In this document: one piece after another, positions 1-64,000 of the stretch
Numbering within the stretch: the stretch's first letter is position 1
Layout of the letters: each line of letters starts with the position of its first letter
Origin: a virus
Lineage: Duplodnaviria; Caudoviricetes
IMG/VR virus record: IMGVR_UViG_3300014208_000036
Location: 24,794 to 88,793 of that record
Reading direction: 5' to 3' (one strand)
Length of the DNA stretch: 64,000 nt
Made by a program: the position numbers and the translations under genes
Notes under the pieces: model-generated
Database searches by the model: none
Told to the model about the DNA's origin: nothing
Seen by the model: only the letters and a program-made list of their open reading frames with translations

Positions 1-33
1 GGGCCTGTAGGCGTTGATGGTGCAAAGCAGGTC

Positions 34-699
34 ATGGCGAAGTTTCCAAAAGGAATGGCGAAACTTGGTATTAAACCTGAAATGATCAAGGGTTTGAAAC
101 CGCTTGGTACGGGTACACGTGGAACAGCCTTTCAACTTCCGGACGGAAATGTCCTGAAGATCACGAATGATCAAAGTGAAGCTGAAGCTGCTTCAATGAT
201 CGTTGGAACTGAGGCAAAGAATCTCGTGAAGATCCACAACGTTTGGCAGTTTGGTGATACGGGTTTCTTCGGCGTCCTGCAGGAAAAACTTGAATCATTG
301 CCTGACGATGAAGCCAAAAAATTCAATAATGCATTGATCGCAACTGGTCTTCCAATCTGGATTGCAAAATCAGGCGGTGAATGGTCGAATGCGAAGGAAC
401 TCACGAAGGAACACGTCAAAGGACAAATCAAGAAGAAATTTGGTGGAAACTTCACATCGGACGAAGCGAAAGCATACGTTCAAGACGTCAACCAAAAATG
501 GAACATGCTCGTTTCAGAGTATGGTTTGCGTGATCTCTTCAATACCCTCACAAAATTGGGGATCAATTTCCATGATTACCATGCAGGAAATATCATGCGT
601 AGATCGGATGGAACGCTCGTGTTAATCGATCTCGGCATGTCAAAAATCAAAGGCTCACCAAAGGTTGGAATGATGAATCAAGCGGTGAACAATGCTTGA
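34..699 (+). CDS. Protein kinase-like (APH/RIO-type fold) protein, 5' end probably outside the window
   Basis: G-rich loop LGTGTRG, VLKIT lysine, catalytic loop FHDYHAGN, LIDLG motif; frame is open from nt 1. Confidence 0.75.
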   Translation: MAKFPKGMAKLGIKPEMIKGLKPLGTGTRGTAFQLPDGNVLKITNDQSEAEAASMIVGTEAKNLVKIHNVWQFGDTGFFGVLQEKLESLPDDEAKKFNNALIATGLPIWIAKSGGEWSNAKELTKEHVKGQIKKKFGGNFTSDEAKAYVQDVNQKWNMLVSEYGLRDLFNTLTKLGINFHDYHAGNIMRRSDGTLVLIDLGMSKIKGSPKVGMMNQAVNNA

Positions 700-706
700 T
701 GGGTAG

Positions 707-714
707 GGTATAGT
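707..714 (+). promoter_or_regulatory. Extended -10-like element GGTATAGT upstream of first tRNA cluster
   Basis: Matches the recurring GGTATA motif; 19 nt upstream of tRNA-Ala. Confidence 0.45.
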
Positions 715-733
715 GTAGATTGAAACGTTAATT

Positions 734-806
734 GGGGCTGTAACTCAATTGGAAGAGTGCTAGCTTTGCAAGCTGGAAGTTAAGGGTTCGAGTCCCTTCA
801 GCTCCA
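734..806 (+). tRNA. tRNA-Ala(UGC)
   Basis: GGGGCTG acceptor, CTAGC-TTTGCAA-GCTGG anticodon arm, TTCGAGT T-loop. Confidence 0.95.
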
Positions 807-875
807 CTGGATTTCCACCATTATGTAAGGCGCCGACGTCACAGTGACGTGACAGCAGGAGAGACTGCGACAATT

Positions 876-948
876 GCTTCCATGTGCATCTGGGTATGCA
901 GCGCCGCTGTCTACGGCGTGAGGCTCGGTTCGATTCCGGCTGGGAGCG
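876..948 (+). tRNA. tRNA-Asp(GUC), atypical T-stem bulge
   Basis: GCTTCCA/TGGGAGC acceptor, CGCCG-CTGTCTA-CGGCG anticodon arm, TTCGATT. Confidence 0.8.
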
Positions 949-951
949 CAA

Positions 952-1132
952 GGAGAAAGCCCTGGGTTCAATCCCCAGTAGACAAAAAATCCTCAGGAGA
1001 CTGAAATAGCAGTGATACTACTGACCTTCTACGAACACATGCGATGGCCAAAGCAGATGTTCATTAGAAGAACGAGAGCGCTCTCGTAGGTAAGTCACCC
1101 GGGTGTTTATGGTGTAATGGAAGCACATCTCC
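952..1132 (+). ncRNA. Circularly permuted tRNA-like domain (3' half 952-985 precedes 5' half 1103-1132)
   Basis: GGAGA/TCTCC anticodon stem, CTGGG-TTCAATC-CCCAG T-arm, TAGACA/TGTTTA acceptor, GTGT-AATGGAA-GCAC D-arm. Confidence 0.7.
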
Positions 1133-1137
1133 CCATT

Positions 1138-1209
1138 GGATGCGTGGACCACAGGAGGTCACCTGATTGTCTATCAGGCTTTACGCGGGTTCGAATCCCG
1201 TCGCGTCCG
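1138..1209 (+). tRNA. tRNA-Asp(GUC)
   Basis: GGATGCG/CGCGTCC acceptor, CCTGA-TTGTCTA-TCAGG anticodon arm. Confidence 0.9.
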
Positions 1210-1308
1210 CGTCGACCAAGTACACGGTCCCCTACCGCTTAGCGGCGGTCCGTGCGCCTGCCAAGAATCGCCTGAGAAACGATTATTGGGGGCAAATGAG
1301 GGGCCAAT

Positions 1309-1380
1309 AGAAGCGTCATTCAGCGGCTAGGATGCGGGTTTCCAACTCCCGTCACGTCGGTTCGAGTCCGACCGCTTCTG
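1309..1380 (+). tRNA. tRNA-Trp(CCA), U31-U39 mismatch (Gly UCC register less likely)
   Basis: AGAAGCG/CGCTTCT acceptor, CGGGT-TTCCAAC-TCCCG, GTCGG-TTCGAGT-CCGAC. Confidence 0.75.
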
Positions 1381-1383
1381 CGA

Positions 1384-1587
1384 ATGTTTAAGATAAAATT
1401 CCACGATTTCCCAGGTGATATTCCAATTGATACGAAGATAGCTTTACTCGAAAAAAAGCAGACGCTGTCAACGAAAAAACAAGCGAAGACTTTCAGAAAA
1501 ATCGTCTTTTCAAGGACGAAGGCTGTCCTGAAGGAACGAGCTCGTAAGGAGATTTTGATCGAAATGCTTGATTTGGATCGAATCTAG
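1384..1587 (+). CDS. Hypothetical protein
   Basis: 67-aa ORF filling the gap between tRNAs. Confidence 0.6.
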   Translation: MFKIKFHDFPGDIPIDTKIALLEKKQTLSTKKQAKTFRKIVFSRTKAVLKERARKEILIEMLDLDRI

Positions 1588-1595
1588 TTGATAAC

Positions 1596-1666
1596 CGCGA
1601 GTCGGCGCGTCGACGCAATGTGTTCATGAACGTTGTGTGTAGGTTCAAATCCTACGCTCGCGACCA
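1596..1666 (+). tRNA. Aberrant tRNA-like gene (8-nt loop GTTCATGA, non-canonical D-arm, encoded CCA)
   Basis: CGCGAGT/GCTCGCG acceptor, GTAGG-TTCAAAT-CCTAC T-arm, ACCA end. Confidence 0.7.
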
Positions 1667-1668
1667 AC

Positions 1669-1741
1669 GGGGATGTAGTACAGAGGATTAGTGCGCCAGG
1701 TTCTGACCCTGGAAACGTGTGTTCGATTCCCACCATCCCTA
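1669..1741 (+). tRNA. tRNA-Gln(CUG)
   Basis: CCAGG-TTCTGAC-CCTGG anticodon arm; GGGGATG/CATCCCT acceptor; one T-stem mismatch. Confidence 0.85.
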
Positions 1742-1761
1742 CAAAGAACGTAGAATATCAT

Positions 1762-1836
1762 GCGCTGTTAGCACAGAGGTTGGTGCATTGGGCTTTGAAC
1801 CCGAGGACCTTCGTTCGAATCGAAGACGGCGTACCA
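1762..1836 (+). tRNA. tRNA-Gln(UUG)
   Basis: TTGGG-CTTTGAA-CCCGA anticodon arm; encoded CCA. Confidence 0.9.
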
Positions 1837-1994
1837 CAGCGAATTTAGCTGTGTATAGATGCTACACAGGTAGTATCATAAAATTGATGGAACAATTACT
1901 TCAAACTTCATTGAAGTGGTGATTTGTTGCATACGAACAGGTACGATCGACTGTTCGTTCAATGTTCCGATGCTCGATCGATAAAAAAGTGAAA

Positions 1995-2309
1995 ATGGCA
2001 AAGAATCGTTTTCGAGTTGATTCCAGTCGGTATGAATCCGTTGACGTTGTGCATCCTGAAATGCAGGATATTGATTCGCTCGCTATCCTAACGGATGATG
2101 AGCTCGGTGCTCGTGCACGAACGCTTGAAGGTGAACGAACTTCCATGCTTGTCGAGCAGGCACGTGAGGCGAATGTCATTCCTTGGGAGGTTGAAATTGC
2201 ATACGTGCGGCGAGAGCAGCAGATCAGGAAGCTTCGTCGTGATGCTCACGAGGCATACCTGGAAAGGTTGCAGACCCAACGTTCTGCGAAGAGCGGGAGA
2301 TCCAACTGA
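1995..2309 (+). CDS. Hypothetical protein
   Basis: ORF (track start 1962; ATG 1995 preferred) overlapping the sigma gene start. Confidence 0.7.
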   Translation: MAKNRFRVDSSRYESVDVVHPEMQDIDSLAILTDDELGARARTLEGERTSMLVEQAREANVIPWEVEIAYVRREQQIRKLRRDAHEAYLERLQTQRSAKSGRSN

Positions 2310-3181
2310 TGATCGATCGATCGTTAAAGGTCGATCGATCGAGGAAGGAAAGCTCGAAGCACGTTGCGATCGATACGTACCTAACTTCACTTCAAAAAAT
2401 TCCGCAACTCAAACATGCTGAACTCGTTTCATTGTTTGAAAAATACGTCGCAGGTCGTAAACAGATCGAGGATGATGTTTATGAACGAACGCCGGAGGCA
2501 GACCGCATCAGGAAAAAACTGATTGAGTCAAATCTTCGGCTCGTTGTTTCGATCGCAAAGCAATACAAGGTTGGAAATATCTCGCTTGAGGATTTGATTC
2601 AAGAGGGAAATATCGGCCTTATGAAGGCTATCGAACGATTCGATCATGAAAAAGGATTCAGATTTTCCACGTATGCAACGTGGTGGATCAAGCAATCGAT
2701 CGGACAATTTCTCCTGAAAAACAAGAGGATGATCAGGTTGCCTGCTCATGCGGCGACGATTCAAAGGAAATTGATTCAAGCAACAGAGGAATTCAAGGAG
2801 CAAACGGGAACGATTCCCACAAATGAAGAATTAACGGAGATCCTCGGCGCTTCAGAGGTCGTTGTTAACGCAACGATTCATTCGAACAAAAACATCGTAT
2901 CGTTGAACGATACGTGCGGGCGTTCTGATGGATCGGACGGAAATACCTACGAAAATAGGATCGTCGATGATCGACCTGGTGTTGATCCGTTTGATAACGT
3001 TCTCGAAAAGCAACTGATCGATGTGGTCAGTGAGGTTCTCAGCACGCTTTCGCCGAAGGAATCAGCAGTTCTCAGGTTGAGATTCGGGCTCGTCGATGAT
3101 TGTATCGATCAGGAATCGTATCCAATCACAGTCAATGAACTTGAAGCGCTGAAATCTGGCGAAGGCATGCAGGATCCATGA
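2309..3181 (+). CDS. Sigma70-family RNA polymerase sigma factor (regions 1.2-4.1; region 4.2 HTH absent)
   Basis: NLRLVVSIAKQY, DLIQEGNIGLMKAIERFD, GFRFSTYATWWIKQSI, RMIRLP, LSPKESAVLRLRFGL. Confidence 0.95.
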   Translation: MIDRSLKVDRSRKESSKHVAIDTYLTSLQKIPQLKHAELVSLFEKYVAGRKQIEDDVYERTPEADRIRKKLIESNLRLVVSIAKQYKVGNISLEDLIQEGNIGLMKAIERFDHEKGFRFSTYATWWIKQSIGQFLLKNKRMIRLPAHAATIQRKLIQATEEFKEQTGTIPTNEELTEILGASEVVVNATIHSNKNIVSLNDTCGRSDGSDGNTYENRIVDDRPGVDPFDNVLEKQLIDVVSEVLSTLSPKESAVLRLRFGLVDDCIDQESYPITVNELEALKSGEGMQDP

Positions 3182-3447
3182 TTACGATGTTTGGTTGTTT
3201 GATGACCTGCGCAATGATTGCGATGCAAATCGCATCGCTTTTGTTGATTGTTTACATTGCAACAAAAGCTCACGAACTTTGCACGGAAAAGAAAGCGGCT
3301 TCAACACCTGAACCTTCAAAACGATCGGGTGTTGAAGCCGTTAAAGGCCTCGCAACGAGGCTTGATGAATTGCACACAACAAGGTTAGCACCGAAGGTTA
3401 GGAACGTTTGGAATGTCGAAGAAAAGAACAACGATCGCGACGAGTGA
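3178..3447 (+). CDS. Small membrane protein
   Basis: N-terminal hydrophobic helix; ATGA overlap with sigma gene. Confidence 0.6.
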   Translation: MITMFGCLMTCAMIAMQIASLLLIVYIATKAHELCTEKKAASTPEPSKRSGVEAVKGLATRLDELHTTRLAPKVRNVWNVEEKNNDRDE

Positions 3448-3601
3448 TCATAGACCTATTTTCGTGTATGATCGAACAACGCAAATGACAAAACCGTTGT
3501 TCATTGTCTACGATGTCAACCTCGTTGGATTGATCATCGATCGGTGCTTTTCAAGCATCGCAGAACAACTCCACGTATCAACGTTCAAACTCCATCCCTA
3601 G
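3413..3601 (+). CDS. Hypothetical small protein
   Basis: Short ORF filling a gap; start uncertain. Confidence 0.3.
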   Translation: MSKKRTTIATSDHRPIFVYDRTTQMTKPLFIVYDVNLVGLIIDRCFSSIAEQLHVSTFKLHP

Positions 3602-3652
3602 CACCGAGTGCGATGCAATGGCATTCAGTGAAACCAACAAATCAACAAGGAA

Positions 3653-3940
3653 ATGATGAGTAAAGAATACAGTACGGTCACCGCCGATGATGGCGTTAAT
3701 TACCGCGAAATTGCGGAAACGATGACATTGCTCGGATTTAAGATGAATCATTCGTCGGCACGCAATAACGTGATTCGAATCATGGAAAAATTTGTAAAAG
3801 CGATCATTGATGAAAAATTGATCGATGATCAGGAAAAAATTACCGCCATCGCTCGATCATCATCATTTCAATCAGCATTGTCCATTATGCTTCAAACGAT
3901 CGAAATGGGCCGACGCGATAAGCGAAAGTCGCATAGGTAG
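3653..3940 (+). CDS. HTH protein resembling sigma region 4.2
   Basis: NYREIAETMTLLGFKMNHSSARNNVIRIMEKF. Confidence 0.7.
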   Translation: MMSKEYSTVTADDGVNYREIAETMTLLGFKMNHSSARNNVIRIMEKFVKAIIDEKLIDDQEKITAIARSSSFQSALSIMLQTIEMGRRDKRKSHR

Positions 3941-3944
3941 AAAC

Positions 3945-4370
3945 ATGAAAATTAAGATGAAAAATCAACCAAGACTTCGACTTGCTGATTTGTTACGACG
4001 CAGAAAAATGTCATTGACACGATTTATGTCCGAATTTGGCATTACCACGTACGCGGAATTGGTCGATAAATCAACGCGTATCGGTGTTGTTGCTCCAGCA
4101 CAGCATGAATTTGATGCTTTAGGATTGGAGGTTGTGAACGATCCAATGAACGGTGTTATCGTTGTTGGTCCACAGGAATCGCCAGATGACGAGTGTCCTC
4201 CACCCGGCTGGCAACCGAGCGAGGAAGATCTTTCTCGAATGGAGAGCGCTCCCATGTACGATCCAGATGCACACATGGGTGGTGAACAGGAAGAAATTGC
4301 CGGCAAACAAATATTGAGCGAATTGAAGAAGAAATCTTCAAGAAAATCAAAGAAGGGTTCCGATGTCTGA
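3945..4370 (+). CDS. Hypothetical protein (possible N-terminal HTH, acidic middle, basic tail)
   Basis: ATG 3945 in the 3825..4370 frame. Confidence 0.7.
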   Translation: MKIKMKNQPRLRLADLLRRRKMSLTRFMSEFGITTYAELVDKSTRIGVVAPAQHEFDALGLEVVNDPMNGVIVVGPQESPDDECPPPGWQPSEEDLSRMESAPMYDPDAHMGGEQEEIAGKQILSELKKKSSRKSKKGSDV

Positions 4371-4671
4371 GGAACGATTTCCGCGATTGCGCATGATTGA
4401 TGTTGAACCCCGTCGACAAAAAAAGCAAAATGATGGAAGGCATCATCGAAATGATGAATTTTCGGACATTGTTTCCATCGTTAAAAACAGGTGTTCACAA
4501 GCGTACGAAAAAGGTAGAAAAGAGGGCGTCCTCGTCGCCGCGGATGTAATTGAGATCATTGTGAATAGACTCCGTGAAGTTCAAGTTGGTAAATCATTGA
4601 CAGTTGAGGAAGTTATTTCCGACGCCGAGTCATCGATTCATGAACTACGTAACACGATCAAACGTACGTAA
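4363..4671 (+). CDS. Hypothetical protein
   Basis: Operonic overlap with neighbours. Confidence 0.65.
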   Translation: MSEERFPRLRMIDVEPRRQKKQNDGRHHRNDEFSDIVSIVKNRCSQAYEKGRKEGVLVAADVIEIIVNRLREVQVGKSLTVEEVISDAESSIHELRNTIKRT

Positions 4672-4682
4672 TACGTATTTGG

Positions 4683-5066
4683 GTGATGATCGTCATCCCA
4701 AAATTTGATGCGTGGGTGAGGGATTCATTGAACATCGTTGACGATCCACTTCTCAAGGAATACATCGTAGGCGTTCTTCTTGACGTTGTAAATTCAAAAA
4801 TTTCCGTTGATGAGTCATTGACGTTAATGTTGATCGATGGAATCGATAAGCGTAATTTTTCGCTTCTACAACGGACAGGGGATGCAGCGTTGTGGAACAT
4901 GATCATGTTTCCTACGACCAACTTTGAGGTAGCGCGCAACGTTGGTAGAACCGCATACAAGAATTGTCACGTGATACTGAACGGTTCATTTAAGTTGTAC
5001 GAAGTATTATCCTGCGACCTGGTGGATATCACGAGAACGGTTCGACAAGCCATCGTAATACGCTAA
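4683..5066 (+). CDS. Hypothetical protein
   Basis: 127-aa ORF in operon. Confidence 0.65.
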   Translation: MMIVIPKFDAWVRDSLNIVDDPLLKEYIVGVLLDVVNSKISVDESLTLMLIDGIDKRNFSLLQRTGDAALWNMIMFPTTNFEVARNVGRTAYKNCHVILNGSFKLYEVLSCDLVDITRTVRQAIVIR

Positions 5067-5072
5067 GCGAGG

Positions 5073-5103
5073 TTGTGCAACGCGCAGCCAGCCATGGTAT
5101 AGT
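5073..5103 (+). promoter_or_regulatory. Phage promoter motif TTGTGCA-N16-GGTATAGT
   Basis: Recurs at 5372-5402, 11224-11254, 16913-16944, 20064-20095, 23011-23041. Confidence 0.6.
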
Positions 5104-5111
5104 TGTCGTAT

Positions 5112-5393
5112 ATGGCATACTACGGTTTTAAACCAAATCCGAAGCAGCTTGTGATCAACAAGGCAATGAGTGTTTTCGGGCGCGAAGCCAAGATCAAGGT
5201 TACGGGAGCGAGGCTAACGCCCATCGAGTGCAAGGTTTCGACCCTGCCCGATGATAGCTATCATGTTGAGTGCATCGTCGACGGACAGGTTGTTGGCCAG
5301 TCCAACTCCAGAAATTGGCGAAATGCATACAAGCAGCTTGCGGAAAAAATTGGTGCGTTGAAATCTCAAAATGTGCAAGGCCCTACGCTGTAG
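5112..5393 (+). CDS. Hypothetical protein, C-terminal half resembles a dsRBD-like fold
   Basis: YHVECIVDGQVVGQSNSRNWRNAYKQLA pattern; ATG 8 nt after -10 element. Confidence 0.55.
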   Translation: MAYYGFKPNPKQLVINKAMSVFGREAKIKVTGARLTPIECKVSTLPDDSYHVECIVDGQVVGQSNSRNWRNAYKQLAEKIGALKSQNVQGPTL

Positions 5394-5402
5394 TGGTATA
5401 AA
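5372..5402 (+). promoter_or_regulatory. Phage promoter motif TGTGCA-N17-GGTATAAA
   Basis: Upstream of MoxR ATPase gene. Confidence 0.6.
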
Positions 5403-5453
5403 GGGTCAAGTTACCAAGTAACGAAAAGAAAGTGAACGGAGAAAAGAACCAAA

Positions 5454-6578
5454 ATGTCCAGCATGACCATCAAGACCTTTGTCAATGTCGCCAAGCGACT
5501 TCCCGCCGACACGAGCATCCTGATCAGGGGCGCTCACGGTATCGGAAAGAGTCAGATCGTGAGGCAAATTGCGGAGCAACTCCGCAGTTTGATGAACCTC
5601 GCTGAGCTGCCAGTCATCGATCGACGACTCTCACAGATGAGTGAGGGTGATGTCGTCGGTCTTCCTTCGACGGACGGAAACGTCACCCGATTCAATCCTC
5701 CGGATTGGTACAAGAAGGCCTGTGTCGAGCCTTGCATCCTTTTTCTCGATGAGCTCAACAGGGCGACGCCCGAGGTGATGCAGGCAGCGTTCCAGATCGT
5801 TCTCGATCGCGAGCTGAATGGGCACAGGCTTCACCCGCAGACCAGGGTGTTCTCCGCTGTGAACGCTTCGGCTGCATACACCGTCAACGAAATCGATCCG
5901 GCACTGCTCGATCGTTTTTGGACGATCGATCTCGATCCAGATCGTGATGATTGGCTCGCATGGGCGCGTGAGAGCGGAATCGCCGATTGTATCATCGAGT
6001 TCCACAGCGTCAATTCGAACTGGCTCGACACGCCAAAGAACGTTGAATCGAACGTTGTTGCTCCCTCACGAAGGTCGTGGGAGCGTCTCAGCAAGGCATT
6101 GGTTGCTGAGGAACTGGCTGAAAAGCCCGATGATAACCTCTTTTATTCGATTTGCATCGGATATGTCGGCACGGAAGCGTCGATCGCATTCACGCAATTC
6201 TGCAAGACGATCGACAACCGTTTCTCCGGAAAGGATATCATCAACGACTACGATTCCGTCAGGAAGAAGGTCCTGCGTGGAAACAGCATCAGCATCATGA
6301 ATGCTGCATGCGATTACGTTGCTGAGTACCTTCTCACGCTCGACAAGGTTACTCCTGAGCAGGGAGAGAACCTCAGGAAGTTCTTCAACGATGTTCCCAA
6401 GGAGCTGCGGCTCAACACCTGGGGCAAGGTCGTGAAGCACGGTGTTCAGAAGCTTGACCTTGCGGCGAGCATCCACGAATACGTTGTCGATGCCCTGCTC
6501 GAGGTCTTCGGTACGAAGCGAGGAGCTGCGGGTGTCGGGATGGTCCCCATCATCCCCGACATCTTCAACAAGAAGTGA
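5454..6578 (+). CDS. MoxR-like AAA+ ATPase
   Basis: Walker A GAHGIGKS, Walker B ILFLDELNRA, DPALLDRF, PSRRSW. Confidence 0.92.
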   Translation: MSSMTIKTFVNVAKRLPADTSILIRGAHGIGKSQIVRQIAEQLRSLMNLAELPVIDRRLSQMSEGDVVGLPSTDGNVTRFNPPDWYKKACVEPCILFLDELNRATPEVMQAAFQIVLDRELNGHRLHPQTRVFSAVNASAAYTVNEIDPALLDRFWTIDLDPDRDDWLAWARESGIADCIIEFHSVNSNWLDTPKNVESNVVAPSRRSWERLSKALVAEELAEKPDDNLFYSICIGYVGTEASIAFTQFCKTIDNRFSGKDIINDYDSVRKKVLRGNSISIMNAACDYVAEYLLTLDKVTPEQGENLRKFFNDVPKELRLNTWGKVVKHGVQKLDLAASIHEYVVDALLEVFGTKRGAAGVGMVPIIPDIFNKK

Positions 6579-6583
6579 GTTTG

Positions 6584-6618
6584 AGGGCGACCACCTACTT
6601 ACGTAGGTGGTCGCCTTT
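6584..6618 (+). terminator. Intrinsic terminator after the ATPase gene
   Basis: GGCGACCACCTAC-TTAC-GTAGGTGGTCGCC 13-bp stem followed by TTT. Confidence 0.75.
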
Positions 6619-7089
6619 GATGAAATCATCTGGAAAAATAAATCGCTCGCCAGGCATCAAAAAAGATCAAAGTGTGGTAGGAGCGATGTTGGACGCCTCA
6701 AAAGGGAATTCGATGCGATCGATTCAATCGAAAAGGTTGTCGAGCATTGCAAATCACTGAACTTGAGAATCAAGTTCACCAACGAACCCGATGGTTCAAT
6801 TTACTTCGAGTCGAGCATCATCTCGATAAATTCAAGGTTGAACCCTATCAGACAATTGAACGTTATTCTCCATGAACTCGGTCATTTCAACGTTGAATCG
6901 AAAAATATCCTATGCGATCATCTATCGAACAGCATCGATTCGGTTCACAATGAACTGAATGCATGGGTTGAGGGCATGTCGATAGCACGGTCGTTGAAGA
7001 TCAACATTGATGCAACAGCGTATGAACGTGATCGTACCATGTACGTTAAAACGTACATGAAATCAGCGCTTCGAAGGAAAAAACCGTGA
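6607..7089 (+). CDS. HExxH metallopeptidase-like (ImmA/IrrE-type) protein; start uncertain
   Basis: VILHELGH and downstream NELNAW; track GTG start lies inside the terminator hairpin. Confidence 0.65.
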   Translation: MVAFDEIIWKNKSLARHQKRSKCGRSDVGRLKREFDAIDSIEKVVEHCKSLNLRIKFTNEPDGSIYFESSIISINSRLNPIRQLNVILHELGHFNVESKNILCDHLSNSIDSVHNELNAWVEGMSIARSLKINIDATAYERDRTMYVKTYMKSALRRKKP

Positions 7090-7535
7090 GCAAACATCCT
7101 CAACTTTTGTACGTCAACGGAGCATCGATGACACCTCCGGATGAGGTTACGATGGCTCTTGTGAAGATTTTGATGATCGAAGAAGGATTGATTCCAATCG
7201 ATTTTCAAACGCAGGCAATTCATTGTTTCAACTATTCGATCTTCTGCCAGAATCTTGGAAAGTCGTTGTCGGATCCAGCGAACAAGAAACGTCGACGGAA
7301 GTTCAGGAAATTGTGGCGGGCATGCATGAAGCATGATATCGAGATCATGCTACAAACCCGAGGAAAACCTGCGGTCGACAATCCAGAAATTTTTAGGACG
7401 ATCCGACATGATGTGGAGGTAAGGTACGGTCTTGGAAAGGCGTCAAGGAACGCCAATCACATTCGTTTCATCGCAGTCGTCTCTTTCCTACTTGAAAAAG
7501 CATTGAACGTAACCGGAAAAGGAGTCACCGAATGA
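7086..7535 (+). CDS. Hypothetical protein
   Basis: GTGA overlap with upstream ORF. Confidence 0.65.
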   Translation: MSKHPQLLYVNGASMTPPDEVTMALVKILMIEEGLIPIDFQTQAIHCFNYSIFCQNLGKSLSDPANKKRRRKFRKLWRACMKHDIEIMLQTRGKPAVDNPEIFRTIRHDVEVRYGLGKASRNANHIRFIAVVSFLLEKALNVTGKGVTE

Positions 7536-7698
7536 TTCGATTATGATTGATTGTGATTGATAATTTTATTGTGGGAGTTGAACTTTGCTAGGTGAAACCC
7601 ATTGAAAAATGGTTAGTAACCTTTTTTCGTTCTGTGAACTTTTATGCGTTACCATGATACGATGTACCATCGGTCGGACGTTGAAGGTGTAGGTACAT

Positions 7699-8166
7699 AT
7701 GCGGACAAAAATCACCTGGACGGGTGGGACGCCTCCCATAAAACATCGCAAAAATTCAACTCGTAAGTCGAACAAGGACACAAATAAAAAAATGAACAGT
7801 TTCATCCCCTACGTTGGGAAAACCTTTTACCCAATCGATGAAGCCAGGGTTGAACTGGTCAAACCCGTCCCAGGGATGTTGTTCTCAGCGAAGCAATGTT
7901 TTGAAATGATACATACGGATGCTGCGCTCCGGATGATTCGATCGAATATCCATGAACACCCGTATTTTTATGTACGGCCGTGCTCAAATGTGAGAGCAAG
8001 GGAAAAAATCGTAGAACTTGGTGATCCTGTCATCTTCCTATACGAAGAACACATGAAGGAATTTGATCAGGGAATCGTGTTGAATGTCGTGAGACACGTT
8101 TTTCTTACGAGCGGGATGAAGGTATGCATCATCACAAACATGGACGCATTGATGCTCGTGCAATGA
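7699..8166 (+). CDS. Hypothetical protein (start may be 7792)
   Basis: ORF abutting the next gene. Confidence 0.6.
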   Translation: MRTKITWTGGTPPIKHRKNSTRKSNKDTNKKMNSFIPYVGKTFYPIDEARVELVKPVPGMLFSAKQCFEMIHTDAALRMIRSNIHEHPYFYVRPCSNVRAREKIVELGDPVIFLYEEHMKEFDQGIVLNVVRHVFLTSGMKVCIITNMDALMLVQ

Positions 8167-8436
8167 GTGCAAATTGTGGCATATCAATGGTATGCTTTTG
8201 GAATGGGCGATGTCGTAAAATTTTCTGATTACGTTGATGAATGGAAGGAGCTTTTTAAGCTAGATTCCTTATCGTCAACGCTGTACGTATACGGGAATAA
8301 AAAGACAGGATCGATCGAGGTGGTTCAAATTGATGATGAGATGAAATCAATTAGGACCTTGATCGATGAGCCGGATGCTCGTTTCATAATTGAGGCATTA
8401 TGCCTTCACCGTGGCATCGAGTTTAATCGCTTTTGA
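8167..8436 (+). CDS. Hypothetical protein
   Basis: 89-aa ORF. Confidence 0.6.
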   Translation: MQIVAYQWYAFGMGDVVKFSDYVDEWKELFKLDSLSSTLYVYGNKKTGSIEVVQIDDEMKSIRTLIDEPDARFIIEALCLHRGIEFNRF

Positions 8437-8522
8437 CGAATTGTGTTTTCCATTAAAGGCCGCGGGAAATTTTCTCAATTGACACGTGATGTTTCGGTGC
8501 AGTCACCGATAAAAGGTATAAA

Positions 8523-9245
8523 ATGAACGAAGAAAAATCAGTGTTTAACATCCTTGATGAGCTTGAGTCCACCGCCGGGTCCAACGCAAAGAAGGAAATC
8601 CTGTTCAAGAATCGTCACAATGAACTTCTAAAAAAAGTTTTCATCGCGGCGTGCGATCCTTACACCGTTTACTACGTGAACAAGTTCAAGATGCCCGTTT
8701 CAAAAGACGAACAGTCTGACGACAACATCCTGGATTATTTTTGTGACGTGGTGCTTCCGCCTTTGTCATCGAGGACTATGACCGGAAATGACGCGAAGCA
8801 GTGGGTCACCGATGCCTTCGAAAGGATGAACGAAAATCAGCAGAAATGGTGCCTCCGCATTCTCCTGAAAAATCTTAGGGTTGGTGTTCAAGAATCAACA
8901 TTGAACAAGGTTTGGCCTGGGCTTGTTAAAAGCTTCGCGGTCGCGCTCGCGACGACCGTGAAGAGTGAGTTCGTGAAAGGTGAAGGGATCAGGATCCTCG
9001 ATAACGTCGAATATCCGGTTCGTTGTGAACCGAAGCTCGATGGATTGCGTTGCATCGCTGTGAAGCAAGATGGCGTCGTGACGTTATTTACACGTAACGG
9101 TACTGTCCTTGAATCATCCGCCTTACAGTCAATTAAAGAAACGTTGGAAAAACTTCCATATGATAATATTGTCTTAGATGGTGAACTTTTGGACGATGAT
9201 CTTACATGGAATAGCACAATTTCAGCAGCTATGAAAAAGAGTTAA
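8523..9245 (+). CDS. lig: ATP-dependent DNA ligase, N-terminal piece (motifs I and III)
   Basis: T4-like N-domain (LESTAGSNAKKEIL), motif I EPKLDGLR, FTRNG, motif III VLDGEL. Confidence 0.9.
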   Translation: MNEEKSVFNILDELESTAGSNAKKEILFKNRHNELLKKVFIAACDPYTVYYVNKFKMPVSKDEQSDDNILDYFCDVVLPPLSSRTMTGNDAKQWVTDAFERMNENQQKWCLRILLKNLRVGVQESTLNKVWPGLVKSFAVALATTVKSEFVKGEGIRILDNVEYPVRCEPKLDGLRCIAVKQDGVVTLFTRNGTVLESSALQSIKETLEKLPYDNIVLDGELLDDDLTWNSTISAAMKKS

Positions 9246-9287
9246 AGATCATACCAAACGTGACTTACTAGTTATAGTACGCATTCT

Positions 9288-10028
9288 ATGACAATATTTC
9301 ACGTATACGTTGATTGGACAGATGAAAAATGTCCTAGACCATTTTATGTTGGAAAAGGAAATGAATTTCGTATTCAACATTACGTAAGAAACAAAAAACA
9401 CAAATTTATAAGAAAGACACTTGGAATACAACGAAAAATTGTATTTTCATCCACTAATGAAAAAGAGTGTTTTCAAAAAGAAATTGAGTTGATTTCAAAA
9501 TATCATACGTTTTACATAGATGATCTTGCTGACAAAGAAATTGTTTGTAATTTTACTAAAGGTGGAGATGGAACGACAGGTTGGATTCCAACTACTACTC
9601 AAAGAGAAAATATTGCTAAAGGCATCAAAAAAGCGTATGAAAAAAATCCTGAATTGGGGAAATTGATATCCGATAAGGCAAAAATTCGGATGAGCGACCC
9701 AAATTTCCGTGCGAAAATTTCACAAAAAATAAAAGATGCGTTGGCGTTAATGCCAGAAGATAAAAAGCGTGAAATGCATCAAAAATCAGCAGTTTCGAAT
9801 AGAGGGAAAATCTCTCCACAAAGAGGCTCAAATTCGTGGAGAACAACGCTTAATGACGTTCTTGTAAGACAAATCAAGAACGAATATAATGATTTACGAA
9901 AAAATCACAAAAAGACTAAAACTGTAAAATTACTTTGTGAAAAACATAATCAAACATATAATGTGATTTACAAGATCGTATCTAATGTAACGTGGAAACA
10001 TATCGAGGTAACAAATAATGACAATTGA
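9288..10028 (+). mobile_element. GIY-YIG homing endonuclease gene with NUMOD3-like repeats inserted in the ligase gene
   Basis: HVYVD...PFYVGKG, EIELI, NFTKGGDG; AT-rich; separates the two ligase pieces. Confidence 0.85.
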
Positions 10029-10647
10029 ACTTAACGTATTCGATGGAATGCTCCTCAAGGATTGGGTTGAACAGACGCCGCACATGATGTACGGTGCACG
10101 AACGGAGTTCGTGAGAATTGTTCTTTCCGACATCAAGGCAACGAACATCAAGCAGGTTGACCACGTCGTCGTAAATTCCGAGGCCGAATTGAAGAATTTC
10201 TTTTCAAAGTGCATGGATGAAGGATTCGAAGGTATCATGTTGAAGACGATGGATTCGTACTACGAATTCAAGCGCTCTGATAACATCAGGAAGCTTAAGC
10301 CCTGCGTTACGTACGAAGGCGTCGTCGTTTCGTGCTACGATGGTCGTCGAGGAACCAAGCGTGAAGGTACGTTCGGAGGGATGGAAATCCTGCTTCCGAA
10401 CGGTGTTATCACCCGTCTTGGAAGCGGATTCAACGATGCAATTCGAGCCGACGTTCAATTGGAAGGTTACGATGCGTACGTTGGTAGGATCGTTGAAATT
10501 GAAGCTCAACCAGATCCATTGACAGCTGATGGATTGAGCGTCGATGGAAAGGCAAGGTTCCCAGTGTTTTGCAGGTTTAGAAGTCCTGCTGACGTCGATA
10601 GTAAGGTTGTTGATGCGTACGATGCGTACGTGAAAGGTTCAAGATGA
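10018..10647 (+). CDS. lig: ATP-dependent DNA ligase, C-terminal piece (motifs IIIa, IV, V and OB domain)
   Basis: LNVFD, GFEGIMLK, YEFKRS..KLK, GSGF, RFPVF..FR. Confidence 0.9.
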   Translation: MTIELNVFDGMLLKDWVEQTPHMMYGARTEFVRIVLSDIKATNIKQVDHVVVNSEAELKNFFSKCMDEGFEGIMLKTMDSYYEFKRSDNIRKLKPCVTYEGVVVSCYDGRRGTKREGTFGGMEILLPNGVITRLGSGFNDAIRADVQLEGYDAYVGRIVEIEAQPDPLTADGLSVDGKARFPVFCRFRSPADVDSKVVDAYDAYVKGSR

Positions 10648-10982
10648 TTCTCTGGAAATTCAAGGAAAAACTTGAAACCCGAGGTGAGTCATATCCCTGC
10701 CGGGCGTTCAGATGGGTGATTGAAACAAATGCTTGGAAGAACGGTTCACGTGTAGTCTGGTCGTTCGGCCTGGTCAATCAACGCCAATCCAGAGATTCAA
10801 CGGAATGGCGCAGTTCGCATACGCTAGCGTACGAAATTACCGTCACAAACAAACTGTCGTGGGGATCTGAACATTTTTGGTATGATGGTCCACATTGTTC
10901 GTTCTCGATCGGTCCCATCACGTTTTCATGGGGCGACCTTCCATGGGGAGATCACTGTAGAAAGTGCTATAACGATGATTGA
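10644..10982 (+). CDS. Hypothetical Trp-rich protein
   Basis: ATGA overlap with ligase C piece. Confidence 0.6.
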   Translation: MILWKFKEKLETRGESYPCRAFRWVIETNAWKNGSRVVWSFGLVNQRQSRDSTEWRSSHTLAYEITVTNKLSWGSEHFWYDGPHCSFSIGPITFSWGDLPWGDHCRKCYNDD

Positions 10983-11223
10983 TGATATCGTCTACTATTG
11001 TGATAGCAAGAGGCACCTCGTGTGCACGCCCTACACGGTCGAGAATCTCCATCGTATGGCAACTGATCTGGGAATAAAGCGTTGTTGGTTTCATAGCGGT
11101 GCATCGTACCCTCATTACGATATTCCCAAACGAAGGATCAATGAGATCACTGAGAAATGTACGCTTGTAAGTTCATATGTGATACTTTCGATTGTAAAGG
11201 AAGTGTCAACCGATGCTCGTTAA
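10975..11223 (+). CDS. DUF4031-like protein
   Basis: HLV...ENLHRMATDLGIKRCWF...HYDI pattern. Confidence 0.65.
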   Translation: MIDDIVYYCDSKRHLVCTPYTVENLHRMATDLGIKRCWFHSGASYPHYDIPKRRINEITEKCTLVSSYVILSIVKEVSTDAR

Positions 11224-11254
11224 TTGTGCAAATTTCCACCCAAGGATGGTAAAT
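11224..11254 (+). promoter_or_regulatory. Phage promoter motif TTGTGCA-N17-GGTAAAT
   Basis: ATG follows 7 nt later with no room for a ribosome-binding site. Confidence 0.55.
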
Positions 11255-11261
11255 CTAGACC

Positions 11262-12608
11262 ATGTTCAAGCCACTCGAAAATTGTGATTATCAGTACCAC
11301 AAGTACCTGGTAAGCTTCTTGAATGATTGTCCCTTTTATGCGACGCTATCGCAGCACTGTCGGTACGTATTGACCAACGATATTCCTACCGCTGCTGTCG
11401 GGTACGATGTTGCGAATGATTCCATCACGATGGGACTCAATCCTGAATTCTGCCTTGCGCAGGAAGACTCGCAGATGAAGGGTCTGCTGAAGCATGAGTT
11501 CAATCACATCACGTTTGGGCATCTTTCCTCACGTAAACCGAGTGATACGAGCCTGTTCAAGCTCTGGAACATTGCAACTGACTGTGCGAACAACTCTTTG
11601 ATTGAGGAGGAAGCAAACAACAGCTCGAACGTGAAGAAGCTTCCTGATTGTGTGATCGTTCCTGGACGTCGTTCGGTGATGTCGAAGGAAAAACTCGACA
11701 AGATGAGTGAGCAGGAACGTGAGGCTCATACGAAGTTTGCTGATATCATCGCTGGGCTTCCGAAGCTCGAAACTTCGGAGTACTACTTCTACAAGATCTA
11801 CGAAAAAATCAAGGATGACCCTTCGTTCGGTGGATTGAACGGTCAGGGAAATTTCGAAATTTCATTCGAACCCGGTGGTGGTGACGGCTCGCTCGACAGC
11901 CATGAATTTTGGGGAAATATTCCTGAAGAACAGCGAGAATTCATCGAGCAAAAAATCAAGCAGGCTGTGGCCGAAGCTGTGAAGACTGCCGATCGTCAAT
12001 CCAACGGTTGGGGTAACATTCCATCGCACGTCGTTGCCGAGATTCGTCGATCGGTGACGCAGACGATCAACTGGAGAACGATTCTTCGACAGTTCGTTGG
12101 TTCGATCTCCCGTGGGGCTCGAACCTCATCGATCAAGAGGATCAATCGACGGTATCCGTACATTCATCCAGGTACGAAGCGTGGTTACCAGACTAAGCTT
12201 CTCATCGCGATCGATCAATCGGGATCGGTTGATGATTCGATGCTCGGAACCTTCTTTGCCGAGCTCGACTCCTTGACGAAAAAGGTCGATGTTTCAATTC
12301 TTCCGTTCGATTGCGAGGCGAGTGAGAGTGAAATCATCGAGTGGAAGAAGGGTTCGAAGCTCGATCTCAAAAGGACGAGAATGGGTGGAACTGATTTCAA
12401 CGCGCCTTCGCGGATCTTCAATGATCAGAAGAATAGAAATCGTTGGGATGGAATGCTCATCATGACAGACGGATGCGCCGGAGCCCCCGAGGCCGTACGT
12501 AAGAAGAGAGGTTGGGTCTTGGGTAAGGGTTGTAAGCTTGAATTTCCTTCGTCGGAACTCATCATCAATGTCGGTGACGAAGGCAATATGACCGGTGCCT
12601 GGCGCTGA
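11262..12608 (+). CDS. DUF2201-type metallopeptidase + VWA domain protein (MoxR partner)
   Basis: LLKHEFNH, WNIATDCANN, VWA MIDAS IDQSGS, GGTDF, LIMTDG. Confidence 0.88.
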   Translation: MFKPLENCDYQYHKYLVSFLNDCPFYATLSQHCRYVLTNDIPTAAVGYDVANDSITMGLNPEFCLAQEDSQMKGLLKHEFNHITFGHLSSRKPSDTSLFKLWNIATDCANNSLIEEEANNSSNVKKLPDCVIVPGRRSVMSKEKLDKMSEQEREAHTKFADIIAGLPKLETSEYYFYKIYEKIKDDPSFGGLNGQGNFEISFEPGGGDGSLDSHEFWGNIPEEQREFIEQKIKQAVAEAVKTADRQSNGWGNIPSHVVAEIRRSVTQTINWRTILRQFVGSISRGARTSSIKRINRRYPYIHPGTKRGYQTKLLIAIDQSGSVDDSMLGTFFAELDSLTKKVDVSILPFDCEASESEIIEWKKGSKLDLKRTRMGGTDFNAPSRIFNDQKNRNRWDGMLIMTDGCAGAPEAVRKKRGWVLGKGCKLEFPSSELIINVGDEGNMTGAWR

Positions 12609-12853
12609 TGTGGTTTTTGATTCCCATCGTTGTCCTACTTCTGCTCGCTGTATTTAGTCGTAACGGATACCTTGCTGTGATGTTGTTCTTCATCGCGCCT
12701 CTCATGGGATTGCTCTTGGGAGGCGCGGTGTGGGCGGCGGCGGCACTATTTGTTGGTGAACTAATAACGATCACGGCATTTGTATCATTCGTGATTTTTG
12801 CAATGGTCCTTTTTCAGGGTTACGTCATCAAAGAACATCTAGAAAGGGTTTAA
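12608..12853 (+). CDS. Small membrane protein
   Basis: Mostly hydrophobic, about 3 TM helices. Confidence 0.7.
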   Translation: MWFLIPIVVLLLLAVFSRNGYLAVMLFFIAPLMGLLLGGAVWAAAALFVGELITITAFVSFVIFAMVLFQGYVIKEHLERV

Positions 12854-12855
12854 TT

Positions 12856-13125
12856 ATGAACGATAATGAACGTCTACGTGACCAGATCATGAGCATCAAG
12901 ATGAAATTGATGATTCCGATTTTTTACATGCTAGCGATCATCGTCGCAATTGTGCTATCGATCTTTGTTGATCCATCGTTGGGTTTGGCGGTTTACATCA
13001 CGACGTTGTCACTGTGGGGTTCAGCGCGGATCATCACTGAGTGTGCTGAATCGGTTCTTGTTTTCTTCGCCGTAAAAGAGCTTGAAAAGACTGATCCGCG
13101 GCTGAACGATAGTAACGATGAGTGA
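12856..13125 (+). CDS. Small membrane protein
   Basis: Two hydrophobic helices. Confidence 0.7.
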   Translation: MNDNERLRDQIMSIKMKLMIPIFYMLAIIVAIVLSIFVDPSLGLAVYITTLSLWGSARIITECAESVLVFFAVKELEKTDPRLNDSNDE

Positions 13126-13146
13126 TGTCTATTTATCGCAGGATAG

Positions 13147-13347
13147 ATGTTTGTTAACGTTGGTGATCTTGTCGTTTTAAAGAACTTCTACACGGGGTTT
13201 AGCTTAACAACCGATGCTGGGTTCCGTGATTTTACTGCTGATGATGTTGGAATAGTGTTGAAGGTTGGCAGCCTTGATGTGACGATCGTGTCATCAAGGT
13301 TAATGTACGGATCATTGCCTAAAGCAACATTGAAAAGATTGACCTGA
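13147..13347 (+). CDS. Small SH3/KOW-like hypothetical protein
   Basis: VGDLVVL...VGIVLKV pattern. Confidence 0.6.
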   Translation: MFVNVGDLVVLKNFYTGFSLTTDAGFRDFTADDVGIVLKVGSLDVTIVSSRLMYGSLPKATLKRLT

Positions 13348-13350
13348 ACA

Positions 13351-13737
13351 ATGACAGCACCTCCTTCAACAAAACCTGGTGGAACAGCCCCTTGGTACAT
13401 GCCTACGTTGGATGATCTTGATTGGTGTGATGGTTCAACGAGCATCGAACCTGAGCCACCAGCCATCGTTTCGCCCAAGCCCGTTCCAGGTAGCATGAAA
13501 CTCCTCATTGAGGACATGTATGAACCGTTATTTCTTTCCGCAACGTGGTCGATCGTTGTGAAATTAAACGGTCGTGTCGTTGAAAGATCGCTAACACAGG
13601 ATCAAACGCACAAAAAGGCTGATGTTGATTCATATGCAAAATCATACATCTGGTCCAACAAAACATTTCTCCAGGGAATCGGCGTTGATGTTGTTGATGT
13701 GTACGTGAAACACGGTGGAAATGCTAGGGATTTGTAG
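13351..13737 (+). CDS. Hypothetical protein
   Basis: 128-aa ORF. Confidence 0.6.
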   Translation: MTAPPSTKPGGTAPWYMPTLDDLDWCDGSTSIEPEPPAIVSPKPVPGSMKLLIEDMYEPLFLSATWSIVVKLNGRVVERSLTQDQTHKKADVDSYAKSYIWSNKTFLQGIGVDVVDVYVKHGGNARDL

Positions 13738-13778
13738 CTAAAACGACAGGTTAAAAATCAACTGCGTCATGCATACTT

Positions 13779-14564
13779 ATGTGCATGACGCAGTTGTGCA
13801 TTTCAACCCCAGAAAATCATATTTCAGCGGAAGAATTTATTGAAAATGTGAAGGGCAAGGATTTTTTTGAGCGTGAGAAGATTGTTGAGGAGATGTTGCT
13901 CAGCGGTAACGTTCCATCGTGGATGCGAACATTTGTCGATGTTAAATTCACCGTGCCAGGATTCGTTGCAAATTCTGTGGTTCAACGTGAGGTTGTCATA
14001 AAAGTGTTGCCGGATTATCTCACGATCGGGACCGATGAATCACACCTACGATATCCTCTGTCACCGCTTGCCTCACAGAGAATTGCTGATGCATGGAATT
14101 GTCTCCTACCCACAACTAAATTGGTCACTCTCGTGTGGCACGCGGGGGCAAAGGTTGCCCCTCACCCGTGGGGCCCGCCTTATGATGCATCCATGCACTC
14201 GCTCGATAGGTTTGTTGCACATAACAAATTGGTCGATGATGACCTTGCTAAGCATGATATTTTGCCAGGGATGTTCGTCGTTGGTCACAAAAAGGATGTC
14301 GTGATCACAAACAGGCTTGTTTCAAGGCCGAAGCAGGTCGCAATATTCGGTTGGCATCAATTGAATGGAAAGGCGATTCAACCATTAAGTCTCATCCATG
14401 AAAACACGTATGCTGATTACAGTCACGGAACAAGATTGATATCACAAATATGCACCATCGATGGCATTGAATTCAAGCTAGACGAACTTCTTTGCGATAA
14501 AACATGGGGGAAACAATTTTCCGACGAGGGTCAAATGAAGACCGTCCGTCAACCGGGCGTTTGA
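13779..14564 (+). CDS. Protein of unknown function (possible cell-wall enzyme)
   Basis: Globular, enzyme-like motifs GHKKDVV, IFGWH, YADYSHG; function is inference. Confidence 0.6.
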   Translation: MCMTQLCISTPENHISAEEFIENVKGKDFFEREKIVEEMLLSGNVPSWMRTFVDVKFTVPGFVANSVVQREVVIKVLPDYLTIGTDESHLRYPLSPLASQRIADAWNCLLPTTKLVTLVWHAGAKVAPHPWGPPYDASMHSLDRFVAHNKLVDDDLAKHDILPGMFVVGHKKDVVITNRLVSRPKQVAIFGWHQLNGKAIQPLSLIHENTYADYSHGTRLISQICTIDGIEFKLDELLCDKTWGKQFSDEGQMKTVRQPGV

Positions 14565-14638
14565 TTCAAAGCACGTACGTTAATCATAACATTTACCAGG
14601 ACGACAACTTCATACGTTACCATATATAGATTATACAC

Positions 14639-15436
14639 GTGGGACTGCGTAACAAAGTAAATAAAGATGGATTTATTTCAAAGGAGATACCTGGTATTGA
14701 ATCCAAATTTTACATAGATGAACAAGTCCACATAAACCATCTAGCACCGGAAAGCGGAAATCAGTCAATTTCCGTGAATTCTGATGGTGCCCTTATCGCA
14801 GAAGAGAGCACAACGTTCACATCATTGTCTAGCTCTTTTACGCTTGTTTCAAGTTCATTTATTGCGCTATCTAGCTCTTTTTTGTTGCTTTCATCTAGCG
14901 TTGATGACATCAATGAAATGCCGCAGGTTGTCCACACTGTTAGCGGTTCATTGTCGTGGGGAGTTGCAAACATTCTTACAGGTTCAGCTTCCGCAATGTC
15001 AATCCCACTTGTTTCAGCGGGACCCGGAAGATGGCTTGAAGTTATAAACACGATGGTTGATACGACGGCAATCCTCACCCGAAGTGGATCTGATATCGTC
15101 GTTAATGGCACAACGGGGACAACATATAATCTACCCGCAGGCGCGGCCGTCGTGATCCGGGCCGCCGCGACCGGGACGAACGTCTACATCGAGCACGGCG
15201 GCAGCGGCGGTGGCGCAGCGGTCGCGAGCACGGCCTACGCAGCATCGGTCACGCTATCGATAGCGGCGTCTCGCGCACATGACATCGGGCTTCTTACGGG
15301 AGATATCTCGATCGATGCGTCCGGGCTCGCGAGCTCCGACGCACTCGTTACCGTCCGTGTGCAGAACGACGGGGGTAGACGCGTTTCTTGGGCGTCGAAG
15401 TTCGTGTTTCAGCCCGGAGACGAGGAGGCCGCGTAG
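14639..15436 (+). CDS. Virion/fibre protein, N-terminal part (ends at in-frame TAG)
   Basis: SSSF repeats, beta-rich G/S/T/A composition; GC rises sharply near 15135. Confidence 0.7.
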   Translation: MGLRNKVNKDGFISKEIPGIESKFYIDEQVHINHLAPESGNQSISVNSDGALIAEESTTFTSLSSSFTLVSSSFIALSSSFLLLSSSVDDINEMPQVVHTVSGSLSWGVANILTGSASAMSIPLVSAGPGRWLEVINTMVDTTAILTRSGSDIVVNGTTGTTYNLPAGAAVVIRAAATGTNVYIEHGGSGGGAAVASTAYAASVTLSIAASRAHDIGLLTGDISIDASGLASSDALVTVRVQNDGGRRVSWASKFVFQPGDEEAA

Positions 15437-16875
15437 GGCGTGTACGACGTTACCACGTGGACATTCCGCGACAACGGGACCACGCTCGAGTGTGTCTCTA
15501 GGCAAGTTCGATCGGCGATGACACCAGCCGATGCAACGGGCGCGGCCGTGTGGCTATCGGCGCGCACGCAGGTATCGGTTTCGTCATGGGAGGACCAGGT
15601 CGGGGCTAACGACGCTGCGCAGGCTACGGCCGGCAATCAGCCCACGTCGACGACCTACCACGGCTCGCCGTGCCTCACGTTCGACGGATCTAACGACTAC
15701 ATGTCCAACCCGGTCAGCATGGCGGACGGGGCGAAGTGGCTAGCCGTGTCGTTCAAGCTGAACGCTGTACCTGGCGCGTCGTCGTTCAAGAGCCTCGTTC
15801 GCATGCTTGGGAGTTCAGGCAAATTCGTTGAATTGCTGGCAATGAACTTCGGCGGATACAAGTCGCTCTCGTTCCTTGCTGATTTCTCGGCGGCGGGCGG
15901 GTCTGCCGTTGGCGTGGACCTCCCGCTGGACCTGGCCCCTCATGTCGTGATTGTGCAGTATCTCGGCGGCACGAACACGAACCCAGATCAATACCATCTT
16001 TGGGTTGATGGCACATGGAGAACGCCTCGGGCTAGCTCTACGATCAACGCAGAGGCGAGCGCCATCGGTGCCATTGGCGGGCGCGCCACGAGCGTGCCGG
16101 CCACGAGTTCCAACGCGTCAGTGTCGATGTTCGACGTCAGCGCCGGACTCGGCACGCTCACGCATCGCGACGCGGATAGGATCGCCGCGCAACTACTGCG
16201 AGGACAGGGCCGCAGATCCACACTCGGCCCGCAGATCGTGTGTGACGGCAACAGCCTTACATACGGGTTCGGCGCGGGCTACCTGGATGCCAGCGGGTAT
16301 CTGAACGGCTACCCATACCAACTCGCAACGACGAAGCTTGGCGGCGAGTCTCGATGGAACCTGGTGAACCTCGGGGTTAACGGCCAGACTACGGCGCAAA
16401 TGGTAACGGACTTCGACTCTCAGGTCGCCCCCCTTTACAATCCGCTCCGACCTCGCAACGTGCTCGTGTGCTGGGAGATCGGGAACCACATATACGGAGG
16501 GGCTACGGCGGACGACGCAATGGGCTCCGTCATCGACTATTGCGAGCGCGGGCGCAGGACTGGCTTCGAGGTACTCGTCGCCAACTGTTCCGCGCGTAGC
16601 GATATTACGGCAGGTGTCGAGACCATTCGGACCACCGTCAATACGTACCTCTCCGCCACGTGGTCGTCGTTCGCGGATGGGCTAATCGACTTCGATGGGG
16701 ATGCTCGATTGGTGACGCCATTGACCGATGGTGTGCATTTCGACGCGACTCAATATGGGTATGTGGCCGAGGACGTGCACACTGTGCTCGCTCGCATGCT
16801 CGGGAAAGCATACGTGCCGGCATGACCCAGCGCCAGCCCCCGCAGCTCATCGGCCTCGGCCCTGACTCGACTCCA
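15135..16875. other. GC-rich horizontally acquired segment
   Basis: Abrupt by-eye shift to GC-rich sequence within ORF 14639; ends in truncated ORF start ATG 16822. Confidence 0.75.
15440..16825 (+). CDS. LamG/lectin-like + SGNH hydrolase fibre module
   Basis: LTFDGSNDYM; SGNH blocks DGNSLT, NLGVNG, EIGN, DGVH; in frame with upstream ORF. Confidence 0.85.
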   Translation: MYDVTTWTFRDNGTTLECVSRQVRSAMTPADATGAAVWLSARTQVSVSSWEDQVGANDAAQATAGNQPTSTTYHGSPCLTFDGSNDYMSNPVSMADGAKWLAVSFKLNAVPGASSFKSLVRMLGSSGKFVELLAMNFGGYKSLSFLADFSAAGGSAVGVDLPLDLAPHVVIVQYLGGTNTNPDQYHLWVDGTWRTPRASSTINAEASAIGAIGGRATSVPATSSNASVSMFDVSAGLGTLTHRDADRIAAQLLRGQGRRSTLGPQIVCDGNSLTYGFGAGYLDASGYLNGYPYQLATTKLGGESRWNLVNLGVNGQTTAQMVTDFDSQVAPLYNPLRPRNVLVCWEIGNHIYGGATADDAMGSVIDYCERGRRTGFEVLVANCSARSDITAGVETIRTTVNTYLSATWSSFADGLIDFDGDARLVTPLTDGVHFDATQYGYVAEDVHTVLARMLGKAYVPA

Positions 16876-16912
16876 TGTAGTAACTACAAATATGTTTAAA
16901 CAAGAGAACATT

Positions 16913-16944
16913 TTGTGTACACTATTCTCTTGACGTGGTATACT
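16913..16944 (+). promoter_or_regulatory. Phage promoter motif TTGTGTA-N17-GGTATACT
   Basis: 10 nt upstream of tRNA-Glu that opens the second tRNA cluster. Confidence 0.6.
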
Positions 16945-16954
16945 TGTATTATCT

Positions 16955-17027
16955 GGTCCCATCGTCTAGTGGCTTAGGACTTTTCGTTCTCAGCGAAAAA
17001 ACGTGAGTTCGACTCTCATTGGGATCA
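16955..17027 (+). tRNA. tRNA-Glu(CUC)
   Basis: GGTCCCA/TGGGATC, TTTCG-TTCTCAG-CGAAA. Confidence 0.92.
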
Positions 17028-17063
17028 CTTTTAAACGAGTTTCAACAATGAAAATGTTCATAA

Positions 17064-17218
17064 CAGGCACAGAAAAGTTCGGACGCTCTGAAGAGCGCGT
17101 CGTAGGACTTACATGCCTGCCAAGTTCATTAACGTTGCCGTTTAGAAGGCCACGTCCCCATAGAGGGTGAAAGTGGCGAGCCGGAAAGAGACATCCGGTG
17201 GAAATAAGAAGATAACGT
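17064..17218 (+). ncRNA. Candidate structured ncRNA directly upstream of an endonuclease ORF
   Basis: CAGGCA/TGCCTG, AGTTC/GGACT, GCTC-TGAA-GAGC, GCCAC/GTGGC, CCGGA/TCCGG stems. Confidence 0.5.
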
Positions 17219-17828
17219 GGAATGTGAATCTTGTCATCAAGGGCATAATGCTAATTACGGTAGCGGGCGTTTCTGTAATGTTAGATGTGCTCGATCGTTT
17301 TCAACAAAGTCAAAACGAAAGGAAATAAATGAACGTGTTAGCAAGACTTTGACTAAAGCCAATGTTAACATAAAATTATGTCTTGAATGCTTAAATGAAT
17401 TTCAAGCTCGTAGGAATCAACGTTGTTGTAGTATGAGTTGTTCTAGAAAATATCGTTATCGAGATGTCGAAAAACGACAAGTTCTGATAGAACAGCTTTT
17501 AAAAGTTCGGAAACCATGGAAATCTCGTAAAGCTCTAACACCGTCATTTCCAGAGCAATGCATCATGCAATGGCTCGATGAGTTAAATTTCACATATGAA
17601 CGTGAAATGCCATTTCAGAAATGGTTTATCGATTTTGTAATACACGATAAAAAAATCGCAATAGAAGTTGATGGTAGACAACACGGTTATCCAGAACAGC
17701 AAAGACGTGATCGAGAAAAAGATGAAGCATTAATTAAAGATGGTTGGCAAGTAATTCGAATTAGTTGGAAACGATTAACAAAACAATCACGTTTAAATAT
17801 CATTAACATACTTCGGGCTATAGCGTAA
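17217..17828 (+). mobile_element. Zn-finger + DUF559/Vsr-like endonuclease
   Basis: CxxC clusters; FIDF...IAIEVDGRQH...RDREKD...GWQVIRI; stop lies inside tRNA-Pro. Confidence 0.8.
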
Positions 17829-17886
17829 CCTGGTAGCGCGCGTACTTTGGGCGTACGTGGTTTCAGTTCAAATCTGAATAGCCCGA
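17814..17886 (+). tRNA. tRNA-Pro(UGG)
   Basis: CGGGCTA/TAGCCCG, CGTAC-TTTGGGC-GTACG. Confidence 0.9.
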
Positions 17887-17892
17887 CGAATC

Positions 17893-17924
17893 GCAGGGAG
17901 AAATTCCTGTTTGTTCCTTGAAAA
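17893..17924 (+). promoter_or_regulatory. Hairpin + boxA-like sequence (antitermination element or weak terminator)
   Basis: GCAGGGA-GAAA-TTCCTGT then TGTTCCTTGAAAA. Confidence 0.4.
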
Positions 17925-17936
17925 TCTACGTTCTTT

Positions 17937-18009
17937 CGATGGGTAGTTTAGCGGCAAAAACACCTGCATGACTCGCAGGTGATCGTGGGTTCGAGTCCCA
18001 CCCTATCGA
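17937..18009 (+). tRNA. tRNA-Val(GAC), atypical loop ATGACTC
   Basis: CGATGGG/CCTATCG, CCTGC/GCAGG, GTGGG-TTCGAGT-CCCAC. Confidence 0.85.
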
Positions 18010-18010
18010 C

Positions 18011-18082
18011 CGGCGATTAGCTCAGTGGTAGAGCACTGCGTTTACACCGCGGGTGTCAGGGGTTCAAGTCCCTTATCGCCGA
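18011..18082 (+). tRNA. tRNA-Val(UAC)
   Basis: CGGCGAT/ATCGCCG, CTGCG-TTTACAC-CGCGG. Confidence 0.93.
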
Positions 18083-18087
18083 CGAAT

Positions 18088-18164
18088 GCCAACGATGCTC
18101 GTAAGGACAGAGTTCTTGCCCCGTAAGCAAGATTGAGCGAGTTCGAATCTCGTCGTTGGCTCCA
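18088..18164 (+). tRNA. tRNA-Thr(CGU) with C33
   Basis: GCCAACG/CGTTGGC, CTTGC-CCCGTAA-GCAAG, CCA. Confidence 0.85.
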
Positions 18165-18243
18165 GACCTGTCGGGCGGGTGCAGCCGCAGGTGCTTCACA
18201 AGAGAATCATATCGATCTGATCAACCAACTACTGTACCTTCAA

Positions 18244-18317
18244 CGGGGAATATTTCAATTTGGCTAGAATACGTGCTCCGGAAGCATGTGATATCGGTTC
18301 AAATCCGGTTTCCCCGA
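18244..18317 (+). tRNA. tRNA-Pro(CGG) with C33/A37
   Basis: CGGGGAA/TTCCCCG A73, CGTGC-TCCGGAA-GCATG. Confidence 0.85.
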
Positions 18318-18347
18318 CCGACAAGCACTTAAGGTGATTGTTATAAT

Positions 18348-18422
18348 CTAGGATTACGTTAGCGGCTAAACTCCGGGCTCTGGAAGCCTGTGACGGTGGT
18401 TCGAGTCCACCATCCTAGACCA
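18348..18422 (+). tRNA. tRNA-Pro(UGG) with C33/A37
   Basis: CTAGGAT/ATCCTAG ACCA, CGGGC-TCTGGAA-GCCTG. Confidence 0.8.
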
Positions 18423-18435
18423 ATTCGCTAGAAAT

Positions 18436-18507
18436 CCCGTGTTAACTGAGATGGATTAGTGGCCGTCTGAAGAGCGGCATAGGTTGGTTCGATACCAACA
18501 CACGGGG
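18436..18507 (+). tRNA. tRNA-Phe(GAA)
   Basis: CCCGTGT/ACACGGG, GCCGT-CTGAAGA-GCGGC. Confidence 0.88.
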
Positions 18508-18511
18508 CAAC

Positions 18512-18583
18512 GTCGAGGAACGCAAATGATGCGCGGAACGTCTGCAAAACGTTTGTTAGCGGGTTCAAATCCTGCCCTCGACT
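18512..18583 (+). tRNA. tRNA-Cys(GCA)
   Basis: GTCGAGG/CCTCGAC U73, AACGT-CTGCAAA-ACGTT. Confidence 0.88.
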
Positions 18584-18599
18584 CAATCCACGAGTAAAC

Positions 18600-18683
18600 A
18601 AGATCATGGCGGAATAGGCATACGCTGTCCATTTAAACTGGACTGTGCGCAAGCATGTGTTGGTTCGAATCCAACTGATAGAG
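18600..18683 (+). pseudogene. tRNA-Leu(UAA) pseudogene (acceptor stem only 4 bp)
   Basis: Intact D, GTCCA-TTTAAAC-TGGAC, V and T arms; AAGATCA/TGATAGA mispaired at top. Confidence 0.65.
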
Positions 18684-18695
18684 TTGAAAGTTGAT

Positions 18696-18768
18696 GCCGG
18701 TTGGGTATGCGTGGGAAAACACGATCCTGGTACGATCGAAATGACGGGTTCGACACCCGTAACCGGCT
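18696..18768 (+). tRNA. tRNA-Thr(GGU)
   Basis: GCCGGTT/AACCGGC, CGATC-CTGGTAC-GATCG. Confidence 0.88.
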
Positions 18769-18826
18769 CAAGGTGTAAAAGACGTTCATCCAATGGTAGT
18801 ATTTGTTACATCCTGGACATGAGACG

Positions 18827-19288
18827 ATGACGAAAAAACTTAATATTTCTGATGAAGAATTTTTGCAATTTGCACATCAAGCTAGATCATTATCAGATCT
18901 AATTCGTTTGTTATCACTTAACACAGGAGGTGGTACGTATAGACGAGTTTTGTCACGTATGCTTCAATTGGGAATTGATGTGCGTAATCGTGGATCAAAA
19001 GGTGCTACTCGTGACTTTTCACGAACTGTCTTTCAAACCAAAGACATCCTTGAAGGAAAACATCCTCAGTTTCAAACTAACCATCTCAAACAACGTCTAT
19101 TAAAAGAAAGAGTCATAGAAAATAAGTGTGACTTGTGTCAGTTGGGCGCTGTTTGGAATGGCGTTAAACTCGTTTTAGAGCTTGATCATGTCGATGGTAA
19201 TAGACATAATCACAAAAGAGATAATTTGAGGTTGTTGTGCCCGAATTGTCATAGTCAGACAAAAACGTACAAAAACAAGACACGGTAA
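18827..19288 (+). mobile_element. HNH endonuclease (free-standing, in tRNA cluster)
   Basis: CDLC...LELDHVDGNRHNHKRDNLRLLCPNCHSQT. Confidence 0.92.
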
Positions 19289-19292
19289 ACAT

Positions 19293-19374
19293 GGCCCTCT
19301 GATGGAATGGCAGACATAGTGCACTTAAAATGCGCGGCCTAACAAGCATACGAGTTCGAATCTCGTGGGGGCTA
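19293..19374 (+). tRNA. tRNA-Leu(UAA)
   Basis: GTGCA-CTTAAAA-TGCGC, long V-arm. Confidence 0.9.
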
Positions 19375-19410
19375 CTAAGTGATGTTCAATAGTCTTAAAC
19401 ATGATTTAAT

Positions 19411-19493
19411 GCTGGTGTCGCATAGTGGCAGTGCAGCAGCCTTGTAAGCTGCCGAGGTAACACTCATCGGGGGTTCGATTCCCTTCACCAGCT
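19411..19493 (+). tRNA. tRNA-Thr(UGU) with long variable arm
   Basis: GCTGGTG/CACCAGC, GCAGC-CTTGTAA-GCTGC, V-arm GAG-GTAACA-CTC. Confidence 0.85.
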
Positions 19494-19532
19494 CAAAATT
19501 GTACATTCACATTCATCAGTTTAAGATGACGC

Positions 19533-20051
19533 ATGTCATTGCTCAAGATCATCATCTGTTCGCTTGTATTGTCATTCGGTTCAACGCCTAACATGTGCGT
19601 AACTGAATTGAAGGAGAAGAAGGTTCGAACACCGATCGCTCAGGATGAATTGTACGTTGTCTTGACGGATGCACATGTGAATGTGTTTGGTTATGAACCT
19701 TCGAAAAATCGAGCCTCGATGGCTTGGGCCCAGGTTGCATTCGAAAATGGCAGGGGCGACCAGGTTTTTAATCACAACCTCGGAAACATCGGTTCAAATC
19801 CGATCGTTCCGAAGCGACCGTACTACGTTATCTCCGGTCATCGCTTTCGAAGCCTTGAAACTTTCAATGACGGTGCGGAGCTTTACTGGATCACGTTAGA
19901 ATCTAGGTGTGGTTCAACGTTGAATTTTTTTGATTCTGGTGATCCTGTCTCAGCAAGCTCGGCATTAAATCGATGTGGATATTATCGAGCCGACGTTGAT
20001 CATTACACAAAGAATTTATCTTCCTTGTTCTTTGAACGATTGATGAATTGA
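19533..20051 (+). CDS. Glucosaminidase/FlgJ-like peptidoglycan hydrolase with signal peptide
   Basis: WAQVAFENG, NHNLGNI, FRSLETFNDG, LNRCGYY. Confidence 0.7.
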   Translation: MSLLKIIICSLVLSFGSTPNMCVTELKEKKVRTPIAQDELYVVLTDAHVNVFGYEPSKNRASMAWAQVAFENGRGDQVFNHNLGNIGSNPIVPKRPYYVISGHRFRSLETFNDGAELYWITLESRCGSTLNFFDSGDPVSASSALNRCGYYRADVDHYTKNLSSLFFERLMN

Positions 20052-20100
20052 TTTTCTAGCAGCGGTGTAACCAACCCTCAACCTAAGGTAATACTTTGTT

Positions 20101-20202
20101 ATGAAGGAAAAAATTCTGCTTGCAACGATTGGTTTGGTTTTGTTCGGTGGGATGCTTCTCTACAAGAAGGTGTACGATGGGATGCATCACCCAACTGAGT
20201 GA
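20101..20202 (+). CDS. Small single-pass membrane peptide (33 aa)
   Basis: MKEKILLATIGLVLFGGMLLYKK; promoter motif 20064-20095 upstream. Confidence 0.55.
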   Translation: MKEKILLATIGLVLFGGMLLYKKVYDGMHHPTE

Positions 20203-20217
20203 GAACGAAGGTGTTGT

Positions 20218-20295
20218 GGTGTCGTAGGTGTAATTGGTACGCACGGTTGACTGTGAATCAGCAGGATGAGGGTTCGAATCCCCGACGACACACCA
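20218..20295 (+). tRNA. tRNA-His(GUG), encoded G-1 opposite A73, weak T-stem
   Basis: GTGTCGT/ACGACAC, GTTGA-CTGTGAA-TCAGC, ACCA. Confidence 0.8.
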
Positions 20296-20454
20296 TTCAA
20301 TTCAAGTAAATATCGAATGTGGCATATCATTTTGATATAAATTTTGTCTAGCCATATTCGATGACATATTAAACTATGTCAGTTGAACGATTCGAACGTA
20401 CGATAGAATCATTCATCTTACTATGAAACAGTTGAACGAATTGAATTTGAAATT

Positions 20455-20531
20455 GGCCCGGTCGTCTAACGGTACAGGACCCCTGATTTTCAGTCAGGTT
20501 TATGAGGGTTCGAATCCCTTCCGGGTCGCCA
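20455..20531 (+). tRNA. tRNA-Glu(UUC)
   Basis: GGCCCGG/CCGGGTC, CCTGA-TTTTCAG-TCAGG, CCA. Confidence 0.95.
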
Positions 20532-20536
20532 AATAT

Positions 20537-20623
20537 GTCATCGTGCTGGAACTGGTATACAGGACACGTTGAGAGCGTGTTGCGAAATTAAGTAGCATGT
20601 GGGTTCGACCCCCACCGATGGCA
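20537..20623 (+). tRNA. tRNA-Leu(GAG)
   Basis: ACACG-TTGAGAG-CGTGT, long V-arm. Confidence 0.93.
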
Positions 20624-20653
20624 CAAATTCTGTTCCGAAGCATAGATAATTCT

Positions 20654-21025
20654 ATGATCAGGAAATTCAAGAATTTCATCATTGCATCGATGGTAACAGT
20701 TTCAATGCTCCTTTGGCCGTCTCGGGCATTCTCGGGCCCTGAGAGAGGGACCTTAATTGATGTGAGGGTGTTACAGGGTTCTCAAATAATCAAATATTCT
20801 GATGTCAACGTGAGACCGGATCAGCCGGTACAATTCTGGGTTTCTAGTTCGGATGATATCCTGTGCGTCCTTTCATACAAGGATGATCTTGGCAAGGAAT
20901 GGGTTTTCGACCATCGCTCCGGTAAGGTATGCAACATGCAGATCGTTCCAAAACGTTCCCAATTAAGCCTGTCGGTGACGAACTTGACGAACGTCGAGGA
21001 AAAAATTGTGACCGTCATTCAATGA
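20654..21025 (+). CDS. Hypothetical exported protein
   Basis: Signal-peptide-like N-terminus from ATG 20654. Confidence 0.6.
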   Translation: MIRKFKNFIIASMVTVSMLLWPSRAFSGPERGTLIDVRVLQGSQIIKYSDVNVRPDQPVQFWVSSSDDILCVLSYKDDLGKEWVFDHRSGKVCNMQIVPKRSQLSLSVTNLTNVEEKIVTVIQ

Positions 21026-21030
21026 CAAAT

Positions 21031-21105
21031 ATCCCCGTAGCATCAATGGACTAGAGTGCCTCGCTACGAACGAGGAGGTTGCAGGTTCGAATCCTGCCGG
21101 GGATG
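21031..21105 (+). tRNA. tRNA-Arg(ACG)
   Basis: ATCCCCG/CGGGGAT, CCTCG-CTACGAA-CGAGG. Confidence 0.92.
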
Positions 21106-21114
21106 CCGAATTTA

Positions 21115-21200
21115 GTAACCTTTGTCAGGAGGCGTCAATAATCTAAAGCGGGTGTAAAACACTGCGCTGTTAATGAATACGGGTTCGAGTCCGTAGGTGA
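21115..21200 (+). pseudogene. Possible decayed tRNA
   Basis: T-arm-like TACGGG-TTCGAGT-CCGTA and hairpin AGCG-GTGT-AAA-ACAC-CGCT, no good acceptor or D arm. Confidence 0.3.
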
Positions 21201-21212
21201 AAAATTCATAAT

Positions 21213-21294
21213 GCACTCGTGGTGGAATTGGTAGACACGCCGGGTTTAGGTTCCGGTGCTGCAAAGCGTGGGGGTTCGAGTCCCTCCGAGTGTA
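21213..21294 (+). tRNA. tRNA-Leu(UAG)
   Basis: GCACTCG/CGAGTGT, CCGGG-TTTAGGT-TCCGG. Confidence 0.93.
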
Positions 21295-21304
21295 CAAGAG
21301 TCAG

Positions 21305-21377
21305 GCTGGTTAAGCCGAACGGTGAGGCAGGTCTTTCATACGGACTGCGACGATGGGTTCGAATCCCTCAACCAGCA
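21305..21377 (+). tRNA. tRNA-Met/Ile2(CAU)
   Basis: GCTGGTT/AACCAGC, GGTCT-TTCATAC-GGACT; T-stem bulge. Confidence 0.8.
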
Positions 21378-21385
21378 CAAATCAT

Positions 21386-21464
21386 GCCCCGGTATCGGAC
21401 GGGTCTTCTAAGCCTGAGCACCGTAGTTGGATCGACGGGGGTTCGAATCCCTCCCGGGGTGCCA
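21386..21464 (+). tRNA. D-armless tRNA-Arg(UCU)-like RNA with long variable region
   Basis: GCCCCGG/CCGGGGT G CCA, 7-nt linker TATCGGA, CGGGT-CTTCTAA-GCCTG, 20-nt V region, GGGGG-TTCGAAT-CCCTC. Confidence 0.75.
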
Positions 21465-21474
21465 ACGAGTCGTT

Positions 21475-21921
21475 ATGCAAACAAAGATCTGTTCATTCGA
21501 TGGTGAATTTTCGTTTCTTTCGAATTTTTTTGAATCATCGATCAGGGTCGATGGTGAAAAATATCCCACAGTTGAACACGCGTACCAGGCATCAAAAACG
21601 TTCGATCCTTGGCAACGAAGGTTGATAAGGGAAGCGCCCACACCGGGAAAGGCAAAACGTCTTGGAAAAACAGTCAAGAAAAGGGACGATTGGGATGACA
21701 TAAGGATCGGTGTCATGGAGTCTTTGCTACGTGACAAATTCTCAAGCCCATTTTTAGCGCAAATGCTCATTGCAACCGATGACGCTACATTGATCGAAGG
21801 AAATACATGGGGTGATACATTTTGGGGCGTTTGTGGTGGAACAGGTGAGAATATGCTTGGAAAACTTTTGATGCAAATTCGAAGTGATCTGATCGTTGAT
21901 CAGGCGTCAAACGATGAATAA
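21475..21921 (+). CDS. NADAR (YbiA/DUF1768) family protein
   Basis: FLSNFF, YPTVEHAYQASK, AKRLGK, KFS, LIEGNTWGDTFWG, GENMLGKLLM. Confidence 0.92.
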   Translation: MQTKICSFDGEFSFLSNFFESSIRVDGEKYPTVEHAYQASKTFDPWQRRLIREAPTPGKAKRLGKTVKKRDDWDDIRIGVMESLLRDKFSSPFLAQMLIATDDATLIEGNTWGDTFWGVCGGTGENMLGKLLMQIRSDLIVDQASNDE

Positions 21922-21930
21922 GGTGTTGGC

Positions 21931-22137
21931 ATGTGGACATGCGTGGCCTTATTGACATTATTGGGTGCCTTAAGCATTGAACCAAATCGAAAATCGACCG
22001 ATCAAAGTGTTTGTCAAACGATCCACGATCGTGATGATAGAAATTTTTGTCGTGCAGTTGTAACTGGTAATAAAACTTGGTGTGAATTCATTCAGGATAA
22101 ACGAACAAAGGAACTTTGCAGGGTAAAATCAAGATGA
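21931..22137 (+). CDS. Small Cys-containing exported protein
   Basis: Signal-like N-terminus, spaced Cys. Confidence 0.55.
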   Translation: MWTCVALLTLLGALSIEPNRKSTDQSVCQTIHDRDDRNFCRAVVTGNKTWCEFIQDKRTKELCRVKSR

Positions 22138-22418
22138 GTAATGCACAGCGACCGCAGTTGAATTTTTCGGGTTCCGCAAGAATTATTTTCATGTATGACA
22201 TTGTCAAAAATGATTTTGAGGCGGCAATGCGTGATCTCGACCTGGTTATGATCACATCGATCAAGTCGATGAAGTTTGTTACAACGGATGCTGTTGTCAA
22301 GTTTATCAACGACCTTGACAAAGGTCGGCAAATCGTTGAAGCAGCGATAATTCAGAAACGTGATGTAGAGTTATTCGTTGATGTACGTGGTTCTGCACCT
22401 TTAGCTCAGTGGATTTAG
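22134..22418 (+). CDS. Hypothetical protein (3' end overlaps tRNA-Arg)
   Basis: ATGA overlap with previous ORF. Confidence 0.55.
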   Translation: MSNAQRPQLNFSGSARIIFMYDIVKNDFEAAMRDLDLVMITSIKSMKFVTTDAVVKFINDLDKGRQIVEAAIIQKRDVELFVDVRGSAPLAQWI

Positions 22419-22469
22419 AGCGACCGCCTTCGAAGCGGTTGGTCGGGGGTTCGAGTCCTTCAAGGTGCG
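22395..22469 (+). tRNA. tRNA-Arg(UCG)
   Basis: GCACCTT/AAGGTGC, ACCGC-CTTCGAA-GCGGT. Confidence 0.95.
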
Positions 22470-22471
22470 CA

Positions 22472-22630
22472 ATGAAATTATTCATTTTCATGTCAACCTT
22501 GATTCTTTCCTCATGCTACGGAGCGTGGGATATACCGGCGACGCCGCTTCATGATGAATGCTCGAACACAACATCAGTTGGTTACATTTACGTATATCCA
22601 TGTAAGATGAACGGAAATATTCAAAAATGA
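22472..22630 (+). CDS. Small putative lipoprotein
   Basis: MKLFIFMSTLILSSC lipobox-like. Confidence 0.55.
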   Translation: MKLFIFMSTLILSSCYGAWDIPATPLHDECSNTTSVGYIYVYPCKMNGNIQK

Positions 22631-23010
22631 ACGTGAAGCAGGTGATCGTGGTCCGTAAGGATTTAAACATGAGGAAGGGAAAAATCGCCGCGCAGGTTGC
22701 ACACGCAGCGATGAAATTCATCTTTGATGGAAATGTTGCGTCAAAATTGGATGAAATTTACGTAAAGCTATCGAAGGCTGAGACGAAGTGGGCTCGAGAA
22801 GGTTTCACAAAGATCGTTGTTTCCGTTGATTCCGAACAGGAGCTCTTGGACCTTTGCGAATCAGCACGAAGGAACAAGGTTGCATCGTACAAAATTATCG
22901 ATTCAGGTCGAACTGAGTTCGATAACGTTCCTACATTGACATGCGCCTCGTTCGGCCCAGATGATGAAAATCTCTTGGACAAGGTAACCGGGCATTTAAA
23001 GTTACTTTAA
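22627..23010 (+). CDS. pth2: Peptidyl-tRNA hydrolase, PTH2 family
   Basis: KQVIVVRKDLNMRKGKIAAQVAHA, KIVV, IIDSGRTEF, GP, VTGHLKLL. Confidence 0.93.
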   Translation: MNVKQVIVVRKDLNMRKGKIAAQVAHAAMKFIFDGNVASKLDEIYVKLSKAETKWAREGFTKIVVSVDSEQELLDLCESARRNKVASYKIIDSGRTEFDNVPTLTCASFGPDDENLLDKVTGHLKLL

Positions 23011-23041
23011 TTGTGCAAAATTTACGTACGTATGGTATTTC
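23011..23041 (+). promoter_or_regulatory. Phage promoter motif TTGTGCA-N16-GGTATTT
   Basis: Same motif as 5073 and 11224. Confidence 0.55.
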
Positions 23042-23353
23042 ATGATCATGAAGTACGTAATTCTACTCACCGGTCTCTTCATGATTGGTTGCAATGATGA
23101 AAGATTCGTGGATGAATCATACGATCAGCAGGAAACATTTGAAGCGCAGGATCCGCCGAGCTTCGATGATCATGATGAAGTTCTTCATGAATCATGCGTG
23201 ATGACACAAACGCTTGGTGAAGGTGATCTTGTAATTCAGGTTCCTGTTCCTTGTGAACCTGGCCTCATCGATAGGGGTCGACCTTCGGAGAATCCTATCG
23301 ATGACCATGATGAAATCATCAACGATCAGAAAGAATTTACGTTTGACACTTGA
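23042..23353 (+). CDS. Putative acidic lipoprotein
   Basis: MKYVILLTGLFMIGC lipobox. Confidence 0.65.
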   Translation: MIMKYVILLTGLFMIGCNDERFVDESYDQQETFEAQDPPSFDDHDEVLHESCVMTQTLGEGDLVIQVPVPCEPGLIDRGRPSENPIDDHDEIINDQKEFTFDT

Positions 23354-23355
23354 AT

Positions 23356-23441
23356 GGAACAGTGCGCGAGAAGGCTTAAGCGACAAGTTTGCTAAACTTG
23401 AGGGTGTAAAAGCTCCGTGAGTTCGAATCTCACCTGTTCCG
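23356..23441 (+). tRNA. tRNA-Ser(GCU)
   Basis: GGAACAG/CTGTTCC G73, CAAGT-TTGCTAA-ACTTG, V-arm. Confidence 0.93.
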
Positions 23442-23497
23442 CTAAGATCATGCATTATCCATCGTGTAAAAACGATGTATACTTAGAGGTAATTATT

Positions 23498-23584
23498 GGA
23501 AGGTTTGGGCATTGGAAGGCCCACCGGTCTTGAAAACCGACGTAGGTGATGAGCCTACTGCAAGTTCGACTCTTGCACCTTCCG
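23498..23584 (+). tRNA. tRNA-Ser(UGA)
   Basis: GGAAGGT/ACCTTCC G73, CCGGT-CTTGAAA-ACCGA, V-arm. Confidence 0.93.
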
Positions 23585-23585
23585 C

Positions 23586-23674
23586 CGATATTACGTGGCT
23601 GAGTGGATTAAGGCGGCCCGCAAGGGGCGAGGGGCATTGCCCCTCCACGGTGTTCGAATCCCGTCGTAATATCG
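23586..23674 (+). ncRNA. Anticodon-less class II tRNA mimic with 10-bp acceptor stem
   Basis: CGATATTACG/CGTAATATCG, Ser-like D-arm, GCCC-GCAAG-GGGC, V-arm GAGGGGC/GCCCCTC, T-arm TTCGAAT. Confidence 0.8.
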
Positions 23675-23686
23675 ATCTTGAAAAGT

Positions 23687-23878
23687 ATGTGTTACTTTTG
23701 CACAAAAGATGATATATTTAAGGTTGTTGATCATCGATCTCTCGACGTAAGACGAAAGCGAGCGCTTGAGTTGAAGGCACTCCTAGCGAACGTCAAGGAA
23801 GGTGAAACCTGTCAAACTGGTAACACGATCGTTGAAAGAATCAAAGAGGAACAGTACGAACTTTCAAAAAATTTGTGA
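23687..23878 (+). CDS. Hypothetical small protein
   Basis: CxxC N-terminus, coiled-coil-like. Confidence 0.55.
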   Translation: MCYFCTKDDIFKVVDHRSLDVRRKRALELKALLANVKEGETCQTGNTIVERIKEEQYELSKNL

Positions 23879-23921
23879 TGAATAAGATAATTTTCAATAT
23901 CCAAATTTTGGATGTTAAAAT

Positions 23922-23993
23922 GCAATTGTAATTCAGTGGTAGAATGTCGCGTTGCCAACGCGAATGTCGAGGGTTCGAACCCCTCCGATTGCT
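23922..23993 (+). tRNA. tRNA-Gly(GCC)
   Basis: GCAATTG/CGATTGC U73, TCGCG-TTGCCAA-CGCGA. Confidence 0.95.
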
Positions 23994-24005
23994 CAGATAA
24001 AATTC

Positions 24006-24650
24006 ATGTATCATTACGTGTATAAGATCAAAAATCTTGTGAATGGTAAAATTTACGTTGGGAAACATTCAACTAACGATCTTGACGATGGTTACATGGG
24101 TAGTGGAAAACTCATAGCGAAGGCTATCGCTAAGCACGGAATCGAAAATTTTCAAAAAGAAATCATTAAAATGTTTTCCTCCTCTGAGGAGGCTTTTGAA
24201 TTTGAACATAATTTCGTTAATGAAGAGTTCATTATCAGAACTGACACCTATAACTTGATTGTCGGTGGTGATGGATTTTTTGCGATCAATTCAAATGAGA
24301 ATCTTCGTAAAGCGAAAAATAGAAAAGCTGCGTTAGCAATGAACATTATAACTTGGGCTGATCCTGAGTTTAGAAAACGAAAGAGTGCTGCATTAATTGC
24401 ACAAACGAAAAAGTTATTTGCTGAAGGAAAGTTAGTCGCTCCAGACTGGACAGGAAAATTTCATTCTGAAGAATCAAAAGTGAAAATTGGTTTAGCGAAT
24501 TCATTGCATCAACGTGGTGAAAAGAATTCGCAATTTGGAACCATTTGGATTACAAATGATGTTGAAAAATGTTCAAAACGAATCAATAAAAATGAAATAG
24601 ATGATTACGTTAAGTTAGGTTGGCGCCGCGGACGGAAAATGAAGTGGTAG
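24006..24650 (+). mobile_element. Seg-like GIY-YIG homing endonuclease with NUMOD3-like repeats
   Basis: YVYKIKNLVNGKIYVGKHST, YMGSG, YNLIVGG; lies between two tRNA-Gly genes. Confidence 0.9.
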
Positions 24651-24659
24651 TTTAATCAT

Positions 24660-24733
24660 GCGAGATTGGCATATTGGTTGTGCCTCGCCCTTCCAAGGCG
24701 ATCAACGCAGTTCGATTCTGCGATCTCGCTCCA
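24660..24733 (+). tRNA. tRNA-Gly(UCC)
   Basis: GCGAGAT/ATCTCGC TCCA, TCGCC-CTTCCAA-GGCGA. Confidence 0.95.
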
Positions 24734-24738
24734 CGTTT

Positions 24739-24826
24739 GGAAAGATGACCGAGGGGTTTATGGTATCTGTCTCGAAAACAGAAGGGTGTAAAAGCTCCGC
24801 GGGTTCGAATCCCGCTCTTTCCTCCA
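24739..24826 (+). tRNA. tRNA-Ser(CGA), U73
   Basis: GGAAAGA/TCTTTCC, TCTGT-CTCGAAA-ACAGA, V-arm. Confidence 0.92.
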
Positions 24827-24827
24827 T

Positions 24828-24907
24828 GCCATCATGGTGAAATTGGTATACACGCTGCACTCAAAATGCGGTACGAAAGTTTGTGGGTTCGAGTCCCTCT
24901 GATGGCA
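24828..24907 (+). tRNA. tRNA-Leu(CAA)
   Basis: GCCATCA/TGATGGC, CTGCA-CTCAAAA-TGCGG. Confidence 0.92.
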
Positions 24908-24910
24908 CCG

Positions 24911-25210
24911 ATGACGTTTGAAGTAGAGGATCAAAAACGACTTGTGGTTCACTTTAAGAAGGAACCATTCGATGTTTACATCGGTAGGGGTTCCTATTGG
25001 GGAAATCCTTTCTCCGAAAAAAGTGGAACAAAGGCGATCGTAAAGGTTGATTCTAGGGAAGAAGCGATCGCTATGTACCGTGAATGGTTGTTGACGCAAC
25101 CTGACATGCTAGCTCGAGCCCGGCAAGAATTGAAAGGTAAGATCCTTGGGTGTTGGTGCTATCCAAAACCATGTCATGGAGATGTTCTCGTAGAATTGGT
25201 GAATGTGTAA
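24911..25210 (+). CDS. DUF4326 domain protein
   Basis: VYIGRGSYWGNPF, ELKGKILGCWCYPKPCHGDVL. Confidence 0.88.
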   Translation: MTFEVEDQKRLVVHFKKEPFDVYIGRGSYWGNPFSEKSGTKAIVKVDSREEAIAMYREWLLTQPDMLARARQELKGKILGCWCYPKPCHGDVLVELVNV

Positions 25211-25240
25211 AAAGAACGTAGATTTGCTTAATGTAATAAT

Positions 25241-25314
25241 GGGACATTAACTCAATTGGTCAGAGTAGCGGGCTCATAACTCGTTTGTTGAAGGTTCGAG
25301 TCCTTCATGTCCTA
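25241..25314 (+). tRNA. tRNA(CAU), likely Ile2 (or Met)
   Basis: GGGACAT/ATGTCCT, GCGGG-CTCATAA-CTCGT; directly upstream of tilS. Confidence 0.9.
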
Positions 25315-25337
25315 CAAAATTTTGCATTTGTGATAAA

Positions 25338-25970
25338 ATGCTCCATCAATTGATCAACATTCCACGCGACGAACATTTTTATGTTGCTTGTTCTGGAGGC
25401 GTTGATAGCATGGCTATTGCTTCGTTCTACAAATTAGGGAACAAGAAATTTACGTTGGCGTATTTCAATCATGGAACGCAGCAAGCAAATTCCATGGAAA
25501 AACACGTTCTAGAATGGGGCATGAAAAATGATGTTCCCGTTGTTGTGGGTACGATCAATGATGCGAGAACCCTTGGAAAGGGACATTCACCCGAGGAATA
25601 TTTTAGAACCTGCAGGTACGAATGGTTCGATAAATTGCCCGTGAGTAGTATCGTCACCTGTCATCATTTGAACGATGTTGCGGAAACGTGGATTTTTTCC
25701 AACTTGCATGGTGAAGCAAAATTAATTGCCTCCCGGCGTGGACGTTTTTTGCGACCCTTCTTGACGACTCCGAAGGAAAATCTCACCGAGTGGTGTCTAA
25801 GGCACGGTGTTGATTGGGTCGAGGATCGATCAAATGACGACCTGAACATCCCTAGGAACTTGATTCGTCACGTGATCCTGCCTCAGTCGTTGAAAATCAA
25901 TCCAGGCCTGTTGAAGGTTTTGAGGAAAAAATTGTTAGCACGGGAGAAAAACATCAATGGCAACGGATGA
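25338..25970 (+). CDS. tilS: tRNA(Ile)-lysidine synthase (catalytic domain only)
   Basis: PP-loop ACSGGVDS, YFNHG, RYEWF, TCHHLNDVAET, RPFL, RNLIRH. Confidence 0.9.
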   Translation: MLHQLINIPRDEHFYVACSGGVDSMAIASFYKLGNKKFTLAYFNHGTQQANSMEKHVLEWGMKNDVPVVVGTINDARTLGKGHSPEEYFRTCRYEWFDKLPVSSIVTCHHLNDVAETWIFSNLHGEAKLIASRRGRFLRPFLTTPKENLTEWCLRHGVDWVEDRSNDDLNIPRNLIRHVILPQSLKINPGLLKVLRKKLLAREKNINGNG

Positions 25971-26310
25971 TGATATTTTTAAGGAGCTCGTCGCGGTCAT
26001 CGCTGCTCAGGACAAGGTGTTAACGTCGCAACAACGGTACATTGAATTGATCGCCATGCATGTGGCGGTGATTTCAAAGTTGCTTCATCGTGTTGTTAAC
26101 AAGTGTACGTTCCCCGCCTGCGACAATCCGGCAACGGTTTCAATCGAGAGAGTTTCAACAAACGTTTGTGATCATCATGCTGCCGTTTATGTTCACGGCA
26201 ACGTTTGCACCGAGAGCGATGTTATCGATCATCCCGATGCAAAGGAAATTCGGATTCTTGATGATTTTCTCAACACGCTTGATGCGTCAAAAGAACCCAC
26301 CATGCAGTGA
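25957..26310 (+). CDS. Hypothetical protein with Cys/His cluster
   Basis: Coiled coil then CTFPAC...VCDHH. Confidence 0.6.
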   Translation: MATDDDIFKELVAVIAAQDKVLTSQQRYIELIAMHVAVISKLLHRVVNKCTFPACDNPATVSIERVSTNVCDHHAAVYVHGNVCTESDVIDHPDAKEIRILDDFLNTLDASKEPTMQ

Positions 26311-26331
26311 ATATTCATCATTCAAGATGAT

Positions 26332-27573
26332 ATGATCAGCATCATGGAACCGTTAGTTGTTTCCTTCCTCAGGAATCGTAGTTTTGATGATCTCGAGGCC
26401 GATCATGGTGTTTGCGCTCGATTGTCGAAGTGCGGGCGAAAGGTTTCGCTTAACTATGATCAACTTCTCGTGAAGAACGGCGATCCTGTCGCTGAACAGT
26501 GCAGGGGTCTGATCGTTCTTCTCGATGAAGTCATCGATCCGTCCACCTCTTGGAAAGCTAAGTCGCCAGGTAACGTTACGGTCATCGCATGGCCAATGAA
26601 TCGATTTTACAACTTTGGTGATCATTCGGGTGCGAATGTTGATTGGTCCGATAAGAACTTAAGGGTGTACGAAAAACTCGATGGCACGATGATCGTTCTT
26701 TATTGGGATCCGTCTTCTTCGCGGTGGTGCGTCGCCACGAGGGGCGTCCCCGACGCCGATGTTCCGATCTCAAGCAACGATCTTGAACTTCAGACGATGA
26801 CGTTCTCCGAACTGTTCTTCAGGGCCCTACGTGAAACACGTGAAGCGGAACAGGATCGTCCATTGGGATGGGAACCAGACGGTTTCGATGAAATTGTTCA
26901 CCTGAACAAGGATCTTACGTACGTTTTCGAATTAACATCGCAGTACAACAAGGTCGTTGTTCATTACGAAGCTCCTCGGGTTACGTTGCTGGCCGCGCGT
27001 CACACGACCTCGGGCCATGAAATTTCCATCGAAGAACTTCGCATTCAACACGTTCAACGACCTGTATCCTGGCAGCTCAATGAACCGTCAGCCATCTTTG
27101 CGTTCGTTGACTCCGCTGATCCTTCGAAGCTCGAAGGTTGCGTTGTGATCGATTCAAAGTTCAATCGCTTGAAGATCAAGAATAAGGCATGGGTTCTCGC
27201 TTCACGTACGAAGGATCGAATCATGTGCTCAAGGCGAGCGATCATCGAATCGATCATTGCAGGTACGATCGATGACGTAATTCCACTTTTGAGCGACGAA
27301 ATTGCATCGAAGGTTTGCGACCTTCGTGGAAAGGTTGCATCATTGTTCAGGATCGTTGATTCGACGTTCCATGAATTCCATGCACATGCTGGCAATGATC
27401 GTAAAGCATTTGCTCAGCTCGTGAAGTGTTCCGATCTTCGATGGAAGCAACCTTTCTTCCAACTGTACGACGGCCGAGCTGATTCGACGTCCGAGTGGGC
27501 TGAGAAGGCGGTAAAAGGCGGAACGATGACATCCAGTACCCTCGAGAATATTCTACGAGCCGTGGATAATTAA
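26332..27573 (+). CDS. RNA ligase, T4 Rnl1-like
   Basis: CRGLI, WPMNRFYN, motif I YEKLDGT, TYVFEL, EGCVV, LKIK. Confidence 0.85.
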   Translation: MISIMEPLVVSFLRNRSFDDLEADHGVCARLSKCGRKVSLNYDQLLVKNGDPVAEQCRGLIVLLDEVIDPSTSWKAKSPGNVTVIAWPMNRFYNFGDHSGANVDWSDKNLRVYEKLDGTMIVLYWDPSSSRWCVATRGVPDADVPISSNDLELQTMTFSELFFRALRETREAEQDRPLGWEPDGFDEIVHLNKDLTYVFELTSQYNKVVVHYEAPRVTLLAARHTTSGHEISIEELRIQHVQRPVSWQLNEPSAIFAFVDSADPSKLEGCVVIDSKFNRLKIKNKAWVLASRTKDRIMCSRRAIIESIIAGTIDDVIPLLSDEIASKVCDLRGKVASLFRIVDSTFHEFHAHAGNDRKAFAQLVKCSDLRWKQPFFQLYDGRADSTSEWAEKAVKGGTMTSSTLENILRAVDN

Positions 27574-27795
27574 AACCTTACCTCACGGTTCAATTATTCT
27601 CGTTGTCAGGATGGGCTTAATACGTATTACAAGCGAGGTCTAAATTGATTATTGTCGTTGATCTTTGTGGTGATTCGGGTACGCTCGTTGATGTGCACGT
27701 TGATGAACAAGTCGATTAGGATGATTGTCAAAAATTTGACGAAATCAACATTCCAGAACCTGAATTGCAGCTCGTTCTGAACGATTGATTTTTTA

Positions 27796-28065
27796 TCATT
27801 GTGTTGAGTAGTACGTGGAGATGATCGTGATGTCCGTCGGATCACCTCCACCACCTGGATACGCCGTGTTTACGGAATTCCCTGTCCAATAAACGAAGCT
27901 ATTCAGGCTGCTTTTCCAACCTCTGAAAACGTAGGTTGCAACGTTGATGTACGTTGTGACCGTTGTCGTTTCCTGTGGAACTCGATTTACAGCAGGAATT
28001 GCAACGATTGTTGAACTATTTATCGTTACTGATCCTGCCTGATCATTTGAGTTATAATCAGCCAT
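27796..28065 (-). CDS. Small virion-associated protein
   Basis: ATG 28065, 3 nt after upstream stop; T/S/N/V-rich. Confidence 0.6.
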   Translation of the reverse strand: MADYNSNDQAGSVTINSSTIVAIPAVNRVPQETTTVTTYINVATYVFRGWKSSLNSFVYWTGNSVNTAYPGGGGDPTDITIISTYYSTQ

Positions 28066-28067
28066 TG

Positions 28068-29018
28068 TCAGAATGCTGGCGTCGATGAGCCATCCCAAGG
28101 TAGTCGAATATCGTTCACGCTCCACCAATCATTTGCCGTTGAAACGGTGAATCTATCGCCGAGAGCGCGCACCTTACCATTCCAACGAACCATTGTTGAG
28201 ATTCCCTTCCAACCCGTTGGTGCTGTCGCGCTAGATCTTCTACAATAGATAAGTGGAAAACCTTCATCCTTTATCGAGAATGGATTTGTTCCGACGCCGC
28301 CGGTGCCGACGTCAGGAAAATATGTAAAACCAGCGCCGCTGGTCACCATCGCGGCGGCGACAGCAACGTAGGATGAGCTTAGAAAGCCTAATATCCCATT
28401 GGTAGTTCCAGCAGTTGCTGATTCGGTGTAAAGATTTGTGTACACGGCCGTTGTTTGATACAATCTTATGAACGAATATGCGTCAGTATCCAATGAGTCA
28501 TTTCCAATCACCGGATCCATCACAAATACGCCGTTAACTGTTCCGGCAGGTGTGTACGCTACGTGATACGATCCGTATGGGCTAGCGTTGTTGGCGCAAT
28601 ATTGCCCCCGGTACGTATTGTCAGTTGTGAACCATTGGACAAATGATGGGGCGGCATCAGAACCTCCTCCTACAATGAGCGTTTCATCGGTCGCGGACGG
28701 AGTCTGTGTTGCCGACGGAGATCCACCTGTGAATTTTGCCGATTGTGAGTATTTTACCCTCCATTGAAGATTGCTCGCGGTCGATCTCTGAATCGTAAAT
28801 TCTCTCGTTCCAGCAGGATCCTGCAATCTTACCCAGGCTGAGTTGTTAGCTAAACCACCAGCACCCGAAGCACCTGATGTTACCTGAGCAGCGGCCCGTG
28901 TCGTTCCATCTGATGAATCCTGCTGTGTCCATCCAGCTGTTTTCAAAACAGATATGTAATTCCACATGTGAACGGCACCCGTTGCCGGTAGTTGATTTAC
29001 TGTGAATACGTATGCCAT
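28068..29018 (-). CDS. Virion structural protein
   Basis: G/S/T/A-rich beta-type protein at end of structural operon. Confidence 0.7.
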   Translation of the reverse strand: MAYVFTVNQLPATGAVHMWNYISVLKTAGWTQQDSSDGTTRAAAQVTSGASGAGGLANNSAWVRLQDPAGTREFTIQRSTASNLQWRVKYSQSAKFTGGSPSATQTPSATDETLIVGGGSDAAPSFVQWFTTDNTYRGQYCANNASPYGSYHVAYTPAGTVNGVFVMDPVIGNDSLDTDAYSFIRLYQTTAVYTNLYTESATAGTTNGILGFLSSSYVAVAAAMVTSGAGFTYFPDVGTGGVGTNPFSIKDEGFPLIYCRRSSATAPTGWKGISTMVRWNGKVRALGDRFTVSTANDWWSVNDIRLPWDGSSTPAF

Positions 29019-29028
29019 GTTATTTTCC

Positions 29029-30828
29029 TTATGTTATGTATGGTGAATAAACAATATCAAGCCTGGCGTTCCTACACGCTACTGTGCTTGCCGTAGATCC
29101 TGAGACCGTTCGCCACAATCTTGCCTCGATTATTCCAGACCCGGTCACAGCATTAAATACTGATGTCAAGTTTACAGAAACCTGCGTCATCGTTGGGTTA
29201 GAAGATGACATCGTTGAATTTGTGATAATCGCGGGCGGATATGCAAAGATTCCGTTCACATCGTAAAGATCAACGGCGGCGGACATGTTTAATTCCGTTG
29301 TCGTTGTATCGAGAATTGCACGCCAATTATACGATATTGGCACGCCAATTGCAGTTACGGTCTGAGGTGAGAAATAAATTGCACCCAATGATGTTTTGTT
29401 TAAGACGTGTGAGGTATTTGATGTGACCGCACCTGCAAGGAAAGGACTCGTGAAGATCGCTGCCTGACCTGATGTAGATTCTATCACTAACCTCGCGCTT
29501 CTGCACGTTACGCTGCTTGTCAACGATCCTGAAACAGTTCGCCAAAGACGAGCTTCGAAAATTCCAGATCCGGTGATGTTCGAAAACGTTGTCGTTAGAT
29601 CAACTTCGACCTGAGCCATCGTTTGATTCGATGAAGAAATTGCAGAATTTGCTACGATCGCCGGTGGGTAAGCGACGGCACCATTAACATCGTACAAATC
29701 AACTGAAGCCGACATGTTCGGTTCAGTACTCATAACGTCAAGGATAGCTCTCCAATAAATTCGTTTAATGCTGCCCGTAATTGCGCTGTACACGCTTGGG
29801 TTGTAATAAAATGCGCCGATCGAAAGTTTATCAGAAGCGTGTGCAGTGTTTGTTGTTTGCTTTCCAGCTAAGGCATAAAATTCATATACGGGTGACACAG
29901 ATGCTGTCACCGCCGATATAACGACTTGACCGTTTGATTGAGAGGCAATCGTGATATTACCGCCTGCAACTAGATACGATCCTCCAGAACTTAATTGTTG
30001 TAATGAACCTGATAAACCGCCCGTTGCAACGACAGGACCTGTGAATCTCGTTCCCGAAACGGTTGCAACGATATTATCGTTGATGCTCAACGTTGCGGCG
30101 GCTCCTGCACCCGCGTCGCTTAGCAGTATACCTGTGCCGGCGGTGAGTACCCTTTCATTTGGTAACGATCCGGTTGCACCCATCGTTACGTACGACGCAG
30201 AGACGTCAGTACCTGATTGTGATGATATTACAACTGTAGATCCCGCACCATTATCGGTTATCGAAATTCCCGAACCGGCCGTTAATACCCTTTCGTTCGT
30301 TAACGTTGCATCGGTGCTTAACGTTACGTATGTTGCAGTCGTCGGAGCTCCTCCACCCCCACCTCCGGATGAAATTTTTTGCCAGCTCGACCCTCCCCAA
30401 TACAGAATGATAGATTCATATGCTGTTGAAAATGTCGTTGACGTTAAGCCATCGATCAGAATTCCAGAAATCGATGATTGAATTGTCATCGTGGTGACGG
30501 CCGCATTTCCATCAACATCTTTTATGATGTGCAATTCACCAATTTTTGACGCCCTGGGCAATCTAATCGTTGCGGTTGAAGGGGATGTTGAGTCAACGGT
30601 TACGTTCGTGATCGTTACGTTCGATGAGACATCGACGATGGCAGTGTTATCACGATTGAGTTCAAGCGTCTCGAGTGCGACGGCTAATCGTCCTTTAAGG
30701 AGGAGTTCCGCTGGAATCCCTGTCGTACCTATTTGCGTATCAACGGGGATTGCAATTCGTTTCGTTTTGTTAGTGTTGTTATCCTTGACAACAATGAACA
30801 ACGATTTTTCAGCACTTCCCTTGATCAT
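29029..30828 (-). CDS. Tail fibre-like protein with internal repeats
   Basis: Two NERVLTAG repeats; tandem C-terminal domain with 143-aa period. Confidence 0.75.
   Translation of the reverse strand: MIKGSAEKSLFIVVKDNNTNKTKRIAIPVDTQIGTTGIPAELLLKGRLAVALETLELNRDNTAIVDVSSNVTITNVTVDSTSPSTATIRLPRASKIGELHIIKDVDGNAAVTTMTIQSSISGILIDGLTSTTFSTAYESIILYWGGSSWQKISSGGGGGGAPTTATYVTLSTDATLTNERVLTAGSGISITDNGAGSTVVISSQSGTDVSASYVTMGATGSLPNERVLTAGTGILLSDAGAGAAATLSINDNIVATVSGTRFTGPVVATGGLSGSLQQLSSGGSYLVAGGNITIASQSNGQVVISAVTASVSPVYEFYALAGKQTTNTAHASDKLSIGAFYYNPSVYSAITGSIKRIYWRAILDVMSTEPNMSASVDLYDVNGAVAYPPAIVANSAISSSNQTMAQVEVDLTTTFSNITGSGIFEARLWRTVSGSLTSSVTCRSARLVIESTSGQAAIFTSPFLAGAVTSNTSHVLNKTSLGAIYFSPQTVTAIGVPISYNWRAILDTTTTELNMSAAVDLYDVNGIFAYPPAIITNSTMSSSNPTMTQVSVNLTSVFNAVTGSGIIEARLWRTVSGSTASTVACRNARLDIVYSPYIT
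29050..29880 (-). repeat. Tandem duplicated protein domain (period 429 nt)
   Basis: WRAILD...NMSA.VDLYDVNG..AYPPAI...EARLWRTVSGS occurs twice (EARLWR at 29540 and 29111). Confidence 0.85.
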
Positions 30829-30840
30829 TAATTCACCCGA

Positions 30841-33800
30841 TCACAATGACGCCTGTGAGTCGAACGTAATTATGCTAGAATTCAACGTATCGATATTAAT
30901 GTCGTTTCTATTTCTTGCAATGCCATCAAAGTATGGAAGTGATGACGTTGCCTCAAAACTAAGATTTGATGACCAGGTATTTTCTGGATTTGTTACCTTT
31001 CCGTCAAAATCGATAAACTTTGCAATCACAACTGATGATCCAACACCTTCTTTTACCTGATCTTTCGTTGTAGAGTCGGGCGTTAAATAAAATTTCGATA
31101 TTTGTCTTTGCTCCAACATGTCACGTATTTGACCGTATCGATTTGTTCTGAAGTATGATTTACTGTACGTTGGTAATCCGCTCAAAATTCCGTACTTCCA
31201 ACCACGTGATATCGGCCCATGAACAAATCTGAATACCGTATCAGCACTCTGATATGCGGTTGCATACGATCTGACATTTGGAAAATTATTCGCGCCTAAC
31301 GTTATTCCAGATGAATCAAGTGATGCCGGGCTATATGTTTTATGATCACCGAATCCGAATAAAACCTTTGAAACATCGACAGTTGACATTGATCCTGTTG
31401 TTGAATTGATTCTATCTGAATACAGATCGAGAACGCCTTCAATTGTTGAATCGCTGTCAATGTCATAATGTGAAAATATTCCGACGATCAACCCATCAAC
31501 TTTTCTTGTCGGTATGTAACTTCCAGAATTAAGCGCTATGTCGGCCTTTAGTTTTGCGTTGTATGAATTTTTGATATCTTTTTGCCTGTTTGCAGATGCG
31601 TAATGTGGTTCAAATGGAAATGCATTTTGCCAACGTGAATTGCACGTTGCATTAAACGTATCATCCGTTAGTTTCAAATTTAAGTAAATAACACCAAATG
31701 ATCCCGTGCTTCCGAACGATCCGATACTCCAAGGGATATTTGCGTAATTTACTGGTATGCTGATGTATTTTTGATCGGCTGCTAACACTTCGCTGATCGA
31801 TGGCGGCATTGAATCCCAATAACGTTCGATTGAATCAACATATTGAGATATTCCCAACATTCCTGATCGTTCCCACCATGGTTGTGAATTGTACGAAACG
31901 CCATCTGAGCCCGACGATGGAGATCCGTACGATCTTGCGTTATTTTTGCTAAATGCGCGTTTTCTGTTATCTGATACGACGATTGTCTTTGTTCCACTTG
32001 AATTATCAATGAGAAACATCGAACCAGTCATGTACGCATCAAAGATGCTACCGGAAAGTTCTGTTCCATAGAAACTCTCAATTTGATCAAAAATAGGATC
32101 ATCACCAATGACCTCATGAATTGAATTTGTTACGGTACGTTGTTCAAGCGTATCATGTTTTTCAACGCCTGCAACCAGCGTGCTGCCATACATCGTTAAA
32201 TTAATTGCGCCCGTTAAAAGTGAAACATCGTGCGAAATTGTTCCTGATGGAAGTCCGGATGAATATGAAAAAGGTCTTGTTTTTGATATTGCAACGATCA
32301 ATTTATCGCCAGGTAGCAACATGTACGGCGACTGTGCAAATGACAGCAACGGAATGGCTGCTTCTAATTTTGCATATTCAGATGTGATGATTGCTGTTTC
32401 ATATGAACTTGGCATTACGCCACCTGATATGAACGTTGCGTAATTTAATGCGTTTAACGTACCATTTGCGCCTGAGACATAAAACGGGTTCTTCACCCGA
32501 TTCAATGTTGTTGCGTTTAAAGTTGTGAATTCATTTCCAAAAACACTTCTTGGTGATTGAACAAATCCTGATTTTGATCTTCCAAAATTACTCACCTGAG
32601 CAATTCTCGTGCAAATTAGTCCGGTGCCACCGGCACCACCAGCCCCAATTGTTCCGCTATCAAAGGTGACGTATTCAGAATTTAATATGTCATAAATTCC
32701 AGACGTTGTTGATGGTGATGTCGTTGTTGTAGGCGTCAACATCTCTAACCACGCAATGATGCCATTTGAAACTTGAGCTTCGCATCTTACAGTAACTGAA
32801 CCAGTCATGTAATATCCAACTGTCGAACTTGACATAGGCATGACAATGGCACCTGGTTTAGCACCGTGACCTATGAATCCATTTGTTGAGAATTGTGAAG
32901 CGCTTCTGCCTGAAACATCCACGTAGTTTCTTAATTTTACTGGATCGCCTACATCAAATGCATGTGTAATAGTTCCCGTTAATATAAGATCTCTTATCGT
33001 TCCTTCGCTGGTAACAGTTTGTCTGAACAACGATACGGTCAATCCTGGGCCTAAAAATTCAAACGTTGAATATTGCCAACCCGTAGAACCGTTGTCAACG
33101 ATCGGTGTAAATGCTGTCGTATTGTCCTGGAACCAACCATCTCCGAACGCAATTGGTATCTCAAATATTGCTTTTTCAATTATGAATGGTTGTTGAATAT
33201 CAACTGTTACTAATTCGTCATTAGATGCAAAATATTGTTGATTTACTGTTACACTTTTTGAAAAAAACGTATTAAGTGCTAGGTTAACATTTGTTGTGGT
33301 CGCGTTCGCACCAATTAGCTGATCGCTAGAATTTGTTCTAACGCTGGGAGAAGTTCTCGCCTTAGACCCTGATGAAATGAAATTTCCAATCGGCCCGAAT
33401 GCCTTGCTATCTTCAGCGATATTGTAATTTATTTCGCTGACACCAGGCAAGAACGAAATATCACCATTCGTATTATTGCTGGGAATTGCATCATTGTCAT
33501 CCAGCAGATACGTGCTATTTAATGGTACACCCCACGAACCAGATCTTTGGTTGTAGTAATAAATTGCTGACGCTGTTGGCATCATTCGGCAATTTACGTT
33601 AATAGGAAAAGATAGTTTTAGTTTTGTTTTTGACTTAAGAGGTTGCTTTAAATTCAATCCAAACTGTGTTATGCTGGATCCAGAAATAAAAAAATCGTCG
33701 GATACGTTTGCGGGATCATTTTCATATAATGATGATTCGTTAAATGCCGTTTTTTCATTCATCGGCTCATTTGAATGAATGAACGAATCATCAATTGTGC

Positions 33801-35049
33801 CATAGGGCGTTGTGCCAACGAATAACGTGTCTTCATTAAATAAATCATGAATTTCAGACGCTAATGTTCCAGGCTCTCCGTAAAATCTATGAAGATTTGT
33901 TGGGTAGTTAACGTTGTTCATCGAACCAGTTGTTGTAAACAACAATGTTTTTCGATCATCAAATGTTAATTTGTTACGATTGCGCCTATTTGCACCGATC
34001 TTATTCCTATCTGCAAATGTTTGTCGTTTATCACGTAAACGTAGTTCATTACGAGGCAGTACTTTTTTTCTATTGACCGGTGGTGCAAAAATATATGAAC
34101 AACCTACGTTGTTAAGCGCTGGCCAATGCAAACTTGATGATAACGTAACATTATAGTACGTTGAAAATGGGCCTAACGTATCTACGTACGAAGATGTGTA
34201 AATAGCACCGCCTAATGCATACTGTTGCCTATCATTATCGTGCTGACCAAGGCCATATGAAAAATCACGGAAACGTGTAGCACCTTTGATAACCCCAATC
34301 GTCGAACCTATGGTCGCAACTGAGCTATCCTGTGATGTATTTCGTTTGATGTTTAGGGGATCTCTTGCCCCATAATTGAACTCAATTCTTCCATTTTCAT
34401 TTAAAACGACCTCGTAACGAAGATGTTTGTCATCCACAAACGTTGAAAGAAACGTATTCCATCGAACCACTAACCTACGTCCGTATTTGCCTTTATCGTA
34501 AGCGTATCGAACAGCGTATTCATTTTCATTTACCTTGTAATACGATGGTTCTAAGCCGCTTGAAATTCGTTCTTTTTTCTTGCTTGGTATCGTTGATGCA
34601 CTGGTACCGGTGCCGGTGATGAACGTATTTGACGCGATTGCTATTTGACTATTACAATACCAAGGTGCTAAAACAACGTGACTTCCGGTGAACGTTGTTC
34701 TTAATCTTGCTGGTGTCGCAACTGAAGGTGAGATATTCGATGATGTAAATGTTCCCAACGACGGATCGACAAGCGCCATCCAACCATTCGTTGCAACAAC
34801 GAATTTTTTATATGTTATTTGATCAAATTCAAACTCAAATCCAATATCAAGGATGTCAGAAATTGCGCCTGTGTGGTAACTGATTCCTGGCGACATGGGA
34901 GCAGTTTCTAATGACGCAGGACCAGCTGGAAAGAATGCCTTCGGAGGAGTATTTGACAGACCTGAATCTTCGGAAAGAACACGAGTTAGCGTGTAGTCCT
35001 CAAAAATTTTCGTTGGTTGCGCTCGTAATTCTTTTGATGTTCCGAACAT
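30841..35049 (-). CDS. Large virion structural protein (1402 aa)
   Basis: Beta-rich, in tail/baseplate operon; no family recognised. Confidence 0.75.
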   Translation of the reverse strand: MFGTSKELRAQPTKIFEDYTLTRVLSEDSGLSNTPPKAFFPAGPASLETAPMSPGISYHTGAISDILDIGFEFEFDQITYKKFVVATNGWMALVDPSLGTFTSSNISPSVATPARLRTTFTGSHVVLAPWYCNSQIAIASNTFITGTGTSASTIPSKKKERISSGLEPSYYKVNENEYAVRYAYDKGKYGRRLVVRWNTFLSTFVDDKHLRYEVVLNENGRIEFNYGARDPLNIKRNTSQDSSVATIGSTIGVIKGATRFRDFSYGLGQHDNDRQQYALGGAIYTSSYVDTLGPFSTYYNVTLSSSLHWPALNNVGCSYIFAPPVNRKKVLPRNELRLRDKRQTFADRNKIGANRRNRNKLTFDDRKTLLFTTTGSMNNVNYPTNLHRFYGEPGTLASEIHDLFNEDTLFVGTTPYGTIDDSFIHSNEPMNEKTAFNESSLYENDPANVSDDFFISGSSITQFGLNLKQPLKSKTKLKLSFPINVNCRMMPTASAIYYYNQRSGSWGVPLNSTYLLDDNDAIPSNNTNGDISFLPGVSEINYNIAEDSKAFGPIGNFISSGSKARTSPSVRTNSSDQLIGANATTTNVNLALNTFFSKSVTVNQQYFASNDELVTVDIQQPFIIEKAIFEIPIAFGDGWFQDNTTAFTPIVDNGSTGWQYSTFEFLGPGLTVSLFRQTVTSEGTIRDLILTGTITHAFDVGDPVKLRNYVDVSGRSASQFSTNGFIGHGAKPGAIVMPMSSSTVGYYMTGSVTVRCEAQVSNGIIAWLEMLTPTTTTSPSTTSGIYDILNSEYVTFDSGTIGAGGAGGTGLICTRIAQVSNFGRSKSGFVQSPRSVFGNEFTTLNATTLNRVKNPFYVSGANGTLNALNYATFISGGVMPSSYETAIITSEYAKLEAAIPLLSFAQSPYMLLPGDKLIVAISKTRPFSYSSGLPSGTISHDVSLLTGAINLTMYGSTLVAGVEKHDTLEQRTVTNSIHEVIGDDPIFDQIESFYGTELSGSIFDAYMTGSMFLIDNSSGTKTIVVSDNRKRAFSKNNARSYGSPSSGSDGVSYNSQPWWERSGMLGISQYVDSIERYWDSMPPSISEVLAADQKYISIPVNYANIPWSIGSFGSTGSFGVIYLNLKLTDDTFNATCNSRWQNAFPFEPHYASANRQKDIKNSYNAKLKADIALNSGSYIPTRKVDGLIVGIFSHYDIDSDSTIEGVLDLYSDRINSTTGSMSTVDVSKVLFGFGDHKTYSPASLDSSGITLGANNFPNVRSYATAYQSADTVFRFVHGPISRGWKYGILSGLPTYSKSYFRTNRYGQIRDMLEQRQISKFYLTPDSTTKDQVKEGVGSSVVIAKFIDFDGKVTNPENTWSSNLSFEATSSLPYFDGIARNRNDINIDTLNSSIITFDSQASL

Positions 35050-35903
35050 TAGTAAGTCATCCCTCCAAACGCAATTGAATCGGTTCCAATCTTACCAGTT
35101 GTATCAAACGTCCAGCCGCAGGTAGCACTTCGTTGCGAGGAATTCAAGTAATTTTCAGTTGAACCTGTCATCATGCTTAATGCGGCAATCATGTTGGAAT
35201 CATAAACAGTTGACGATGTTGTGTTGCACAACAATCTTTGATCAGAAAATGGTGTGATTAAAACTCTTTCAACGTAGATCAACGTGTCGGCAGGAATTGA
35301 ATTATTCACGAGATCGATTTCATCAACATGAGAAATTCCACCATATGTTGTGGAATTTTCATAAATTGTGACAACGTTATCGGTTGAATTCGTTCTATCT
35401 GTATTTCCATTTCCAAATTCACCTTTTAAACCGAGTGGATCAAAAACAATGTCGATATTTTTATATGCCGACCTGGAACGAATCGTGAATGGTTCGGCTA
35501 CACCGTCAACTACGTAATTTACCGGTATGTTTGTTGAGGTTGTGACCGTTGGAATGTTTAACGTTCCCGTTAATTGAGGTAAACTTAAGTCATATACATT
35601 TGGATACTTTTTAAGTTCAAATTTACTGATATCATCAAATTGTGTCGTGTCGCGGAATGAACTTCCTTGTCCAAACGTTGATCGATGCAACCGATGCATC
35701 GGTTCACCAGAATGAATTTTAAACATTCCAGCATCAAAGTGGGTGATGTTCGTTATTTCAACGCCTTGTCTGTATGCATCAATTTCACTTGTTGATATTG
35801 ACGACGTATTGACCAGCGTCGGGTTTTCTATAATTTCACGCGACGGACCCTCGTCGAAGAACGTAGTTTCAACCTTATTTCTGAAGAAATCATTAATGAA
35901 CAT
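35049..35903 (-). CDS. Virion structural protein
   Basis: Operonic overlap. Confidence 0.7.
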   Translation of the reverse strand: MFINDFFRNKVETTFFDEGPSREIIENPTLVNTSSISTSEIDAYRQGVEITNITHFDAGMFKIHSGEPMHRLHRSTFGQGSSFRDTTQFDDISKFELKKYPNVYDLSLPQLTGTLNIPTVTTSTNIPVNYVVDGVAEPFTIRSRSAYKNIDIVFDPLGLKGEFGNGNTDRTNSTDNVVTIYENSTTYGGISHVDEIDLVNNSIPADTLIYVERVLITPFSDQRLLCNTTSSTVYDSNMIAALSMMTGSTENYLNSSQRSATCGWTFDTTGKIGTDSIAFGGMTY

Positions 35904-35904
35904 A

Positions 35905-38900
35905 TCAATACTTACGTGCTGTTCCGGTGATCAATTGTAAGTAGATAGTATCCTTCAATGATGGACGATTGTTTTCTCTAACATACGTTTCAACAAATTG
36001 ATACTGTAATTTGTGTCTTTCAAGCATATGAGATTCAATCGTAAAATGAGTTCCTCTGAACTTTGTTTTTCTTGGTACCAATTGTTCAATGAATGTTCCT
36101 ATTGACATATCGAACCAACGATAAAATTCAAAAAATGCCTTGAAATTAAGTTTTTCCTTGATTCTGTTAAAGTAAAGATCCCTTAACACTTCTAAGTCAG
36201 GGTAATCAGCTGAGAATAATAGTTCAGGTGAACCTAGGGAGTTATTCATGCTATCGAGCGTTGAAAACATTGTTATGATGTCTCTGTTTAATGCATCAAC
36301 CAGCGAAAAATCAATAGAAAATCTTGCATCATCCGTTGGTTCTTCGCTCTTTACAAGTTCATACACAGGCGCCGCAGAAGCATGTGGCGTTGAATCAATC
36401 AATGATTGTTTGTTGAAACTTCTTATTCTAATTTTTTCGTTTGTCGACGCTTCATCAAAGTATGGTGAAATGTAGCTGTAGTCAAAAATCTCAGGTTTAA
36501 TTGATTTATCGTCGATGGTAAATCCACTACCGGAAAAATGAAAACCATTCTCACTTAAATCTATGAAGGTTAAGCTGCCATCTGTGCTTGCTGAGAGCTC
36601 TGTTTGCTTGACAAATGTTTCAAGTCTCAATCTCTCGAATGATCCTGTTTTGCTTGTTACGTAGTTGTAATTTGTGCTAGGTTCACTAACACCAGCAGAG
36701 CGATAATTTAGAACGTGCTCCTTCCATTCATCTTCTGACAGAGCTTTTGACCAAAATCGTAAATTCGAGACGCTTCCATTGAAATCAGTCACCCTTGATT
36801 CTGTTGAAATCGTTGAATCATTCAAATAATAACTTCCCGTTGAAATTGTTTGATTTTGTCCTACGACTAAAAATGATCCCGATGAACTTAATGTTGATTT
36901 CTTTCTGAATGCGTTATCCTCACCTGATGGACACTCATTAAAAAATGATGATGTCGAAATGTAATTTTCTAATTCACCGGCTGTTTGATTGCTAACACGC
37001 AAAAAATACGATGATGAAATTATTGAATCTATGGAATCATTCCTCTCACAACCGAATGATACGCTCCATTTTTGTGAATCAAAAAATGCTCCGTCAGGTA
37101 AACTCATTGTCATAAACAACGTAGGTGATGAAGCAGTCGTACCTGGGCGGCAATACAACATTAATTTTGGATCGATCGATGATGAAACGATAAGGAGATT
37201 TGCAACCAGTCCAAATGAACTTGATAATGTTCCTGTGACGCACAACCTAACCAAACTTTGTGTAGCACTCGTCATGAGCGATCGTTGAATTGGGTTGTAT
37301 TTGTACGTTGCTTCTAACGACCACGATCCTGACGTTAACAGACCGTCATCAACATTGTTTGAAATTCCGTGCGGCGGAAATAATGTTTGCTGTGTGAAAG
37401 TACCAGCTTGTGTTGGATAGCCAACCTCGATACGTGAAGCTGACAGGAATGGTGAGACAGCTAACGATGATGTTATGAATTCTACCATTGAGCCGATATC
37501 ACGTTTAGATTCACGTGAGTTATCGAGTTGTTTAACGGTTGGTCCTCCAAATTCTCTTATTCTTAGACTGTTGTCTGGGTCGATACCAACAGCTCTGAGA
37601 AATGACTTGATACTGTGCTGCGTTCCCTTTGATCTGATTACGTCTGGTATATTGATCAGAACTCGTCTTAGAATTTCGTTCTGAACGTATTTCAATGAAT
37701 GTTCATTTGTGCTGATTTCCTTATCAACATTTTCTGCCAACGAATACTGTTCGACCGTTGAATCGTTAAACATCGGTGGAAGATTAAATCCATAATGCTT
37801 AACAAGATCATGCAAGAAATTATCAGGTGCACTATCGTATCGATCGTACGTAACGGTTCGTAGCGTGCTGAATGAATCAGCATATAATTTCATCTCATCA
37901 AAAAATTTCGCCCAAATGTACAACAACGATAGTACGACCTGAACATCACCTAGTTGACCTTCACCAGGAATTCCTTCACCACCGTATGCATTTCCACCGT
38001 CACCGCCCGGTTCAGAAAATCCATCAAAAAGAGCACCATCAAGAAGATAGTGTTGAGGAACCAACCTTGTTATGAGGTTCATATTTGCGGCATCGTACAC
38101 AGTTGCTGATGCCAATAGTTCGACGTTCAAATCGATAACATCTAGATATCCCGGGAATAGAACTGGTACGGTTTCATCCTTTTCATAAATCATTAACGAT
38201 GATTCATCCAAGGCTGCATCCTGTCTAAGGCTAGAAGTTATTGAACCTGTTGCATCCAAACCAGCGTACGTTAGAAAATTTGTTATCGTTGAATGAAGCG
38301 AATTTCCTGAACTATCGATCACTATCGCATTGACCTGTTCGTTAGCATTTGATGATAAACGCTCAGGTTCATTAAATTTGTAATAAAGCTTTAATTCATC
38401 CGTAGAATAGATGCTTTTTGCGGCATATTGCAGTTGCTGTTCAACAGTACGAGTTTCATGAAAAACCCTAAACTCATCGATGCTAGCGGAGAGCGTTTGA
38501 GTTGGTGTTCTTGTTGTAGCACCTAAAACAATTGTCGTTCCACTTCCTATCAGGAAATTTGTTCCATTGATTCCAAGATCCCCAAAGACTGTCTTATTTG
38601 TTGAGGTTGCAATTCTTACGGAATTTTTGAAAAATTCAAGATAATGAACCCCTTCGTCCTTGTTTAATGTCAAGCACACATGATTAAAAGAGCCCTTTGA
38701 AAGAGGCGCTTCAACAAACAAATTTGAAGAACCAGAAACAACACTAAAAACCGAATCTATGGATGACGTTGATGATGTAGGAAGCAGATGGAATGCGAAT
38801 CCATTGAGCGTTCCAGATAACATTTGGAAAACTGTTTGTGTTCCAAGCGTTTGTTCTGCTGGCACGTAAATTTGAAATTCGACGCTTAACGATAGATCTT

Positions 38901-39396
38901 GAGGATTCAATATCGATTCACCTGTTTTATTTTTTGATAATTCAGGGTACAATGATCCTGCGATATCTTTTACAACGATATAGCTACCGTACGAAGGTCC
39001 AGTTTCAGAGAGAGCACTTCCGGTAAAATGTAGTTGACCATGATATTTTGGAAATTGATCAAATATCCAACGTTCATAACCAGTCAAATTATCGAAGTAA
39101 AGTTCGACTTCTTCCTGCGTTCCATCGAACGGAAATCCATTGATTACATTTTCAAAAGCAATGTTTACCTTTGCTTCTGCGGACATAAAAAATGTGTGAT
39201 TTTCAAATTTTGACCAATCAACATTCAACTGCTGTGTTGATTTAAGCGGTGCATTTGAAACATCATATTTGAATGACGATGTGCTTAAAATGTTTGAATT
39301 TTTTACGTCACTGAACGTCAGTTGAACAGGTCTATTACCTTCAAGAGCCGATCGTAAAAACGAAGGTATGTACGGTGAAGGTTTGCCTATTGTCAT
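35905..39396 (-). CDS. Baseplate/tail protein with LamG-like domains
   Basis: IDEFRVFH, LKLYYKFNE, NLRFWSKALSE; phage-tail-like LRAVGID segment. Confidence 0.75.
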   Translation of the reverse strand: MTIGKPSPYIPSFLRSALEGNRPVQLTFSDVKNSNILSTSSFKYDVSNAPLKSTQQLNVDWSKFENHTFFMSAEAKVNIAFENVINGFPFDGTQEEVELYFDNLTGYERWIFDQFPKYHGQLHFTGSALSETGPSYGSYIVVKDIAGSLYPELSKNKTGESILNPQDLSLSVEFQIYVPAEQTLGTQTVFQMLSGTLNGFAFHLLPTSSTSSIDSVFSVVSGSSNLFVEAPLSKGSFNHVCLTLNKDEGVHYLEFFKNSVRIATSTNKTVFGDLGINGTNFLIGSGTTIVLGATTRTPTQTLSASIDEFRVFHETRTVEQQLQYAAKSIYSTDELKLYYKFNEPERLSSNANEQVNAIVIDSSGNSLHSTITNFLTYAGLDATGSITSSLRQDAALDESSLMIYEKDETVPVLFPGYLDVIDLNVELLASATVYDAANMNLITRLVPQHYLLDGALFDGFSEPGGDGGNAYGGEGIPGEGQLGDVQVVLSLLYIWAKFFDEMKLYADSFSTLRTVTYDRYDSAPDNFLHDLVKHYGFNLPPMFNDSTVEQYSLAENVDKEISTNEHSLKYVQNEILRRVLINIPDVIRSKGTQHSIKSFLRAVGIDPDNSLRIREFGGPTVKQLDNSRESKRDIGSMVEFITSSLAVSPFLSASRIEVGYPTQAGTFTQQTLFPPHGISNNVDDGLLTSGSWSLEATYKYNPIQRSLMTSATQSLVRLCVTGTLSSSFGLVANLLIVSSSIDPKLMLYCRPGTTASSPTLFMTMSLPDGAFFDSQKWSVSFGCERNDSIDSIISSSYFLRVSNQTAGELENYISTSSFFNECPSGEDNAFRKKSTLSSSGSFLVVGQNQTISTGSYYLNDSTISTESRVTDFNGSVSNLRFWSKALSEDEWKEHVLNYRSAGVSEPSTNYNYVTSKTGSFERLRLETFVKQTELSASTDGSLTFIDLSENGFHFSGSGFTIDDKSIKPEIFDYSYISPYFDEASTNEKIRIRSFNKQSLIDSTPHASAAPVYELVKSEEPTDDARFSIDFSLVDALNRDIITMFSTLDSMNNSLGSPELLFSADYPDLEVLRDLYFNRIKEKLNFKAFFEFYRWFDMSIGTFIEQLVPRKTKFRGTHFTIESHMLERHKLQYQFVETYVRENNRPSLKDTIYLQLITGTARKY

Positions 39397-39412
39397 ATGA
39401 TATTCCGAATGA

Positions 39413-40933
39413 TTACTGCAGATCAGTTATCTTAAATGGTTTTGATGCAGCGTTGTAAATGTATTCATCGCCATTCGTCTTAACCATAATATCGATTACG
39501 TAATTACGTTCAGTTGTTAAGCTAGTCGTGTCCAAAATAAAAAACATTCCCTTTGAATCAGATGACGCCCGAGTCGAATTTTTAACCGTGTCAAATGGAA
39601 TTTCAACAACGTTATTTCCAATATTCCTAATTTGCCAATGCACGTCCCTGTAAACTTGCCCAGGCGTTTCAACAAACGTTTTAACCAAATTTACGTACGG
39701 TTTGTTTGCGTTGAAAATATTGATTCGTAATTTGCATCGTTCATCGCTTGAATACGAATTCTTTGTTTCGGTGACGCTTACAGTTAATTTTGATGAATCA
39801 AATGACTCAGCTGTTCTATTGGGTGGATGAGCGTATATTGCAGATCCCGTGAAATAACCAACAGTTCCATCAATTGAACCCCAAATTGGAATAAATTTCA
39901 CTGAACTTGATGAGATCAATTTAGATGTTATCGTTGAATTAGATGATGAAACAAAAACTGATGCTGAGTAAATGCCTGTAAATCCTAATTGGCCATGTTT
40001 ATGTTGTGAACCACTGAATTGAAGTTCGTATCTTCCACCAGAAATTTCTGTTTGTAGCTTTAGGATCAATGAATTTGATCCAGTTATTGAGGTCGATGAT
40101 GATCCGCTTGTTAGATTTGATAATGCTTGTCTGTTGTAATTGTAGAAAAATAACGAAGAATTAGAATCAATGAAGAATGAAAGTGAATCATCGATTATTG
40201 AATCATCGTATTTAACGATCAATTTAGGACGTTTACTAGCATCAAATGCCGACCGCGCGGCAAATCTCTTAACGAAGTATGAATATGAATCATCTTCGTG
40301 TGTTGACTCAAATGAAATTCTGTAACCTTCATCAGGAATTAATGAAGCGAGTGTAGCTGATACGATCGTTGTTACATCTATTTCAAGATTTTCTTCACCT
40401 GAAACAAACGATTGCGTAACTTTTAAACTTTGCCCACCTAAAATCGAGGTGGATGCTGTGATAAAATCAACAGTCCCAGGCAACCCTCCTCCTGAATTAC
40501 AACCGGAAATTACCCAAATGCCTTGCGTGCTGGAGCCGGTAAGAAAATTGCTCGTATCGTTATCTGAGTAATAAACTACGTCCCTTCCAAGACCTTCATC
40601 GAATGATCTTGAAAGCGGATAGACGGCAACTGTGAAATTATTGGGTGTTGTTTGCCCGCCATATACGTCATGCAATTTTAACGTACATGAAAAACTTCCA
40701 TTATCTGTTCTTAATTTCCCGTCATCAACGAGCGTTCTTAATGGATCAAGATCAAAATGAATCAATAATCTAGAAAGCTCTAAATTTGGTGTTGAACCTG
40801 ATAATGTTTGTCCATAAAGTTTGAACAGATCAAGCGTAGCAGCACAACCCACGTTTGCATTTAAAACGCGCTGTTCTTTTATCACACGATTGGTGATGTA
40901 AGTGTCTTTATTGGCTTTTAGAACTTTATACAT
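39413..40933 (-). CDS. Virion structural protein (baseplate-associated)
   Basis: KDTYIT, SRLLIHFD, RPKLIVKYDD. Confidence 0.7.
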   Translation of the reverse strand: MYKVLKANKDTYITNRVIKEQRVLNANVGCAATLDLFKLYGQTLSGSTPNLELSRLLIHFDLDPLRTLVDDGKLRTDNGSFSCTLKLHDVYGGQTTPNNFTVAVYPLSRSFDEGLGRDVVYYSDNDTSNFLTGSSTQGIWVISGCNSGGGLPGTVDFITASTSILGGQSLKVTQSFVSGEENLEIDVTTIVSATLASLIPDEGYRISFESTHEDDSYSYFVKRFAARSAFDASKRPKLIVKYDDSIIDDSLSFFIDSNSSLFFYNYNRQALSNLTSGSSSTSITGSNSLILKLQTEISGGRYELQFSGSQHKHGQLGFTGIYSASVFVSSSNSTITSKLISSSSVKFIPIWGSIDGTVGYFTGSAIYAHPPNRTAESFDSSKLTVSVTETKNSYSSDERCKLRINIFNANKPYVNLVKTFVETPGQVYRDVHWQIRNIGNNVVEIPFDTVKNSTRASSDSKGMFFILDTTSLTTERNYVIDIMVKTNGDEYIYNAASKPFKITDLQ

Positions 40934-40935
40934 GA

Positions 40936-42780
40936 TTACACGCTCGTTTTACCGATGATATCAAATTCAGGATATTTCACCTCAAAAATTCCGCCCGGAG
41001 GAGGAAGTAACAAACCTTTCACCGTGTTTGATGTTACGTCAAACGTACTATCACTATAGGTTCTACTTCCTAAGTTACCAGTTATCGTTTCAAATTTTAC
41101 ATCATTGACAGAAATGACACCCGGCGTTGAAAAAATAACATTTTCAATTGTCGACATAACGATCGGTTGATCAATATGGAAATTTTTGATGTTTAACGTT
41201 GACTGCAATTTCGTTAGTGCATTTTGTATGACAATGCTTCTATTCAATGACGGATCAATCAAAATATCAAAACTTAATTTTAGATTGATGACCTGAGCAT
41301 CGATGACATCTATCGCATCAGATATCATCCTATACGGATTGAGATATCTTTTTAGATTTAATTTTAGGGTATCTGGTGAAACGATTAACTTAGAATTCTG
41401 ATCACGTGAAATTATGAGCAATTGCGTTGCCAGTGGGTTTGATGGATTTGAGCGGATCGCAGCTCTGAACACTCTTCCAAAATTTGAAGGAAGAGTATAA
41501 ACCCTAGCAAGAAGATCTTCCCTTGAAACGATTCTATCCTGTGAATTTTTGATCGCAGGAATGAGTGCTTTTAAGTCATCGTTTGATGGCGCATCCTCGC
41601 CACCCGTCGCTCTAATTCTATTTGTTACCTCAACGCTTCCACGAACAACTGCTGCCTGCGCTGCTGTCGGACTGTTTGGAAACGTCATATTCAATGTCTT
41701 GATGTTTCTAATTCCATTTTTAATCACGTTATGATCAAGACCACCACCGTAACGGTACGTTATTGATAATGTCGTGCTTGTCGAGGCAACACCTAACGTT
41801 TTTGTCTGCAACAATTGTTGTGGATTTACGGAAATTCTTGAAAATGTTCTAGAGTAAGGAAATGCGATTGCAAAATCCGAAGGATCTGGTATCACGTCAT
41901 CCTCGAGTGTTGTAGCGCTACCACCCCCAAAAATTAACGATGTTTTTCTTGTTCCAAGATCAGTTTTGGTCATGAATCTGTAGGGTGCGGGTACGACCTT
42001 TAAAGCGTCCTTCACCAAATCACTATCACCTGCTACGTTCAAAACATTCTTGTACACAACATCATGTGTTAAAGCCTCTACCTTGTAGTAGATGTTACCA
42101 AACCCGTCAGAAACAGATATGATTTCAGAAACGTTAGCGTTAGCTAGGGTTAGTTCGCGAAATGGAACGAATTTATTTCCAATCGTCACCGTTTCAGTAA
42201 GTTCTTTTCCGGAAATTGCAAGGCCTGTAGCGGCCATAACAAATGATGTTGGTGAACCATCGTTATTTTTCTGTCCTATTTTGATCTCTGCTACGTACGT
42301 TCCATTGGAACTTTTCTTCGTAAAATCAATGTCTTCAAGTAGAACAAATTCAGTTCCATTGTCGGCACTGAATATTGATCTTGAACGTATTATTGGGATC
42401 GCTGATTCTCTTGGAACGATAACGTTGTTTACTGTTTCAGCTGGAACCTGTATGTAAGCTGTTATTGGTGCAATTGCAGGTGATGCACCAACGATTGGAA
42501 CACCACTACTATTTAACGCTCGTTCAATATTGACGTTCTCAACAGCCGTATCAGCATTAAGCTCGCCGTATTGATGATCTAGGTAAAATGACAGATTGTC
42601 ACCGACGTACGCTGCCATGTCCAACAACAAACCGCCGATGCTATTTTCACTAAGATCCTTTACTTTGTCAGAATAATAAAGTCTAGCGTATTCAAAAATT
42701 TGAGCTCGTAATCCATCAAAGTCACGAGCAACGTATTTTCTCTGCCTGACTGCCTTTAATTCTTCATGGTATGCTGCCAC
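40936..42780 (-). CDS. Baseplate wedge subunit (gp6/J-like)
   Basis: RDFDGLR, LDMAAYVGDNLSFYLD, YRYGGG, ATGGED, QDRIVSREDL. Confidence 0.88.
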   Translation of the reverse strand: MAAYHEELKAVRQRKYVARDFDGLRAQIFEYARLYYSDKVKDLSENSIGGLLLDMAAYVGDNLSFYLDHQYGELNADTAVENVNIERALNSSGVPIVGASPAIAPITAYIQVPAETVNNVIVPRESAIPIIRSRSIFSADNGTEFVLLEDIDFTKKSSNGTYVAEIKIGQKNNDGSPTSFVMAATGLAISGKELTETVTIGNKFVPFRELTLANANVSEIISVSDGFGNIYYKVEALTHDVVYKNVLNVAGDSDLVKDALKVVPAPYRFMTKTDLGTRKTSLIFGGGSATTLEDDVIPDPSDFAIAFPYSRTFSRISVNPQQLLQTKTLGVASTSTTLSITYRYGGGLDHNVIKNGIRNIKTLNMTFPNSPTAAQAAVVRGSVEVTNRIRATGGEDAPSNDDLKALIPAIKNSQDRIVSREDLLARVYTLPSNFGRVFRAAIRSNPSNPLATQLLIISRDQNSKLIVSPDTLKLNLKRYLNPYRMISDAIDVIDAQVINLKLSFDILIDPSLNRSIVIQNALTKLQSTLNIKNFHIDQPIVMSTIENVIFSTPGVISVNDVKFETITGNLGSRTYSDSTFDVTSNTVKGLLLPPPGGIFEVKYPEFDIIGKTSV

Positions 42781-42798
42781 TGTAATTTTTCCAATTCA

Positions 42799-43266
42799 TC
42801 ATATGACATACAACACTATTTGCAAACCTTTATTCGAAACACTCAATGCAGGTATGCTGTACGTAATCGTGATTTTAACTATCGCAGTATTCTTATTCTC
42901 GAACCTGTCTATCTCAGATAGGAAATTTTCGAGTGAAATAAAAGGCATCCATTTACTAACCGCAGATGAAATTCTTTCGACAGCTTTTGAATCAAAATCA
43001 TCCTGTGAAACAAACTCCGACGTTAGGGCCCTGAGATTTCCCCCGTAATTGTATCTTCCTAACCTTTCTCCCCAATTTGTCAATAACAAATTTCGAAGAT
43101 TATCGTGCATTTGTTCAGCTAACGTATAATGCATGGCGAACAAACCGTCGGTATCGCTGAATTTTAATGGTGTTTTAAACCCTATCGCGATCGCTGTTTT
43201 TTCAAGCGCTTCTGCTGTTTTTTGTTCCTTGGTTTTACCCGCTGCTTTGAAGTTGAAAGAACCCAC
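42799..43266 (-). CDS. Baseplate gp25/GPW-like protein
   Basis: NLRNLLLTNWGERL..YGGNL, ISSAVSKWMPFI. Confidence 0.88.
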   Translation of the reverse strand: MGSFNFKAAGKTKEQKTAEALEKTAIAIGFKTPLKFSDTDGLFAMHYTLAEQMHDNLRNLLLTNWGERLGRYNYGGNLRALTSEFVSQDDFDSKAVERISSAVSKWMPFISLENFLSEIDRFENKNTAIVKITITYSIPALSVSNKGLQIVLYVI

Positions 43267-43273
43267 AATGTAA

Positions 43274-44758
43274 TTATGTTTCGATCTTCTTCACTACCTT
43301 ATCACAATCAATCAATGCAATGATTGTTCTTGGAGGCGAAGCAATTCCTTGACTTTTACCAGTTTTTACTCGTCCGTCAATAACCCTCAATATGTCGTAA
43401 ACATTTGATTCGATGGCAGTCGGTCGATTGTCATTTCCAGAATCTGGTAAACCACCTTCTATTCCTTGGATCGGGCCATCAAATCCGCCAGAGTAATCTT
43501 CTTCGACGAGTAGAACGTGAGCGTCGCTAAAATCAGAAAGTTCTGATACGATGATAGCATCACCTCGACGAAGTGATGGGAAATGTTTTGTTGTGAATGG
43601 TATCAGTGCATTCTTGTCCTTTGCAATCTGATACAGACCGCTAATTGCTGTTCCTACCTGATATTCATGCACAAAGAATGCCTCTTCCGCATGAGCATTA
43701 AAAAAACATGCTCTTACAAATAATCCGCATGATGATGCCTTTGCTGCATATCCATACGTTTTTTGCTTTGCTTTTTCATTGCCATCGTCGTATTCCTTGT
43801 AAAACAGATTTTGAGCGTATTTGTCCTTATCGCTACTGTAGCTTACACCGTCCATTGTTCTTGCAAATTCAACGGCAAGATCCCTTGGATCTTCTGCAGG
43901 ATCCTCACCTTCATCAACCGGTGGAACGTACCCTCTGTATCTTCCGATACCTCCAACAAGACCACCTGGTGCAGAACCTAACGTAGTTCCGACGGCAGCG
44001 ATAAATGACATTTCGACAACTTTCTGCGTAAGAACTTTTGTTGCAGCAACGAGCGTTGTTGATTCTGGTTTTATTTCGCCAAAAAGATTCGATTGAAATG
44101 CAGCATCACAAATTGAAGAAAAAAGATCCGGAGGTGACACAAGTTTCAACGCAAGTTCGGGTGTTTTTAGTGCTAATGATGCAATAAATTTTGGAATGCC
44201 CGTTGAAAATGCAATGTTGAAATCTGAAAATGTGAAAAAATCAGGGACCTCAATGTTTGGTGGCAAATCAAACTTCGGAATTGGCGGAGGAACGGCTGGG
44301 ATGTCTGGAAATTTTCCAGCTAATTCGATTGGTGGCATTTTCTTCATTTTTAATGCAACCAGCGGTAATGCAGGAGACAAAAATGGAATGAATTCACCGA
44401 TAAATTTCAATCGTAACTTGACGTTAAATTTCGTTCCAAGTGCAACAGGATCGCATAATGGTAGAAACTTGAAATCTGAAGGTAAATCTAATTTTTGTGC
44501 TATTCTTTCGTAGCTTTTTAAGATATTCTGATGAAATTCGGGAAATCTTTCCTCATTTTCCAAATCCAACAAATCTGCATGTTCGACGGGTTGAACAGCC
44601 GGACCGCATGGAAAATCAGGTGGTGTTGGCAGATTTTCGCTACCATACTTCATCATTTCCTTTGTTTCTTTTATGAATTTTTGCTTAGCAATATCAGTCA
44701 AGGTCCCGTCGCCGGGCTTGAGAATTCCTGCATGTGTTTGACAACCATTGCCTGCCAT
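43274..44758 (-). CDS. Baseplate-associated protein with C-terminal NlpC/P60(CHAP)-like amidase
   Basis: SSCGLFVRAC, RGDAIIV, HVLLV, IEGG. Confidence 0.6.
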   Translation of the reverse strand: MAGNGCQTHAGILKPGDGTLTDIAKQKFIKETKEMMKYGSENLPTPPDFPCGPAVQPVEHADLLDLENEERFPEFHQNILKSYERIAQKLDLPSDFKFLPLCDPVALGTKFNVKLRLKFIGEFIPFLSPALPLVALKMKKMPPIELAGKFPDIPAVPPPIPKFDLPPNIEVPDFFTFSDFNIAFSTGIPKFIASLALKTPELALKLVSPPDLFSSICDAAFQSNLFGEIKPESTTLVAATKVLTQKVVEMSFIAAVGTTLGSAPGGLVGGIGRYRGYVPPVDEGEDPAEDPRDLAVEFARTMDGVSYSSDKDKYAQNLFYKEYDDGNEKAKQKTYGYAAKASSCGLFVRACFFNAHAEEAFFVHEYQVGTAISGLYQIAKDKNALIPFTTKHFPSLRRGDAIIVSELSDFSDAHVLLVEEDYSGGFDGPIQGIEGGLPDSGNDNRPTAIESNVYDILRVIDGRVKTGKSQGIASPPRTIIALIDCDKVVKKIET

Positions 44759-44759
44759 T

Positions 44760-46295
44760 TTATTTCACAAGAACCCGATTTGCGAATTTACCTTGCCCAC
44801 TCGATAAAGCAGTACCATTATCAGATTCACCGTTCTTTTTTGATCCTGCAAAAAACCCACCCATCGTTGTTGTCAACGGCGGACCAGTTATATTACCATC
44901 TGCGGCAACAACTGGTACATCACTGCAAACAATTCCTTTATCAGCGTCATCCGCTCCCAATTTTATGTAACCTTTTTTGGATGGTTTGAAAACTATGTCT
45001 CCGTTTGATTTCATCGCAATGACGGCATGTTCATCCAAATCATCCGAATCGATTATTCTTCCATTTTCATCGCGTTGAATGTAACCCTTCACCACGATTT
45101 CAACGTCAGATCTTGCTATCAATCGAATCTTATCGGTTTTGATAACAATTGCGCCGTCACCTGAAGCCGAATCGCTCACTGCTGAACGTTCAGCACCACC
45201 TTTTGATGTTCCTTGAAATTTTCCCGTATTTAATGATGCATTCAATGCTGAAAGATCAAAATTTGAATCGACTTTTGTACGTTGGGAAACGTAAATTCTG
45301 CTTCTGTCATTTTTGAAATCAGGATCACCTTCTGATTCAACGACCTTATCACGAGTTTTCCCAAGTTCGTCTCTGTCGAGAGAATTTTTTACGTTATTAC
45401 CAGCTGTTTTTGGGACTTGTCCTCGCCCAGCAACGATATCAATTGCTCCTGAACCAGGTAATTGATCGTCTTGCAACGGGAGACCTAAGGTTCTTTTTGC
45501 GCCTGATACGTTATCCACAACATATTCAGCTGCAGCTCCAGTTCTATCACGACCTAAAACAATCAAGGTATTATTTGAACCTTCGAGTGCAGTATCTGCC
45601 GGTCGTTTCTTAAACCTGGGAACTGATTCATAAACTGAAATTGCCGCCGCTTCAGTTTCTGTTATCAATTTTTCATATTCATTTTCAGCGCCCGCAAGCG
45701 TGGCAGTTTCCGCAACTGTGTAACGTTCACCATCACTAATTTCAGCCTTGCCGTTTCTAAATTCATATTTTGAGCCTGCTGTTCCATCGAACGTATCTTT
45801 TGTGCTAGGAACAAATCCAGAATCAAATTCACGGGGTGCGTGTGTATGATTTACGTCTTCAACAAATCCAGGCGATACAATCTTGCACAACCAATATCCC
45901 AGATCATTTTTCAAATTTGTTTGATTTTCAAACATCACCCATACGTGTTCACCAGGCTTGCAAGGAAGTGATAAAGATGCAGGCAATAAAGGAAATAAGA
46001 ACATAGGTGGTGAAGCAGCAGGCGTAAAACTGTCCAAAACCCTTTTTGCTATGATCGTATTTCTAGGTAGCGCATTCGCATACTGAATGTTTGAGATTCC
46101 CAGCGCATGTTGGTAATACGCAATCTTGTTTTGATCAACTATCGTTGGATCGAATATTGTTTCGAGCACAACAAATCTGTATAGGATCGGTAAATCACCT
46201 CGTACGTCATGATCGTATATTGCACGATCATGCAAAGCATCCCGGCCTCTGCCTTCTGCTATCTGTTTATCAATTCTAGAATAGTCATTACCCAT
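44760..46295 (-). CDS. Baseplate hub/spike (gp5/VgrG-like) protein
   Basis: OB-fold LSLPCKPGEHVWVMF..GYW; EGSNNTLIVLGR; KTDKIRLIAR. Confidence 0.75.
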   Translation of the reverse strand: MGNDYSRIDKQIAEGRGRDALHDRAIYDHDVRGDLPILYRFVVLETIFDPTIVDQNKIAYYQHALGISNIQYANALPRNTIIAKRVLDSFTPAASPPMFLFPLLPASLSLPCKPGEHVWVMFENQTNLKNDLGYWLCKIVSPGFVEDVNHTHAPREFDSGFVPSTKDTFDGTAGSKYEFRNGKAEISDGERYTVAETATLAGAENEYEKLITETEAAAISVYESVPRFKKRPADTALEGSNNTLIVLGRDRTGAAAEYVVDNVSGAKRTLGLPLQDDQLPGSGAIDIVAGRGQVPKTAGNNVKNSLDRDELGKTRDKVVESEGDPDFKNDRSRIYVSQRTKVDSNFDLSALNASLNTGKFQGTSKGGAERSAVSDSASGDGAIVIKTDKIRLIARSDVEIVVKGYIQRDENGRIIDSDDLDEHAVIAMKSNGDIVFKPSKKGYIKLGADDADKGIVCSDVPVVAADGNITGPPLTTTMGGFFAGSKKNGESDNGTALSSGQGKFANRVLVK

Positions 46296-46307
46296 GTAAT
46301 ATGTGTT

Positions 46308-46673
46308 TCAACGTTCCTTAATTCGATCAAAAATTTCATCAGGATTTATTTCCTGCTCTTTTGATTGAGCCCTTGCAATCAGTTCGGCCAATTTGATCAA
46401 TTGGTCGTTGGCTTTGCTCATTCTTTCGATGTACGTAGTTATCGTTCTACCATGAACTGCGTGTTCCGTACTTTGATCTTGCGTAATTTTCACCAACTTT
46501 TTGAACATAACATATGAATGTTGTCGATCGGTGATCGCATTTTCATATATTTCACGCCACAATTGTTTCTTTTTATCATTCAATGATTCAATATCGTTCA
46601 ATAAAGCAGAAAAATTCTTCAATTTTTCATTGATGATTTTCTCATCAGAATTGTCTTCAAGCATATAATTCAA
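46308..46673 (-). CDS. Hypothetical helical protein
   Basis: Coiled-coil-like ORF in late operon. Confidence 0.7.
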   Translation of the reverse strand: MNYMLEDNSDEKIINEKLKNFSALLNDIESLNDKKKQLWREIYENAITDRQHSYVMFKKLVKITQDQSTEHAVHGRTITTYIERMSKANDQLIKLAELIARAQSKEQEINPDEIFDRIKER

Positions 46674-46676
46674 CCT

Positions 46677-47447
46677 TTAAATTAACTTAAGCACCTTGTA
46701 TTTTTTATACGTTTTCTTTATTGACTGCAATGTAGTTGTTAGCTGCTTTGGGCTAAGACCCGACAATTCTCGCATGTACAATAAAATTGCACTCTTATTC
46801 AAGAGATCCAAATCGTTAATATTTTCAAATATCGTCACGATAGAATTTATGCATGCAAGTTCATTTTCAGTTTTTACGTTGCTTCTAATGTCATAGAGCA
46901 TTTCAATCAAATTTTTTGATTGAAGGTTACTTTCCATCATTTCATCCTGTCCCTGAACGATGCAATATTCTTCAATGATTCTTGCTTCATTCGTACTAAG
47001 TGAATCATAATCATCAAGACTAACACTTCTCTTGATACGCTGGGCCTTTTGCTTTGTTTTTATGATCAACCAATGTTTTGCAACAACGTTAAAATAAGAA
47101 AAAGCGTTCGTTCCGCGTGTTGCATCAAATTTTCCTATTGTTTCAAATAAGAATGTAACACAATCATTTTTTAGATCGTCGTACGTATCATGCAAGCTTG
47201 TGAATTTGTGGATGTTGATTAGGTTCTCAACTAACTTTTCAAATGCAGGCATAATCTCACTGAGGTATAGTGTGTCTTTTTCTTTTTTATCGCTTGAACC
47301 TTGGTACGCAACGATGGCAGCTTGGGTGCCAGCGTGGAAATACAATTTAAGCGATTTTGCAGCTTCAACCTTTTCGGGATCTCCTGGTTGCGATCCTTTT
47401 CGACGCCCTCTGCGCGGTGTAAATTTCTTTTCTTCAATTTCTGACAT
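46677..47447 (-). CDS. Late-transcription sigma factor (T4 gp55-like)
   Basis: YDDLKNDCVTFL...KFDATRGTNAFSYFNVVAKHWLI; ATG 47447 preferred. Confidence 0.75.
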   Translation of the reverse strand: MSEIEEKKFTPRRGRRKGSQPGDPEKVEAAKSLKLYFHAGTQAAIVAYQGSSDKKEKDTLYLSEIMPAFEKLVENLINIHKFTSLHDTYDDLKNDCVTFLFETIGKFDATRGTNAFSYFNVVAKHWLIIKTKQKAQRIKRSVSLDDYDSLSTNEARIIEEYCIVQGQDEMMESNLQSKNLIEMLYDIRSNVKTENELACINSIVTIFENINDLDLLNKSAILLYMRELSGLSPKQLTTTLQSIKKTYKKYKVLKLI

Positions 47448-47733
47448 TGTTCGTGCTTTCAGGACCTGTAATTTTATTTGCAATAACGAGCAATGAATCA
47501 TGTGATTTTTTCATTGCATTAACAAATTGTCTTACGTGTTGATCATCGTGTAAAATTGGCATCTTGATTATTTTAGCAATCTTTGCGTACTGCTGATCAA
47601 TAATATCCAATGATTGTTCGGTTTGTTCAAGTGTATCCTCTAGACGCTCCTGCAGTTGGAGACTTACTCTGATGAAATAAACGTTCATTACGATTGATAA
47701 CGTCAAAAAAATTAACAAGGTTGCAATCAACAT
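47434..47733 (-). CDS. Membrane-anchored coiled-coil protein
   Basis: N-terminal TM helix. Confidence 0.7.
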   Translation of the reverse strand: MLIATLLIFLTLSIVMNVYFIRVSLQLQERLEDTLEQTEQSLDIIDQQYAKIAKIIKMPILHDDQHVRQFVNAMKKSHDSLLVIANKITGPESTNNVRN

Positions 47734-48896
47734 TACTGTAGTAAAACCTCGAATGCTTCATCGTATAAACTTGAAATAGCGGTGAATGAATAGTTTTCAA
47801 CTATCTTCTTCTTGAGATCTGCGGCCCATTCCGTTGGAATGGAACTGTTGTCCCTAAATTTTGAAAGTTTTTTCTTTGCTTCGTCCTCTGAGGGTTGTGC
47901 CCAACGAGAACCTTTCATGAAAAGGTTTCCATCGATTCTGCTTGGGTGCACATCAATCATCTGATATGATACCTTGATGAAATTTCCAAGTTTAAGAAAA
48001 TCAAGGTGGCCCGACCAATTCGTTGCTATGATTGGTAATCCGCTCGCGGCGGCGTCGATTATTGGTAATCCGAATCCCTCACCACGGGTGAGAGCGACCA
48101 ATGCCTTGATCGACTTATTTTTGTACAAACCGGCGATTTCTTTATCATTCATATCGCCATGCAAGATGTGCAATTTGGGAAATTGTCCAATACGAGCTTC
48201 TTTTAAAACATTTCTAGCAGTATTCAGAACATTCTGCTTATCAATTTTTGTATTTTTGCCCATGTTGGTCTTGAGAATTATTCCAACATCGGGATCATTT
48301 TTGAATGTTTCGCATAACCACTTTAACGTAAAGTACGTATTTTTTCTATCATTGAATGCATTTGAACCGGTGAGTTGACCAAAAATCAAAAAATTGAACT
48401 TTGTCTCAAGCTCAAGGTTAAGCTGATCATGTTCCTTAACGATTTCATCGTTAAAAGCTTCTGGAATCACCAGAATGTTTTTATTGACCGTACCCGTGTT
48501 GGTTATGCTTGCCCGAGCGTGCGTCGATGGAACTATGACAACATCCATCGCATCGACGCATCTTATCCAATCAGGATTACAACGATCAGTTTCAATCGCT
48601 GCCGTCATTCCGACATTTTTTTTCGCTAATGAAGGATTCCATTCATTGGGAAGTTGAAGTTGTATTGATACGTCAAAGTCAGACGATTGTTGATCAGGAA
48701 TCGATCTGTCCATAATCTTGCCCACCGTGCCGTCTAGATAATTCGCATCTAGCAACCATGGAGTATCACCCCAAGGCGTACAAATAAATCTAACGTCAAC
48801 GTCGGACCTAGAAAGAAGCCATCTAGCTACCTGCAGGGAGTGTGTTCCATAACCTGATCTCGTGAGGACGGGTCCTCTAAATACAACTTTTTTCAT
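47733..48896 (-). CDS. Glycosyltransferase, GT4-like
   Basis: TRSGYG, DRKNT, RGEGFGLPIIDAAASGLPIIATNWSGHLDF. Confidence 0.9.
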   Translation of the reverse strand: MKKVVFRGPVLTRSGYGTHSLQVARWLLSRSDVDVRFICTPWGDTPWLLDANYLDGTVGKIMDRSIPDQQSSDFDVSIQLQLPNEWNPSLAKKNVGMTAAIETDRCNPDWIRCVDAMDVVIVPSTHARASITNTGTVNKNILVIPEAFNDEIVKEHDQLNLELETKFNFLIFGQLTGSNAFNDRKNTYFTLKWLCETFKNDPDVGIILKTNMGKNTKIDKQNVLNTARNVLKEARIGQFPKLHILHGDMNDKEIAGLYKNKSIKALVALTRGEGFGLPIIDAAASGLPIIATNWSGHLDFLKLGNFIKVSYQMIDVHPSRIDGNLFMKGSRWAQPSEDEAKKKLSKFRDNSSIPTEWAADLKKKIVENYSFTAISSLYDEAFEVLLQ

Positions 48897-50137
48897 AGTG
48901 AATTTATGTTCCATCGCTCGTAGTTATTTTTCCAATCATTTGACAACTTTGTCAAAGTGCGGTCCCAATCGTTAATCATAGTTTTCATATCATAATTTTT
49001 TAACGCATGGGATCGGGCTTTTAGACCAAGGGATTTTCTACCCTGGGCACCCATCTCGTACATCTTCATGAAAGCATTTTTTAGTGTTTCATGCGAAGCA
49101 AAATCCTCGTAGATAAAAGGAACAACCTGATTACCAACCAACGGTTTTACTTCGGGTTCGATTGCTACACCAAATTCTTCGCCTGTTTCATGATCAACAA
49201 CCTGTCGTGTTAAACCACCGGTCTTAATCGCAATGATAGGTTTACCAGCATTTTTCGCTTCTAGAACTGGCAATCCGAATCCTTCAGCACATGAAAAATT
49301 GACAAGAACGTCAGAAATATTGTAAACGATGTTCATTTCATGGAATTGGATTCGATCCTTTGAAAAGAAAACATTTTCATTTATCTGCAACAAATCGATA
49401 ACCTGATGCAGGTTCGGTCCCTCTATATCAAGAGGATCAGTATGCATGATTATCGTTGATTTTCTATGACCGTATTTCTTTTCAAGATCGTCCAAAAACA
49501 TCTTAAAAGAAACTAAGATGTCACTTGGCATCTTTCGCCTGGCATTTCTTCCAACGAAAAGAGGAATAAAGTGATCTACCCTTGAATCACCGAGCAAACC
49601 GCGTTTCATATTCAACACGTCGGTTTCTTGCATTGGAAAAAATAAAGAATCTGGAACTGCATGTGGAACGTAATTTGTTCGTTCGGGAAACATTTCCTTT
49701 ACCATTTCATACGTGGGATAATTTATGCAATTCAATAGATCACATGATTCATACAGCACCTTATTGAAGGTTGGCGTCGGACCGTTGTCCCAAAGATGGT
49801 TGTATGCAATAGGACAAATTTGATGGATTTCATCCTCCATGCTAAAAACCCAAAGAAAAAATCTTGGATCAGTAAACAACATAAGAACATCAGGACGCTC
49901 TGAAACAAGCGTCTGTCGTAGCATCTGAGGATCTCCGAACCCCTTTGTTGGTTTGATGATGAAGTCTTCGTTTACAGCTATCGTGTTATAATTTTCATGC
50001 TGAACGGCACCCCCAAAACATCTAAAAGACCATTTGCCTGAGGCAATCAAACCATCAATTAGCCATCTTGCTTGCGTTCCAACGCCAGACGTAGCAAGTG
50101 GATGATCACTCAATAATAGAATTTTTTTCTTTCTCAT
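48893..50137 (-). CDS. Glycosyltransferase, GT4-like
   Basis: LLLSDHPL..SGVG, VGRNARRK, AEGFGLPVLEA..GKPII. Confidence 0.9.
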   Translation of the reverse strand: MRKKKILLLSDHPLATSGVGTQARWLIDGLIASGKWSFRCFGGAVQHENYNTIAVNEDFIIKPTKGFGDPQMLRQTLVSERPDVLMLFTDPRFFLWVFSMEDEIHQICPIAYNHLWDNGPTPTFNKVLYESCDLLNCINYPTYEMVKEMFPERTNYVPHAVPDSLFFPMQETDVLNMKRGLLGDSRVDHFIPLFVGRNARRKMPSDILVSFKMFLDDLEKKYGHRKSTIIMHTDPLDIEGPNLHQVIDLLQINENVFFSKDRIQFHEMNIVYNISDVLVNFSCAEGFGLPVLEAKNAGKPIIAIKTGGLTRQVVDHETGEEFGVAIEPEVKPLVGNQVVPFIYEDFASHETLKNAFMKMYEMGAQGRKSLGLKARSHALKNYDMKTMINDWDRTLTKLSNDWKNNYERWNINSL

Positions 50138-51086
50138 AGATTTGTACAGGAACTAATAACTTCTTATTTAAGAGAGCTATCTTGTTCGTTTCATTTTTCC
50201 ATTCTAAATCACTTATGCGCACAAGTTTTAGATTTTGATTCTGAAACCATTCATTTTGTTTGTTGTCAGTTATGATCTTACCCAAGATAACCTGATCAAT
50301 TTTACGATCCGATGACTGAATTTCACTCAGCGGCCTATCAAGTCCATGCCAGTAAACACCGTCAATTTGAACGTATGTGACTATTGATGGAATGAATGCG
50401 TCGATCGACCAACCATTGATTGTTACGTGACGATGAACAATTTTAAACAATGATTCTAAAAAATCAACAATATCACGTTCAATACGACTTTCTCTTATCG
50501 TTCCATTAATTTTCATACTTTTCCAACGTTTTTCTAACGCTTCTATTGAATGCGCTTTTTGAATAACGTGCGGTAATAAAAATGCATTTTCTACGCCGTA
50601 TCGATCAAGCATCGTAGATTTTACTTTTTCATAAAAATGATTCGACTTGAAAATACAATCAACGCCGTAACGTTCATTAAGCGTAGATCTACATTTTTCA
50701 GACACTTCTTTATTTGAAAAGACACAAGACGCGCCGTAACGTTCAATGTTTGTGGCTATAATCTTATCTCTAATTGGTGAACCATTTGATGTTGGTGATT
50801 CTGTTCCATAACGTTTAAGTGACGTTAAACGAATCTTATCTTTAACGATTTGTGACATTGCGGGGTTTGAAACCCCAAACCTTTCAATCGACGTTTGTTT
50901 AATTTTGTTCTTTATGAATTCAGATTTTGAAGGATTATCTACACCGTATTTTTCAATAGATCTTAGTTCATTTTCGGTTCTTAAAATTCCAATTCTTTGC
51001 GATTCATTCACACAGTCTACACAGCAAAACCTTGCAGATTTTCTTCCTTTAAATACACAAGCGCAGGTTAAACATGTTTTAAGCAT
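50106..51086 (-). mobile_element. Repeat-containing (ERYGV) Vsr/DUF559-like endonuclease
   Basis: CxxC N-terminus, six (E/K)(R/K)(Y/F)G[VTA] repeats, IDAFI...YVQIDGVYWHG...DNKQN. Confidence 0.75.
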
Positions 51087-51109
51087 AGATACACACACAC
51101 TTATAAATT

Positions 51110-51919
51110 TCAGGTGCAATGGGGAGTTCCCTTATATTCACAGTACTCGCACGATCCACGATTTTTGATCGCAATATTTCTTTTGACACCCGCGATCATT
51201 CCATTTAAAACTTTCAGCGTTTTGCCGGTTGAAACATCTCCAACAGAAACTGGTACCAGCTCACATCGTTGTCCTGTTTTCGCCGTTCTCTTCAAAAGAA
51301 CAAATCCACACTTAACATCCTTTGGCTCTACATTCATTTTATCAGACCAAAATTTCTTATAAAAGATCAATTGAGCTTTGACCATTTCGTCGGTCTTTTT
51401 CTGCATGCTCCAACCCCAACTGGCCGTTTTCCAATCCAATAACCAATAAACACGACCTCTTTTGCCATCACATGCAATTATGCCATCGATGAACCCTTTG
51501 AATGCATGTTTTCCTTCTGCTATTGGCTCATACAATGCATGCTCGGCGTCAATGCATTCCCAATTTGGGAATGTTGAATTCATAAATTCTTCAACCTCGG
51601 CAAGAATGAATCTTGCGTTGTTTATGAATTCATCAACATTATTCTTTACGAAAGAATCAATTTTTGCATGTTCAATCCATCCCTTCGTAATAATTTCTAC
51701 CGCGATATCATCCTTCATCACACGAGTCTTTAAAAAATCTTCGCATGACGCATGTAATGCAGTTCCAAATAGAAGAAATACACCTGGTTCATCAAGCGAT
51801 ATTTTATCGACGTGTTTTAGTTTATGACGCCATGAACATAATTTCCAATCTTTAATTTCGCTGTAACTTACATGACATTTTCCTGTTGGTAACGTCACAT
51901 ATGAATGTTCATCGCTCAT
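51110..51919 (-). CDS. PD-(D/E)XK nuclease (RecB/Cas4-like, Fe-S cysteines)
   Basis: CSWRH, FGTALH, FKGFIDGII, LLDWKT, QLIFY, CEYCEY..C. Confidence 0.88.
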   Translation of the reverse strand: MSDEHSYVTLPTGKCHVSYSEIKDWKLCSWRHKLKHVDKISLDEPGVFLLFGTALHASCEDFLKTRVMKDDIAVEIITKGWIEHAKIDSFVKNNVDEFINNARFILAEVEEFMNSTFPNWECIDAEHALYEPIAEGKHAFKGFIDGIIACDGKRGRVYWLLDWKTASWGWSMQKKTDEMVKAQLIFYKKFWSDKMNVEPKDVKCGFVLLKRTAKTGQRCELVPVSVGDVSTGKTLKVLNGMIAGVKRNIAIKNRGSCEYCEYKGTPHCT

Positions 51920-51948
51920 CTTTTGATTGTACTAAAATCTGTTGCTAT

Positions 51949-52413
51949 CTACAGATTTAAATCGTCGAGCTCTGCTCTAATGAATCGTTCAAATTCACGG
52001 TTAGAAAGTGCAAATTCACGGCGGGATTGAATTCTATCTACAATTTCATTGCCAGTTAACGTTGTTAGCATCATTAAGGTCAATGCAGTCACCATCCCAG
52101 AACGATTGAGACCGGCCATGCATGTTACAAGAACCTTGTCACCATTTTTCAACGTATTTGCAACGTGTTTTGCAGCATCCAACCAAATTGGTAAAAATTG
52201 CTCAACACAATCTCTACTTGGTATATCGTCACTCGGGGCGAGATAAACATCAATATCGGTGTACAAGTCGGCATTTTGATGTTCCTCGGCGGCAAGAACG
52301 ACTAATTTGAATCCTTTTCTTGAAAGGATATCACCTGCCGGAGGGGCCGAGCCTTGCCATAGATTTTTAATGATTTGATCAGCGTCGATTATTTCGGGTA
52401 AATCTTCCATCAC
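51949..52413 (-). CDS. Dual-specificity/tyrosine phosphatase
   Basis: CX5R motif VTCMAGLNRS. Confidence 0.88.
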   Translation of the reverse strand: MMEDLPEIIDADQIIKNLWQGSAPPAGDILSRKGFKLVVLAAEEHQNADLYTDIDVYLAPSDDIPSRDCVEQFLPIWLDAAKHVANTLKNGDKVLVTCMAGLNRSGMVTALTLMMLTTLTGNEIVDRIQSRREFALSNREFERFIRAELDDLNL

Positions 52414-53405
52414 TTCTTTCTTTTACTTACAGCACGCCCCTGCATTTTTTCCCAATCACGATGTTCTGCTGGAACAATTTCTAGATTTTTCTTCCATACT
52501 GCATCCATCACAACTGGATTTATATCGATCGACCTTGCAAGATAAATAAGTGCATTCAAATCCTTAGGAAAACAATGCCCACGTGCACCAGGTATTCCAT
52601 CTGGACCAGGTACAGCCATATGACTTCCACCCAATCGATCATCGAATTTTGAATATTCCAACACTTTGTCGTAATCGATGTTTAGACCTTGCTTATCCAA
52701 TCTTTCGCAAATTTGAGATATCTCGCAGCTTAACACAACACGAGCTGCTAATTGAACGTTTGTGAAATATTTCACCATTTCTGCTGTTGTTGATGATGTT
52801 TTAATCAGAGGAACGTTAGGAAACGCCTTTTGGAAGACTAACTTAACTTTATTGATCCATGGGCGTGGACCGCCTAAAACTATACGATTTTGATTGCGCA
52901 TATCATCTAACGCATTCGCTTCAGTTAAAAATTCCGGATTGAATACTACGTGTAAACCCGTTGAGGAATACTTCTTATTCCATGCCTCGACCGAGCCAGG
53001 CGGCACCGTCGATTTAACAACAGCAATCCGATCACCGGGCATTGAACTAAGTTCATTAAGTACCCCATCGACTATCGAAAGATCGGCGCCACCATCCTCG
53101 AACATTGGTGTTGGCAAGCATACAAAGTAGATTCCAGAAAATCCTTCAACGTCCTCACACGCTGAAACGAACTTTTGAATGTTTGTTCCTTCAGTGGGCT
53201 CTCTTTTTGCAGTGACATCTGCGAGCTCGAGCATTCTAGCAATCGGATATTGACAATCAACGATCGATAATGGATCGAAACCCCCTTCAGAAACCTTCCC
53301 TGTCTTGTCGTGAACAAGCACTTCGAATCCACGTTCAGACATTACCGTCGTTAAGGATCCACCAACGAATCCTTGCCCAATCACTGCTATTACATTTTTA
53401 CCCAT
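52410..53405 (-). CDS. ugd: UDP-glucose/GDP-mannose dehydrogenase family (short form)
   Basis: VIGQGFVG, VCLPTP, KSTVPPG, NPEFL, AEMVKY.TN, GARGHCFPKD. Confidence 0.88.
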   Translation of the reverse strand: MGKNVIAVIGQGFVGGSLTTVMSERGFEVLVHDKTGKVSEGGFDPLSIVDCQYPIARMLELADVTAKREPTEGTNIQKFVSACEDVEGFSGIYFVCLPTPMFEDGGADLSIVDGVLNELSSMPGDRIAVVKSTVPPGSVEAWNKKYSSTGLHVVFNPEFLTEANALDDMRNQNRIVLGGPRPWINKVKLVFQKAFPNVPLIKTSSTTAEMVKYFTNVQLAARVVLSCEISQICERLDKQGLNIDYDKVLEYSKFDDRLGGSHMAVPGPDGIPGARGHCFPKDLNALIYLARSIDINPVVMDAVWKKNLEIVPAEHRDWEKMQGRAVSKRKK

Positions 53406-53423
53406 GCACGGATATTACACATT

Positions 53424-54932
53424 CTACGCTTTTTGTTCAGTTAGTTTAGAATGTAGTGTATTTACGTTTTGTTCTGAGTTAAGAAAAACGCTTACTTTAT
53501 CACCAGATGATAGCCTATCATGATAATAATCGATTGTTCTATCTGAACGATCAAGGCGGGCATCCGAAATTAGCGTTGGTTCTTCCGATAGAAGGGAAAA
53601 CCAAATTCCCAATGTCGTATCAATATTCATTGTCATAGGGATATCAATATTTTCGATCAAAAATGCCTTCAATAACAACATACAATATCCGTTGATTACG
53701 ATCGAAGAAGGAAGCCTTGGCGCTAAAACTGAAAAACTTGATGAATTTTTTGGGTTTCCTTTTCTATCGATTATTTTATCTGAATCGATATTCGTTCTCT
53801 TAAATTCGCTTAAAACAACCGGCAGCGTTAAACGTTGCTCATGAAGCATTTTCTTCATATTTTGAACGTTGATGTAATTTTTTGACGTTGTAAACACGTA
53901 CCAATCGCAATTTATTTTTTCATTTATGATCATGTTGAGCAGATCAAGTGACTCACTTGAACTTCTTAGCGTTCGTATTGTTAATTTATTTGCCCATGTT
54001 TGTTTGAACAAATCGTTTGATTCATCACATGAGATAACGTACCTAATTTCGTTGGAAAGACTATGAAATGATTCATCTAGAATCGAATCAATGTTGGACG
54101 TTTCTAGCGCAACAGTTGGTTCAACGTTAACTGACGCGTACGTTCTTAATTCCGCTGATGGGTTTGCTGTATTTACGTCAATGACCGTACAATCATCACA
54201 CCCATTACGAAGCAATTGAATTGGAACGATGACATCTACTGAAACATCGGACCGTGAAAATCGTTTCAATTTTTTGGGTTTTGTCATCCCTTCAAAAAAT
54301 TGAGTTTTGTACGTGTTAGTCCAATCGGTGATTATTCGTTTGCTTGAACCGTCATTTGACATGAATTTTGAAAATTCTGTTTGACTCATCGTTTGAAGTG
54401 ACTTGACCTGTTCTGCATCAAGAAAACCTTCAGCTTTCAACGGACCAAAGACATCATTCATCAATGACTTTTTAATCAAACCGTTCGATACGGCAGCTTC
54501 AATGTACGATTTTCTAGTTATCGCGAGCCCACAAAGATAATCTGCATTCAACTTATTTGCTACGTCAACAAGTCGACTATCCCAATCATTAATGCATGGA
54601 ACATAATCGTCCTCAATGAAGAACCACCAATCAAATTCCTTTGTTTCACGAAAATAACTTGAAACAAAGGCTCCGTAGGATATTGCAACATTGGGTCTTA
54701 AAATCCACTTTACGGGGACACAATTTAAAACGTACGTTTTGCTGATCAACGCAAGTAATTCAACCGATAAGGGTCCGCCGTGATTTATGACAAACGTGTA
54801 TTGGGATACAATCGTTGTTCTTAATTGCTTAAGATAGTTCAAGTGATCGATCAGTAATTGTTCGCCTTCGTCTTCTGAGAATTTACCTCGAGGGTGAAGA
54901 AAAAAACAACCAACGTAATTGATCATAATCAA
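53424..54932 (-). CDS. Two-domain GT-A-like glycosyltransferase
   Basis: WWFFIEDDY; second domain WYVFT...YINVQNM...DTTLGIW. Confidence 0.55.
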   Translation of the reverse strand: MIMINYVGCFFLHPRGKFSEDEGEQLLIDHLNYLKQLRTTIVSQYTFVINHGGPLSVELLALISKTYVLNCVPVKWILRPNVAISYGAFVSSYFRETKEFDWWFFIEDDYVPCINDWDSRLVDVANKLNADYLCGLAITRKSYIEAAVSNGLIKKSLMNDVFGPLKAEGFLDAEQVKSLQTMSQTEFSKFMSNDGSSKRIITDWTNTYKTQFFEGMTKPKKLKRFSRSDVSVDVIVPIQLLRNGCDDCTVIDVNTANPSAELRTYASVNVEPTVALETSNIDSILDESFHSLSNEIRYVISCDESNDLFKQTWANKLTIRTLRSSSESLDLLNMIINEKINCDWYVFTTSKNYINVQNMKKMLHEQRLTLPVVLSEFKRTNIDSDKIIDRKGNPKNSSSFSVLAPRLPSSIVINGYCMLLLKAFLIENIDIPMTMNIDTTLGIWFSLLSEEPTLISDARLDRSDRTIDYYHDRLSSGDKVSVFLNSEQNVNTLHSKLTEQKA

Positions 54933-54933
54933 A

Positions 54934-55881
54934 TTATTCGATTAACGTCGATGCTGTCTGAATCCATTGATTTGATTTTTGAATGAAATCGACCGTTGAA
55001 CAAATTTGCAAATTTCGCTCATTGACATTTAGATCATTTATTTCTTCGATCAGATTAGGAATCTGTTCATATTCAGAAAACAATCTAACAGTTTGAAATT
55101 GTTCAGATGTAAAAAATGAATCACCATCCGGATCTTCGTCACGAATGCTAAAGCAACCCCTTGAACATGAATCCAATTCTTTTGCCCAAAGACCCTTTTT
55201 CAAGTTGCAATTTTCGCCGTTAACGGTGAACGGTAAATTTGCGCTGTGTATGAAGATTTTTATCGTCGATAGAATGTTTAGAAAATCTTCATACGTTCTG
55301 CCTGGGGGAATTATCGATACGTTAATTCCCATCTTTGCTAAGTTGTCAAAAAAGATCTTTCTGTGAGGATGTAAACTTCCAATAAAACCAACATCAATTT
55401 TTCTCTGTTCAAATGCTGGGTTTGAGGAACAATATCTTGGTAAGGTCCAAATTTTGACAAATTTCGCGGGGTAACCCTGCGATTTCATGTATTCCGCCCA
55501 CCACCGCACCGTTACCGCATATAACTTGACATTCAAATCGTTGGAAATTTTCTGATACGCTCCCTTGTAAGGCCCATCATCCTTAAATGCTTCCCAGGGA
55601 TCCTGATCGTAAATTTTTATTTCCCTGTTTCCTATGACGCTTTTTATCAATTCTGTCGATTGAAGTAACGTCCTAAGCTTCAAACAACTTATTATTGAAT
55701 GTGCTTTTTGGAGAAGTTGTTTATCGATGGATCCTAGATTGTGCAATTCGATCGTTTTAAGATCGCATTCGTCATTAAGTGTTTCGTACAATTGATGTTG
55801 ATAACAGTTTGTCATAATGTATGACAAACTGTCGACGATCTGAATTACAATTTTCTTTTTCATTTTAGATCGTACGGACAA
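54934..55881 (-). CDS. Glycosyltransferase (CgeB-like/GT-B)
   Basis: IDVGFIGSLHPHRK. Confidence 0.65.
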   Translation of the reverse strand: MSVRSKMKKKIVIQIVDSLSYIMTNCYQHQLYETLNDECDLKTIELHNLGSIDKQLLQKAHSIISCLKLRTLLQSTELIKSVIGNREIKIYDQDPWEAFKDDGPYKGAYQKISNDLNVKLYAVTVRWWAEYMKSQGYPAKFVKIWTLPRYCSSNPAFEQRKIDVGFIGSLHPHRKIFFDNLAKMGINVSIIPPGRTYEDFLNILSTIKIFIHSANLPFTVNGENCNLKKGLWAKELDSCSRGCFSIRDEDPDGDSFFTSEQFQTVRLFSEYEQIPNLIEEINDLNVNERNLQICSTVDFIQKSNQWIQTASTLIE

Positions 55882-56567
55882 CGAGCCTTGTAAGTTTCAA
55901 ACACGGCCTGAAAAAAATCATCATTGTAATCAAAGCTTCTGTTGATGAATTGCGCCGCAACAAGATTTTCTGCTCCCCGAAGAACGAACCATCTTAACCT
56001 ATCGTTATGTTTTGACCAGGCGAGTTTTACATTTTCAATATTTTGTGTTTGATTTTTTAATCTACGATGCAGACCGTAATGAAAAGCCTGAACATCGCTT
56101 GCTTCATGACAATGAAGTCCTGCTGGATTAAGAACATCTGGAAGATGATTACCTCTTAACACGATATCATGATTTCCATCGACACGATCGCAGTAAAGTT
56201 TATTTCCCGTTTGGTTGAACGATACTTTTTTTGAGTAACAATTCAAACCAAAAATTTTCGTATCGGTGAAGTAGTCATCTAGGTAGCATTGCACGCCTGT
56301 TAACCTATCGTTGTTTTCGAATAACTTCGAAATTTCGAACAATGTATCATCGCGTATCAACGTAGTGTCGGCATCAACCTTTACAAAAAGATCATGCGTC
56401 TCCTTTGAAGAATCCCAAGCATCCCATAAGGAATTATGCGCTTCGTATTCAGGCAAATTCTGAATTATGTGATGCGTTATCGTTACATTTTTTTGATTTT
56501 GTATCGCTTTTTTCGATGTTTCAAAATCATTTTCACCACAAAATAATGTCCCAACGAAAATCTTCAT
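55860..56567 (-). CDS. GT2-like glycosyltransferase
   Basis: FVKVDADT DxD motif. Confidence 0.6.
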   Translation of the reverse strand: MKIFVGTLFCGENDFETSKKAIQNQKNVTITHHIIQNLPEYEAHNSLWDAWDSSKETHDLFVKVDADTTLIRDDTLFEISKLFENNDRLTGVQCYLDDYFTDTKIFGLNCYSKKVSFNQTGNKLYCDRVDGNHDIVLRGNHLPDVLNPAGLHCHEASDVQAFHYGLHRRLKNQTQNIENVKLAWSKHNDRLRWFVLRGAENLVAAQFINRSFDYNDDFFQAVFETYKARCPYDLK

Positions 56568-57688
56568 TTGATGAGTTCCTCATCAGGCGGTTTTTTGCAC
56601 GACCAGGTCATGATTGGCATTGATAACATTTCATCATCATTCATGAACGTAAATTCACGATTTGGCATTCCATCAAATTTGAAAACTGTGTTTAGTGGCA
56701 CTGGGCAATTTTCGATTTCATCGAAAAATACTGTATGATTAAGCTGTTTGTTGTCGTTCCCAACCCAATTGAATGTTTCATATTGACACCATTGTTGTTT
56801 ATGATGACATCTTTTTTCATAGTAGGATTTTCCGATTGCGTTCGGAATCTTTCCAGAAAGTATGGCAGCATACAATGCATTAACTGTTCCATCGTTGATG
56901 AACGAATAATTTGAATAGCAAATATTCGGTGGACCCATATTGAATGATGCTACGCTGGGCGCATTTACCAATGGGCAATTTATTCGTTTTTTATACATTG
57001 ATCCGATTGACGTGAACCCAGATAATGAACACATGCAACCAAATGATTTGTACATTATGTACAATTTTACCCAACCGGGTTCATCCTTGCAATCAATACT
57101 TTCTATGAGATCGGTTGGGATCGGTTCACCCAAGGTGATTATCGCCCGCGCTCCCGCAAATTTCTTAATTTTTTCGATATTATTACGAATGTATTGTTGA
57201 CTTGACGATTGAATTCGGCCGTCATTTTCTCTGCCTGACAAGTGAATAACGACGAATTCATCCGGTAACTTCAGTTTATCAAAACTTTCAAGTAAACGCT
57301 CTTTTGGCAAAAAAGTTGGATACCTGTTTTCTGATATCATCCGAAAACACATTCCGTGAGCATCGAAGTACGTTAATTTATGAGCTGCGACCTCATATGT
57401 TAAAGCGTTGCTTTTGTTTGTTTTCAAACAATGCCGATGATGTGTTGCAACGATACGATCGAATCGATCGGTTGCTGATTTAAGGGCCATCCTATCAATC
57501 GATGCCCAGGGAATTTCGATCCAATCGGATGAATGTGCCGGCTCCGAAGATCTACCAAATTCATAATATGAATCATCAAGAATTATTTCGGCCCGAGGAT
57601 TTAGCTTTGAAAGTAACTCAGCGACCCAAAGCGACGAAATATTATCGCCCCAATTCTTAATGAGTGAAGGAACATAGTAACTTGTCAT
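56564..57688 (-). CDS. Putative glycosyltransferase (GT9/GT11-like)
   Basis: WGDNI, FVVIHL, CMCSLSGF; family uncertain. Confidence 0.5.
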   Translation of the reverse strand: MTSYYVPSLIKNWGDNISSLWVAELLSKLNPRAEIILDDSYYEFGRSSEPAHSSDWIEIPWASIDRMALKSATDRFDRIVATHHRHCLKTNKSNALTYEVAAHKLTYFDAHGMCFRMISENRYPTFLPKERLLESFDKLKLPDEFVVIHLSGRENDGRIQSSSQQYIRNNIEKIKKFAGARAIITLGEPIPTDLIESIDCKDEPGWVKLYIMYKSFGCMCSLSGFTSIGSMYKKRINCPLVNAPSVASFNMGPPNICYSNYSFINDGTVNALYAAILSGKIPNAIGKSYYEKRCHHKQQWCQYETFNWVGNDNKQLNHTVFFDEIENCPVPLNTVFKFDGMPNREFTFMNDDEMLSMPIMTWSCKKPPDEELIK

Positions 57689-58116
57689 TTTAAGAATTTA
57701 GCATAATCAGTGCAAACGCCTACGATGTTTGTATTGACAAGTTTATCAAATGAATCACAATCAACCTGAACGATGACTGATTTTTTGGTTGTTTCTCTTC
57801 CCGGATAGGTCCAAATCACGCCTTTACTTGTCAACGTTCTATCGTCTATCTGATGCCAAAAACAATTTACGTTCATTGATAACAAACGATCGAGCGCATT
57901 AACGTCCTTTGCGTGGCACCACATTCCTTCACGTTGAACGAAATCATAATTTACCTTGTATTGTGGTTTATCATGACCTAACCAAAATTCACCGTTCAAA
58001 AATCTTACGTCAATTTCTACGTTAAACTCCTGCCAAGCAATATCAACGTAGTTTGGATTATTTTCCCATTCTGGAAGAGGACCAGCTGTGTTACCTCGAT
58101 GTGAAATGACTATCAT
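57685..58116 (-). CDS. PLC-like phosphodiesterase (GDPD-like)
   Basis: ISHRGN, EN.P, VEIDV, LGHD, WCHAK, GVCTD. Confidence 0.8.
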   Translation of the reverse strand: MIVISHRGNTAGPLPEWENNPNYVDIAWQEFNVEIDVRFLNGEFWLGHDKPQYKVNYDFVQREGMWCHAKDVNALDRLLSMNVNCFWHQIDDRTLTSKGVIWTYPGRETTKKSVIVQVDCDSFDKLVNTNIVGVCTDYAKFLK

Positions 58117-59461
58117 TGATGTAAACCTCCAGATCTTCGGGCGTTCCTAGCCCTTTCATTATTTTGGCCTCAAACGTTATCACCTTTTTGCCATCAGCAA
58201 TTGCTTCGTTGAAAACTGGGCATACGTAAAATTCGCCGTTCACACGAACGTTCTTATCTATCATTTGTTGAGCATAGTGACAAAAATCGCTTCCGCGGCG
58301 CCAATAATAGACGCCGCATGTTGCATCTTCGCTGATACAAACTTTTTCAGCAACTTTTGTAACAAATCCTGTTTCTTCGTTGGTTAATGCATAGCTCCAC
58401 TTTGATTCAGATGCTTTAAAAGTTAGAATTCCAGCGTCGGCGTTCATCAATTCTAACTTTTGCATGAATTTTGCATAATCCCAGTCAACGAATTGATCCG
58501 AGTTTACTATCATTAGAGGTTGATCGTTATCAACGATATGCTTTGCAAGTAGAATCGTACAGGCAGCACCTTCCGTTAAGGTTTTAACCTCGACAATTTT
58601 TGATGCTGGTTTTATCAAATTCAGAATCGTGTACACAGGATATTCTTCAAGGTGTTGCCTACGAACTAGAAATGTGTAATTTGCGTCCAAATTTAATGAG
58701 TCGGTGACGACGTTGATCATGGGTTTATGATCAACGTCAATAAGAGGTTTTGGAAGTTTAAACCCAGCATTTTTAAAGCGTGATCCTTCACCAGCCATTG
58801 GTATGACAATATTGAGATTCGGAACAAGGTAATTTACGCCCGTTCGTTTCATTGTTAAAGCCTTTGATATCAGGCTAACATTTAATTCTCCTGGATTTCC
58901 TATCCTCAGAACCTGCGCTCCTGATGCCAATGCCGCAGTACAACCAACGGGTGAATCTTCAACAATTAGTGTTTCCTGCGGCGAAACATTGAGTTTTGCC
59001 ATCGTCATTAAGTACATCTCAGGTGAAGGCTTCGGTCGTTTAACATCTTGATTCGTGGTAGTCAAATCAACGAACCTTGAAAGATCGCTACAGTCTAAAA
59101 AGGCCTTGGTCGTTCGCCAGATTGAATTACTTGCAACAGCTAGCTGAAAACCTGCTGATTTCATCGTTTTGAACAAATTTGTTAGTTCGTCATTGGGAAC
59201 CACATTCGTTCGAATCCAAACATGCGTTGCTTCCTGTTTTAATTCAAAGATGCGATCGTGCAATGATTCATCGAGCCCACGAGAATCACTCAAAATTTTC
59301 AATTTTTCCTTTGTAGGTAATCCATTAAAAATTCTTAAGTGTTCATCGTAAGGTATCGTGTGCCCCGGACTCACCAATCCAATGGCGTCGTTCAATGTTT
59401 TCCAATGCATGTCCCTAGATTCAAGAAGAACGCCATCCATGTCAAAGATAATGGCTTTCAT
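58091..59461 (-). CDS. HAD phosphatase fused to nucleotidyltransferase
   Basis: IFDMDGVL, ASNS, KPSPEMY, VEDS; IPMAGEGSRF..GFKLPKPLI, EGAACT, NSDQ. Confidence 0.88.
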   Translation of the reverse strand: MKAIIFDMDGVLLESRDMHWKTLNDAIGLVSPGHTIPYDEHLRIFNGLPTKEKLKILSDSRGLDESLHDRIFELKQEATHVWIRTNVVPNDELTNLFKTMKSAGFQLAVASNSIWRTTKAFLDCSDLSRFVDLTTTNQDVKRPKPSPEMYLMTMAKLNVSPQETLIVEDSPVGCTAALASGAQVLRIGNPGELNVSLISKALTMKRTGVNYLVPNLNIVIPMAGEGSRFKNAGFKLPKPLIDVDHKPMINVVTDSLNLDANYTFLVRRQHLEEYPVYTILNLIKPASKIVEVKTLTEGAACTILLAKHIVDNDQPLMIVNSDQFVDWDYAKFMQKLELMNADAGILTFKASESKWSYALTNEETGFVTKVAEKVCISEDATCGVYYWRRGSDFCHYAQQMIDKNVRVNGEFYVCPVFNEAIADGKKVITFEAKIMKGLGTPEDLEVYINDSHFTSR

Positions 59462-60000
59462 GCATAATCTTTCATCAATAATGACATCATCACGTAATCT
59501 ACGTACTTACCGTTACGAAAAATGGCCTCCCTTTGTCGACCTTCTTCCACGAACCCAAGTTTCTTGTAAAGATTAAATGCTACCGCATTTGTTTCAAGAA
59601 CGTACAGATAAATTCTATTCATTCCGCATTGATTGAAAAAATACTCAATCATGCGCACGTACGTTTCTTTTGCGTAACCTTTCCCACGATGATCCTTTTT
59701 TACGTCCATTCCTATCATGACACTGCGATTCTTAAAATCAAGATTATCGACCCTAAAAACACCGATAAATTCGCCTTCAACGGTGACATCATCATGTCTT
59801 TGTTCTTTTCCGTAAACAACTAGTCGTTGTGACGTTGATGACATACCTAAATTTTCATACCATTTAAGTTGTTGATCAACTGTTACGGGTGTAGGATCAG
59901 TTAAATTAATGAGAACGGTTGGATCGTTGTGAAGTGAACGTAGTACTTCAACCTCCCAATGCTCTGCGAATCGAATGAATAATCGTTCAGTTTCAAGCAT
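59458..60000 (-). CDS. GNAT acetyltransferase (RimJ/RimL-like)
   Basis: HRGKGYA, NAVAFNLYKKLGFVEEG. Confidence 0.88.
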   Translation of the reverse strand: MLETERLFIRFAEHWEVEVLRSLHNDPTVLINLTDPTPVTVDQQLKWYENLGMSSTSQRLVVYGKEQRHDDVTVEGEFIGVFRVDNLDFKNRSVMIGMDVKKDHRGKGYAKETYVRMIEYFFNQCGMNRIYLYVLETNAVAFNLYKKLGFVEEGRQREAIFRNGKYVDYVMMSLLMKDYA

Positions 60001-61087
60001 ATGAATTTACCGAATTCACGATATGTTGTCGTTCTTCGTCGGTTAGCCACCAACCAACAGGAATGTTTATCATCTTGGCACAGAATTCATCCACGCCGGG
60101 AAGATTTCTCTGGTATTTTTCAAAGACCTTATATTTGTCGTTCCTAAAATGAACGATATCACACGATATGAATCTATCGTTCATATATTTTTTGAATTTT
60201 TCTCGATCGTCGACCAACACAGTGTAAATCCAATATGATGATTGCGAATTATTGCGTAAATGCTGAAGAGGTTTAACCCTGGGATTCGTTATCTCTCGAT
60301 CATAGAATGTTCCGTTGTCAACATGCTTAACTAGATTTTGGTACAAATATGGCAACTGTGCAAGACCGATAGCTGCGTTCACATTGTTCATGTGAAATTT
60401 GTATCCCGATTCAGTGATATCCTGGGACCATTTTTCACCCGCATATTTTCTATCAAGACCAAACCATCTCAACTTTTTGATTCTTACATCGTCGGTTTTG
60501 TTCTTGGAAGTAACGGCACCACCGTCGACTGTCGTAAGATGTTTTATCGCCTGGAAGGAGAAACAAACATGGTCGCATTCATCGCCCACGTGAGCTTCGC
60601 CGTAACGAGCACCCATCGCGTGCGCGGCATCGGCAATTACTTTTACGTCCATTCTACCCACTTTTTTAAGAACTTCATACACACCATTCACATCAAATGG
60701 CATTCCCGACCAGTGAACACCAACAATTGCCTTGGTGTTAGGTGTAAGAATTTTAGCGACCGATGAAGGATCGATGTTTCCTGTTCGAGGATCGATGTCG
60801 GCCCATATAATTCTAGCCCCAAGCGTATCGATCGGTTCATTCGTTGCCATGCACGTCATCGGTGTTGATATGACGTCAGTTCCTGGACCAACCCCGGATG
60901 CTATGTACGCTAACGTCAAAGCAGACGTACCACTATTTGTCAATGACGTAAATGTGCCAAATCTGTCTGATAGACGTAACTCAAATTCATCAGAATATCT
61001 TCCTTCAGTTATTACGCCTGAATCAAAAACTTCTTGAATTTTTTGCCCAATATCGTTTGGAACGAAAACTTTAAACAACGGTATCAT
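59993..61087 (-). CDS. DegT/DnrJ/EryC1/StrS aminotransferase
   Basis: NSGTSAL, DAAHAMG, FSFQAIKHLTTVDGG. Confidence 0.92.
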   Translation of the reverse strand: MIPLFKVFVPNDIGQKIQEVFDSGVITEGRYSDEFELRLSDRFGTFTSLTNSGTSALTLAYIASGVGPGTDVISTPMTCMATNEPIDTLGARIIWADIDPRTGNIDPSSVAKILTPNTKAIVGVHWSGMPFDVNGVYEVLKKVGRMDVKVIADAAHAMGARYGEAHVGDECDHVCFSFQAIKHLTTVDGGAVTSKNKTDDVRIKKLRWFGLDRKYAGEKWSQDITESGYKFHMNNVNAAIGLAQLPYLYQNLVKHVDNGTFYDREITNPRVKPLQHLRNNSQSSYWIYTVLVDDREKFKKYMNDRFISCDIVHFRNDKYKVFEKYQRNLPGVDEFCAKMINIPVGWWLTDEERQHIVNSVNSYA

Positions 61088-62046
61088 ATTCGTTTCCTAT
61101 AACACTCTATTAATTTTGGTATTTCAACATCGAGCTTTCGAAGTTGTTGCCACGATGTTTGTTCTTTTAACTTGGAACAATCAAGAGCATATCTCTCGTC
61201 ACAACCACTTCGATCAGTTGAAGAATCCACGATGTCATCGTATCGTAAGTTAAAATGTGAAGCAATCTTTTCAACGATTTCTCTTACGCTGTATTCTTCG
61301 TCAGACGATACATGGTACGACTCATTGATCATACACTGATCAATTATTTTGTACAGAGCATCAACATTATCATCGACATGTATCCAATTTCTAACGTACC
61401 TACCATCACCATGAACAACAACCTTTTTACCATTCATGATGTTCATGATCGTTGCTGGTATCAATTTTTCCGGAAATTGTCTGCAACCGTAATTGTTCGT
61501 CGTTCTTGTGACAATATAAGGAAGATCGTACGTTCTCCCCCATGCATAAACCAATTGCTCAGCGCATGATTTTGATGCTGCGTACGGATTGCTTGGTTTA
61601 TGTTGATCAGTTTCAGTGAAGAAACCTTTAAGGATGTCACCAAAAACTTCGTCAGTGCTTATTTGAACGAATAATGGAACCTTATATGCCCATGATGTTT
61701 GAAGATTTTTTATCTTATGATTCTTCAAAATTTCTAAAAGATTATGGACGCCAAGAACGTTCGTTGATATGAAATTCTTAGATGATGAAATTGAATTATC
61801 AACGTGTGATTCAGCGGCAAAATTAACAATGATATCGCAAAATGGAATATCATTTATGTTTGCAATATCTTCTTTGATATGAGTGTAATCACCTGAGAAC
61901 CTTAGGGATGAATTTGCTGCATATGTTTCACAGTCAACGTTGATGACTTTGTGTCCATTTTTCAGCGCTAATTCAACAAAATGACTGCCTATGAACCCTA
62001 GACCACCCGTAACAACGATAGTTTTTTTTGATGACAATCTTTTCAT
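61084..62046 (-). CDS. rmlB: dTDP-glucose 4,6-dehydratase
   Basis: VTGGLGFIGS, FAAESHVDNS, ISTDEVFG, YAASK, NNYG..QFPEKLIP. Confidence 0.93.
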   Translation of the reverse strand: MKRLSSKKTIVVTGGLGFIGSHFVELALKNGHKVINVDCETYAANSSLRFSGDYTHIKEDIANINDIPFCDIIVNFAAESHVDNSISSSKNFISTNVLGVHNLLEILKNHKIKNLQTSWAYKVPLFVQISTDEVFGDILKGFFTETDQHKPSNPYAASKSCAEQLVYAWGRTYDLPYIVTRTTNNYGCRQFPEKLIPATIMNIMNGKKVVVHGDGRYVRNWIHVDDNVDALYKIIDQCMINESYHVSSDEEYSVREIVEKIASHFNLRYDDIVDSSTDRSGCDERYALDCSKLKEQTSWQQLRKLDVEIPKLIECYRKRI

Positions 62047-63317
62047 TCTTCGTCCTTTGATAACGTTGAATTGTAATCATCCCAAGACGAAAATTTAATC
62101 GTATCTTGATTGTCAGGGTGCCATGCAGGTGAAGGAGCATTTATGATGATCGCTTCGATGTCTGATGTGTTCTCTAGAACAATCGGTACATTGGCAGGAA
62201 TCTTTACGATAATTGCCCTATCGTCATTTTTTAATGACAATTTTTGAACATCAGCTTTACCATGCTTAAATTCAAGCATGACTGAACCAACGATCGCAGT
62301 TATGAATGCTTGCCTGCATTTATGCAGTATGACATCCTTTCTTACGCCTGGTTTGATCGTTGTTGCGTACAGCATCTTTGGAACGTAATTGTCATGCCAT
62401 GAATCCCAATCACGGTATATTGGCATCATGATCCCATCGTTCGTCTTGTGTTGTTGTAACTCTTGCGTAACAACTGTGTGTAACTGAGAGACTGAAAATG
62501 AATTTGAATCATCGATTCTATCATTTTGGGTAAATCTATAACCTGTTTGCCCATGCGTTTCAACTCGTGATCCGGCCACTACACCGGTTTCAAATGAAAG
62601 TTTTGAGTGGAATAATCCACCGTCGTAAATTGCATTTTCCTTGTAAAGATTGTCAAAGTATTTTTGGTAATCAGCCTCGGATAAACGTTCAAGCATTGAA
62701 ATCTGATTTAAGGCATTCTTTACATCAACAATACGTGACAGACCACAAACAACGGCTGTCATATTTGTTCGATAGATGTTTTCAGTATCCTCAGAAAAAT
62801 AAACTTTTTCATTATTTCTGAATCTATTTACCAACGATTGCCAGGCATATCTTCTTGAAATTGATAGTGGATTTCCCTTATCGTAAAGATGCTTTTGCCT
62901 TACGTGAAATTCCTGCGTTCTAATCATGCCAACGTCAGGATTATCATCGAGGTAATTTTCACATTCCACTAAACGATCAATTCTATCATGAATACAGTCA
63001 GATTCTATCGAATAGATGAACCTTATGTTGGGATCAAATCCATTCCTAACATCACCCAGAATCATTCGATGATTATCAACGATCCATTTTAATGCTGTCC
63101 AGTAACCAACATTACGATTGGCCTTGTAAACATGTTTGAAATCACGAAATAATCCGATGATTTCATCATGCATTACGCTAGCATTATCAAATACGATTAA
63201 TGATTCACGTAGTTCATTAAAATTAGGTTGAGAACGTATGTTATCAACAACCTGTTTAAGAACTTCAAAACGACTATTTTCAAGGCAACACGTTACAAGA
63301 GCGTACAACGTTTTCAT
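62043..63317 (-). CDS. GT2-like domain fused to RmlC-like cupin
   Basis: VFDNAS, NVGYW, IESD; C-terminal YATTIKPG...HK...VKIPANVP. Confidence 0.65.
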   Translation of the reverse strand: MKTLYALVTCCLENSRFEVLKQVVDNIRSQPNFNELRESLIVFDNASVMHDEIIGLFRDFKHVYKANRNVGYWTALKWIVDNHRMILGDVRNGFDPNIRFIYSIESDCIHDRIDRLVECENYLDDNPDVGMIRTQEFHVRQKHLYDKGNPLSISRRYAWQSLVNRFRNNEKVYFSEDTENIYRTNMTAVVCGLSRIVDVKNALNQISMLERLSEADYQKYFDNLYKENAIYDGGLFHSKLSFETGVVAGSRVETHGQTGYRFTQNDRIDDSNSFSVSQLHTVVTQELQQHKTNDGIMMPIYRDWDSWHDNYVPKMLYATTIKPGVRKDVILHKCRQAFITAIVGSVMLEFKHGKADVQKLSLKNDDRAIIVKIPANVPIVLENTSDIEAIIINAPSPAWHPDNQDTIKFSSWDDYNSTLSKDEE

Positions 63318-63320
63318 GTG

Positions 63321-64000
63321 CTACAATGATTGTATTAACTCACGGTATGGTTTATACCCATCGGGTAACAACATCGATGAGATGTTTGGAATTGCAGGTT
63401 CTGCAAAAAACACATCATCATTGATTGCCGATGAAGGCAAAACTTGCTCAGCTATTCCAACTGGTCTAGAGACAACAGGAACATTCAAAAGCCCACATTC
63501 GATCAATGATTGTGGACCACCTTCGTGACGAGCTGTGACGGGATACTCATCAAGCGCTTGGTATAACTCATTGATTGTTTCCTGCGATGGCCTTTCGATG
63601 TACGTGAATGGCACACAATTATCCTGTAGTCGTTTGATAATGTACTGCCTTCTCCAACCTGCGAGTAAAACATGCCGTGGATGATCGCTTCTAAGACGGC
63701 ATTTCATGATATACTCAGCAAGAAGATCCGGACCTTTTTCTAATTTTGGTAGAAATCTACCTCCTGAAATGCCATTTCCCTCTGTATCGCGTTGAAATGA
63801 TCCCAAAATGTAACGATTAAGTGGTAATCCATGCTTCTTTCGAAGTTCTTCTTTCGTTGAAGTTGGGCGCCAGATCTTGTTATTTGCCCAATATTGTATC
63901 ATCACGATAGGTTTTTGCGTTAATGCTTTAATTTGTTCATACGTTCTTTGATTGTATACGTGGTAAACATCTGTTATCTGATCACGATGTGCAAAATCTA
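63321..64000 (-). CDS. GT4-like glycosyltransferase, 5' end outside the window
   Basis: GSFQRD, EKGPD, HEGGPQSLIECG; frame open to window edge. Confidence 0.8.
   Translation of the reverse strand, partial: DFAHRDQITDVYHVYNQRTYEQIKALTQKPIVMIQYWANNKIWRPTSTKEELRKKHGLPLNRYILGSFQRDTEGNGISGGRFLPKLEKGPDLLAEYIMKCRLRSDHPRHVLLAGWRRQYIIKRLQDNCVPFTYIERPSQETINELYQALDEYPVTARHEGGPQSLIECGLLNVPVVSRPVGIAEQVLPSSAINDDVFFAEPAIPNISSMLLPDGYKPYRELIQSL

Follow-up and report, generated by a model that had tools for sequence, protein, structure and literature searches.

The 64,000-nucleotide stretch of phage DNA analyzed here (the window) carries two arrays of tRNA genes in which four tRNA-like elements depart from the cloverleaf and enzyme genes are interleaved, raising the question of whether these elements belong to one system. 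The original prediction described them as four well-paired rearrangements, and proposed that they act as structural mimics together with the enzymes against host defences. All four elements proved to be real, while our comparisons with related phages indicate that they are not one class and have four different evolutionary histories. The island of tRNA and repair genes is of an already known kind.

We regard the region, with somewhat more confidence than doubt in the explanation as a whole, as the tRNA island of a jumbo phage that has not been cultured. The source contig is 23% complete (CheckV), and the same phage is also present as a 300-kb contig. ARAGORN counted 32 tRNA genes in the window (about 30 ordinary tRNAs had been predicted), located at 734-1836 and 16955-25315, all on the + strand, as is every feature described below. 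Seven more are located upstream on the same contig, and Rfam gave two extra tRNA-type calls missed by ARAGORN (18603-18679 and 21386-21461). The island comprises approximately 40 tRNA-type genes, covering all 20 amino acids. Array 1 begins upstream of the window, and its in-window part (734-1836; ARAGORN and Rfam) encodes Ala(UGC), Asp(GUC) twice, Trp, Gln(CUG), and Gln(UUG); a promoter-like site (GTGAAC-N18-TATAGT, 685-714), which is a consensus match only, is located just 5' of it. Array 2 (16955-25315; ARAGORN and Rfam) contains 26 ARAGORN tRNAs and interleaved protein genes. The sequence facts given earlier for the arrays held, but three homing-endonuclease genes and the seven upstream tRNAs had been omitted.

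The Rnl1-type ligase, TilS, PTH2, and NADAR genes that had been described as interleaved with the tRNAs on the same strand were confirmed in identity by Pfam and NCBIfam. The NADAR-domain protein (21475-21921; Pfam 88.6 bits and NCBIfam) and the peptidyl-tRNA hydrolase PTH2 (22627-23010; Pfam 116.7 bits, TIGR00283 107 bits) are conserved in relatives, and a DUF4326 protein (24866-25210) was recognized by domain assignment. TilS is present as its catalytic (PP-loop) N-domain only (25338-25970, 210 aa; PF01171 104 bits; TIGR02432 112 bits, cut-off 93.6 bits). The Rnl1-family RNA ligase (26332-27573; PF09511 39.6 bits) aligns to the T4 Rnl1 structure 2C5U, with KLDG facing the KEDG motif of T4. 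In tblastn searches, related loci were matched by Rnl1 (9), PTH2 (9), and NADAR (8), with 6 to 9 loci as the range given for the three genes together, and this homology supports the three genes as a conserved part of the tRNA island of the clade. T4-type Pnkp (AAA_33 + HAD_PNKP) was found together with Rnl1 in both relatives with a completeness of 90% or more, which makes a T4-like capacity for tRNA heal-and-seal plausible; searches of the phage's own contig (88.8 kb, 23% of the genome) found neither Pnkp nor a CCA-adding enzyme. None of the nine Rnl1-anchored related loci has TilS, and four of the nine have tRNA-Ile(UAU) at that place. TilS adjoins tRNA(CAU) in the window phage (25241-25315; ARAGORN; presumed tRNA-Ile2) and in L093. 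The tRNA(CAU) gene directly 5' of TilS accounts for its presence, the relatives carrying Ile(UAU) being without TilS. ATA codons number 15.6 per 1000.

The element at 21386-21464 (Rfam 34.3 bits; missed by ARAGORN) had been taken for a well-paired D-armless mimic. It is a real non-cloverleaf element, but its fold is no better than that of shuffled sequence (z = +0.7), and D-stem strands are present around its anticodon arm. The order is acceptor, UA, CGG, anticodon arm (loop CUUCUAA), CCG, UAGUUGGA, T arm, acceptor, G, and CCA, and the enclosing helix in this element itself has only 3 base pairs. The layout pattern was matched in 56 viral contigs, corresponding to 28 distinct elements, and genes of this type are present in numerous phage contigs of 30-60 kb. 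Among the 28 distinct members, 136 of the 140 anticodon-stem cells are paired, with covariation at 5/5 positions, and double compensatory changes occur in the helix around the anticodon arm (CGG/CCG, ACC/GGT, CAG/CTG, and CGA/TCG); the invariance of the anticodon loop was built into the search pattern. A sister strain (L100), which is approximately 96-97% identical to the window phage, carries canonical tRNA-Arg(UCU) at exactly this site, with only the anticodon arm common to both. ARAGORN called no other UCU or CCU tRNA in the window strain, a separate canonical Arg(UCU) gene is absent from the local arrays carrying genes of this type, and AGA is the commonest Arg codon of the phage (15.1 per 1000).

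These comparisons place the element in a widespread phage family of tRNA-Arg(UCU) without a cloverleaf. Because of the covarying family, the canonical allele in the sister strain, and the demand for AGA decoding, it is most likely a functional tRNA-Arg(UCU) whose core has been rewired, a decoder and not a decoy. It is similar to canonical tRNA-Arg(UCU) (RF00005 and the sister-strain allele) in its anticodon arm, 7-bp acceptor stem, T arm, and encoded CCA, and it occupies the same genomic slot as the sister-strain gene. It differs in that the two strands of the D stem bracket the anticodon arm, with the D-loop-like UAGUUGGA after them, and in being ARAGORN-negative. A 2024 paper describes the bacterial tRNAs known so far as being cloverleafs without exception (PMC11551756).

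The gene at 1596-1666, characterized by folding and synteny, has an encoded CCA, a 7-bp acceptor stem, a normal T arm, and a short hairpin replacing the normal D arm. The aberrant loop reported for it is indeed there (8 nt, GUUCAUGA); the folding z is -2.2, and the Rfam tRNA score (20 bits) is below threshold. Syntenic counterparts between tRNA-Trp and tRNA-Gln were found in four related lineages (L015, L027, L019/L020, and L021), and the stems are fully re-paired across the five lineages at the same array position; the gene is that of a clade-conserved, non-canonical tRNA(CAU)-like RNA.

The element at 23586-23674, analyzed by folding, a covariance model, and comparison with the sister strain, is anticodon-less as predicted. 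It has a class II body (z = -2.55) from which a usable anticodon loop is missing. The terminal stem spans 10 bp, the D arm is of the Ser type, a hairpin of 4-5 bp carries GCAA, the variable arm has 7 bp, and a single U is bulged in the T arm. Beyond the window and the sister strain, the best matches to its covariance model were normal tRNA-Ser(UGA) genes (46.6 bits). It is a lineage-specific, young derivative of tRNA-Ser that is incapable of decoding. The sister strain keeps the element with four changes, 4/4 of which are fold-compatible, and these few changes hint weakly at selection on the fold.

The remaining element was predicted to be a permuted tRNA at 952-1132. Its 3' half (950-986: anticodon-stem 3' strand GGAGA, variable loop, T arm, and acceptor 3' strand) begins 1-3 nt past the tRNA-Asp at 876-948. 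A structured spacer of 116 nt with two hairpins (987-1102) separates it from the 5' half (1103-1137: acceptor 5' strand, U8, D arm with GG, and anticodon-stem 5' strand TCTCC plus CCATT), which ends flush with the tRNA-Asp at 1138-1210. When 1103-1137 was joined to 950-986, the resulting 72 nt were called a tRNA by ARAGORN, with 20/21 stem pairs, U8, G18G19, a normal T loop, and every tertiary-contact base. The same joining gave a tRNA in 0 of approximately 239 control inter-tRNA gaps (approximately 155 + 84, from other phages; ARAGORN default thresholds). The element is exactly reproduced in two other assemblies (three identical in all). It is a genuine back-to-front tRNA; the prediction was right in this respect, but the element is unique to this phage and absent from the Rnl1-bearing relatives. 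No homologue of the spacer was found, and a consensus scan detected no promoter-like or terminator-like site inside it. The condition of the element is very good and its ends are flush with two tRNA genes, which is unlike what random decay predicts.

The simplest view is that this unique permuted tRNA would be a product of rearrangement. We consider it unlikely that it is a true circularly permuted gene whose transcript is processed and sealed to a tRNA. RNase P cutting at the 5' end of the tRNA-Asp at 1138 would give the 5' half its 3'-OH, and the 5'-phosphate of the 3' half would come from processing at the 3' end of the tRNA-Asp at 876-948; the spacer would be removed by RNase P and 3' trimming, and the nick in the anticodon loop would be sealed last by the phage Rnl1. 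The intact joined cloverleaf, the control gaps, the three identical assemblies, and the spacer without promoter or terminator consensus all favor such a route, as do the Rnl1 encoded in the same island and the tRNA gene abutting either side, so that the joined halves leave a 7-8-nt loop. However, neither 2.7 Mb of phage loci, from relatives and from other phages, nor an IMG/VR pattern scan yielded a homologue, and the Asp-Asp or Asp-Trp gaps of syntenic relatives are without a permuted tRNA. U33 is missing from the joined loop (CCAUUAA or CCAUUCAA), and the anticodon would be AUU, which is superfluous because two tRNA-Asn(GUU) genes exist. Moreover, in the minimum-energy fold the T-stem strand has a different pairing partner, and cassette insertions have made tRNA fragments in this same array.

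Circularly permuted tRNA genes are found in Cyanidioschyzon merolae, some green algae, and Thermofilum (review PMC4090602). The phage element is similar in that the 3' half lies 5' of the 5' half on one strand and in that the full cloverleaf is open in the anticodon loop. In contrast to those genes, it has no bulge-helix-bulge motif or splicing endonuclease, its ends would be fixed by the neighbouring tRNAs with a spacer of 116 nt, and it is not conserved. A literature search found no permuted tRNA genes in bacteriophages. The tRNA-like domain of YrlA-type Y RNA (RF02553) is likewise closed at the acceptor end with an anticodon stem formed from two termini, but RF02553 gave no match even at E up to 10, and a Ro60/TROVE gene was absent from the contig and from two near-complete relatives.

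The setting of these elements is one of array turnover. Domain searches identified a DUF559/Vsr-like homing-endonuclease gene (17217-17828) that is missing in the sister strain, an HNH endonuclease-like gene (18803-19288) with different DNA in its place there, and a GIY-YIG (SegE-like) homing-endonuclease gene (23952-24650). In the sister strain, tRNA-Leu(UAG) is interrupted by a cassette of approximately 990 bp, comprising an endonuclease-like ORF and a replacement tRNA, which leaves tRNA fragments, both 5' and 3', together with a tRNA-like chimera. A tRNA-Leu(UAA)-like copy (18603-18679; Rfam; z = -0.36) with only approximately four acceptor pairs is probably a pseudogene, and an intact Leu(UAA) gene (19293-19375) is located on the far side of the HNH gene. 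The island is also a hot spot of recombination into which free-standing homing endonucleases have moved. The four odd elements arose in this setting, yet not as one system.

The proposal that the odd elements and Rnl1, TilS, PTH2, and NADAR form one anti-defence system, in which deliberate structural mimics divert anticodon nucleases as decoys or are used by the phage ligase as substrates, seems improbable to us. It fits the location of all elements on one strand with the enzymes interleaved, the many genes in related phages that resemble tRNA-Lys but have anticodon loops of 6 or 8 nt, the fold of the anticodon-less element held between two strains, and the established role of phage tRNAs and Rnl1/Pnkp as counters to tRNA-targeting defences (PMC10264068, PMC11555353, PMC11464382). 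Against it, the co-occurrence check found the permuted, Arg(UCU), and anticodon-less elements beside Rnl1 in none of the nine relatives that bear this ligase (absent from 9/9). The Arg(UCU) element behaves as a decoding tRNA, and genes of its type stand in place of canonical tRNA-Arg(UCU) in numerous phage contigs of 30-60 kb. The tRNA(CAU) beside TilS accounts for the presence of that gene. NADAR and DUF4326 are tied in the literature to ADP-ribose and NAD conflicts and not to tRNA (PMC7824862). A co-ordinated panel of decoys or ligase substrates is therefore unsupported. Gene identities, family membership, synteny, covariation, and strain polymorphism are read from the sequences themselves; that the elements are expressed, that the Arg(UCU) element decodes, and that any of them acts against host defences would be inferences from these. 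Sporadic occurrence without covariation, named beforehand as grounds for refutation, was found for the permuted and anticodon-less elements and not for the other two, which are thus selected RNAs; this does not make them decoys.

Equally improbable is that all the odd elements are non-functional pseudo-tRNA debris of homing-endonuclease traffic and duplication: the three endonuclease genes in array 2, the strain-variable endonuclease genes and cassettes with the split tRNA-Leu, the degraded acceptor stem of the Leu(UAA)-like copy, the lineage-specific permuted and anticodon-less elements, and the tRNA gene fragments common in prokaryotes (PMC9897764) agree with it, but the 28-member family with compensatory changes in the tRNA-Arg(UCU) slot and the re-paired tRNA(CAU)-like gene at one position in five lineages do not.

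Phage T4 has a cluster of 8 tRNA genes with the homing endonuclease SegB inside and also two stable RNAs that are not tRNAs (species 1 and 2), and the present island resembles it in harboring free-standing homing endonucleases among clustered tRNA genes. In T4, Pnkp and Rnl1 repair PrrC-cleaved tRNA-Lys (reviews PMC3400036, PMC2610378). The island likewise has a ligase of the Rnl1 family whose lysine motif is KxDG, and complete relatives have T4-type Pnkp. The island differs in its approximately 40 tRNA genes, in the PTH2, TilS domain, NADAR, and DUF4326 interleaved with them, in a ligase score (69.6 bits, NCBIfam) far under the T4 equivalog cut-off of 242 bits, and in that Pnkp was not found on the phage's own contig (23% of the genome). 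In T5 and other phages, tRNAs evade or neutralize tRNA-targeting defences, with protection demonstrated by experiment (PMC10264068, PMC11555353, PMC11464382). Large tRNA sets and anticodon-loop variants are common to both, the window phage having one strain-level change, A38C, in tRNA-Gln(UUG); those tRNAs are ordinary cloverleafs with point changes, whereas the deviations in the island are architectural and read from its DNA. RNA ligases with polynucleotide kinase/phosphatase, NADAR, and DUF4326 are recurrent conflict genes of jumbo phages, and the island has the RNA ligase, NADAR, and DUF4326 in common with these sets; non-cloverleaf or permuted tRNA genes in arrays are a feature of the island that goes unmentioned in the relevant part of that survey (Iyer et al. 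2021, PMC7824862).

As a tRNA island of a jumbo phage, the locus would provide tRNAs that are probably co-transcribed with a conserved enzyme set keeping the tRNA pool usable in infection. The Rnl1 ligase may act with a Pnkp of the kind seen in complete relatives, the TilS catalytic domain would serve the phage's own tRNA-Ile2(CAU), and PTH2, NADAR, and DUF4326 may belong to the same pool-maintaining set.

Bases 24794–88793 of an 88.8-kb IMG/VR viral contig (CheckV completeness of 23%) make up the window, and two further assemblies of the same phage were found, a 75.8-kb JGI contig and a 300-kb ENA contig. Over window 1–13181, the JGI and ENA assemblies differed at 1 and 12 positions, respectively, and the stretch 949–1666 was free of differences. 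The nearest other phages are jumbo phages of 300–370 kb, with only ~46–62% protein identity. ARAGORN identified 32 tRNA genes, every one on the + strand, in two arrays (734–1836 and 16955–25315). Directly upstream of the window lie seven more (Ile-GAU, Tyr, two Asn, two Lys, and one CAU tRNA), and the combined set covers all 20 amino acids. Two additional stretches, 18603–18679 and 21386–21461, scored above the Rfam tRNA threshold, and a PHROGs search with the small ORFs in the arrays gave nothing.

Several irregularities were noted in and around these genes. The first tRNA-Asp(GUC) (876–948) was accepted by ARAGORN and fell below the Rfam tRNA threshold, its best Rfam match being the tRNA-Sec model (18 bits); close relatives of it are present in two comparison loci (L025 and L022). 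The tRNA-Gln(UUG) gene varies among the assemblies of the same phage at window 1782, 1799, and 1836, the change at 1799 replacing A with C at position 38 of the anticodon loop. A 157-nt Rfam tRNA match (35 bits) lies ~300–460 bases upstream of the window (L005:4335–4491, contig 24335–24491), flanked by tRNA-Lys(CUU) and tRNA-Lys(UUU). It consists of a tRNA 5′ part, ~85 intervening nucleotides, and a T arm with the acceptor 3′ part, and might represent either an insertion resembling an intron or a large additional domain. Outside the arrays, an ATP-dependent DNA ligase was called as two pieces within 8523–10647 (8523–9245 and 10018–10647), and a distinct ORF of 246 aa lies in the space that separates the pieces.

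The element at 21386–21464 (c3) has a 7-bp acceptor stem, a T arm, a CUUCUAA loop, and CGG and CCG strands on either side of the anticodon arm. In the sister strain (L100, another contig of JGI sample 3300037810, ~96–97% identical), a canonical tRNA-Arg(UCU) occupies the exact c3 site; the two have only the anticodon arm in common and differ at 32 of 79 positions. A pattern derived from the c3 layout matched 56 viral contigs, which were reduced to 28 distinct elements. All 28 have the 7-bp acceptor stem, which was a selection criterion. The anticodon stem, which was no selection criterion, is paired in 136 of 140 cells while varying at all five positions, and CCA is encoded in most members. 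In every member, two strands that flank the anticodon arm pair with each other, the 5′ one being short. This enclosing helix is 3 bp long in the eight members of jumbo-phage type, including c3, and shows double compensatory changes (CGG/CCG, ACC/GGT, CAG/CTG, and CGA/TCG); in the remaining twenty, the pairing CCGAC/GTTGG alternates with CCAGC/GCTGG.

The c3 gene replaces the canonical tRNA-Arg(UCU), and a separate canonical gene is absent from the local arrays that carry a c3-type gene. Among the tRNAs called by ARAGORN in the window strain, none reads AGA or AGG, and AGA is the commonest arginine codon of the phage (15.1 per 1000). An initial reading of c3 as a damaged or decayed allele was dropped on the evidence of the family search. 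Given the family stems with their compensatory changes, the canonical allele in the sister strain, the lack of another AGA/AGG tRNA, and the demand for AGA, c3 is best read as a tRNA-Arg(UCU) with a non-cloverleaf core, for which codon use suggests aminoacylation and decoding. Limited literature searches returned neither a description of this layout nor a published name.

The element at 1596–1666 (c2) combines an acceptor stem of 7 bp and a normal T arm with an 8-nt loop (GUUCAUGA); its CCA is encoded, and a small hairpin stands where a D arm with GG would be expected. A similar element lies between tRNA-Trp and tRNA-Gln in four related lineages (L015, L027, L019/L020, and L021). A TCGGCG-type hairpin is common to these counterparts, as is a loop with CAU (ACCAUGG or ACCAUAA), and their stems are fully re-paired though the sequence has changed almost throughout; c2 looks to be under selection. 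A wider pattern scan gave at least 121 matches, and among the matches listed there was no tRNA-like member beyond the loci already known. An initiator-type tRNA was considered and rejected, as positions 1 and 72 are paired and the three G-C pairs are missing from the anticodon stem.

The anticodon-less element at 23586–23674 (c4) derives from tRNA-Ser. Outside the lineage formed by the window and sister strains, its covariance model retrieved only the normal tRNA-Ser(UGA) of distant relatives (46.6 bits), and no further anticodon-less copy was found with it in 775 kb. In L008, the closest relative at this locus, nothing follows the tRNA-Ser(UGA). The sister strain retains c4 with three substitutions and one 2-nt insertion, and the fold accommodates them all. 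Of the substitutions, one lies in the D loop, one in the variable-arm loop, and one turns an A-U pair of the T stem into G-U; the insertion, CC, extends the short hairpin to 5 bp. Selection is not proven by so small a number of events (four). If one bulged U is allowed, the T arm reads as canonical, and a pattern scan with the D arm and the bulged T arm gave chance matches only.

The comparison between strains also revealed how the arrays change. The original prediction named the enzymes correctly and omitted three genes for homing endonucleases that lie in array 2 (DUF559/Vsr-like, HNH, and GIY-YIG). The DUF559 gene is present in the window strain and not in the sister strain, and the HNH segment has been replaced between them. 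Of the 74 positions of tRNA-Pro(UGG) (window 17814–17887), 23 differ between the two strains, against near-identity in the tRNAs next to it, which looks like a cassette-like allele replacement beside the DUF559 endonuclease gene. In the sister strain, a ~990-bp cassette (L100:4390–5429) splits tRNA-Leu(UAG), leaving orphan 5′ and 3′ fragments; it carries an endonuclease-I-like ORF (4451–5269), a replacement tRNA-Leu(UAG) (5241–5326), and a CAU tRNA-like chimera joined to the 3′ fragment of the former tRNA-Leu(UAG). This comparison shows directly that endonuclease cassettes make and break tRNA genes and how halves and chimeras can originate here, and it cautions against reading each tRNA-like fragment as an adaptation.

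Since cassette turnover yields tRNA halves and chimeras in these arrays, a rearrangement origin is the default reading for two elements, the tRNA-Leu(UAA)-like copy at 18603–18679 (c5), probably a pseudogene, and the permuted tRNA at 950–1137 (c1). The two halves of c1 stand in reverse order on one strand, the 3′ half first, and the element fits flush between two tRNA-Asp genes. Once joined, the halves make up a full cloverleaf that ARAGORN recognizes as a 72-nt tRNA; 20 of its 21 stem pairs are present, together with U8, G18G19, and an ordinary T loop. The halves are genuine and belong together. The layout is not conserved, as a permuted tRNA is absent from the corresponding Asp-Asp or Asp-Trp gaps of relatives. 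The same joining test was passed by none of ~239 inter-tRNA gaps of other phages; a "permuted" match in L022, seen at a lowered threshold, was rejected for want of a T loop. A homologue was not found in 2.7 Mb of compared loci, a pattern scan returned nothing but ordinary neighbouring tRNAs, and a metagenome scan with the tRNA-Asp 3′ end gave only two unrelated stretches, one with ordinary tRNA genes and one without.

It is also conceivable, if improbable, that c1 is a working permuted gene, in which RNase P and the 3′ enzymes processing the flanking tRNA-Asp would free the halves and the phage Rnl1 would join them in the anticodon loop. The placement of c1 and the near-complete pairing of its joined halves are compatible with this; U33 is missing from the joined loop, and neither a promoter nor a terminator consensus was found in the spacer. 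Bacteria are not known to have the splicing endonuclease that would act on a bulge-helix-bulge motif at the termini of a permuted tRNA gene. The literature searched contained no such route, with flanking-tRNA processing and Rnl1 joining, for bacteriophages. If true, Rnl1 would act in tRNA biogenesis besides repair, a role on c1 to which we assign a low probability. Other candidates failed: a tandem tRNA duplicate with tRNA-Asp as the interruption (the Asp genes are greatly different from each other, with no more halves beside them), a two-piece permuted tmRNA (RF04321 at 13.7 bits against a threshold of 47, and G3-C70 in place of the alanine identity pair G3:U70), and a YrlA/Y RNA (no Rfam RF02553 match, and no Ro60 (TROVE) gene on the contig or in two near-complete relatives).

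Odd tRNA-like genes were also observed in related phages. Runs of tRNA-Lys-like genes, in which the D loops are short and the anticodon loops have an aberrant length of 6 or 8 nt (ATTTAG, CTTGCG, GTAATG, TAAATAA, and others), lie between Lys(CUU) and Lys(UUU) (L015:3661–3813, L016:3810–4030, L020:2934–3082, L022:2354–2788, L023:2287–2438, and L027:4422–4495), and these form a "loop-variant repertoire" much clearer than any in the window. Conserved ~80-nt elements with an alanine-type acceptor stem (G3:U70), a normal T arm, and a non-cloverleaf interior (GAAAGGCGAGTC...GGAAAGCCGACA) occur in the gaps after L015 4690, L016 5468, L019 482, and L027 5476 and resemble the tRNA-like domain of tmRNA. 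A conserved ~100-nt element after tRNA-Trp (L015:5776–5875, L023:4687–4790, L025:5383–5475, and L027:6245–6340) has a T arm and a terminal stem of at least 9 bp and carries GAGGAAAG and CACAGAA as internal motifs; at this position, the window has a 67-aa ORF in its place.

The four enzymes named for the island, all on the + strand, were borne out by profile matches and the alignment of the KLDG motif. The Rnl1-type ligase (26332–27573) matched PF09511 (RNA_lig_T4_1) at 39.6 bits (Pfam cut-off 28.3), and its KLDG aligns opposite the KEDG of T4 Rnl1 (chain 2C5U) at motif I, which holds the lysine of the nucleotidyl-transfer site (KxDG). It stays below the equivalog level for T4 RnlA (TIGR02308, 69.6 bits against a cut-off of 242) and is a distant member of the T4 Rnl1 family. 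Rnl1, PTH2, and NADAR were found again within the syntenic arrays of related phages. As a T4-type Pnkp (kinase and HAD phosphatase) accompanies Rnl1 in both relatives that are at least 90% complete, the clade has the T4-style heal-and-seal gene pair; Pnkp and a CCA-adding enzyme were not found on the 88.8-kb contig, which represents only 23% of the genome. PTH2 (22627–23010) passes its family models over the full length (PF01981, 116.7 bits; TIGR00283, 107 bits, cut-off 82). The jumbo-phage literature (PMC7824862) places NADAR (21475–21921) and DUF4326 (24866–25210) among the ADP-ribose and NAD conflict genes and not among the tRNA enzymes.

The PP-loop N-terminal catalytic domain of TilS (25338–25970) passes NCBI TIGR02432 (112 bits against 93.6), and the protein, of only 210 aa, is without the C-terminal tRNA-recognition domains (NF007942, 55.9 bits against 606, with profile positions 15–202 of 439 matched). 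The tRNA(CAU) at 25241–25315, its presumed cognate substrate, ends 23 nt upstream of it. TilS was not found in any of nine Rnl1-anchored relatives, and four of them have tRNA-Ile(UAU) at that place; in a more distant relative (L093), TilS again directly follows a tRNA(CAU). The adjoining tRNA(CAU) and the pattern in these relatives provide an ordinary explanation for TilS. The codon ATA is common in the phage (15.6 per 1000).

The original prediction had joined c1–c4 and these enzymes into one anti-defence system, in which structural mimics serve as decoys or ligase substrates. As sequence features the four mimics are genuine, but each has a history of its own and they form no single class, and across the relatives none of c1, c3, and c4 co-occurs with Rnl1; the unified decoy panel is unsupported. 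The island belongs to an established type of phage module, in which many tRNA genes are accompanied by enzymes for repair and maintenance, and the overall system is not new, as phage arrays that combine tRNAs with repair enzymes are already known as a counter-defence and translation-support module. What is unusual is that the cloverleaf rule is broken in at least three ways in one island, by the rewired tRNA-Arg(UCU), the clade-conserved CAU-loop RNA, and the back-to-front tRNA. The rewired c3, missed by the standard finder ARAGORN, seems to decode the commonest arginine codon of the phage. Should c3-type genes prove functional, tRNA numbers in phage genomes may be too low where annotation depends on cloverleaf-based finders. 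All known bacterial tRNAs are cloverleaf according to a 2024 paper (PMC11551756), and such functional genes would mean that this cloverleaf-only assumption for bacterial-type translation needs qualifying.

Follow-up and report, generated by a model that had tools for sequence, protein, structure and literature searches.

A circularly permuted tRNA-like element in a phage tRNA array, one member of a recurrent class of proposed Ro-independent tRNA mimics

Between two tRNA-Asp genes of a phage genome lies an element in which the two halves of a tRNA are swapped. The canonical tRNA 3' half (952-985) comes first, the 5' half (1103-1132) follows it on the same (+) strand after 117 nt, and the whole lies close against a tRNA-Asp gene at either end, at distances of 3 and 5 nt. 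The element is real and beyond chance. It is also one member of a widespread phage class, a point absent from the earlier note that drew attention to this piece of DNA. The explanation preferred here, to which a probability of about one half is assigned, is that the element would be a stable, circularly permuted tRNA mimic that does not decode, is released by tRNA processing, and acts on a protein that recognizes tRNA.

The window, meaning the whole stretch of DNA analyzed, takes up the final 64 kb of an IMG/VR virus record of 88.8 kb. This record is judged to be ~23% complete and therefore comes from a jumbo phage. ARAGORN finds 39 tRNA genes in the record. The genes of interest lie just downstream of a protein kinase gene, in the order tRNA-Ala, tRNA-Asp, a gap, tRNA-Asp, tRNA-Trp, and two tRNA-Gln genes. 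The tRNA-Asp gene upstream of the gap is weak, its best match within the Rfam tRNA clan scoring 18.3 bits against a cut-off of 29 bits. The gap (950-1137) draws no call from ARAGORN and no match in Rfam, the tRNA model included, and it holds no canonical contiguous cloverleaf with an anticodon loop when read from 5' to 3'. Its parts are collected in Table 1.

Table 1. Coordinates, in the window, of the permuted element, its flanking genes, and an RNA ligase gene.
Feature	Position	Strand	Basis or remark
Upstream tRNA-Asp(GTC), atypical	876..949	+	ARAGORN; acceptor 3' strand ends at 947, discriminator G948
5' tail CAA, from upstream tRNA to closing stem	949..951	+	Sequence
Closing stem, 3'-half strand GGAGA (anticodon-stem positions 39-43)	952..956	+	Pairs 5/5 with 1128-1132
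Variable region AAGCC	957..961	+	Sequence; 4 nt in strain L011
T arm CTGGG-TTCAATC-CCCAG	962..978	+	Sequence, permuted-cloverleaf scan
Acceptor 3' strand TAGACAA	979..985	+	Sequence; in L011, G981 -> A still pairs with T1107
Structured linker closing the acceptor arm, exactly 117 nt	986..1102	+	Folds; identical in L011
Acceptor 5' strand GTGTTTA (1103-1109) with U8 and G9	1103..1111	+	Sequence, scan
D arm GTGT-AATGGAA-GCAC (1112-1126) with A26	1112..1127	+	Sequence, fold, scan
Closing stem, 5'-half strand TCTCC (positions 27-31)	1128..1132	+	Sequence, fold
3' tail CCATT	1133..1137	+	Sequence; would be the RNase P leader of the next tRNA
Downstream tRNA-Asp(GTC)	1138..1210	+	ARAGORN; Rfam 48.6 bits, a good tRNA
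Rnl1-family RNA ligase	26332..27573	+	PF09511, 39.6 bits (cut-off 28.3); context only, no link to the element shown

The motifs and the 117-nt gap that the earlier note had listed proved exact to the base. That note had also described a complete cloverleaf whose opening is at the anticodon loop and whose acceptor stem is closed by an insert, and both the pairing and a permuted-cloverleaf scan agree with this description. The anticodon stem pairs 5/5, the T stem 5/5, and the D stem 4/4 (with one G.U); the acceptor stem pairs at six of seven positions, the exception being G1103 opposite A985 (G1.A72). Positions that make tertiary contacts in tRNA are kept (U8, A14, G18-G19, A21, G53-C61, and the T-loop consensus), while the Levitt pair 15-48 would be A.C. 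When the halves are put back in the usual order, as the note had proposed, ARAGORN accepts every product with a 7-nt joined loop as a tRNA. In its strict form, the permuted-cloverleaf scan finds the element as the sole site in the 88.8-kb record, despite the 39 tRNA genes there, and it finds no site in 30 shuffles.

Thermodynamic prediction is less kind to this particular copy. The unconstrained minimum-free-energy fold of 950-1137 (RNAfold) retains the D hairpin and the GGAGA/UCUCC stem; the T arm and the acceptor stem give way to a long helix, and this competing fold is 4.6 kcal/mol better than the fold constrained to the cloverleaf. Within the linker (986..1102), the predicted hairpins include UCAG-GAGA-CUGA, a long imperfect one at ~1026-1070, and CGAGAG-CGCUCUCG.

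Conservation can be followed among close strains and among distant relatives. Close by, positions 700-1400 are 100% identical in two other contigs, and a strain represented by contig L011 is ~98% identical from the first tRNA-Asp gene onward and diverged across the tRNA-Ala region. In its copy of the element, one C is deleted from the variable loop, and G981 has become A, which converts the U5.G68 wobble to a U-A pair. The 117-nt linker has no changes in L011, against 5 differing positions of 117 in the flanks. The weak upstream tRNA-Asp gene (876..949) is conserved in L011 with 3 changes. The mosaic boundary is itself sharp: between L011:4763-5020 and window positions 700-875, the 3' end of the kinase gene, the spacer, and tRNA-Ala are swapped for a diverged version ~80 nt longer, and identity rises to ~98% exactly where the first tRNA-Asp gene starts.

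The distant relatives are related jumbo-phage contigs that were reached through kinase homologues, 50-60% identical. Here, the downstream tRNA-Asp gene of the window (1138..1210) is the homologue of the tRNA-Asp gene that precedes a permuted element in L013, L154, and L160 (by alignment with L160). In L013, this Asp gene is followed by a 3' half, an 8-nt linker ACGAAAGT, a 5' half, and then Asp, Trp, and Gln genes; the linker makes two extra pairs and a GAAA loop, and the second tRNA-Asp begins 3 nt past the 5' half. L154 has the same order, its linker being a 7-bp hairpin capped by GCAA, and in L160 the element that follows the homologous Asp gene has a linker of ~95 nt. Sequences in this slot differ throughout, but the stems persist: two double compensatory changes separate T stems of ATGGG/CCCAT and GTAGG/CCTAC, and re-coding is complete in the D and acceptor stems. 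This is the covariation in relatives for which the earlier note had suggested a search; both halves are kept with compensatory changes in the same slot, just as the wobble becomes a Watson-Crick pair in the near-identical strain. Folded without constraint, L154 gives a four-way junction, and L013 gives the closing stem, the T hairpin, and the acceptor hairpin, with Z-scores of -3.8 and -4.5.

Not every relative has the element. In L002, L016, and L019 (the closest large relative), two Asp genes stand 17 nt apart with no element between them, and the element is therefore dispensable. In L023, on the reverse strand at ~8865-9480, an open reading frame resembling GIY-YIG homing endonucleases lies between tRNA-Asp and tRNA-Trp, in the place held by the permuted element in other related phages. 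One kinase-based scan of viral contigs returned no relatives of this copy, and two exact-pattern scans returned no close homologues of it; among cultured phages, a blastn search with 700-1400 hit nothing but generic tRNA genes.

The search for a wider class scanned viral contigs for a T-loop followed by a second T-loop 16-32 nt later, which returned >118 contigs. Complete permuted cloverleaves were found among these, none of them overlapped by an ARAGORN tRNA. About 20 further examples come from viral contigs with no relation to this one and from a cultured phage, Arthrobacter phage Racecar (MN234206.2), where two unannotated elements (99104-99177 and 99259-99352, which are L165:5523-5596 and 5678-5771) lie between genes 145 and 146. 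Virus Rctr197k has one element of the same layout. Similarity searches with two other members returned no cultured relatives carrying elements. The neighbors of the Racecar elements, a DUF7873 protein and an SNase-like protein, offer no functional clue.

Several members are wedged between normal tRNA genes as this copy is, 0-5 nt from the upstream gene and 2-8 nt from the downstream gene. With X standing for the element, examples are Gly-X-Trp in L024, Phe-X-Pro-X-Ala in L083, Tyr-X-Phe in L099, and Arg-X-Tyr in L063. The elements share no consistent parent tRNA type. A nested arrangement, where a 5' half pairs across the intervening tRNA to the next 3' half, was considered and rejected on the pair counts of L083, which are 5/7 and 3/5 across units against 6-7/7 and 5/5 within a unit.

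Of 112 orphan T arms that lie behind a tRNA T-loop, 8 form 11 or more of the 12 possible inter-half pairs within 130 nt; when the partners are swapped, the mean is 0.17 and the maximum 2, so that the real excess is ~47-fold. The claim of enrichment is based on this strict criterion only, as a looser version has a high background (68/112 real against 54/112 in the control) and does not discriminate. In L099/L111 and in L118/L127, the acceptor 3' strands differ only by changes that preserve pairing. Across 19 curated elements, most acceptor and closing-stem positions show 4-6 types of pair, but these counts are biased because the members came from a scanner that requires pairing; independent of that bias are only the swapped-partner control and the same-slot cases. 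The pair counts were scripted rather than taken from an alignment, since linker lengths differ and MAFFT misaligns the elements in consequence. A covariance model (R1) built from two members gives junctions of ordinary tRNA-tRNA pairs scores of up to ~41 bits, inseparable from those of true elements, and it does not detect this copy even with filters off.

The curated members also show what is common to the class. In most, the acceptor stem is closed by a short loop, often of the GNRA type, and the ends on the anticodon side are open and variable in length. Linkers of the other curated members run from 4 to 62 nt, against 117 nt here, and a GNRA motif is present in 7 of 11 short ones. This copy is an expanded variant, in which a 117-nt branched insert replaces the usual short cap. 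When folded without constraint, 8 of the 10 members tested show the junction, and in every member both break points fall exactly at the borders of the anticodon stem.

One might suppose that such units are simply debris. Here, tandem tRNA copies would have lost their outer halves, or other tRNA genes would have recombined in, leaving a relic without function. The mosaic nature of these arrays, in which L011 swaps its whole tRNA-Ala region, speaks for such accidents; the lengths of short linkers overlap those of normal spacers between tRNA genes, and L002 does without the element. This copy, with its 1-72 mismatch, its A.C at 15-48, and its competing minimum-free-energy helix, could itself pass for a decayed gene. 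Orphan tRNA 3' ends are, moreover, common in bacteria as att-type repeats. Decay would not, however, be expected to place the break points at the same stem borders in every member, to keep the halves complementary across lineages by compensatory changes, to enrich GNRA caps, to yield a ~47-fold excess over swapped-partner controls, or to leave a 117-nt linker unchanged where the flanks of the two strains differ at 5 of 117 positions. As for the bacterial repeats, the orphan 3' ends that follow tRNA genes in bacterial metagenome contigs are mostly att-type direct repeats with no 5' half, so that they do not account for the permuted unit as a generic by-product. A relic is thus held to be unlikely. 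The element is, by these comparisons, conserved by structure and a member of a recurrent phage class. With its like present in many phages that are not related to one another, it seems to represent a group of tRNA mimics that has largely escaped notice, and not a gene in decay. The literature searched contains no description of such elements in phage tRNA arrays; absence there does not, of course, show that they are unknown.

Permuted tRNA genes do exist elsewhere. In algae and some archaea, a 3' half lies upstream of a 5' half, with an intervening sequence between the acceptor strands; a bulge-helix-bulge motif, a splicing endonuclease, and a ligase there lead, by way of a circular intermediate, to decoding tRNAs with normal anticodon loops (PMC3978253). 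The element resembles those of Cyanidioschyzon, other algae, and some archaea in the order of its halves, their location on one strand, and a break in the region of the anticodon loop; its 3' half is upstream on the same strand, and its acceptor and anticodon stems are complementary. It differs in having a bacterial host, a joined loop that lacks U33 and is not conserved in length, and, in the class as a whole, an acceptor arm that is usually capped by a tetraloop.

Could the element nevertheless be a true permuted tRNA gene? It would then be freed by RNase Z and RNase P and closed into a circle by the Rnl1 ligase, after which removal of the 117-nt linker by RNase P and 3' trimming, with addition of CCA, would give a tRNA of normal topology. 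RNase Z and RNase P leave a 5'-phosphate and a 3'-OH, the chemistry that Rnl1 needs. The acceptor stem keeps a 7-bp register and the discriminator position holds an A, a joined loop of 7 nt satisfies ARAGORN, and the linker, being long, is comparable to the intervening sequence found in permuted tRNAs of algae (PMC3978253). The earlier note had proposed just such a ligase; an Rnl1-family enzyme is indeed encoded in the window, but its sealing of the halves into a working tRNA found no support. The joined loop here is CCAUU+(C)AA, that is, CCAUUAA or CCAUUCAA, which provides no U33 and gives either the anticodon AUU or an 8-nt loop. In relatives, a functional 7-nt anticodon loop with U33 and a purine at 37 is not conserved, the joined loops being 3-10 nt overall (~3-5 nt in the same slot, 6-10 nt in other members). 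Most members, with a tetraloop on the acceptor stem, have no leader and no route to a CCA end.

Judged by eye, the element sequence contains no bulge-helix-bulge motif that leader and trailer might form; the sole pairing between its flanks, GCGCA/UGCGU with loops of 1 and 8 nt, overlaps the acceptor stems of the neighbors. A splicing endonuclease is not expected in bacteria, and the G1.A72 mismatch also counts against a normal tRNA. No Rnl1 homologue was found in five other element-bearing records, by a search that also missed the ligase of this record and so carries no weight. Tetraloop caps and open ends of variable length argue against maturation by ligase into a decoding tRNA as the rule for the class, and a true permuted tRNA gene is regarded as very improbable. 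Equally improbable is a narrower form of the proposal, restricted to long-linker copies, where the Rnl1-type ligase of the phage would join the anticodon-side ends of the released RNA before a further cut opened it at the acceptor end. If true, of course, this would be the first permuted tRNA gene of a bacterial virus, with an RNA-repair ligase replacing the splicing machinery.

The better comparison is with the YrlA Y RNAs of bacteria, in which the order is T arm, acceptor-like stem, and D arm (PMC4201824). As the earlier note had recognized, the element shares its T-before-D topology with YrlA (PMC4201824) and with permuted tRNA genes (PMC3978253). Both YrlA (RF02553) and the element have a stem that closes a junction with T arm, acceptor-like hairpin, and D arm in that order, and both keep the nucleotides of the tRNA tertiary contacts; the YrlA family is known from bacteria and from some phages. 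RF02553 matches class members at 30-44 bits through the tRNA-like core (positions ~23-89), below the 69-bit cut-off, and the second Racecar element gives a full-length sub-threshold match of 32.9 bits. This copy has no match to RF02553 at E<=10 (window positions 600-2000). Such scores must be read with care, as Chen et al. (2014) warn that tRNA dimers can mimic the YrlA signal (PMC4201824); the scores that the crude covariance model gave to tRNA-tRNA junctions confirm the warning.

This makes it natural to ask whether the element is a bona fide Y RNA, a module that works with Ro60 (TROVE) supplied by the host or by the unsequenced ~77% of the genome. The topology is identical (PMC4201824), class members match YrlA below threshold, one element-bearing phage record of 465 kb encodes TROVE, and some jumbo phages are reported to have Ro with a tRNA-like partner (PMC7824862). 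In the RF02553 model, however, the junction sits within longer stems that bind Ro60. The closing stem of the element is only 5 bp and tRNAs abut it on both sides, so that there is no room for a Ro-binding helix. That helix carries a conserved motif, GNCGAAN0-1G, on its 5' strand (PMC4201824), and inspection by eye found no GNCGAA-type motif in the element sequence. All YrlA scores fall below the 69-bit Rfam cut-off. No Ro60/TROVE gene was found in the 88.8-kb record, itself ~23% complete, nor in two complete element-bearing genomes, a 412-kb record (G004) and Racecar, by a search that detected its positive control. A place beside a Ro60 gene is a mark of YrlA; the elements of the class are embedded in or beside tRNA arrays, and this copy differs from YrlA by its 117-nt insert in the acceptor loop. 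A bona fide Y RNA is accordingly judged improbable, and the class is best described as Ro-independent, YrlA-type permuted tRNA mimics.

In M. smegmatis, YrlA is cut by RNase P and then receives CCA, the stated determinant of cleavage being a 7-bp acceptor stem (PMC4201824). By analogy, the element might become a two-piece tRNA-like RNA, cut by RNase P at 1102/1103 and given CCA after A986, with paired halves, a chargeable end, and no anticodon. Its own acceptor stem has the 7-bp length of that determinant (PMC4201824), and its linker would serve as a long single-stranded or branched "leader". Against this, the acceptor hairpins of most relatives are capped by tetraloops and would be poor substrates for RNase P, and the G1.A72 mismatch lies in the stem of this copy; such a product is improbable, about as much so as a working Y RNA. 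Two-piece tmRNA genes (RF04321) are permuted as well, and they build a tRNA-like domain in which the acceptor 5' strand is encoded last, behind the T arm and the acceptor 3' strand. Unlike these, the element has no tag reading frame, no pseudoknots, and no G3.U70 to confer alanine identity (its 3-70 pair is G1105-C983), and it has a full D stem. ARAGORN finds no tmRNA in the record, and the RF04321 match of 13.7 bits (E=3.5) is at chance level and lies mostly upstream of the element.

The preferred reading, a stable tRNA mimic that does not decode, can be cast as a sequence of events. The element would be transcribed within a polycistronic tRNA precursor. The maturation enzymes of its neighbors would then release it, with 3' maturation of the first tRNA-Asp after G948 and cleavage by RNase P at 1137/1138; that flanking maturation would free it had been argued in the earlier note, and the abutting tRNA-Asp genes bear out the placement. 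By sequence and comparison, the predicted product of ~188 nt closes on itself through GGAGA/UCUCC, and this stem holds a four-way junction with the T arm, the acceptor-like arm, and the D arm. Since both termini lie within a helix, the product should be stable. It therefore presents the elbow and body of a tRNA, with neither an anticodon loop nor a free CCA end. Its role, as a conjecture, might be that of a decoy or scaffold, which occupies or recruits a protein that recognizes tRNA; candidates are a host defense or sensor directed at tRNA, a repair or modification enzyme, or a Ro-like partner.

Phage T4 offers a precedent for placement. Its species 1 and species 2 RNAs (from rnaC and rnaD) are stable, are not tRNAs, directly follow a tRNA in the cluster, and are freed by tRNA-processing enzymes. 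The element, putatively a stable RNA too, likewise directly follows a tRNA in a phage tRNA cluster. The T4 RNAs were rejected as members of the class, as neither the scanner nor the R1 model finds a permuted cloverleaf there.

The usual view of a phage tRNA array is that of a set of decoders. Short unannotated gaps in such arrays may instead hold recurrent tRNA-shaped RNAs with no capacity for decoding, for charging, or for cleavage in an anticodon loop; if these form a class of this kind, phages carry a dedicated tRNA mimic. The plausible targets of such a mimic touch tRNA-directed anti-phage defense and the sensing of nicked tRNA by repair operons, and the class bears on what the tRNA-like module of Y RNAs does without Ro60. 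It also affects annotation, because tRNA finders miss its members, whose Rfam scores also stay under the cut-off. With two copies in the cultured Arthrobacter phage Racecar, the question is open to bench testing.

The arrays contain other irregular genes. Upstream of the window (G000:C1:24334-24495; L001 ~102-263) lies a second odd tRNA-like gene, with an acceptor stem, a T arm, and the same UCUCC/GGAGA stem as the element; its loop, CAGUGG, has 6 nt, and its D region contains ~85 nt of inserted sequence. The 5' part of this gene resembles the D arm of the permuted element. At 1596-1666 (+) in the window is a weak tRNA-like sequence (20.2 bits with the Rfam tRNA model, no ARAGORN call) in which the T arm is good, an acceptor stem is present, and CCA is encoded, but the D and anticodon regions are aberrant. 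ARAGORN reports several phage "tRNA-???" genes with anticodons of 2 or 4 bases, and hence loops of 6 or 8 nt (L012, L013, L023, L069, L096, and others), and non-standard anticodon loops are therefore common in these arrays. A PP-loop protein resembling TilS (25338-25970; PF01171, 104 bits) is encoded directly after tRNA-Met(CAT) at 25241-25315; a TilS-like gene beside a tRNA with a CAU anticodon suggests a phage tRNA-Ile2 with its own lysidine synthase. Position 37 of a tRNA is usually a purine. In most tRNA-Asp genes of this phage group, the anticodon loop is YUGUCUA, with U at 37 (window 908-914 and 1167-1173; L002, L013, L154, and L160); in L163, the loop is CUGUCAC.

Follow-up and report, generated by a model that had tools for sequence, protein, structure and literature searches.

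A putative AGA-reading arginine tRNA of an uncultured giant phage, from a widespread phage family with a predicted rewired core

According to a 2024 paper, all tRNAs that work in bacteria are cloverleaves, and arm length is the sole structural variable in cytosolic tRNAs (PMC11551756); a 2020 review of non-canonical tRNAs leaves phages unmentioned (PMC7609411). Allo-tRNAs and tRNA-Sec are bacterial tRNAs with 8/4 or 9/3 acceptor/T branches (PMC5389517). Like the arginine tRNA gene described here, these are natural tRNAs of bacteria or phages that lie off the standard 7/5 cloverleaf and that gene finders overlook or score wrongly, but they alter stem lengths and keep cloverleaf connectivity, whereas the gene described here keeps the 7/5 branches and appears to alter the connectivity of the core. 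The D-armless tRNAs of mitochondria share with it the lack of a D hairpin between the acceptor and anticodon stems, the reading of AGN-type codons and a shape that is not a cloverleaf. [quoted passage not shown] Cyanidioschyzon merolae has circularly permuted tRNA genes, with the 3′ half encoded ahead of the 5′ half, from which processing through a circular intermediate restores the cloverleaf (mentioned in PMC4090602 and PMC3400036). Here too the order of tRNA segments along the gene departs from cloverleaf order, but the gene is not circularly permuted, with the acceptor 5′ strand at its 5′ end and the acceptor 3′ strand and CCA at its 3′ end. As its ends are normal and no cut-and-join could restore a cloverleaf, the mature RNA itself must be non-cloverleaf. 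We found no description of this layout in the openly available full-text literature.

The gene lies in a 64,000-nt stretch of DNA (the window, the whole of the sequence analysed) taken from an 88.8-kb IMG/VR viral contig. CheckV puts the completeness of the contig at ∼23%, so that it represents only part of a very large phage. The gene is 79 nt long and sits inside a dense tRNA array, 7 nt downstream of a tRNA-Met gene and 10 nt upstream of an ORF encoding a NADAR domain (Table 1). Three small ORFs are scattered through the array; their products are the NADAR domain protein, a peptidyl-tRNA hydrolase of the archaeal/eukaryotic type (PTH2, 116.7 bits) and a GIY-YIG (SegE-like) homing endonuclease. 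A tRNA-Ser(UGA) gene of the window scores 51.2 bits on the Rfam tRNA-Sec model (gathering score 47), probably a cross-hit from a class II tRNA-Ser.

Read directly, the sequence has the canonical acceptor stem, UCU anticodon arm, T-arm, G73 and encoded CCA that a first-pass annotation had claimed for it: a 7-bp acceptor stem, an anticodon arm of 5 bp with a 7-nt loop containing U33, and a T-arm of 5 bp with a 7-nt loop. The first pair of the acceptor stem is a G1-U72 wobble, and two G-U pairs lie within the anticodon stem. The 7 nt TATCGGA are all that separates the acceptor and anticodon stems, and no D hairpin (10–13 paired with 22–25 around a D-loop) lies between position 9 and the anticodon arm. 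The 20 nt that follow the anticodon stem include TAGTTGGA, which contains a D-loop-like motif. The Rfam tRNA model RF00005, which matches the gene at full length (model positions 1–71, 34.3 bits against a gathering score of 29), agrees with this reading, since its alignment reduces the 13 D-arm positions to 2 nt and places a 17-nt insertion in the variable region. The observation itself is thus confirmed; the interpretation first placed on it is, as a whole, partly supported.

Table 1. Coordinates of the tRNA-Arg(UCU) gene, its parts, its neighbours and its relatives. Positions are in the window unless an accession or a locus handle (L) is given.
Feature	Position	Strand	Remark
tRNA-Arg(UCU) gene	21386..21464	+	
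Acceptor stem, 5′ strand GCCCCGG	21386..21392	+	Pairs with 21454–21460; family acceptor helix 97.6–98.6% paired
U8 and A9 equivalents (TA)	21393..21394	+	Invariant in 65/65 aligned family members
T, CGG and A	21395..21399	+	CGG (21396–21398) is the D-stem-like strand (23–25 equivalent), continuing into the anticodon stem
A	21399	+	Occupies the place of position 26
Anticodon arm, stem CGGGT/GCCTG, loop CTTCTAA	21400..21416	+	Direct reading and Rfam alignment; stem covaries in the family; C32, U33, A37 and A38 invariant in the 20-member alignment, three of them preset by the search pattern in all rows except the DC31 phage copy
Anticodon UCU (TCT)	21407..21409	+	Direct reading
4-nt connector AGCA, anticodon stem to returning D-stem strand	21417..21420	+	Predicted structural role; A-G-N-A in most members of the 76-nt subfamily, longer in other subfamilies
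CCG and T	21421..21424	+	CCG (21421–21423) is the second D-stem-like strand (10–12 equivalent), pairing with 21396–21398; the T (13-like) is invariant, 65/65
D-loop equivalent AGTTGGA (A14, G15, UU, G18, G19, A20)	21425..21431	+	A14 invariant, 65/65; G15 (21426) covaries with C 21436
5-nt connector TCGAC to T-stem	21432..21436	+	Last base, C 21436, is the position-48 equivalent; penultimate A invariant in the 20-member alignment
T-arm GGGGG, TTCGAAT, CCCTC	21437..21453	+	T-stem 97.5–99% paired in the family
Acceptor 3′ strand CCGGGGT, G73 (21461), CCA (21462–21464)	21454..21464	+	Direct reading
tRNA-Met	21305..21378		Upstream neighbour
ORF, NADAR domain	21475..21921	+	
Small ORF in array	22627..23010	+	
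Small ORF in array	23952..24650	+	
tRNA-Arg(ACG)	21031..21107		Canonical example
tRNA-Arg(UCG)	22395..22470		Canonical example
tRNA-like gene, UAA anticodon	18603..18679	+	
tRNA-Leu(UAA)	19293..19375		Regular gene
tRNA-Ser(UGA)	23498..23586	+	
vB_EcoM_G17 tRNA-Arg(tct)	MK327931.1 81214..81290		Canonical example, annotated
121Q rewired copy	KM507819.1 73585..73666		GenBank label tRNA-Leu(taa)
Salmonella phage 7t3 rewired copy	MK773491.1 338204..338277		GenBank label tRNA-TERM
Felix O1 rewired copy	NC_005282.1 25953..26026		Under a feature named HNH endonuclease
Copies on CAZIWB010000010.1	L102:1851-1926, L102:2951-3039		
80–81-nt subfamily, examples	L006:3917-3996, L015:901-981, L062:12344-12423		
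Model hits with other anticodons	L014:4321-4397, L039:6975-7055, L047:1967-2046, L042:6158-6238		
Model hits with other anticodons	L037:743-823, L042:5301-5379, L006:4510-4584, L037:1562-1638		

Homologues with the same topology, on which the first-pass annotation had made its reading depend, exist in dozens. A pattern scan of IMG/VR for a UCU or CCU anticodon loop, TTGGA and a T-loop at non-cloverleaf spacing identified 62 loci, which together with the window copy give 54 distinct sequences, and a covariance model identified 65; most members were found by the pattern, so that the conservation of TTGGA, the T-loop and the UCU/CCU loop is partly by construction. Two alignments were used: a plain MAFFT alignment of 20 members, and an alignment of the 65 model hits that was fitted to the model's structure, so that its pair counts are biased toward that structure. 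The acceptor stem has 7 pairs in 47 of the 54 sequences as parsed (two are mis-registered), with 97.6% of cells paired in the model-fitted alignment and double changes at all 7 pairs across the family, and acceptor sequences diverge widely among the 54 members. The anticodon and T stems are also paired, and like the acceptor stem they covary across the family. At the discriminator position 25 of the 54 have A, 24 have G and 5 have T, and CCA is encoded in 23. G1-U72, a pair unusual for elongator tRNAs, is the commonest first acceptor pair (21/54 by pattern, 23/65 by model, the window copy included).

Covariance models of the rewired layout (R1 and R2) were built from the homologues, as the first-pass annotation had proposed. 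R2, made from 19 sequences with the window copy left out, matches the window copy over model positions 1–76 with 80.5 bits (E = 5e-23). The next-best match of R2 in the window scores 30.2 bits, and the window's canonical tRNAs score ∼30 bits or less; the match of the window copy is far beyond chance. The layout extends beyond Arg(UCU), as within these phage arrays the model also matches genes with the anticodons CAU, GAU, UAU (Ile), ACG, CCU and UCG (Table 1).

One subfamily is present in 271 cultured phage records, among them Salmonella phage Felix O1, Escherichia phage 121Q and many phages of Klebsiella, E. coli and Salmonella. These copies are mostly unannotated, or are named tRNA-OTHER, tRNA-TERM or tRNA-Leu. 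A megablast search of the window's region against cultured phages gave no match, and in a blastn search of the 79 nt against them the only true relative, and the nearest named one, was an unannotated gene of Limnohabitans phage DC31. Matches to Caulobacter phages in the same search were canonical tRNA-Arg(ACG) genes that have the T-arm alone in common. The closest copy overall lies on a 201-kb contig, CAZIWB010000010.1, binned to a Cellvibrionaceae MAG. Of the two copies on that contig, the closest is identical in its core from TATCGGA through the D-stem strand, and the other is a rewired Arg(ACG) with an extra hairpin. This contig may be a related giant phage binned into the MAG, or it may be a host clue. 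Among 185,579 bacterial species genomes scanned by pattern there were 34 matches. Rewired tRNAs account for 7 of the loci, most of which lie on small MAG contigs, and the matches in Acidobacteriaceae are not among them. The rewired family is mainly, though not demonstrably only, phage-borne.

The recurrence of the layout bears on whether the window copy might be a decayed pseudogene or an assembly artefact that has lost its D-arm. ARAGORN at default settings does not call the gene, its thermodynamic z-score is unremarkable, and another irregular tRNA-like gene lies close by. Against this, dozens of divergent phage sequences share the layout and show compensatory changes in each of its helices, and 271 finished phage genomes contain it as well. 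Because it recurs with compensatory changes, a one-off deletion is no explanation, and the assembly deletion that had been named as a possible undoing of the original reading is for practical purposes eliminated. We regard decay or misassembly as extremely improbable.

With a relaxed threshold ARAGORN reported a Leu(gag) tRNA with its anticodon at position 31, which we rejected; its stems pair poorly by eye, and both Rfam and the family back UCU. That the gene is missed by gene finders is only half true, because the Rfam tRNA model passes its threshold. The single-sequence minimum free energy fold is an irregular long hairpin (−28.4 kcal/mol, z = 0.70 against shuffles) and is uninformative on the real fold, while the proposed fold has −25.7 kcal/mol, so that energy alone does not favour the proposal. 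Unremarkable folding energies are common for unmodified tRNA sequences. The nearby tRNA-like gene is also missed by ARAGORN and matches Rfam with 34.9 bits over model positions 4–67 only. Its D-arm is normal, its anticodon is UAA (Leu type) and its variable arm is long, but the acceptor stem has only ∼4 bp; it is probably a decayed copy, because the window also contains a regular tRNA-Leu(UAA) gene.

The first-pass annotation had concluded that there is no D-arm, and this part did not hold. The CGG within the 7-nt linker pairs with the CCG just 5′ of the D-loop-like motif, yielding a short helix that encloses the anticodon arm. In the window copy it consists of three Watson-Crick pairs only, with a U-U mismatch at the fourth position. 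Other members form the helix with CTC/GAG, CCC/GGG, CAG/CTG, CTG/CAG, CAC/GTG or CAAG/CTTG, and family-wide its 5′ strand begins one base after U8-A9, with three bases that pair with the three just 5′ of the D-loop-like motif. The helix is paired in 98.3% of cells in the plain alignment and 95.9% in the model-fitted alignment, with double changes at all three pairs. CG, GC, UA and AU pairs occur in it, and two of the three positions show 4–5 pair types in the model-fitted alignment. For the whole structure 96.7% of cells are paired in the plain alignment versus 67.8% in shuffles, with 0/500 shuffles reaching the observed value, and 36–47% with slid partner strands; over both alignments the slid controls are 36–48% paired. 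RNAalifold recovers the helix de novo. By mutual information the helix pair 12–38 ranks third and the pairs 11–39 and 13–37 fall under the 0.6-bit cut; a mutual-information scan for additional tertiary pairs gave lineage-level signals only.

Since the 7-nt linker is one half of a covarying D-stem, the tRNA is not D-armless. The covariation suggests that an equivalent of the D-stem exists, stacked on the anticodon stem and with permuted connectivity. A truly D-armless RNA, with the 7 nt as a flexible connector, the variable region as a loop or a hairpin of its own and a flexible mitochondrial-like shape, would fit the absence of a D hairpin, and an engineered D-armless tRNA is usable by E. coli translation (PMC11551756). 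This reading is contradicted by the compensatory changes between the CGG of the connector and the CCG family-wide and by a covariation of the 15/48 type, described below, which points to a canonical core. The hairpin that it would place in the variable region (GTAG with CGAC in the window; columns 39–42 and 49–52 of the plain alignment) is unsupported and was rejected, being 67.5% paired against a shuffle mean of 66.7%, with its inner pairs mostly unpaired. We consider a D-armless RNA highly unlikely. The likeness to the mitochondrial D-armless type that had been drawn was misleading: the RNA has the covarying D-stem-like helix, the GG motif and a T-loop of the standard sequence TTCGAAT, and what differs is a permuted connectivity, with nothing lost.

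In a longer subfamily of 80–81 nt, U8-A9 is followed by two additional bases that in 16/18 members pair with the dinucleotide just after TTGGA, as AC/GT, GT/AC, CA/TG or GC/GC. These extra pairs would make the D-loop motif a bulge in a longer helix, which is then followed by a TGAAAAT connector. The window copy is without these pairs.

That the D-loop-like motif 3′ of the anticodon arm acts like a real D-loop, as had been suggested, finds support in the bases that follow the helix. Throughout the family these are an invariant T-A, a purine and (Y)YGG. The 15-like purine and the base before the T-stem are A/U in 57, G/C in 7 and U/G in 1 of the 65 sequences, a perfect covariation, and the window copy is among the seven G/C cases. 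These cases are spread over different subfamilies and different anticodons and are thus not a single inherited event. The covariation is the signature that a canonical R15-Y48 Levitt pair would leave, and the same 15/48 rule is obeyed by the two canonical Arg tRNAs of the window.

The base after GG follows the anticodon. It is A (A20) in 11/11 members with Arg anticodons that were found with this base unconstrained (UCG, ACG, CCU and the DC31 UCU), and it is U in all five members with GAU, UAU (Ile) or CAU. For ArgRS of E. coli, A20 is the principal identity base. The set as a whole comprises A20, C35, U36 or G36, and A73 or G73 (reviewed in PMC9976931). The window copy has A after GG (21431), C35 (21408), U36 (21409) and G73, and these bases argue against a decoding tRNA charged with another amino acid and recoding AGA, as might happen if SerRS or LeuRS recognised the long extra region. 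Such a recoding tRNA might be read from the extra region of 20 nt, as long as that of class II tRNAs, and from G73, which is also the discriminator of E. coli tRNA-Ser; yet the variable stem-loop is not formed, and A20 accompanies Arg anticodons in the family. Recoding of AGA is scarcely credible on this evidence. A class II tRNA, which requires a paired variable stem-loop, was rejected.

We identified 39 tRNAs on the contig with ARAGORN, covering all twenty amino acids and including Arg(ACG) and Arg(UCG). None of the 39 reads AGA or AGG, although a canonical tRNA-Arg(UCU) could sit elsewhere in the genome, of which the contig holds ∼23%. In 54 long ORFs, 28% of the Arg codons are AGA, more than any other, and 15% are AGG. 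The predicted tRNA-Arg(UCU) probably reads both AGA and AGG, and the rewired gene looks like the one that fills the only gap in the contig's Arg decoding set, apparently completing it.

A second line of evidence comes from the Asteriusvirus phages 121Q and G17. Their flanks are near-identical, and the very site that holds a canonical tRNA-Arg(UCU) in G17 is occupied by a rewired one in 121Q. This is an allelic replacement at one site, as would be expected if the rewired and canonical forms were functionally interchangeable. A link to the downstream NADAR gene was considered and rejected, as a rewired tRNA is found at 1/72 phage loci that encode NADAR relatives.

These results also bear on a non-decoding role, in which the tRNA-like RNA would serve as a processing signal of the array, or would divert tRNA-binding factors, host tRNA-targeting nucleases among them, as a decoy or sponge. 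A role of phage tRNAs in countering tRNA-targeting defences has been proposed (PMC10264068), and an unusual core might change recognition by tRNA-targeting enzymes. A decoy would not explain selection on the features of charging and decoding (the 7-bp acceptor, the A/G discriminator, the canonical anticodon loop, and A20 in members with Arg anticodons only), the replacement of a canonical tRNA-Arg(UCU) at one syntenic site, or the filling of the only gap in the contig's Arg decoding by the rewired gene. We judge a non-decoding RNA improbable. Very probably the window copy, which comes from an uncultured giant phage, is intact and encodes an arginine tRNA that reads AGA, one of a widespread phage family whose core is topologically rewired.

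The proposed chain would run from the acceptor 5′ strand through U8/A9, one D-stem strand (22–25 equivalent) and one base (26) into the anticodon arm, and then through a 4-nt connector, the other D-stem strand (10–13 equivalent), the D-loop and a 5-nt connector ending in C48 into the T-arm, the acceptor 3′ strand, G73 and CCA. Compared with the cloverleaf order of 10–13, D-loop, 22–25 and anticodon arm, the order here is the 22–25-like strand, an anticodon arm enclosed by the D-stem, the 10–13-like strand and the D-loop; the D hairpin is absent and the 'variable region' is 20 nt. The remaining features are those of a canonical class I tRNA-Arg(UCU) (RF00005; examples in Table 1): a 7-bp acceptor, an A/G discriminator, CCA, a 5-bp anticodon stem with a CUUCUAA loop, a 5-bp T-stem with a TTCGAAT loop, and U8, A14, R15/Y48, G18, G19 and A20.

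In the predicted fold the short helix would stack on the anticodon stem at the usual place of the D-stem, giving an arm of normal length. This arm would consist of 5 bp, a 1-by-4 junction and 3 bp plus U-U, layers that approximate the anticodon stem, position 26 and the D-stem of a normal tRNA. The relocated D-loop should still be able to make the contacts of G18/G19 with the T-loop, the U8-A14 pair and the 15–48 pair. As the canonical contacts remain reachable, a normal L-shape should result, with the chain threaded differently; we infer the docking of the D-loop on the T-loop, the usual core contacts and the L-shaped fold from the conserved sequence. The transcript would presumably be processed by RNase P, charged by host ArgRS via A20, C35, U36 and G73, and used for decoding on the ribosome.

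It is reasonably probable that tRNAs with the rewired core are functional elongators accepted by bacterial ArgRS, EF-Tu and ribosomes. In bacterial-type translation they would then be the first natural case of a topological isomer of the tRNA fold, unnoticed in hundreds of phages including Felix O1. Perhaps the rewiring is adaptive, in that an AGA decoder escapes host enzymes that recognise the ordinary D-arm or core (tRNA-targeting defence nucleases, decay pathways) while keeping recognition by ArgRS, an idea that we hold only tentatively and think rather unlikely.

The rewired tRNAs would offer a natural test of which features of the tRNA core are recognised by ArgRS, RNase P, EF-Tu, modification enzymes and the ribosome, and the layout could seed orthogonal tRNA scaffolds. 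The tRNA complements of phages are under-counted by annotation. If the family holds, the L-shape would be reachable in nature by more than one chain topology, and the tRNA fold would be less fixed than has been assumed.

Follow-up and report, generated by a model that had tools for sequence, protein, structure and literature searches.

Why would a phage carry, within a long array of tRNA genes, a sequence that is shaped like a tRNA and has no anticodon? The question is raised by an element at positions 23586–23674 of the 64,000-nt stretch analysed here (the window). The window was taken from an 88.8-kb IMG/VR record, with an estimated completeness of 23%, of an uncultured jumbo phage whose DNA comes from groundwater metagenomes. 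The element is tRNA-shaped, with a class II, Ser-type body. Comparison with related loci indicates that it descends from the resident tRNA-Ser(CGA) gene, is private to its lineage and cannot decode, and that it is most likely a leftover tRNA-shaped RNA, not a proven decoy. Its parts are as follows.

23586–23588, + strand: leader CGA, pairing with the trailer UCG at 23672–23674 and bringing the helix to 10 bp
23589–23595, + strand: acceptor 5′ strand UAUUACG, 7/7 pairs with 23665–23671
23598–23614, + strand: Ser-type D-arm GCU-GAGUGGAUUAA-GGC, hardly different from the Ser(CGA) and Ser(GGA) D-arms of relatives
23616–23628, + strand: hairpin 1, GCCC-GCAAG-GGGC, in the anticodon-arm position (predicted fold)
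23629–23645, + strand: hairpin 2, the 7-bp variable arm GAGGGGC-AUU-GCCCCUC (predicted fold)
23647–23664, + strand: T-arm ACGG-U-G UUCGAAU CCCGU, with a bulged U at 23651
23665–23674, + strand: acceptor 3′ strand CGUAAUA, then the U73 equivalent, C and G

A preliminary description of this DNA, made from the sequence alone, had presented the ten Watson-Crick pairs between 23586–23595 and 23665–23674 as an extended acceptor stem. The pairing is real, but only the inner seven pairs correspond to a tRNA acceptor; the outer three join the trailer UCG to the leader CGA, and the C of this leader doubles as C75 of tRNA-Ser(UGA) on the upstream side. Three extra pairs beyond the acceptor compare with none or one in all 32 ARAGORN tRNAs of the window. 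A 7-bp acceptor stem with every pair formed thus closes the molecule as in a canonical tRNA, the N73 and C74 pattern matches that of the other tRNA genes of the array, and CCA is not encoded. U-G follows the 5′ acceptor strand and leads into the D-arm, which is Ser-like as described, although its stem has three pairs and not four (G10-C25, C11-G24 and the G-U pair U12-G23) around a loop of 11 nt. Two marks of a tRNA-Ser, the C11-G24 pair and a long variable arm, are present.

The two central hairpins had been read correctly: a shortened one of 4 bp with a 5-nt loop in the anticodon position, and a perfect 7-bp variable arm, which resembles that of a Ser(GCU) gene in the related locus L034. The first stands where a canonical tRNA has a 5-bp anticodon stem and a 7-nt loop with U33, the anticodon and R37, and in the predicted topology it would occupy the spot where the anticodon arm stacks. 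Lacking a 7-nt anticodon loop, the element is, as had been proposed, a class II, Ser-derived tRNA shape that is unable to decode. The T-loop UUCGAAU is present as claimed and the D-loop carries its GG (G18 G19), yet the bulged U in the T-stem (ACGG-U-G/CCCGU) contradicts the earlier statement that all stems are well paired. The overall fold is better than chance, only modestly so (MFE −37.6 kcal/mol, z = −2.55, with 3/200 shuffles as good). ARAGORN makes no call at the element, the Rfam tRNA model RF00005 (gathering threshold 29 bits) has no match at 23586–23674 even at E ≤ 10 in a 701-nt search, and neither the ARAGORN tmRNA search, the Rfam tmRNA and YrlA models nor RF01852 (tRNA-Sec) match there.

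The element belongs to a one-strand array of 39 ARAGORN tRNA genes, 32 of them in the window and seven just upstream, interleaved with small ORFs and with genes for tRNA-related enzymes (PTH2, a TilS-like PP-loop protein, an Rnl1-type RNA ligase, NADAR and DUF4326). It lies directly 3′ of tRNA-Ser(UGA), as first reported, and ends 14 nt before a 63-aa ORF. The surrounding features on which its origin can be read are these.

23498–23586, + strand: tRNA-Ser(UGA), the upstream neighbour (ARAGORN), its 3′ end 2–4 nt before the element
23687–23878, + strand: 63-aa ORF, the synteny anchor (tblastn homologues in L003, L007, L008 and L016)
23879–23921, no strand: empty slot, holding tRNA-Ser(GGA) in relatives (gene-order comparison)
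24018–24650, + strand: GIY-YIG (SegE-like, NUMOD3) homing endonuclease gene between two tRNA-Gly genes (Pfam)
24739–24826, + strand: intact tRNA-Ser(CGA) (ARAGORN; Rfam 55.4 bits)

No Ser(GGA) gene is called by ARAGORN anywhere in the 88.8-kb contig. The Gly(GCC) and Gly(UCC) genes, adjacent in relatives, are split in the window by the GIY-YIG gene, and the intact Ser(CGA) stands just after it, flanked by Gly(UCC) and Leu(CAA), a position in which relatives have no tRNA. The endonuclease gene (24018–24650) and the relocated Ser(CGA) (24739–24826) suggest endonuclease-linked reshuffling of the array. Across 22300–25400, sigma-70 promoter-like sites occur at shuffle level and terminator-like sites within about two standard deviations of shuffles, none of either at the element, and the phage's own GTGNAA-N18-TA motif is absent next to it. 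The upstream tRNA-Ser(UGA) at 23498–23586 is itself unusual: it has a long D-stem (UGGGC...GCCCA), on account of which it scores 51.2 bits against the Rfam tRNA-Sec model (gathering threshold 47) with the anticodon UGA, and Ser(CGA) of locus L016 (L016:5786–5875) has nearly the same D-arm. Both may be allo-tRNA-like Ser tRNAs of a kind that has been reported from phage arrays (PMC5389517).

To place the element we used nine related viral and 80 metagenome loci, retrieved via the neighbouring RNA ligase, whose homologues reach 99% identity (the same strain) and then drop to 54%. Despite this protein identity of ∼54%, the tRNA array is syntenic in the relatives, with the usual order Ser(GCU), Ser(UGA), Ser(CGA), Ser(GGA), Gly(GCC), Gly(UCC); where the anchor is present the order reads Ser(UGA), Ser(CGA), 63-aa ORF, Ser(GGA), Gly(GCC). 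All four loci with a homologue of the 63-aa ORF (L003, L007, L008 and L016) have it between Ser(CGA) and Ser(GGA), and its start, ATGTGTTAC, follows Ser(CGA) by 15–20 nt, the same spacing as after the element. Since the element lies between Ser(UGA) and this ORF, it is the positional orthologue of tRNA-Ser(CGA), and we read it as the disabled resident copy of that gene. A remnant of Ser(GGA), suggested by the gene order in L009 and by the best match of the D- and T-arms, was considered and dropped once the 63-aa ORF had anchored the slot. Ser(CGA) and Ser(GGA) are both missing from several relatives.

Relatives thus carry in this slot a Ser(CGA) with a normal 7-nt anticodon loop, an outcome that the preliminary description had itself named as refuting its interpretation. 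A covariance model built from the element and its proposed structure, run over 917 kb of related loci, matched only ordinary tRNA-Ser genes (best, Ser(CGA) of L003, at 40.6 bits), and in every match the middle was 8–11 nt longer, which corresponds to a full-length anticodon arm. No relative in these ∼0.9 Mb of related clusters has the shortened arm, and a scan of close relatives for a T-arm plus acceptor outside ARAGORN calls gave no second class II element with one. Exact-pattern scans of viral contigs for the element core and for the neighbouring Ser(UGA) returned no matches, the neighbouring 103-aa protein has no homologue except itself, cultured phages gave matches of about 26–30% only, and blastn of phage records found generic tRNA pieces only. 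The architecture is restricted to one phage species. Homology, positional orthology and the loss of a needed feature are marks of a tRNA pseudogene, and the element bears all three.

Relative to its Ser(CGA) orthologues the element has kept the D-arm, acceptor pairs 6 and 7 (C-G and G-C) and the T-arm, the last being CACGGGTTCGAATCCCGT of the Ser(GGA) genes in L032 and L034 except for one inserted T. Acceptor pairs 1–5 have changed on both strands and still pair, from G-C G-C A-U A-U G-C to U-A A-U U-A U-A A-U. This removes the acceptor signature of a SerRS substrate (G1/G2/A3, within RGAR at positions 1–4): 52 of the 58 unique Ser tRNA genes of the phage group have RGAR and the element has UAUU, whereas its U73, shared with 27/58, is still compatible. 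It had been suggested that SerRS, which reads the variable arm and elbow, might charge the element; with the signature gone this is doubtful, and serylation appears unlikely. The 17-nt anticodon arm has disappeared, and the 13-nt hairpin in its place has no similarity to anticodon arms. As an exact 10–12-mer, the hairpin core GCCCGCAAGGG occurs only in variable arms, those of eight class II tRNAs (Ser and Leu) of relatives, and C-GNRA-G hairpins are found in the variable region of 24/58 Ser genes. By origin the element looks like a Ser body with two variable-arm-type hairpins and no anticodon arm. Neither hairpin has a donor copy elsewhere in the window. A mobile-element origin was also rejected: the 10-mer CGATATTACG has one other exact copy, at 16600 in a coding region, its count is not above shuffles, and no target-site duplication is seen in the element flanks.

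There are thus three independent departures from a working tRNA-Ser: the missing 7-nt anticodon loop, the T-stem insertion and the loss of RGAR. An intact Ser(CGA) gene lies 1.06 kb downstream, so the old copy is redundant. Other tRNA-like remnants with imperfect stems occur in the arrays of relatives, and tRNA turnover is common in this phage group. Lesions, redundancy, restriction to one species, frequent loss of Ser genes and the presence of other remnants together make it most economical to see in the element a redundant pseudo-tRNA that cannot decode and that tRNA-processing enzymes perhaps still excise, an account to which we assign a probability of about 0.55. In the sequence of events that we envisage, the arrival of an intact Ser(CGA) beside the homing endonuclease gene, in a rearranged part of the array, would have made the resident copy dispensable. 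That copy would then have lost its anticodon arm, with a short, GNRA-like hairpin of variable-arm type taking its place, as well as its acceptor Ser signature, and would have gained the 1-nt insertion in the T-stem. Because the tRNA elbow and the acceptor/T helix remain, the element probably continues to be transcribed as a segment of the tRNA polycistron, from which RNase P and the 3′ processing enzymes would release it. It would have no function in trans and at most a role in cis, parting tRNA-Ser(UGA) from the mRNA that carries the 63-aa ORF. Such a role is not obviously required, as deletion of the element would still leave Ser(UGA) beside the ORF. In E. coli, RNase P suffices to separate the tRNAs of some polycistronic transcripts.

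Two features sit uneasily with plain decay, namely the five compensated acceptor pairs and the neatness of the hairpin. The insertion in the T-stem and the loss of identity point to relaxed constraint, whereas the compensated pairs point the other way, which argues that the fold was either selected or produced by templated mutation. If it was selected, the simplest reason would be that a tRNA shape serves RNase P and the 3′ enzymes in a packed polycistron. The second route would be quasipalindrome correction, in which one strand is copied from the other. The complementarity runs 3 bp past the tRNA borders, which fits templated mutation better than selection on an acceptor stem.

The strongest competitor to a redundant pseudo-tRNA is a trans-acting tRNA mimic under selection, whose class II L-shape, itself incapable of decoding and of being serylated, would bind proteins that recognise the elbow and the long variable arm, and which would serve as a decoy, sponge or inhibitor, for example of a tRNA-targeting toxin or defence enzyme. 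We regard this as rather unlikely. It would account for the perfect pairing of all helices but the T-stem, for the compensated replacement of five acceptor pairs, for an intact L-shape and for an anticodon arm that a stable hairpin has sealed instead of its merely being disrupted, but the T-stem insertion looks like damage, and so does hairpin 1, which shows a 1-nt slip against the usual GCCCC-GCAA-GGGGC variable arm. Nor does the architecture, confined to one phage species, have a homologue in ∼0.9 Mb of related sequence, so that there is no countable covariation. Also in its favour, some neighbouring genes belong to tRNA upkeep (PTH2, the TilS-like PP-loop protein and the Rnl1-type RNA ligase), and a distant relative carries an independent Ser-like tRNA with a sealed arm (L045:7399–7497). 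There are also precedents in the literature, since the MenT3 toxin selects tRNA-Ser by its long variable loop (PMC11162799), irregular Ser-like tRNAs outside translation have been described (PMC5389517) and phage tRNAs counter tRNA-cleaving defences (PMC10264068, PMC11464382).

Conservation between strains bears on the same question. The element sequence is not an assembly artefact, since it is identical in three assemblies: besides the record analysed here, these are a second JGI contig, assembled from a different sample, and a unitig from a run that belongs to another study. In run X2, from the second groundwater study, two co-occurring phage strains differ by 6–7% in the 103-aa and 63-aa ORFs on either side of the element (variants at 23191–23355 and 23733–23823), about half of the variants in the 63-aa ORF falling at third codon positions. 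Over 23356–23732 the strains do not differ, and one common unitig spans 23356–23695. An element unchanged between divergent flanks would favour a selected mimic, but this identity carries little weight, given the patchy divergence of the strains: the spacers within 23356–23695 are invariant too, as is the 1.1-kb stretch at 23824–24915.

A broader form of the mimic proposal makes the element one independent case of a recurring jumbo-phage device, in which a sealed anticodon arm and an erased charging identity would create a selected mimic that occupies or misleads an enzyme, of the host or of a rival, which reads Ser and Leu tRNAs at the elbow and the long variable arm; MenT/AbiEii-type nucleotidyltransferase toxins are candidate targets. 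We think such a device unlikely. A plainly decaying pseudogene, with pairing left by one or two templated mutations and no role even in processing, seems to us distinctly unlikely, although the complementarity that reaches into the flanks, the three separate lesions and the frequent loss of Ser genes in relatives would all suit it. It differs from the redundant pseudo-tRNA that we favour solely in denying a processing role, and the present data fit both.

It is very improbable that the element, incapable of decoding, is an aminoacyl carrier for some non-ribosomal reaction, with SerRS or a different synthetase charging it. The long variable arm, C11-G24 and the U73-type discriminator found in 27/58 Ser genes would suit a SerRS substrate, but G1, G2, A3 and A4 have all been replaced. 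No tRNA-dependent transferase is seen near the element, and no SerRS gene is present in the 88.8-kb fragment, an absence that is uninformative in a record covering ∼23% of the genome. Sensing by T-box or RelA-type systems requires an anticodon paired to a specifier or codon, so the suggestion that the element might act on such sensors fails on its anatomy. A working tRNA with an unusual anticodon loop, or chance hairpins unrelated to tRNA, can draw on the general shape only and is practically dismissed by loops of 5 and 3 nt without a U33-NNN-R37 context in the first case and by homology and synteny with Ser(CGA) in the second.

Among known systems, the processing role proposed here has its closest parallels in mascRNA at MALAT1 and in the E. 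coli valV-valW and leuQPV polycistrons, which are separated by RNase P: in each, a tRNA shape is only what RNase P and the 3′ processing enzymes take hold of. The role of the element is predicted from sequence, in contrast to these cases, and a neighbouring true tRNA could do the same job. The tRNA-like domain of tmRNA and YrlA (Rfam RF02553) likewise mimic the acceptor, T-arm and elbow without an anticodon, but the D-arm and variable arm of the element are plainly of tRNA-Ser type. XacN1-type jumbo phages have been reported to carry a tRNA pseudogene in their array, and that of Xanthomonas phage XacN1 is similarly a tRNA-derived, non-decoding sequence in a large array beside intact isoacceptors (PMC5852040); the element differs in that almost all of its helices are intact and its anticodon arm, beyond being mutated, has given way to a neat hairpin.

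Among irregular allo-tRNA-like and other Ser-like tRNAs, some are inactive in translation and have been proposed to be regulatory RNAs, and (8/4) tRNA-Ser species occur in phage arrays (Mukai et al. 2017, PMC5389517). Such tRNAs share with the element a class II body, a long variable arm, a G73/U73-type discriminator and stem irregularities such as bulged T-stems (PMC5389517), but allo-tRNAs keep a 7-nt anticodon loop, which the element lacks. They also lengthen the acceptor inward at the expense of the T-stem (8/4, 9/3), whereas the element extends outward into its flanks. The inward extension typical of allo-tRNA and tRNA-Sec (8/4, 9/3 or 8/5) is absent here, as U23596 cannot pair with U23664, and so is their long D-stem with a tetraloop, the D-arm of the element having 3 bp and an 11-nt loop. 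Some phage tRNAs get around tRNA-cleaving defences or neutralise them (PMC10264068; for PARIS and T5 tRNA-Lys, PMC11464382). They resemble the element as array genes with altered anticodon loops, which in their case count in defence and counter-defence, but they have a working, readable anticodon and replace cleaved host tRNAs, and the element cannot decode.

Several further aberrant tRNA-like genes were encountered in the window and in related loci. The Ser-like class II tRNA at L045:7399–7497 directly follows Ser(GCU), and its anticodon arm is sealed, with 8 bp below the 5-nt loop UAACU; its fold has z = −4.06, the acceptor GGAAAGA with G73 is intact, and it could be chargeable yet non-decoding. 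It has no second copy in viral contigs, the sole match being its own contig. Within the window, a 68-nt tRNA-like sequence at 1596–1663 has a perfect acceptor and T-arm without a standard anticodon arm, and a Leu(UAA)-like class II sequence at 18603–18679 has a weak acceptor and scores 34.9 bits against the Rfam tRNA model, both uncalled by ARAGORN. Two class I tRNA-like sequences, L025:662–735 and L027:1669–1735, have perfect acceptor stems and aberrant anticodon regions; in the former the T-stem GUGG-U-G/CCCAC is of the same bulged-U design as that of the element, and in the latter CCCGGCAAAGG replaces the anticodon arm. L009:7648–7747 is a tRNA-Ser(GGA) with a 27-nt variable arm and a normal UUGGAAG loop, for which ARAGORN gives no type and a four-base anticodon, and at L005:8770–8861 (also L006:8770–8861) ARAGORN calls a 92-nt tRNA with the anticodon UUA, of the ochre-reading suppressor type.

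A conserved family of rewired tRNAs, with anticodons UCU, CCU, UCG and one UAU, is also missed by ARAGORN. Its members are as follows.

Window 21386–21461: rewired tRNA
L004:3721–3797, 3808–3882 and 3890–3966: rewired tRNAs
L016:919–995 and 3729–3804: rewired tRNAs
L025:7084–7159: rewired tRNA
L034:4005–4081: rewired tRNA
L035:2215–2291: rewired tRNA
L037:540–616 and 2727–2803: rewired tRNAs

After U8-A9 in these genes, the triplets CGG, CCC, GCC, CGA, ACC and CAG covary with CCG, GGG, GGC, UCG, GGU and CUG, respectively, 3′ of the anticodon arm, and the D-loop-like UAACUGGA follows the second triplet. As the covarying triplets flank the anticodon arm, the D-stem encloses that arm and the D-loop lies in the variable position.

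The element offers a worked example of turnover in a phage tRNA array, in which a second isoacceptor appears beside a homing endonuclease gene and the resident copy becomes a tRNA-shaped shell. On a practical level, such shells escape both ARAGORN and the Rfam tRNA model, and can be overlooked altogether or taken for exotic mimics. Should the fold prove to be maintained, the element would be one more of the tRNA-shaped RNAs without decoding ability that are known in growing number from giant phages, and would provide a compact substrate (84–89 nt) for finding enzymes that read the class II body without an anticodon.
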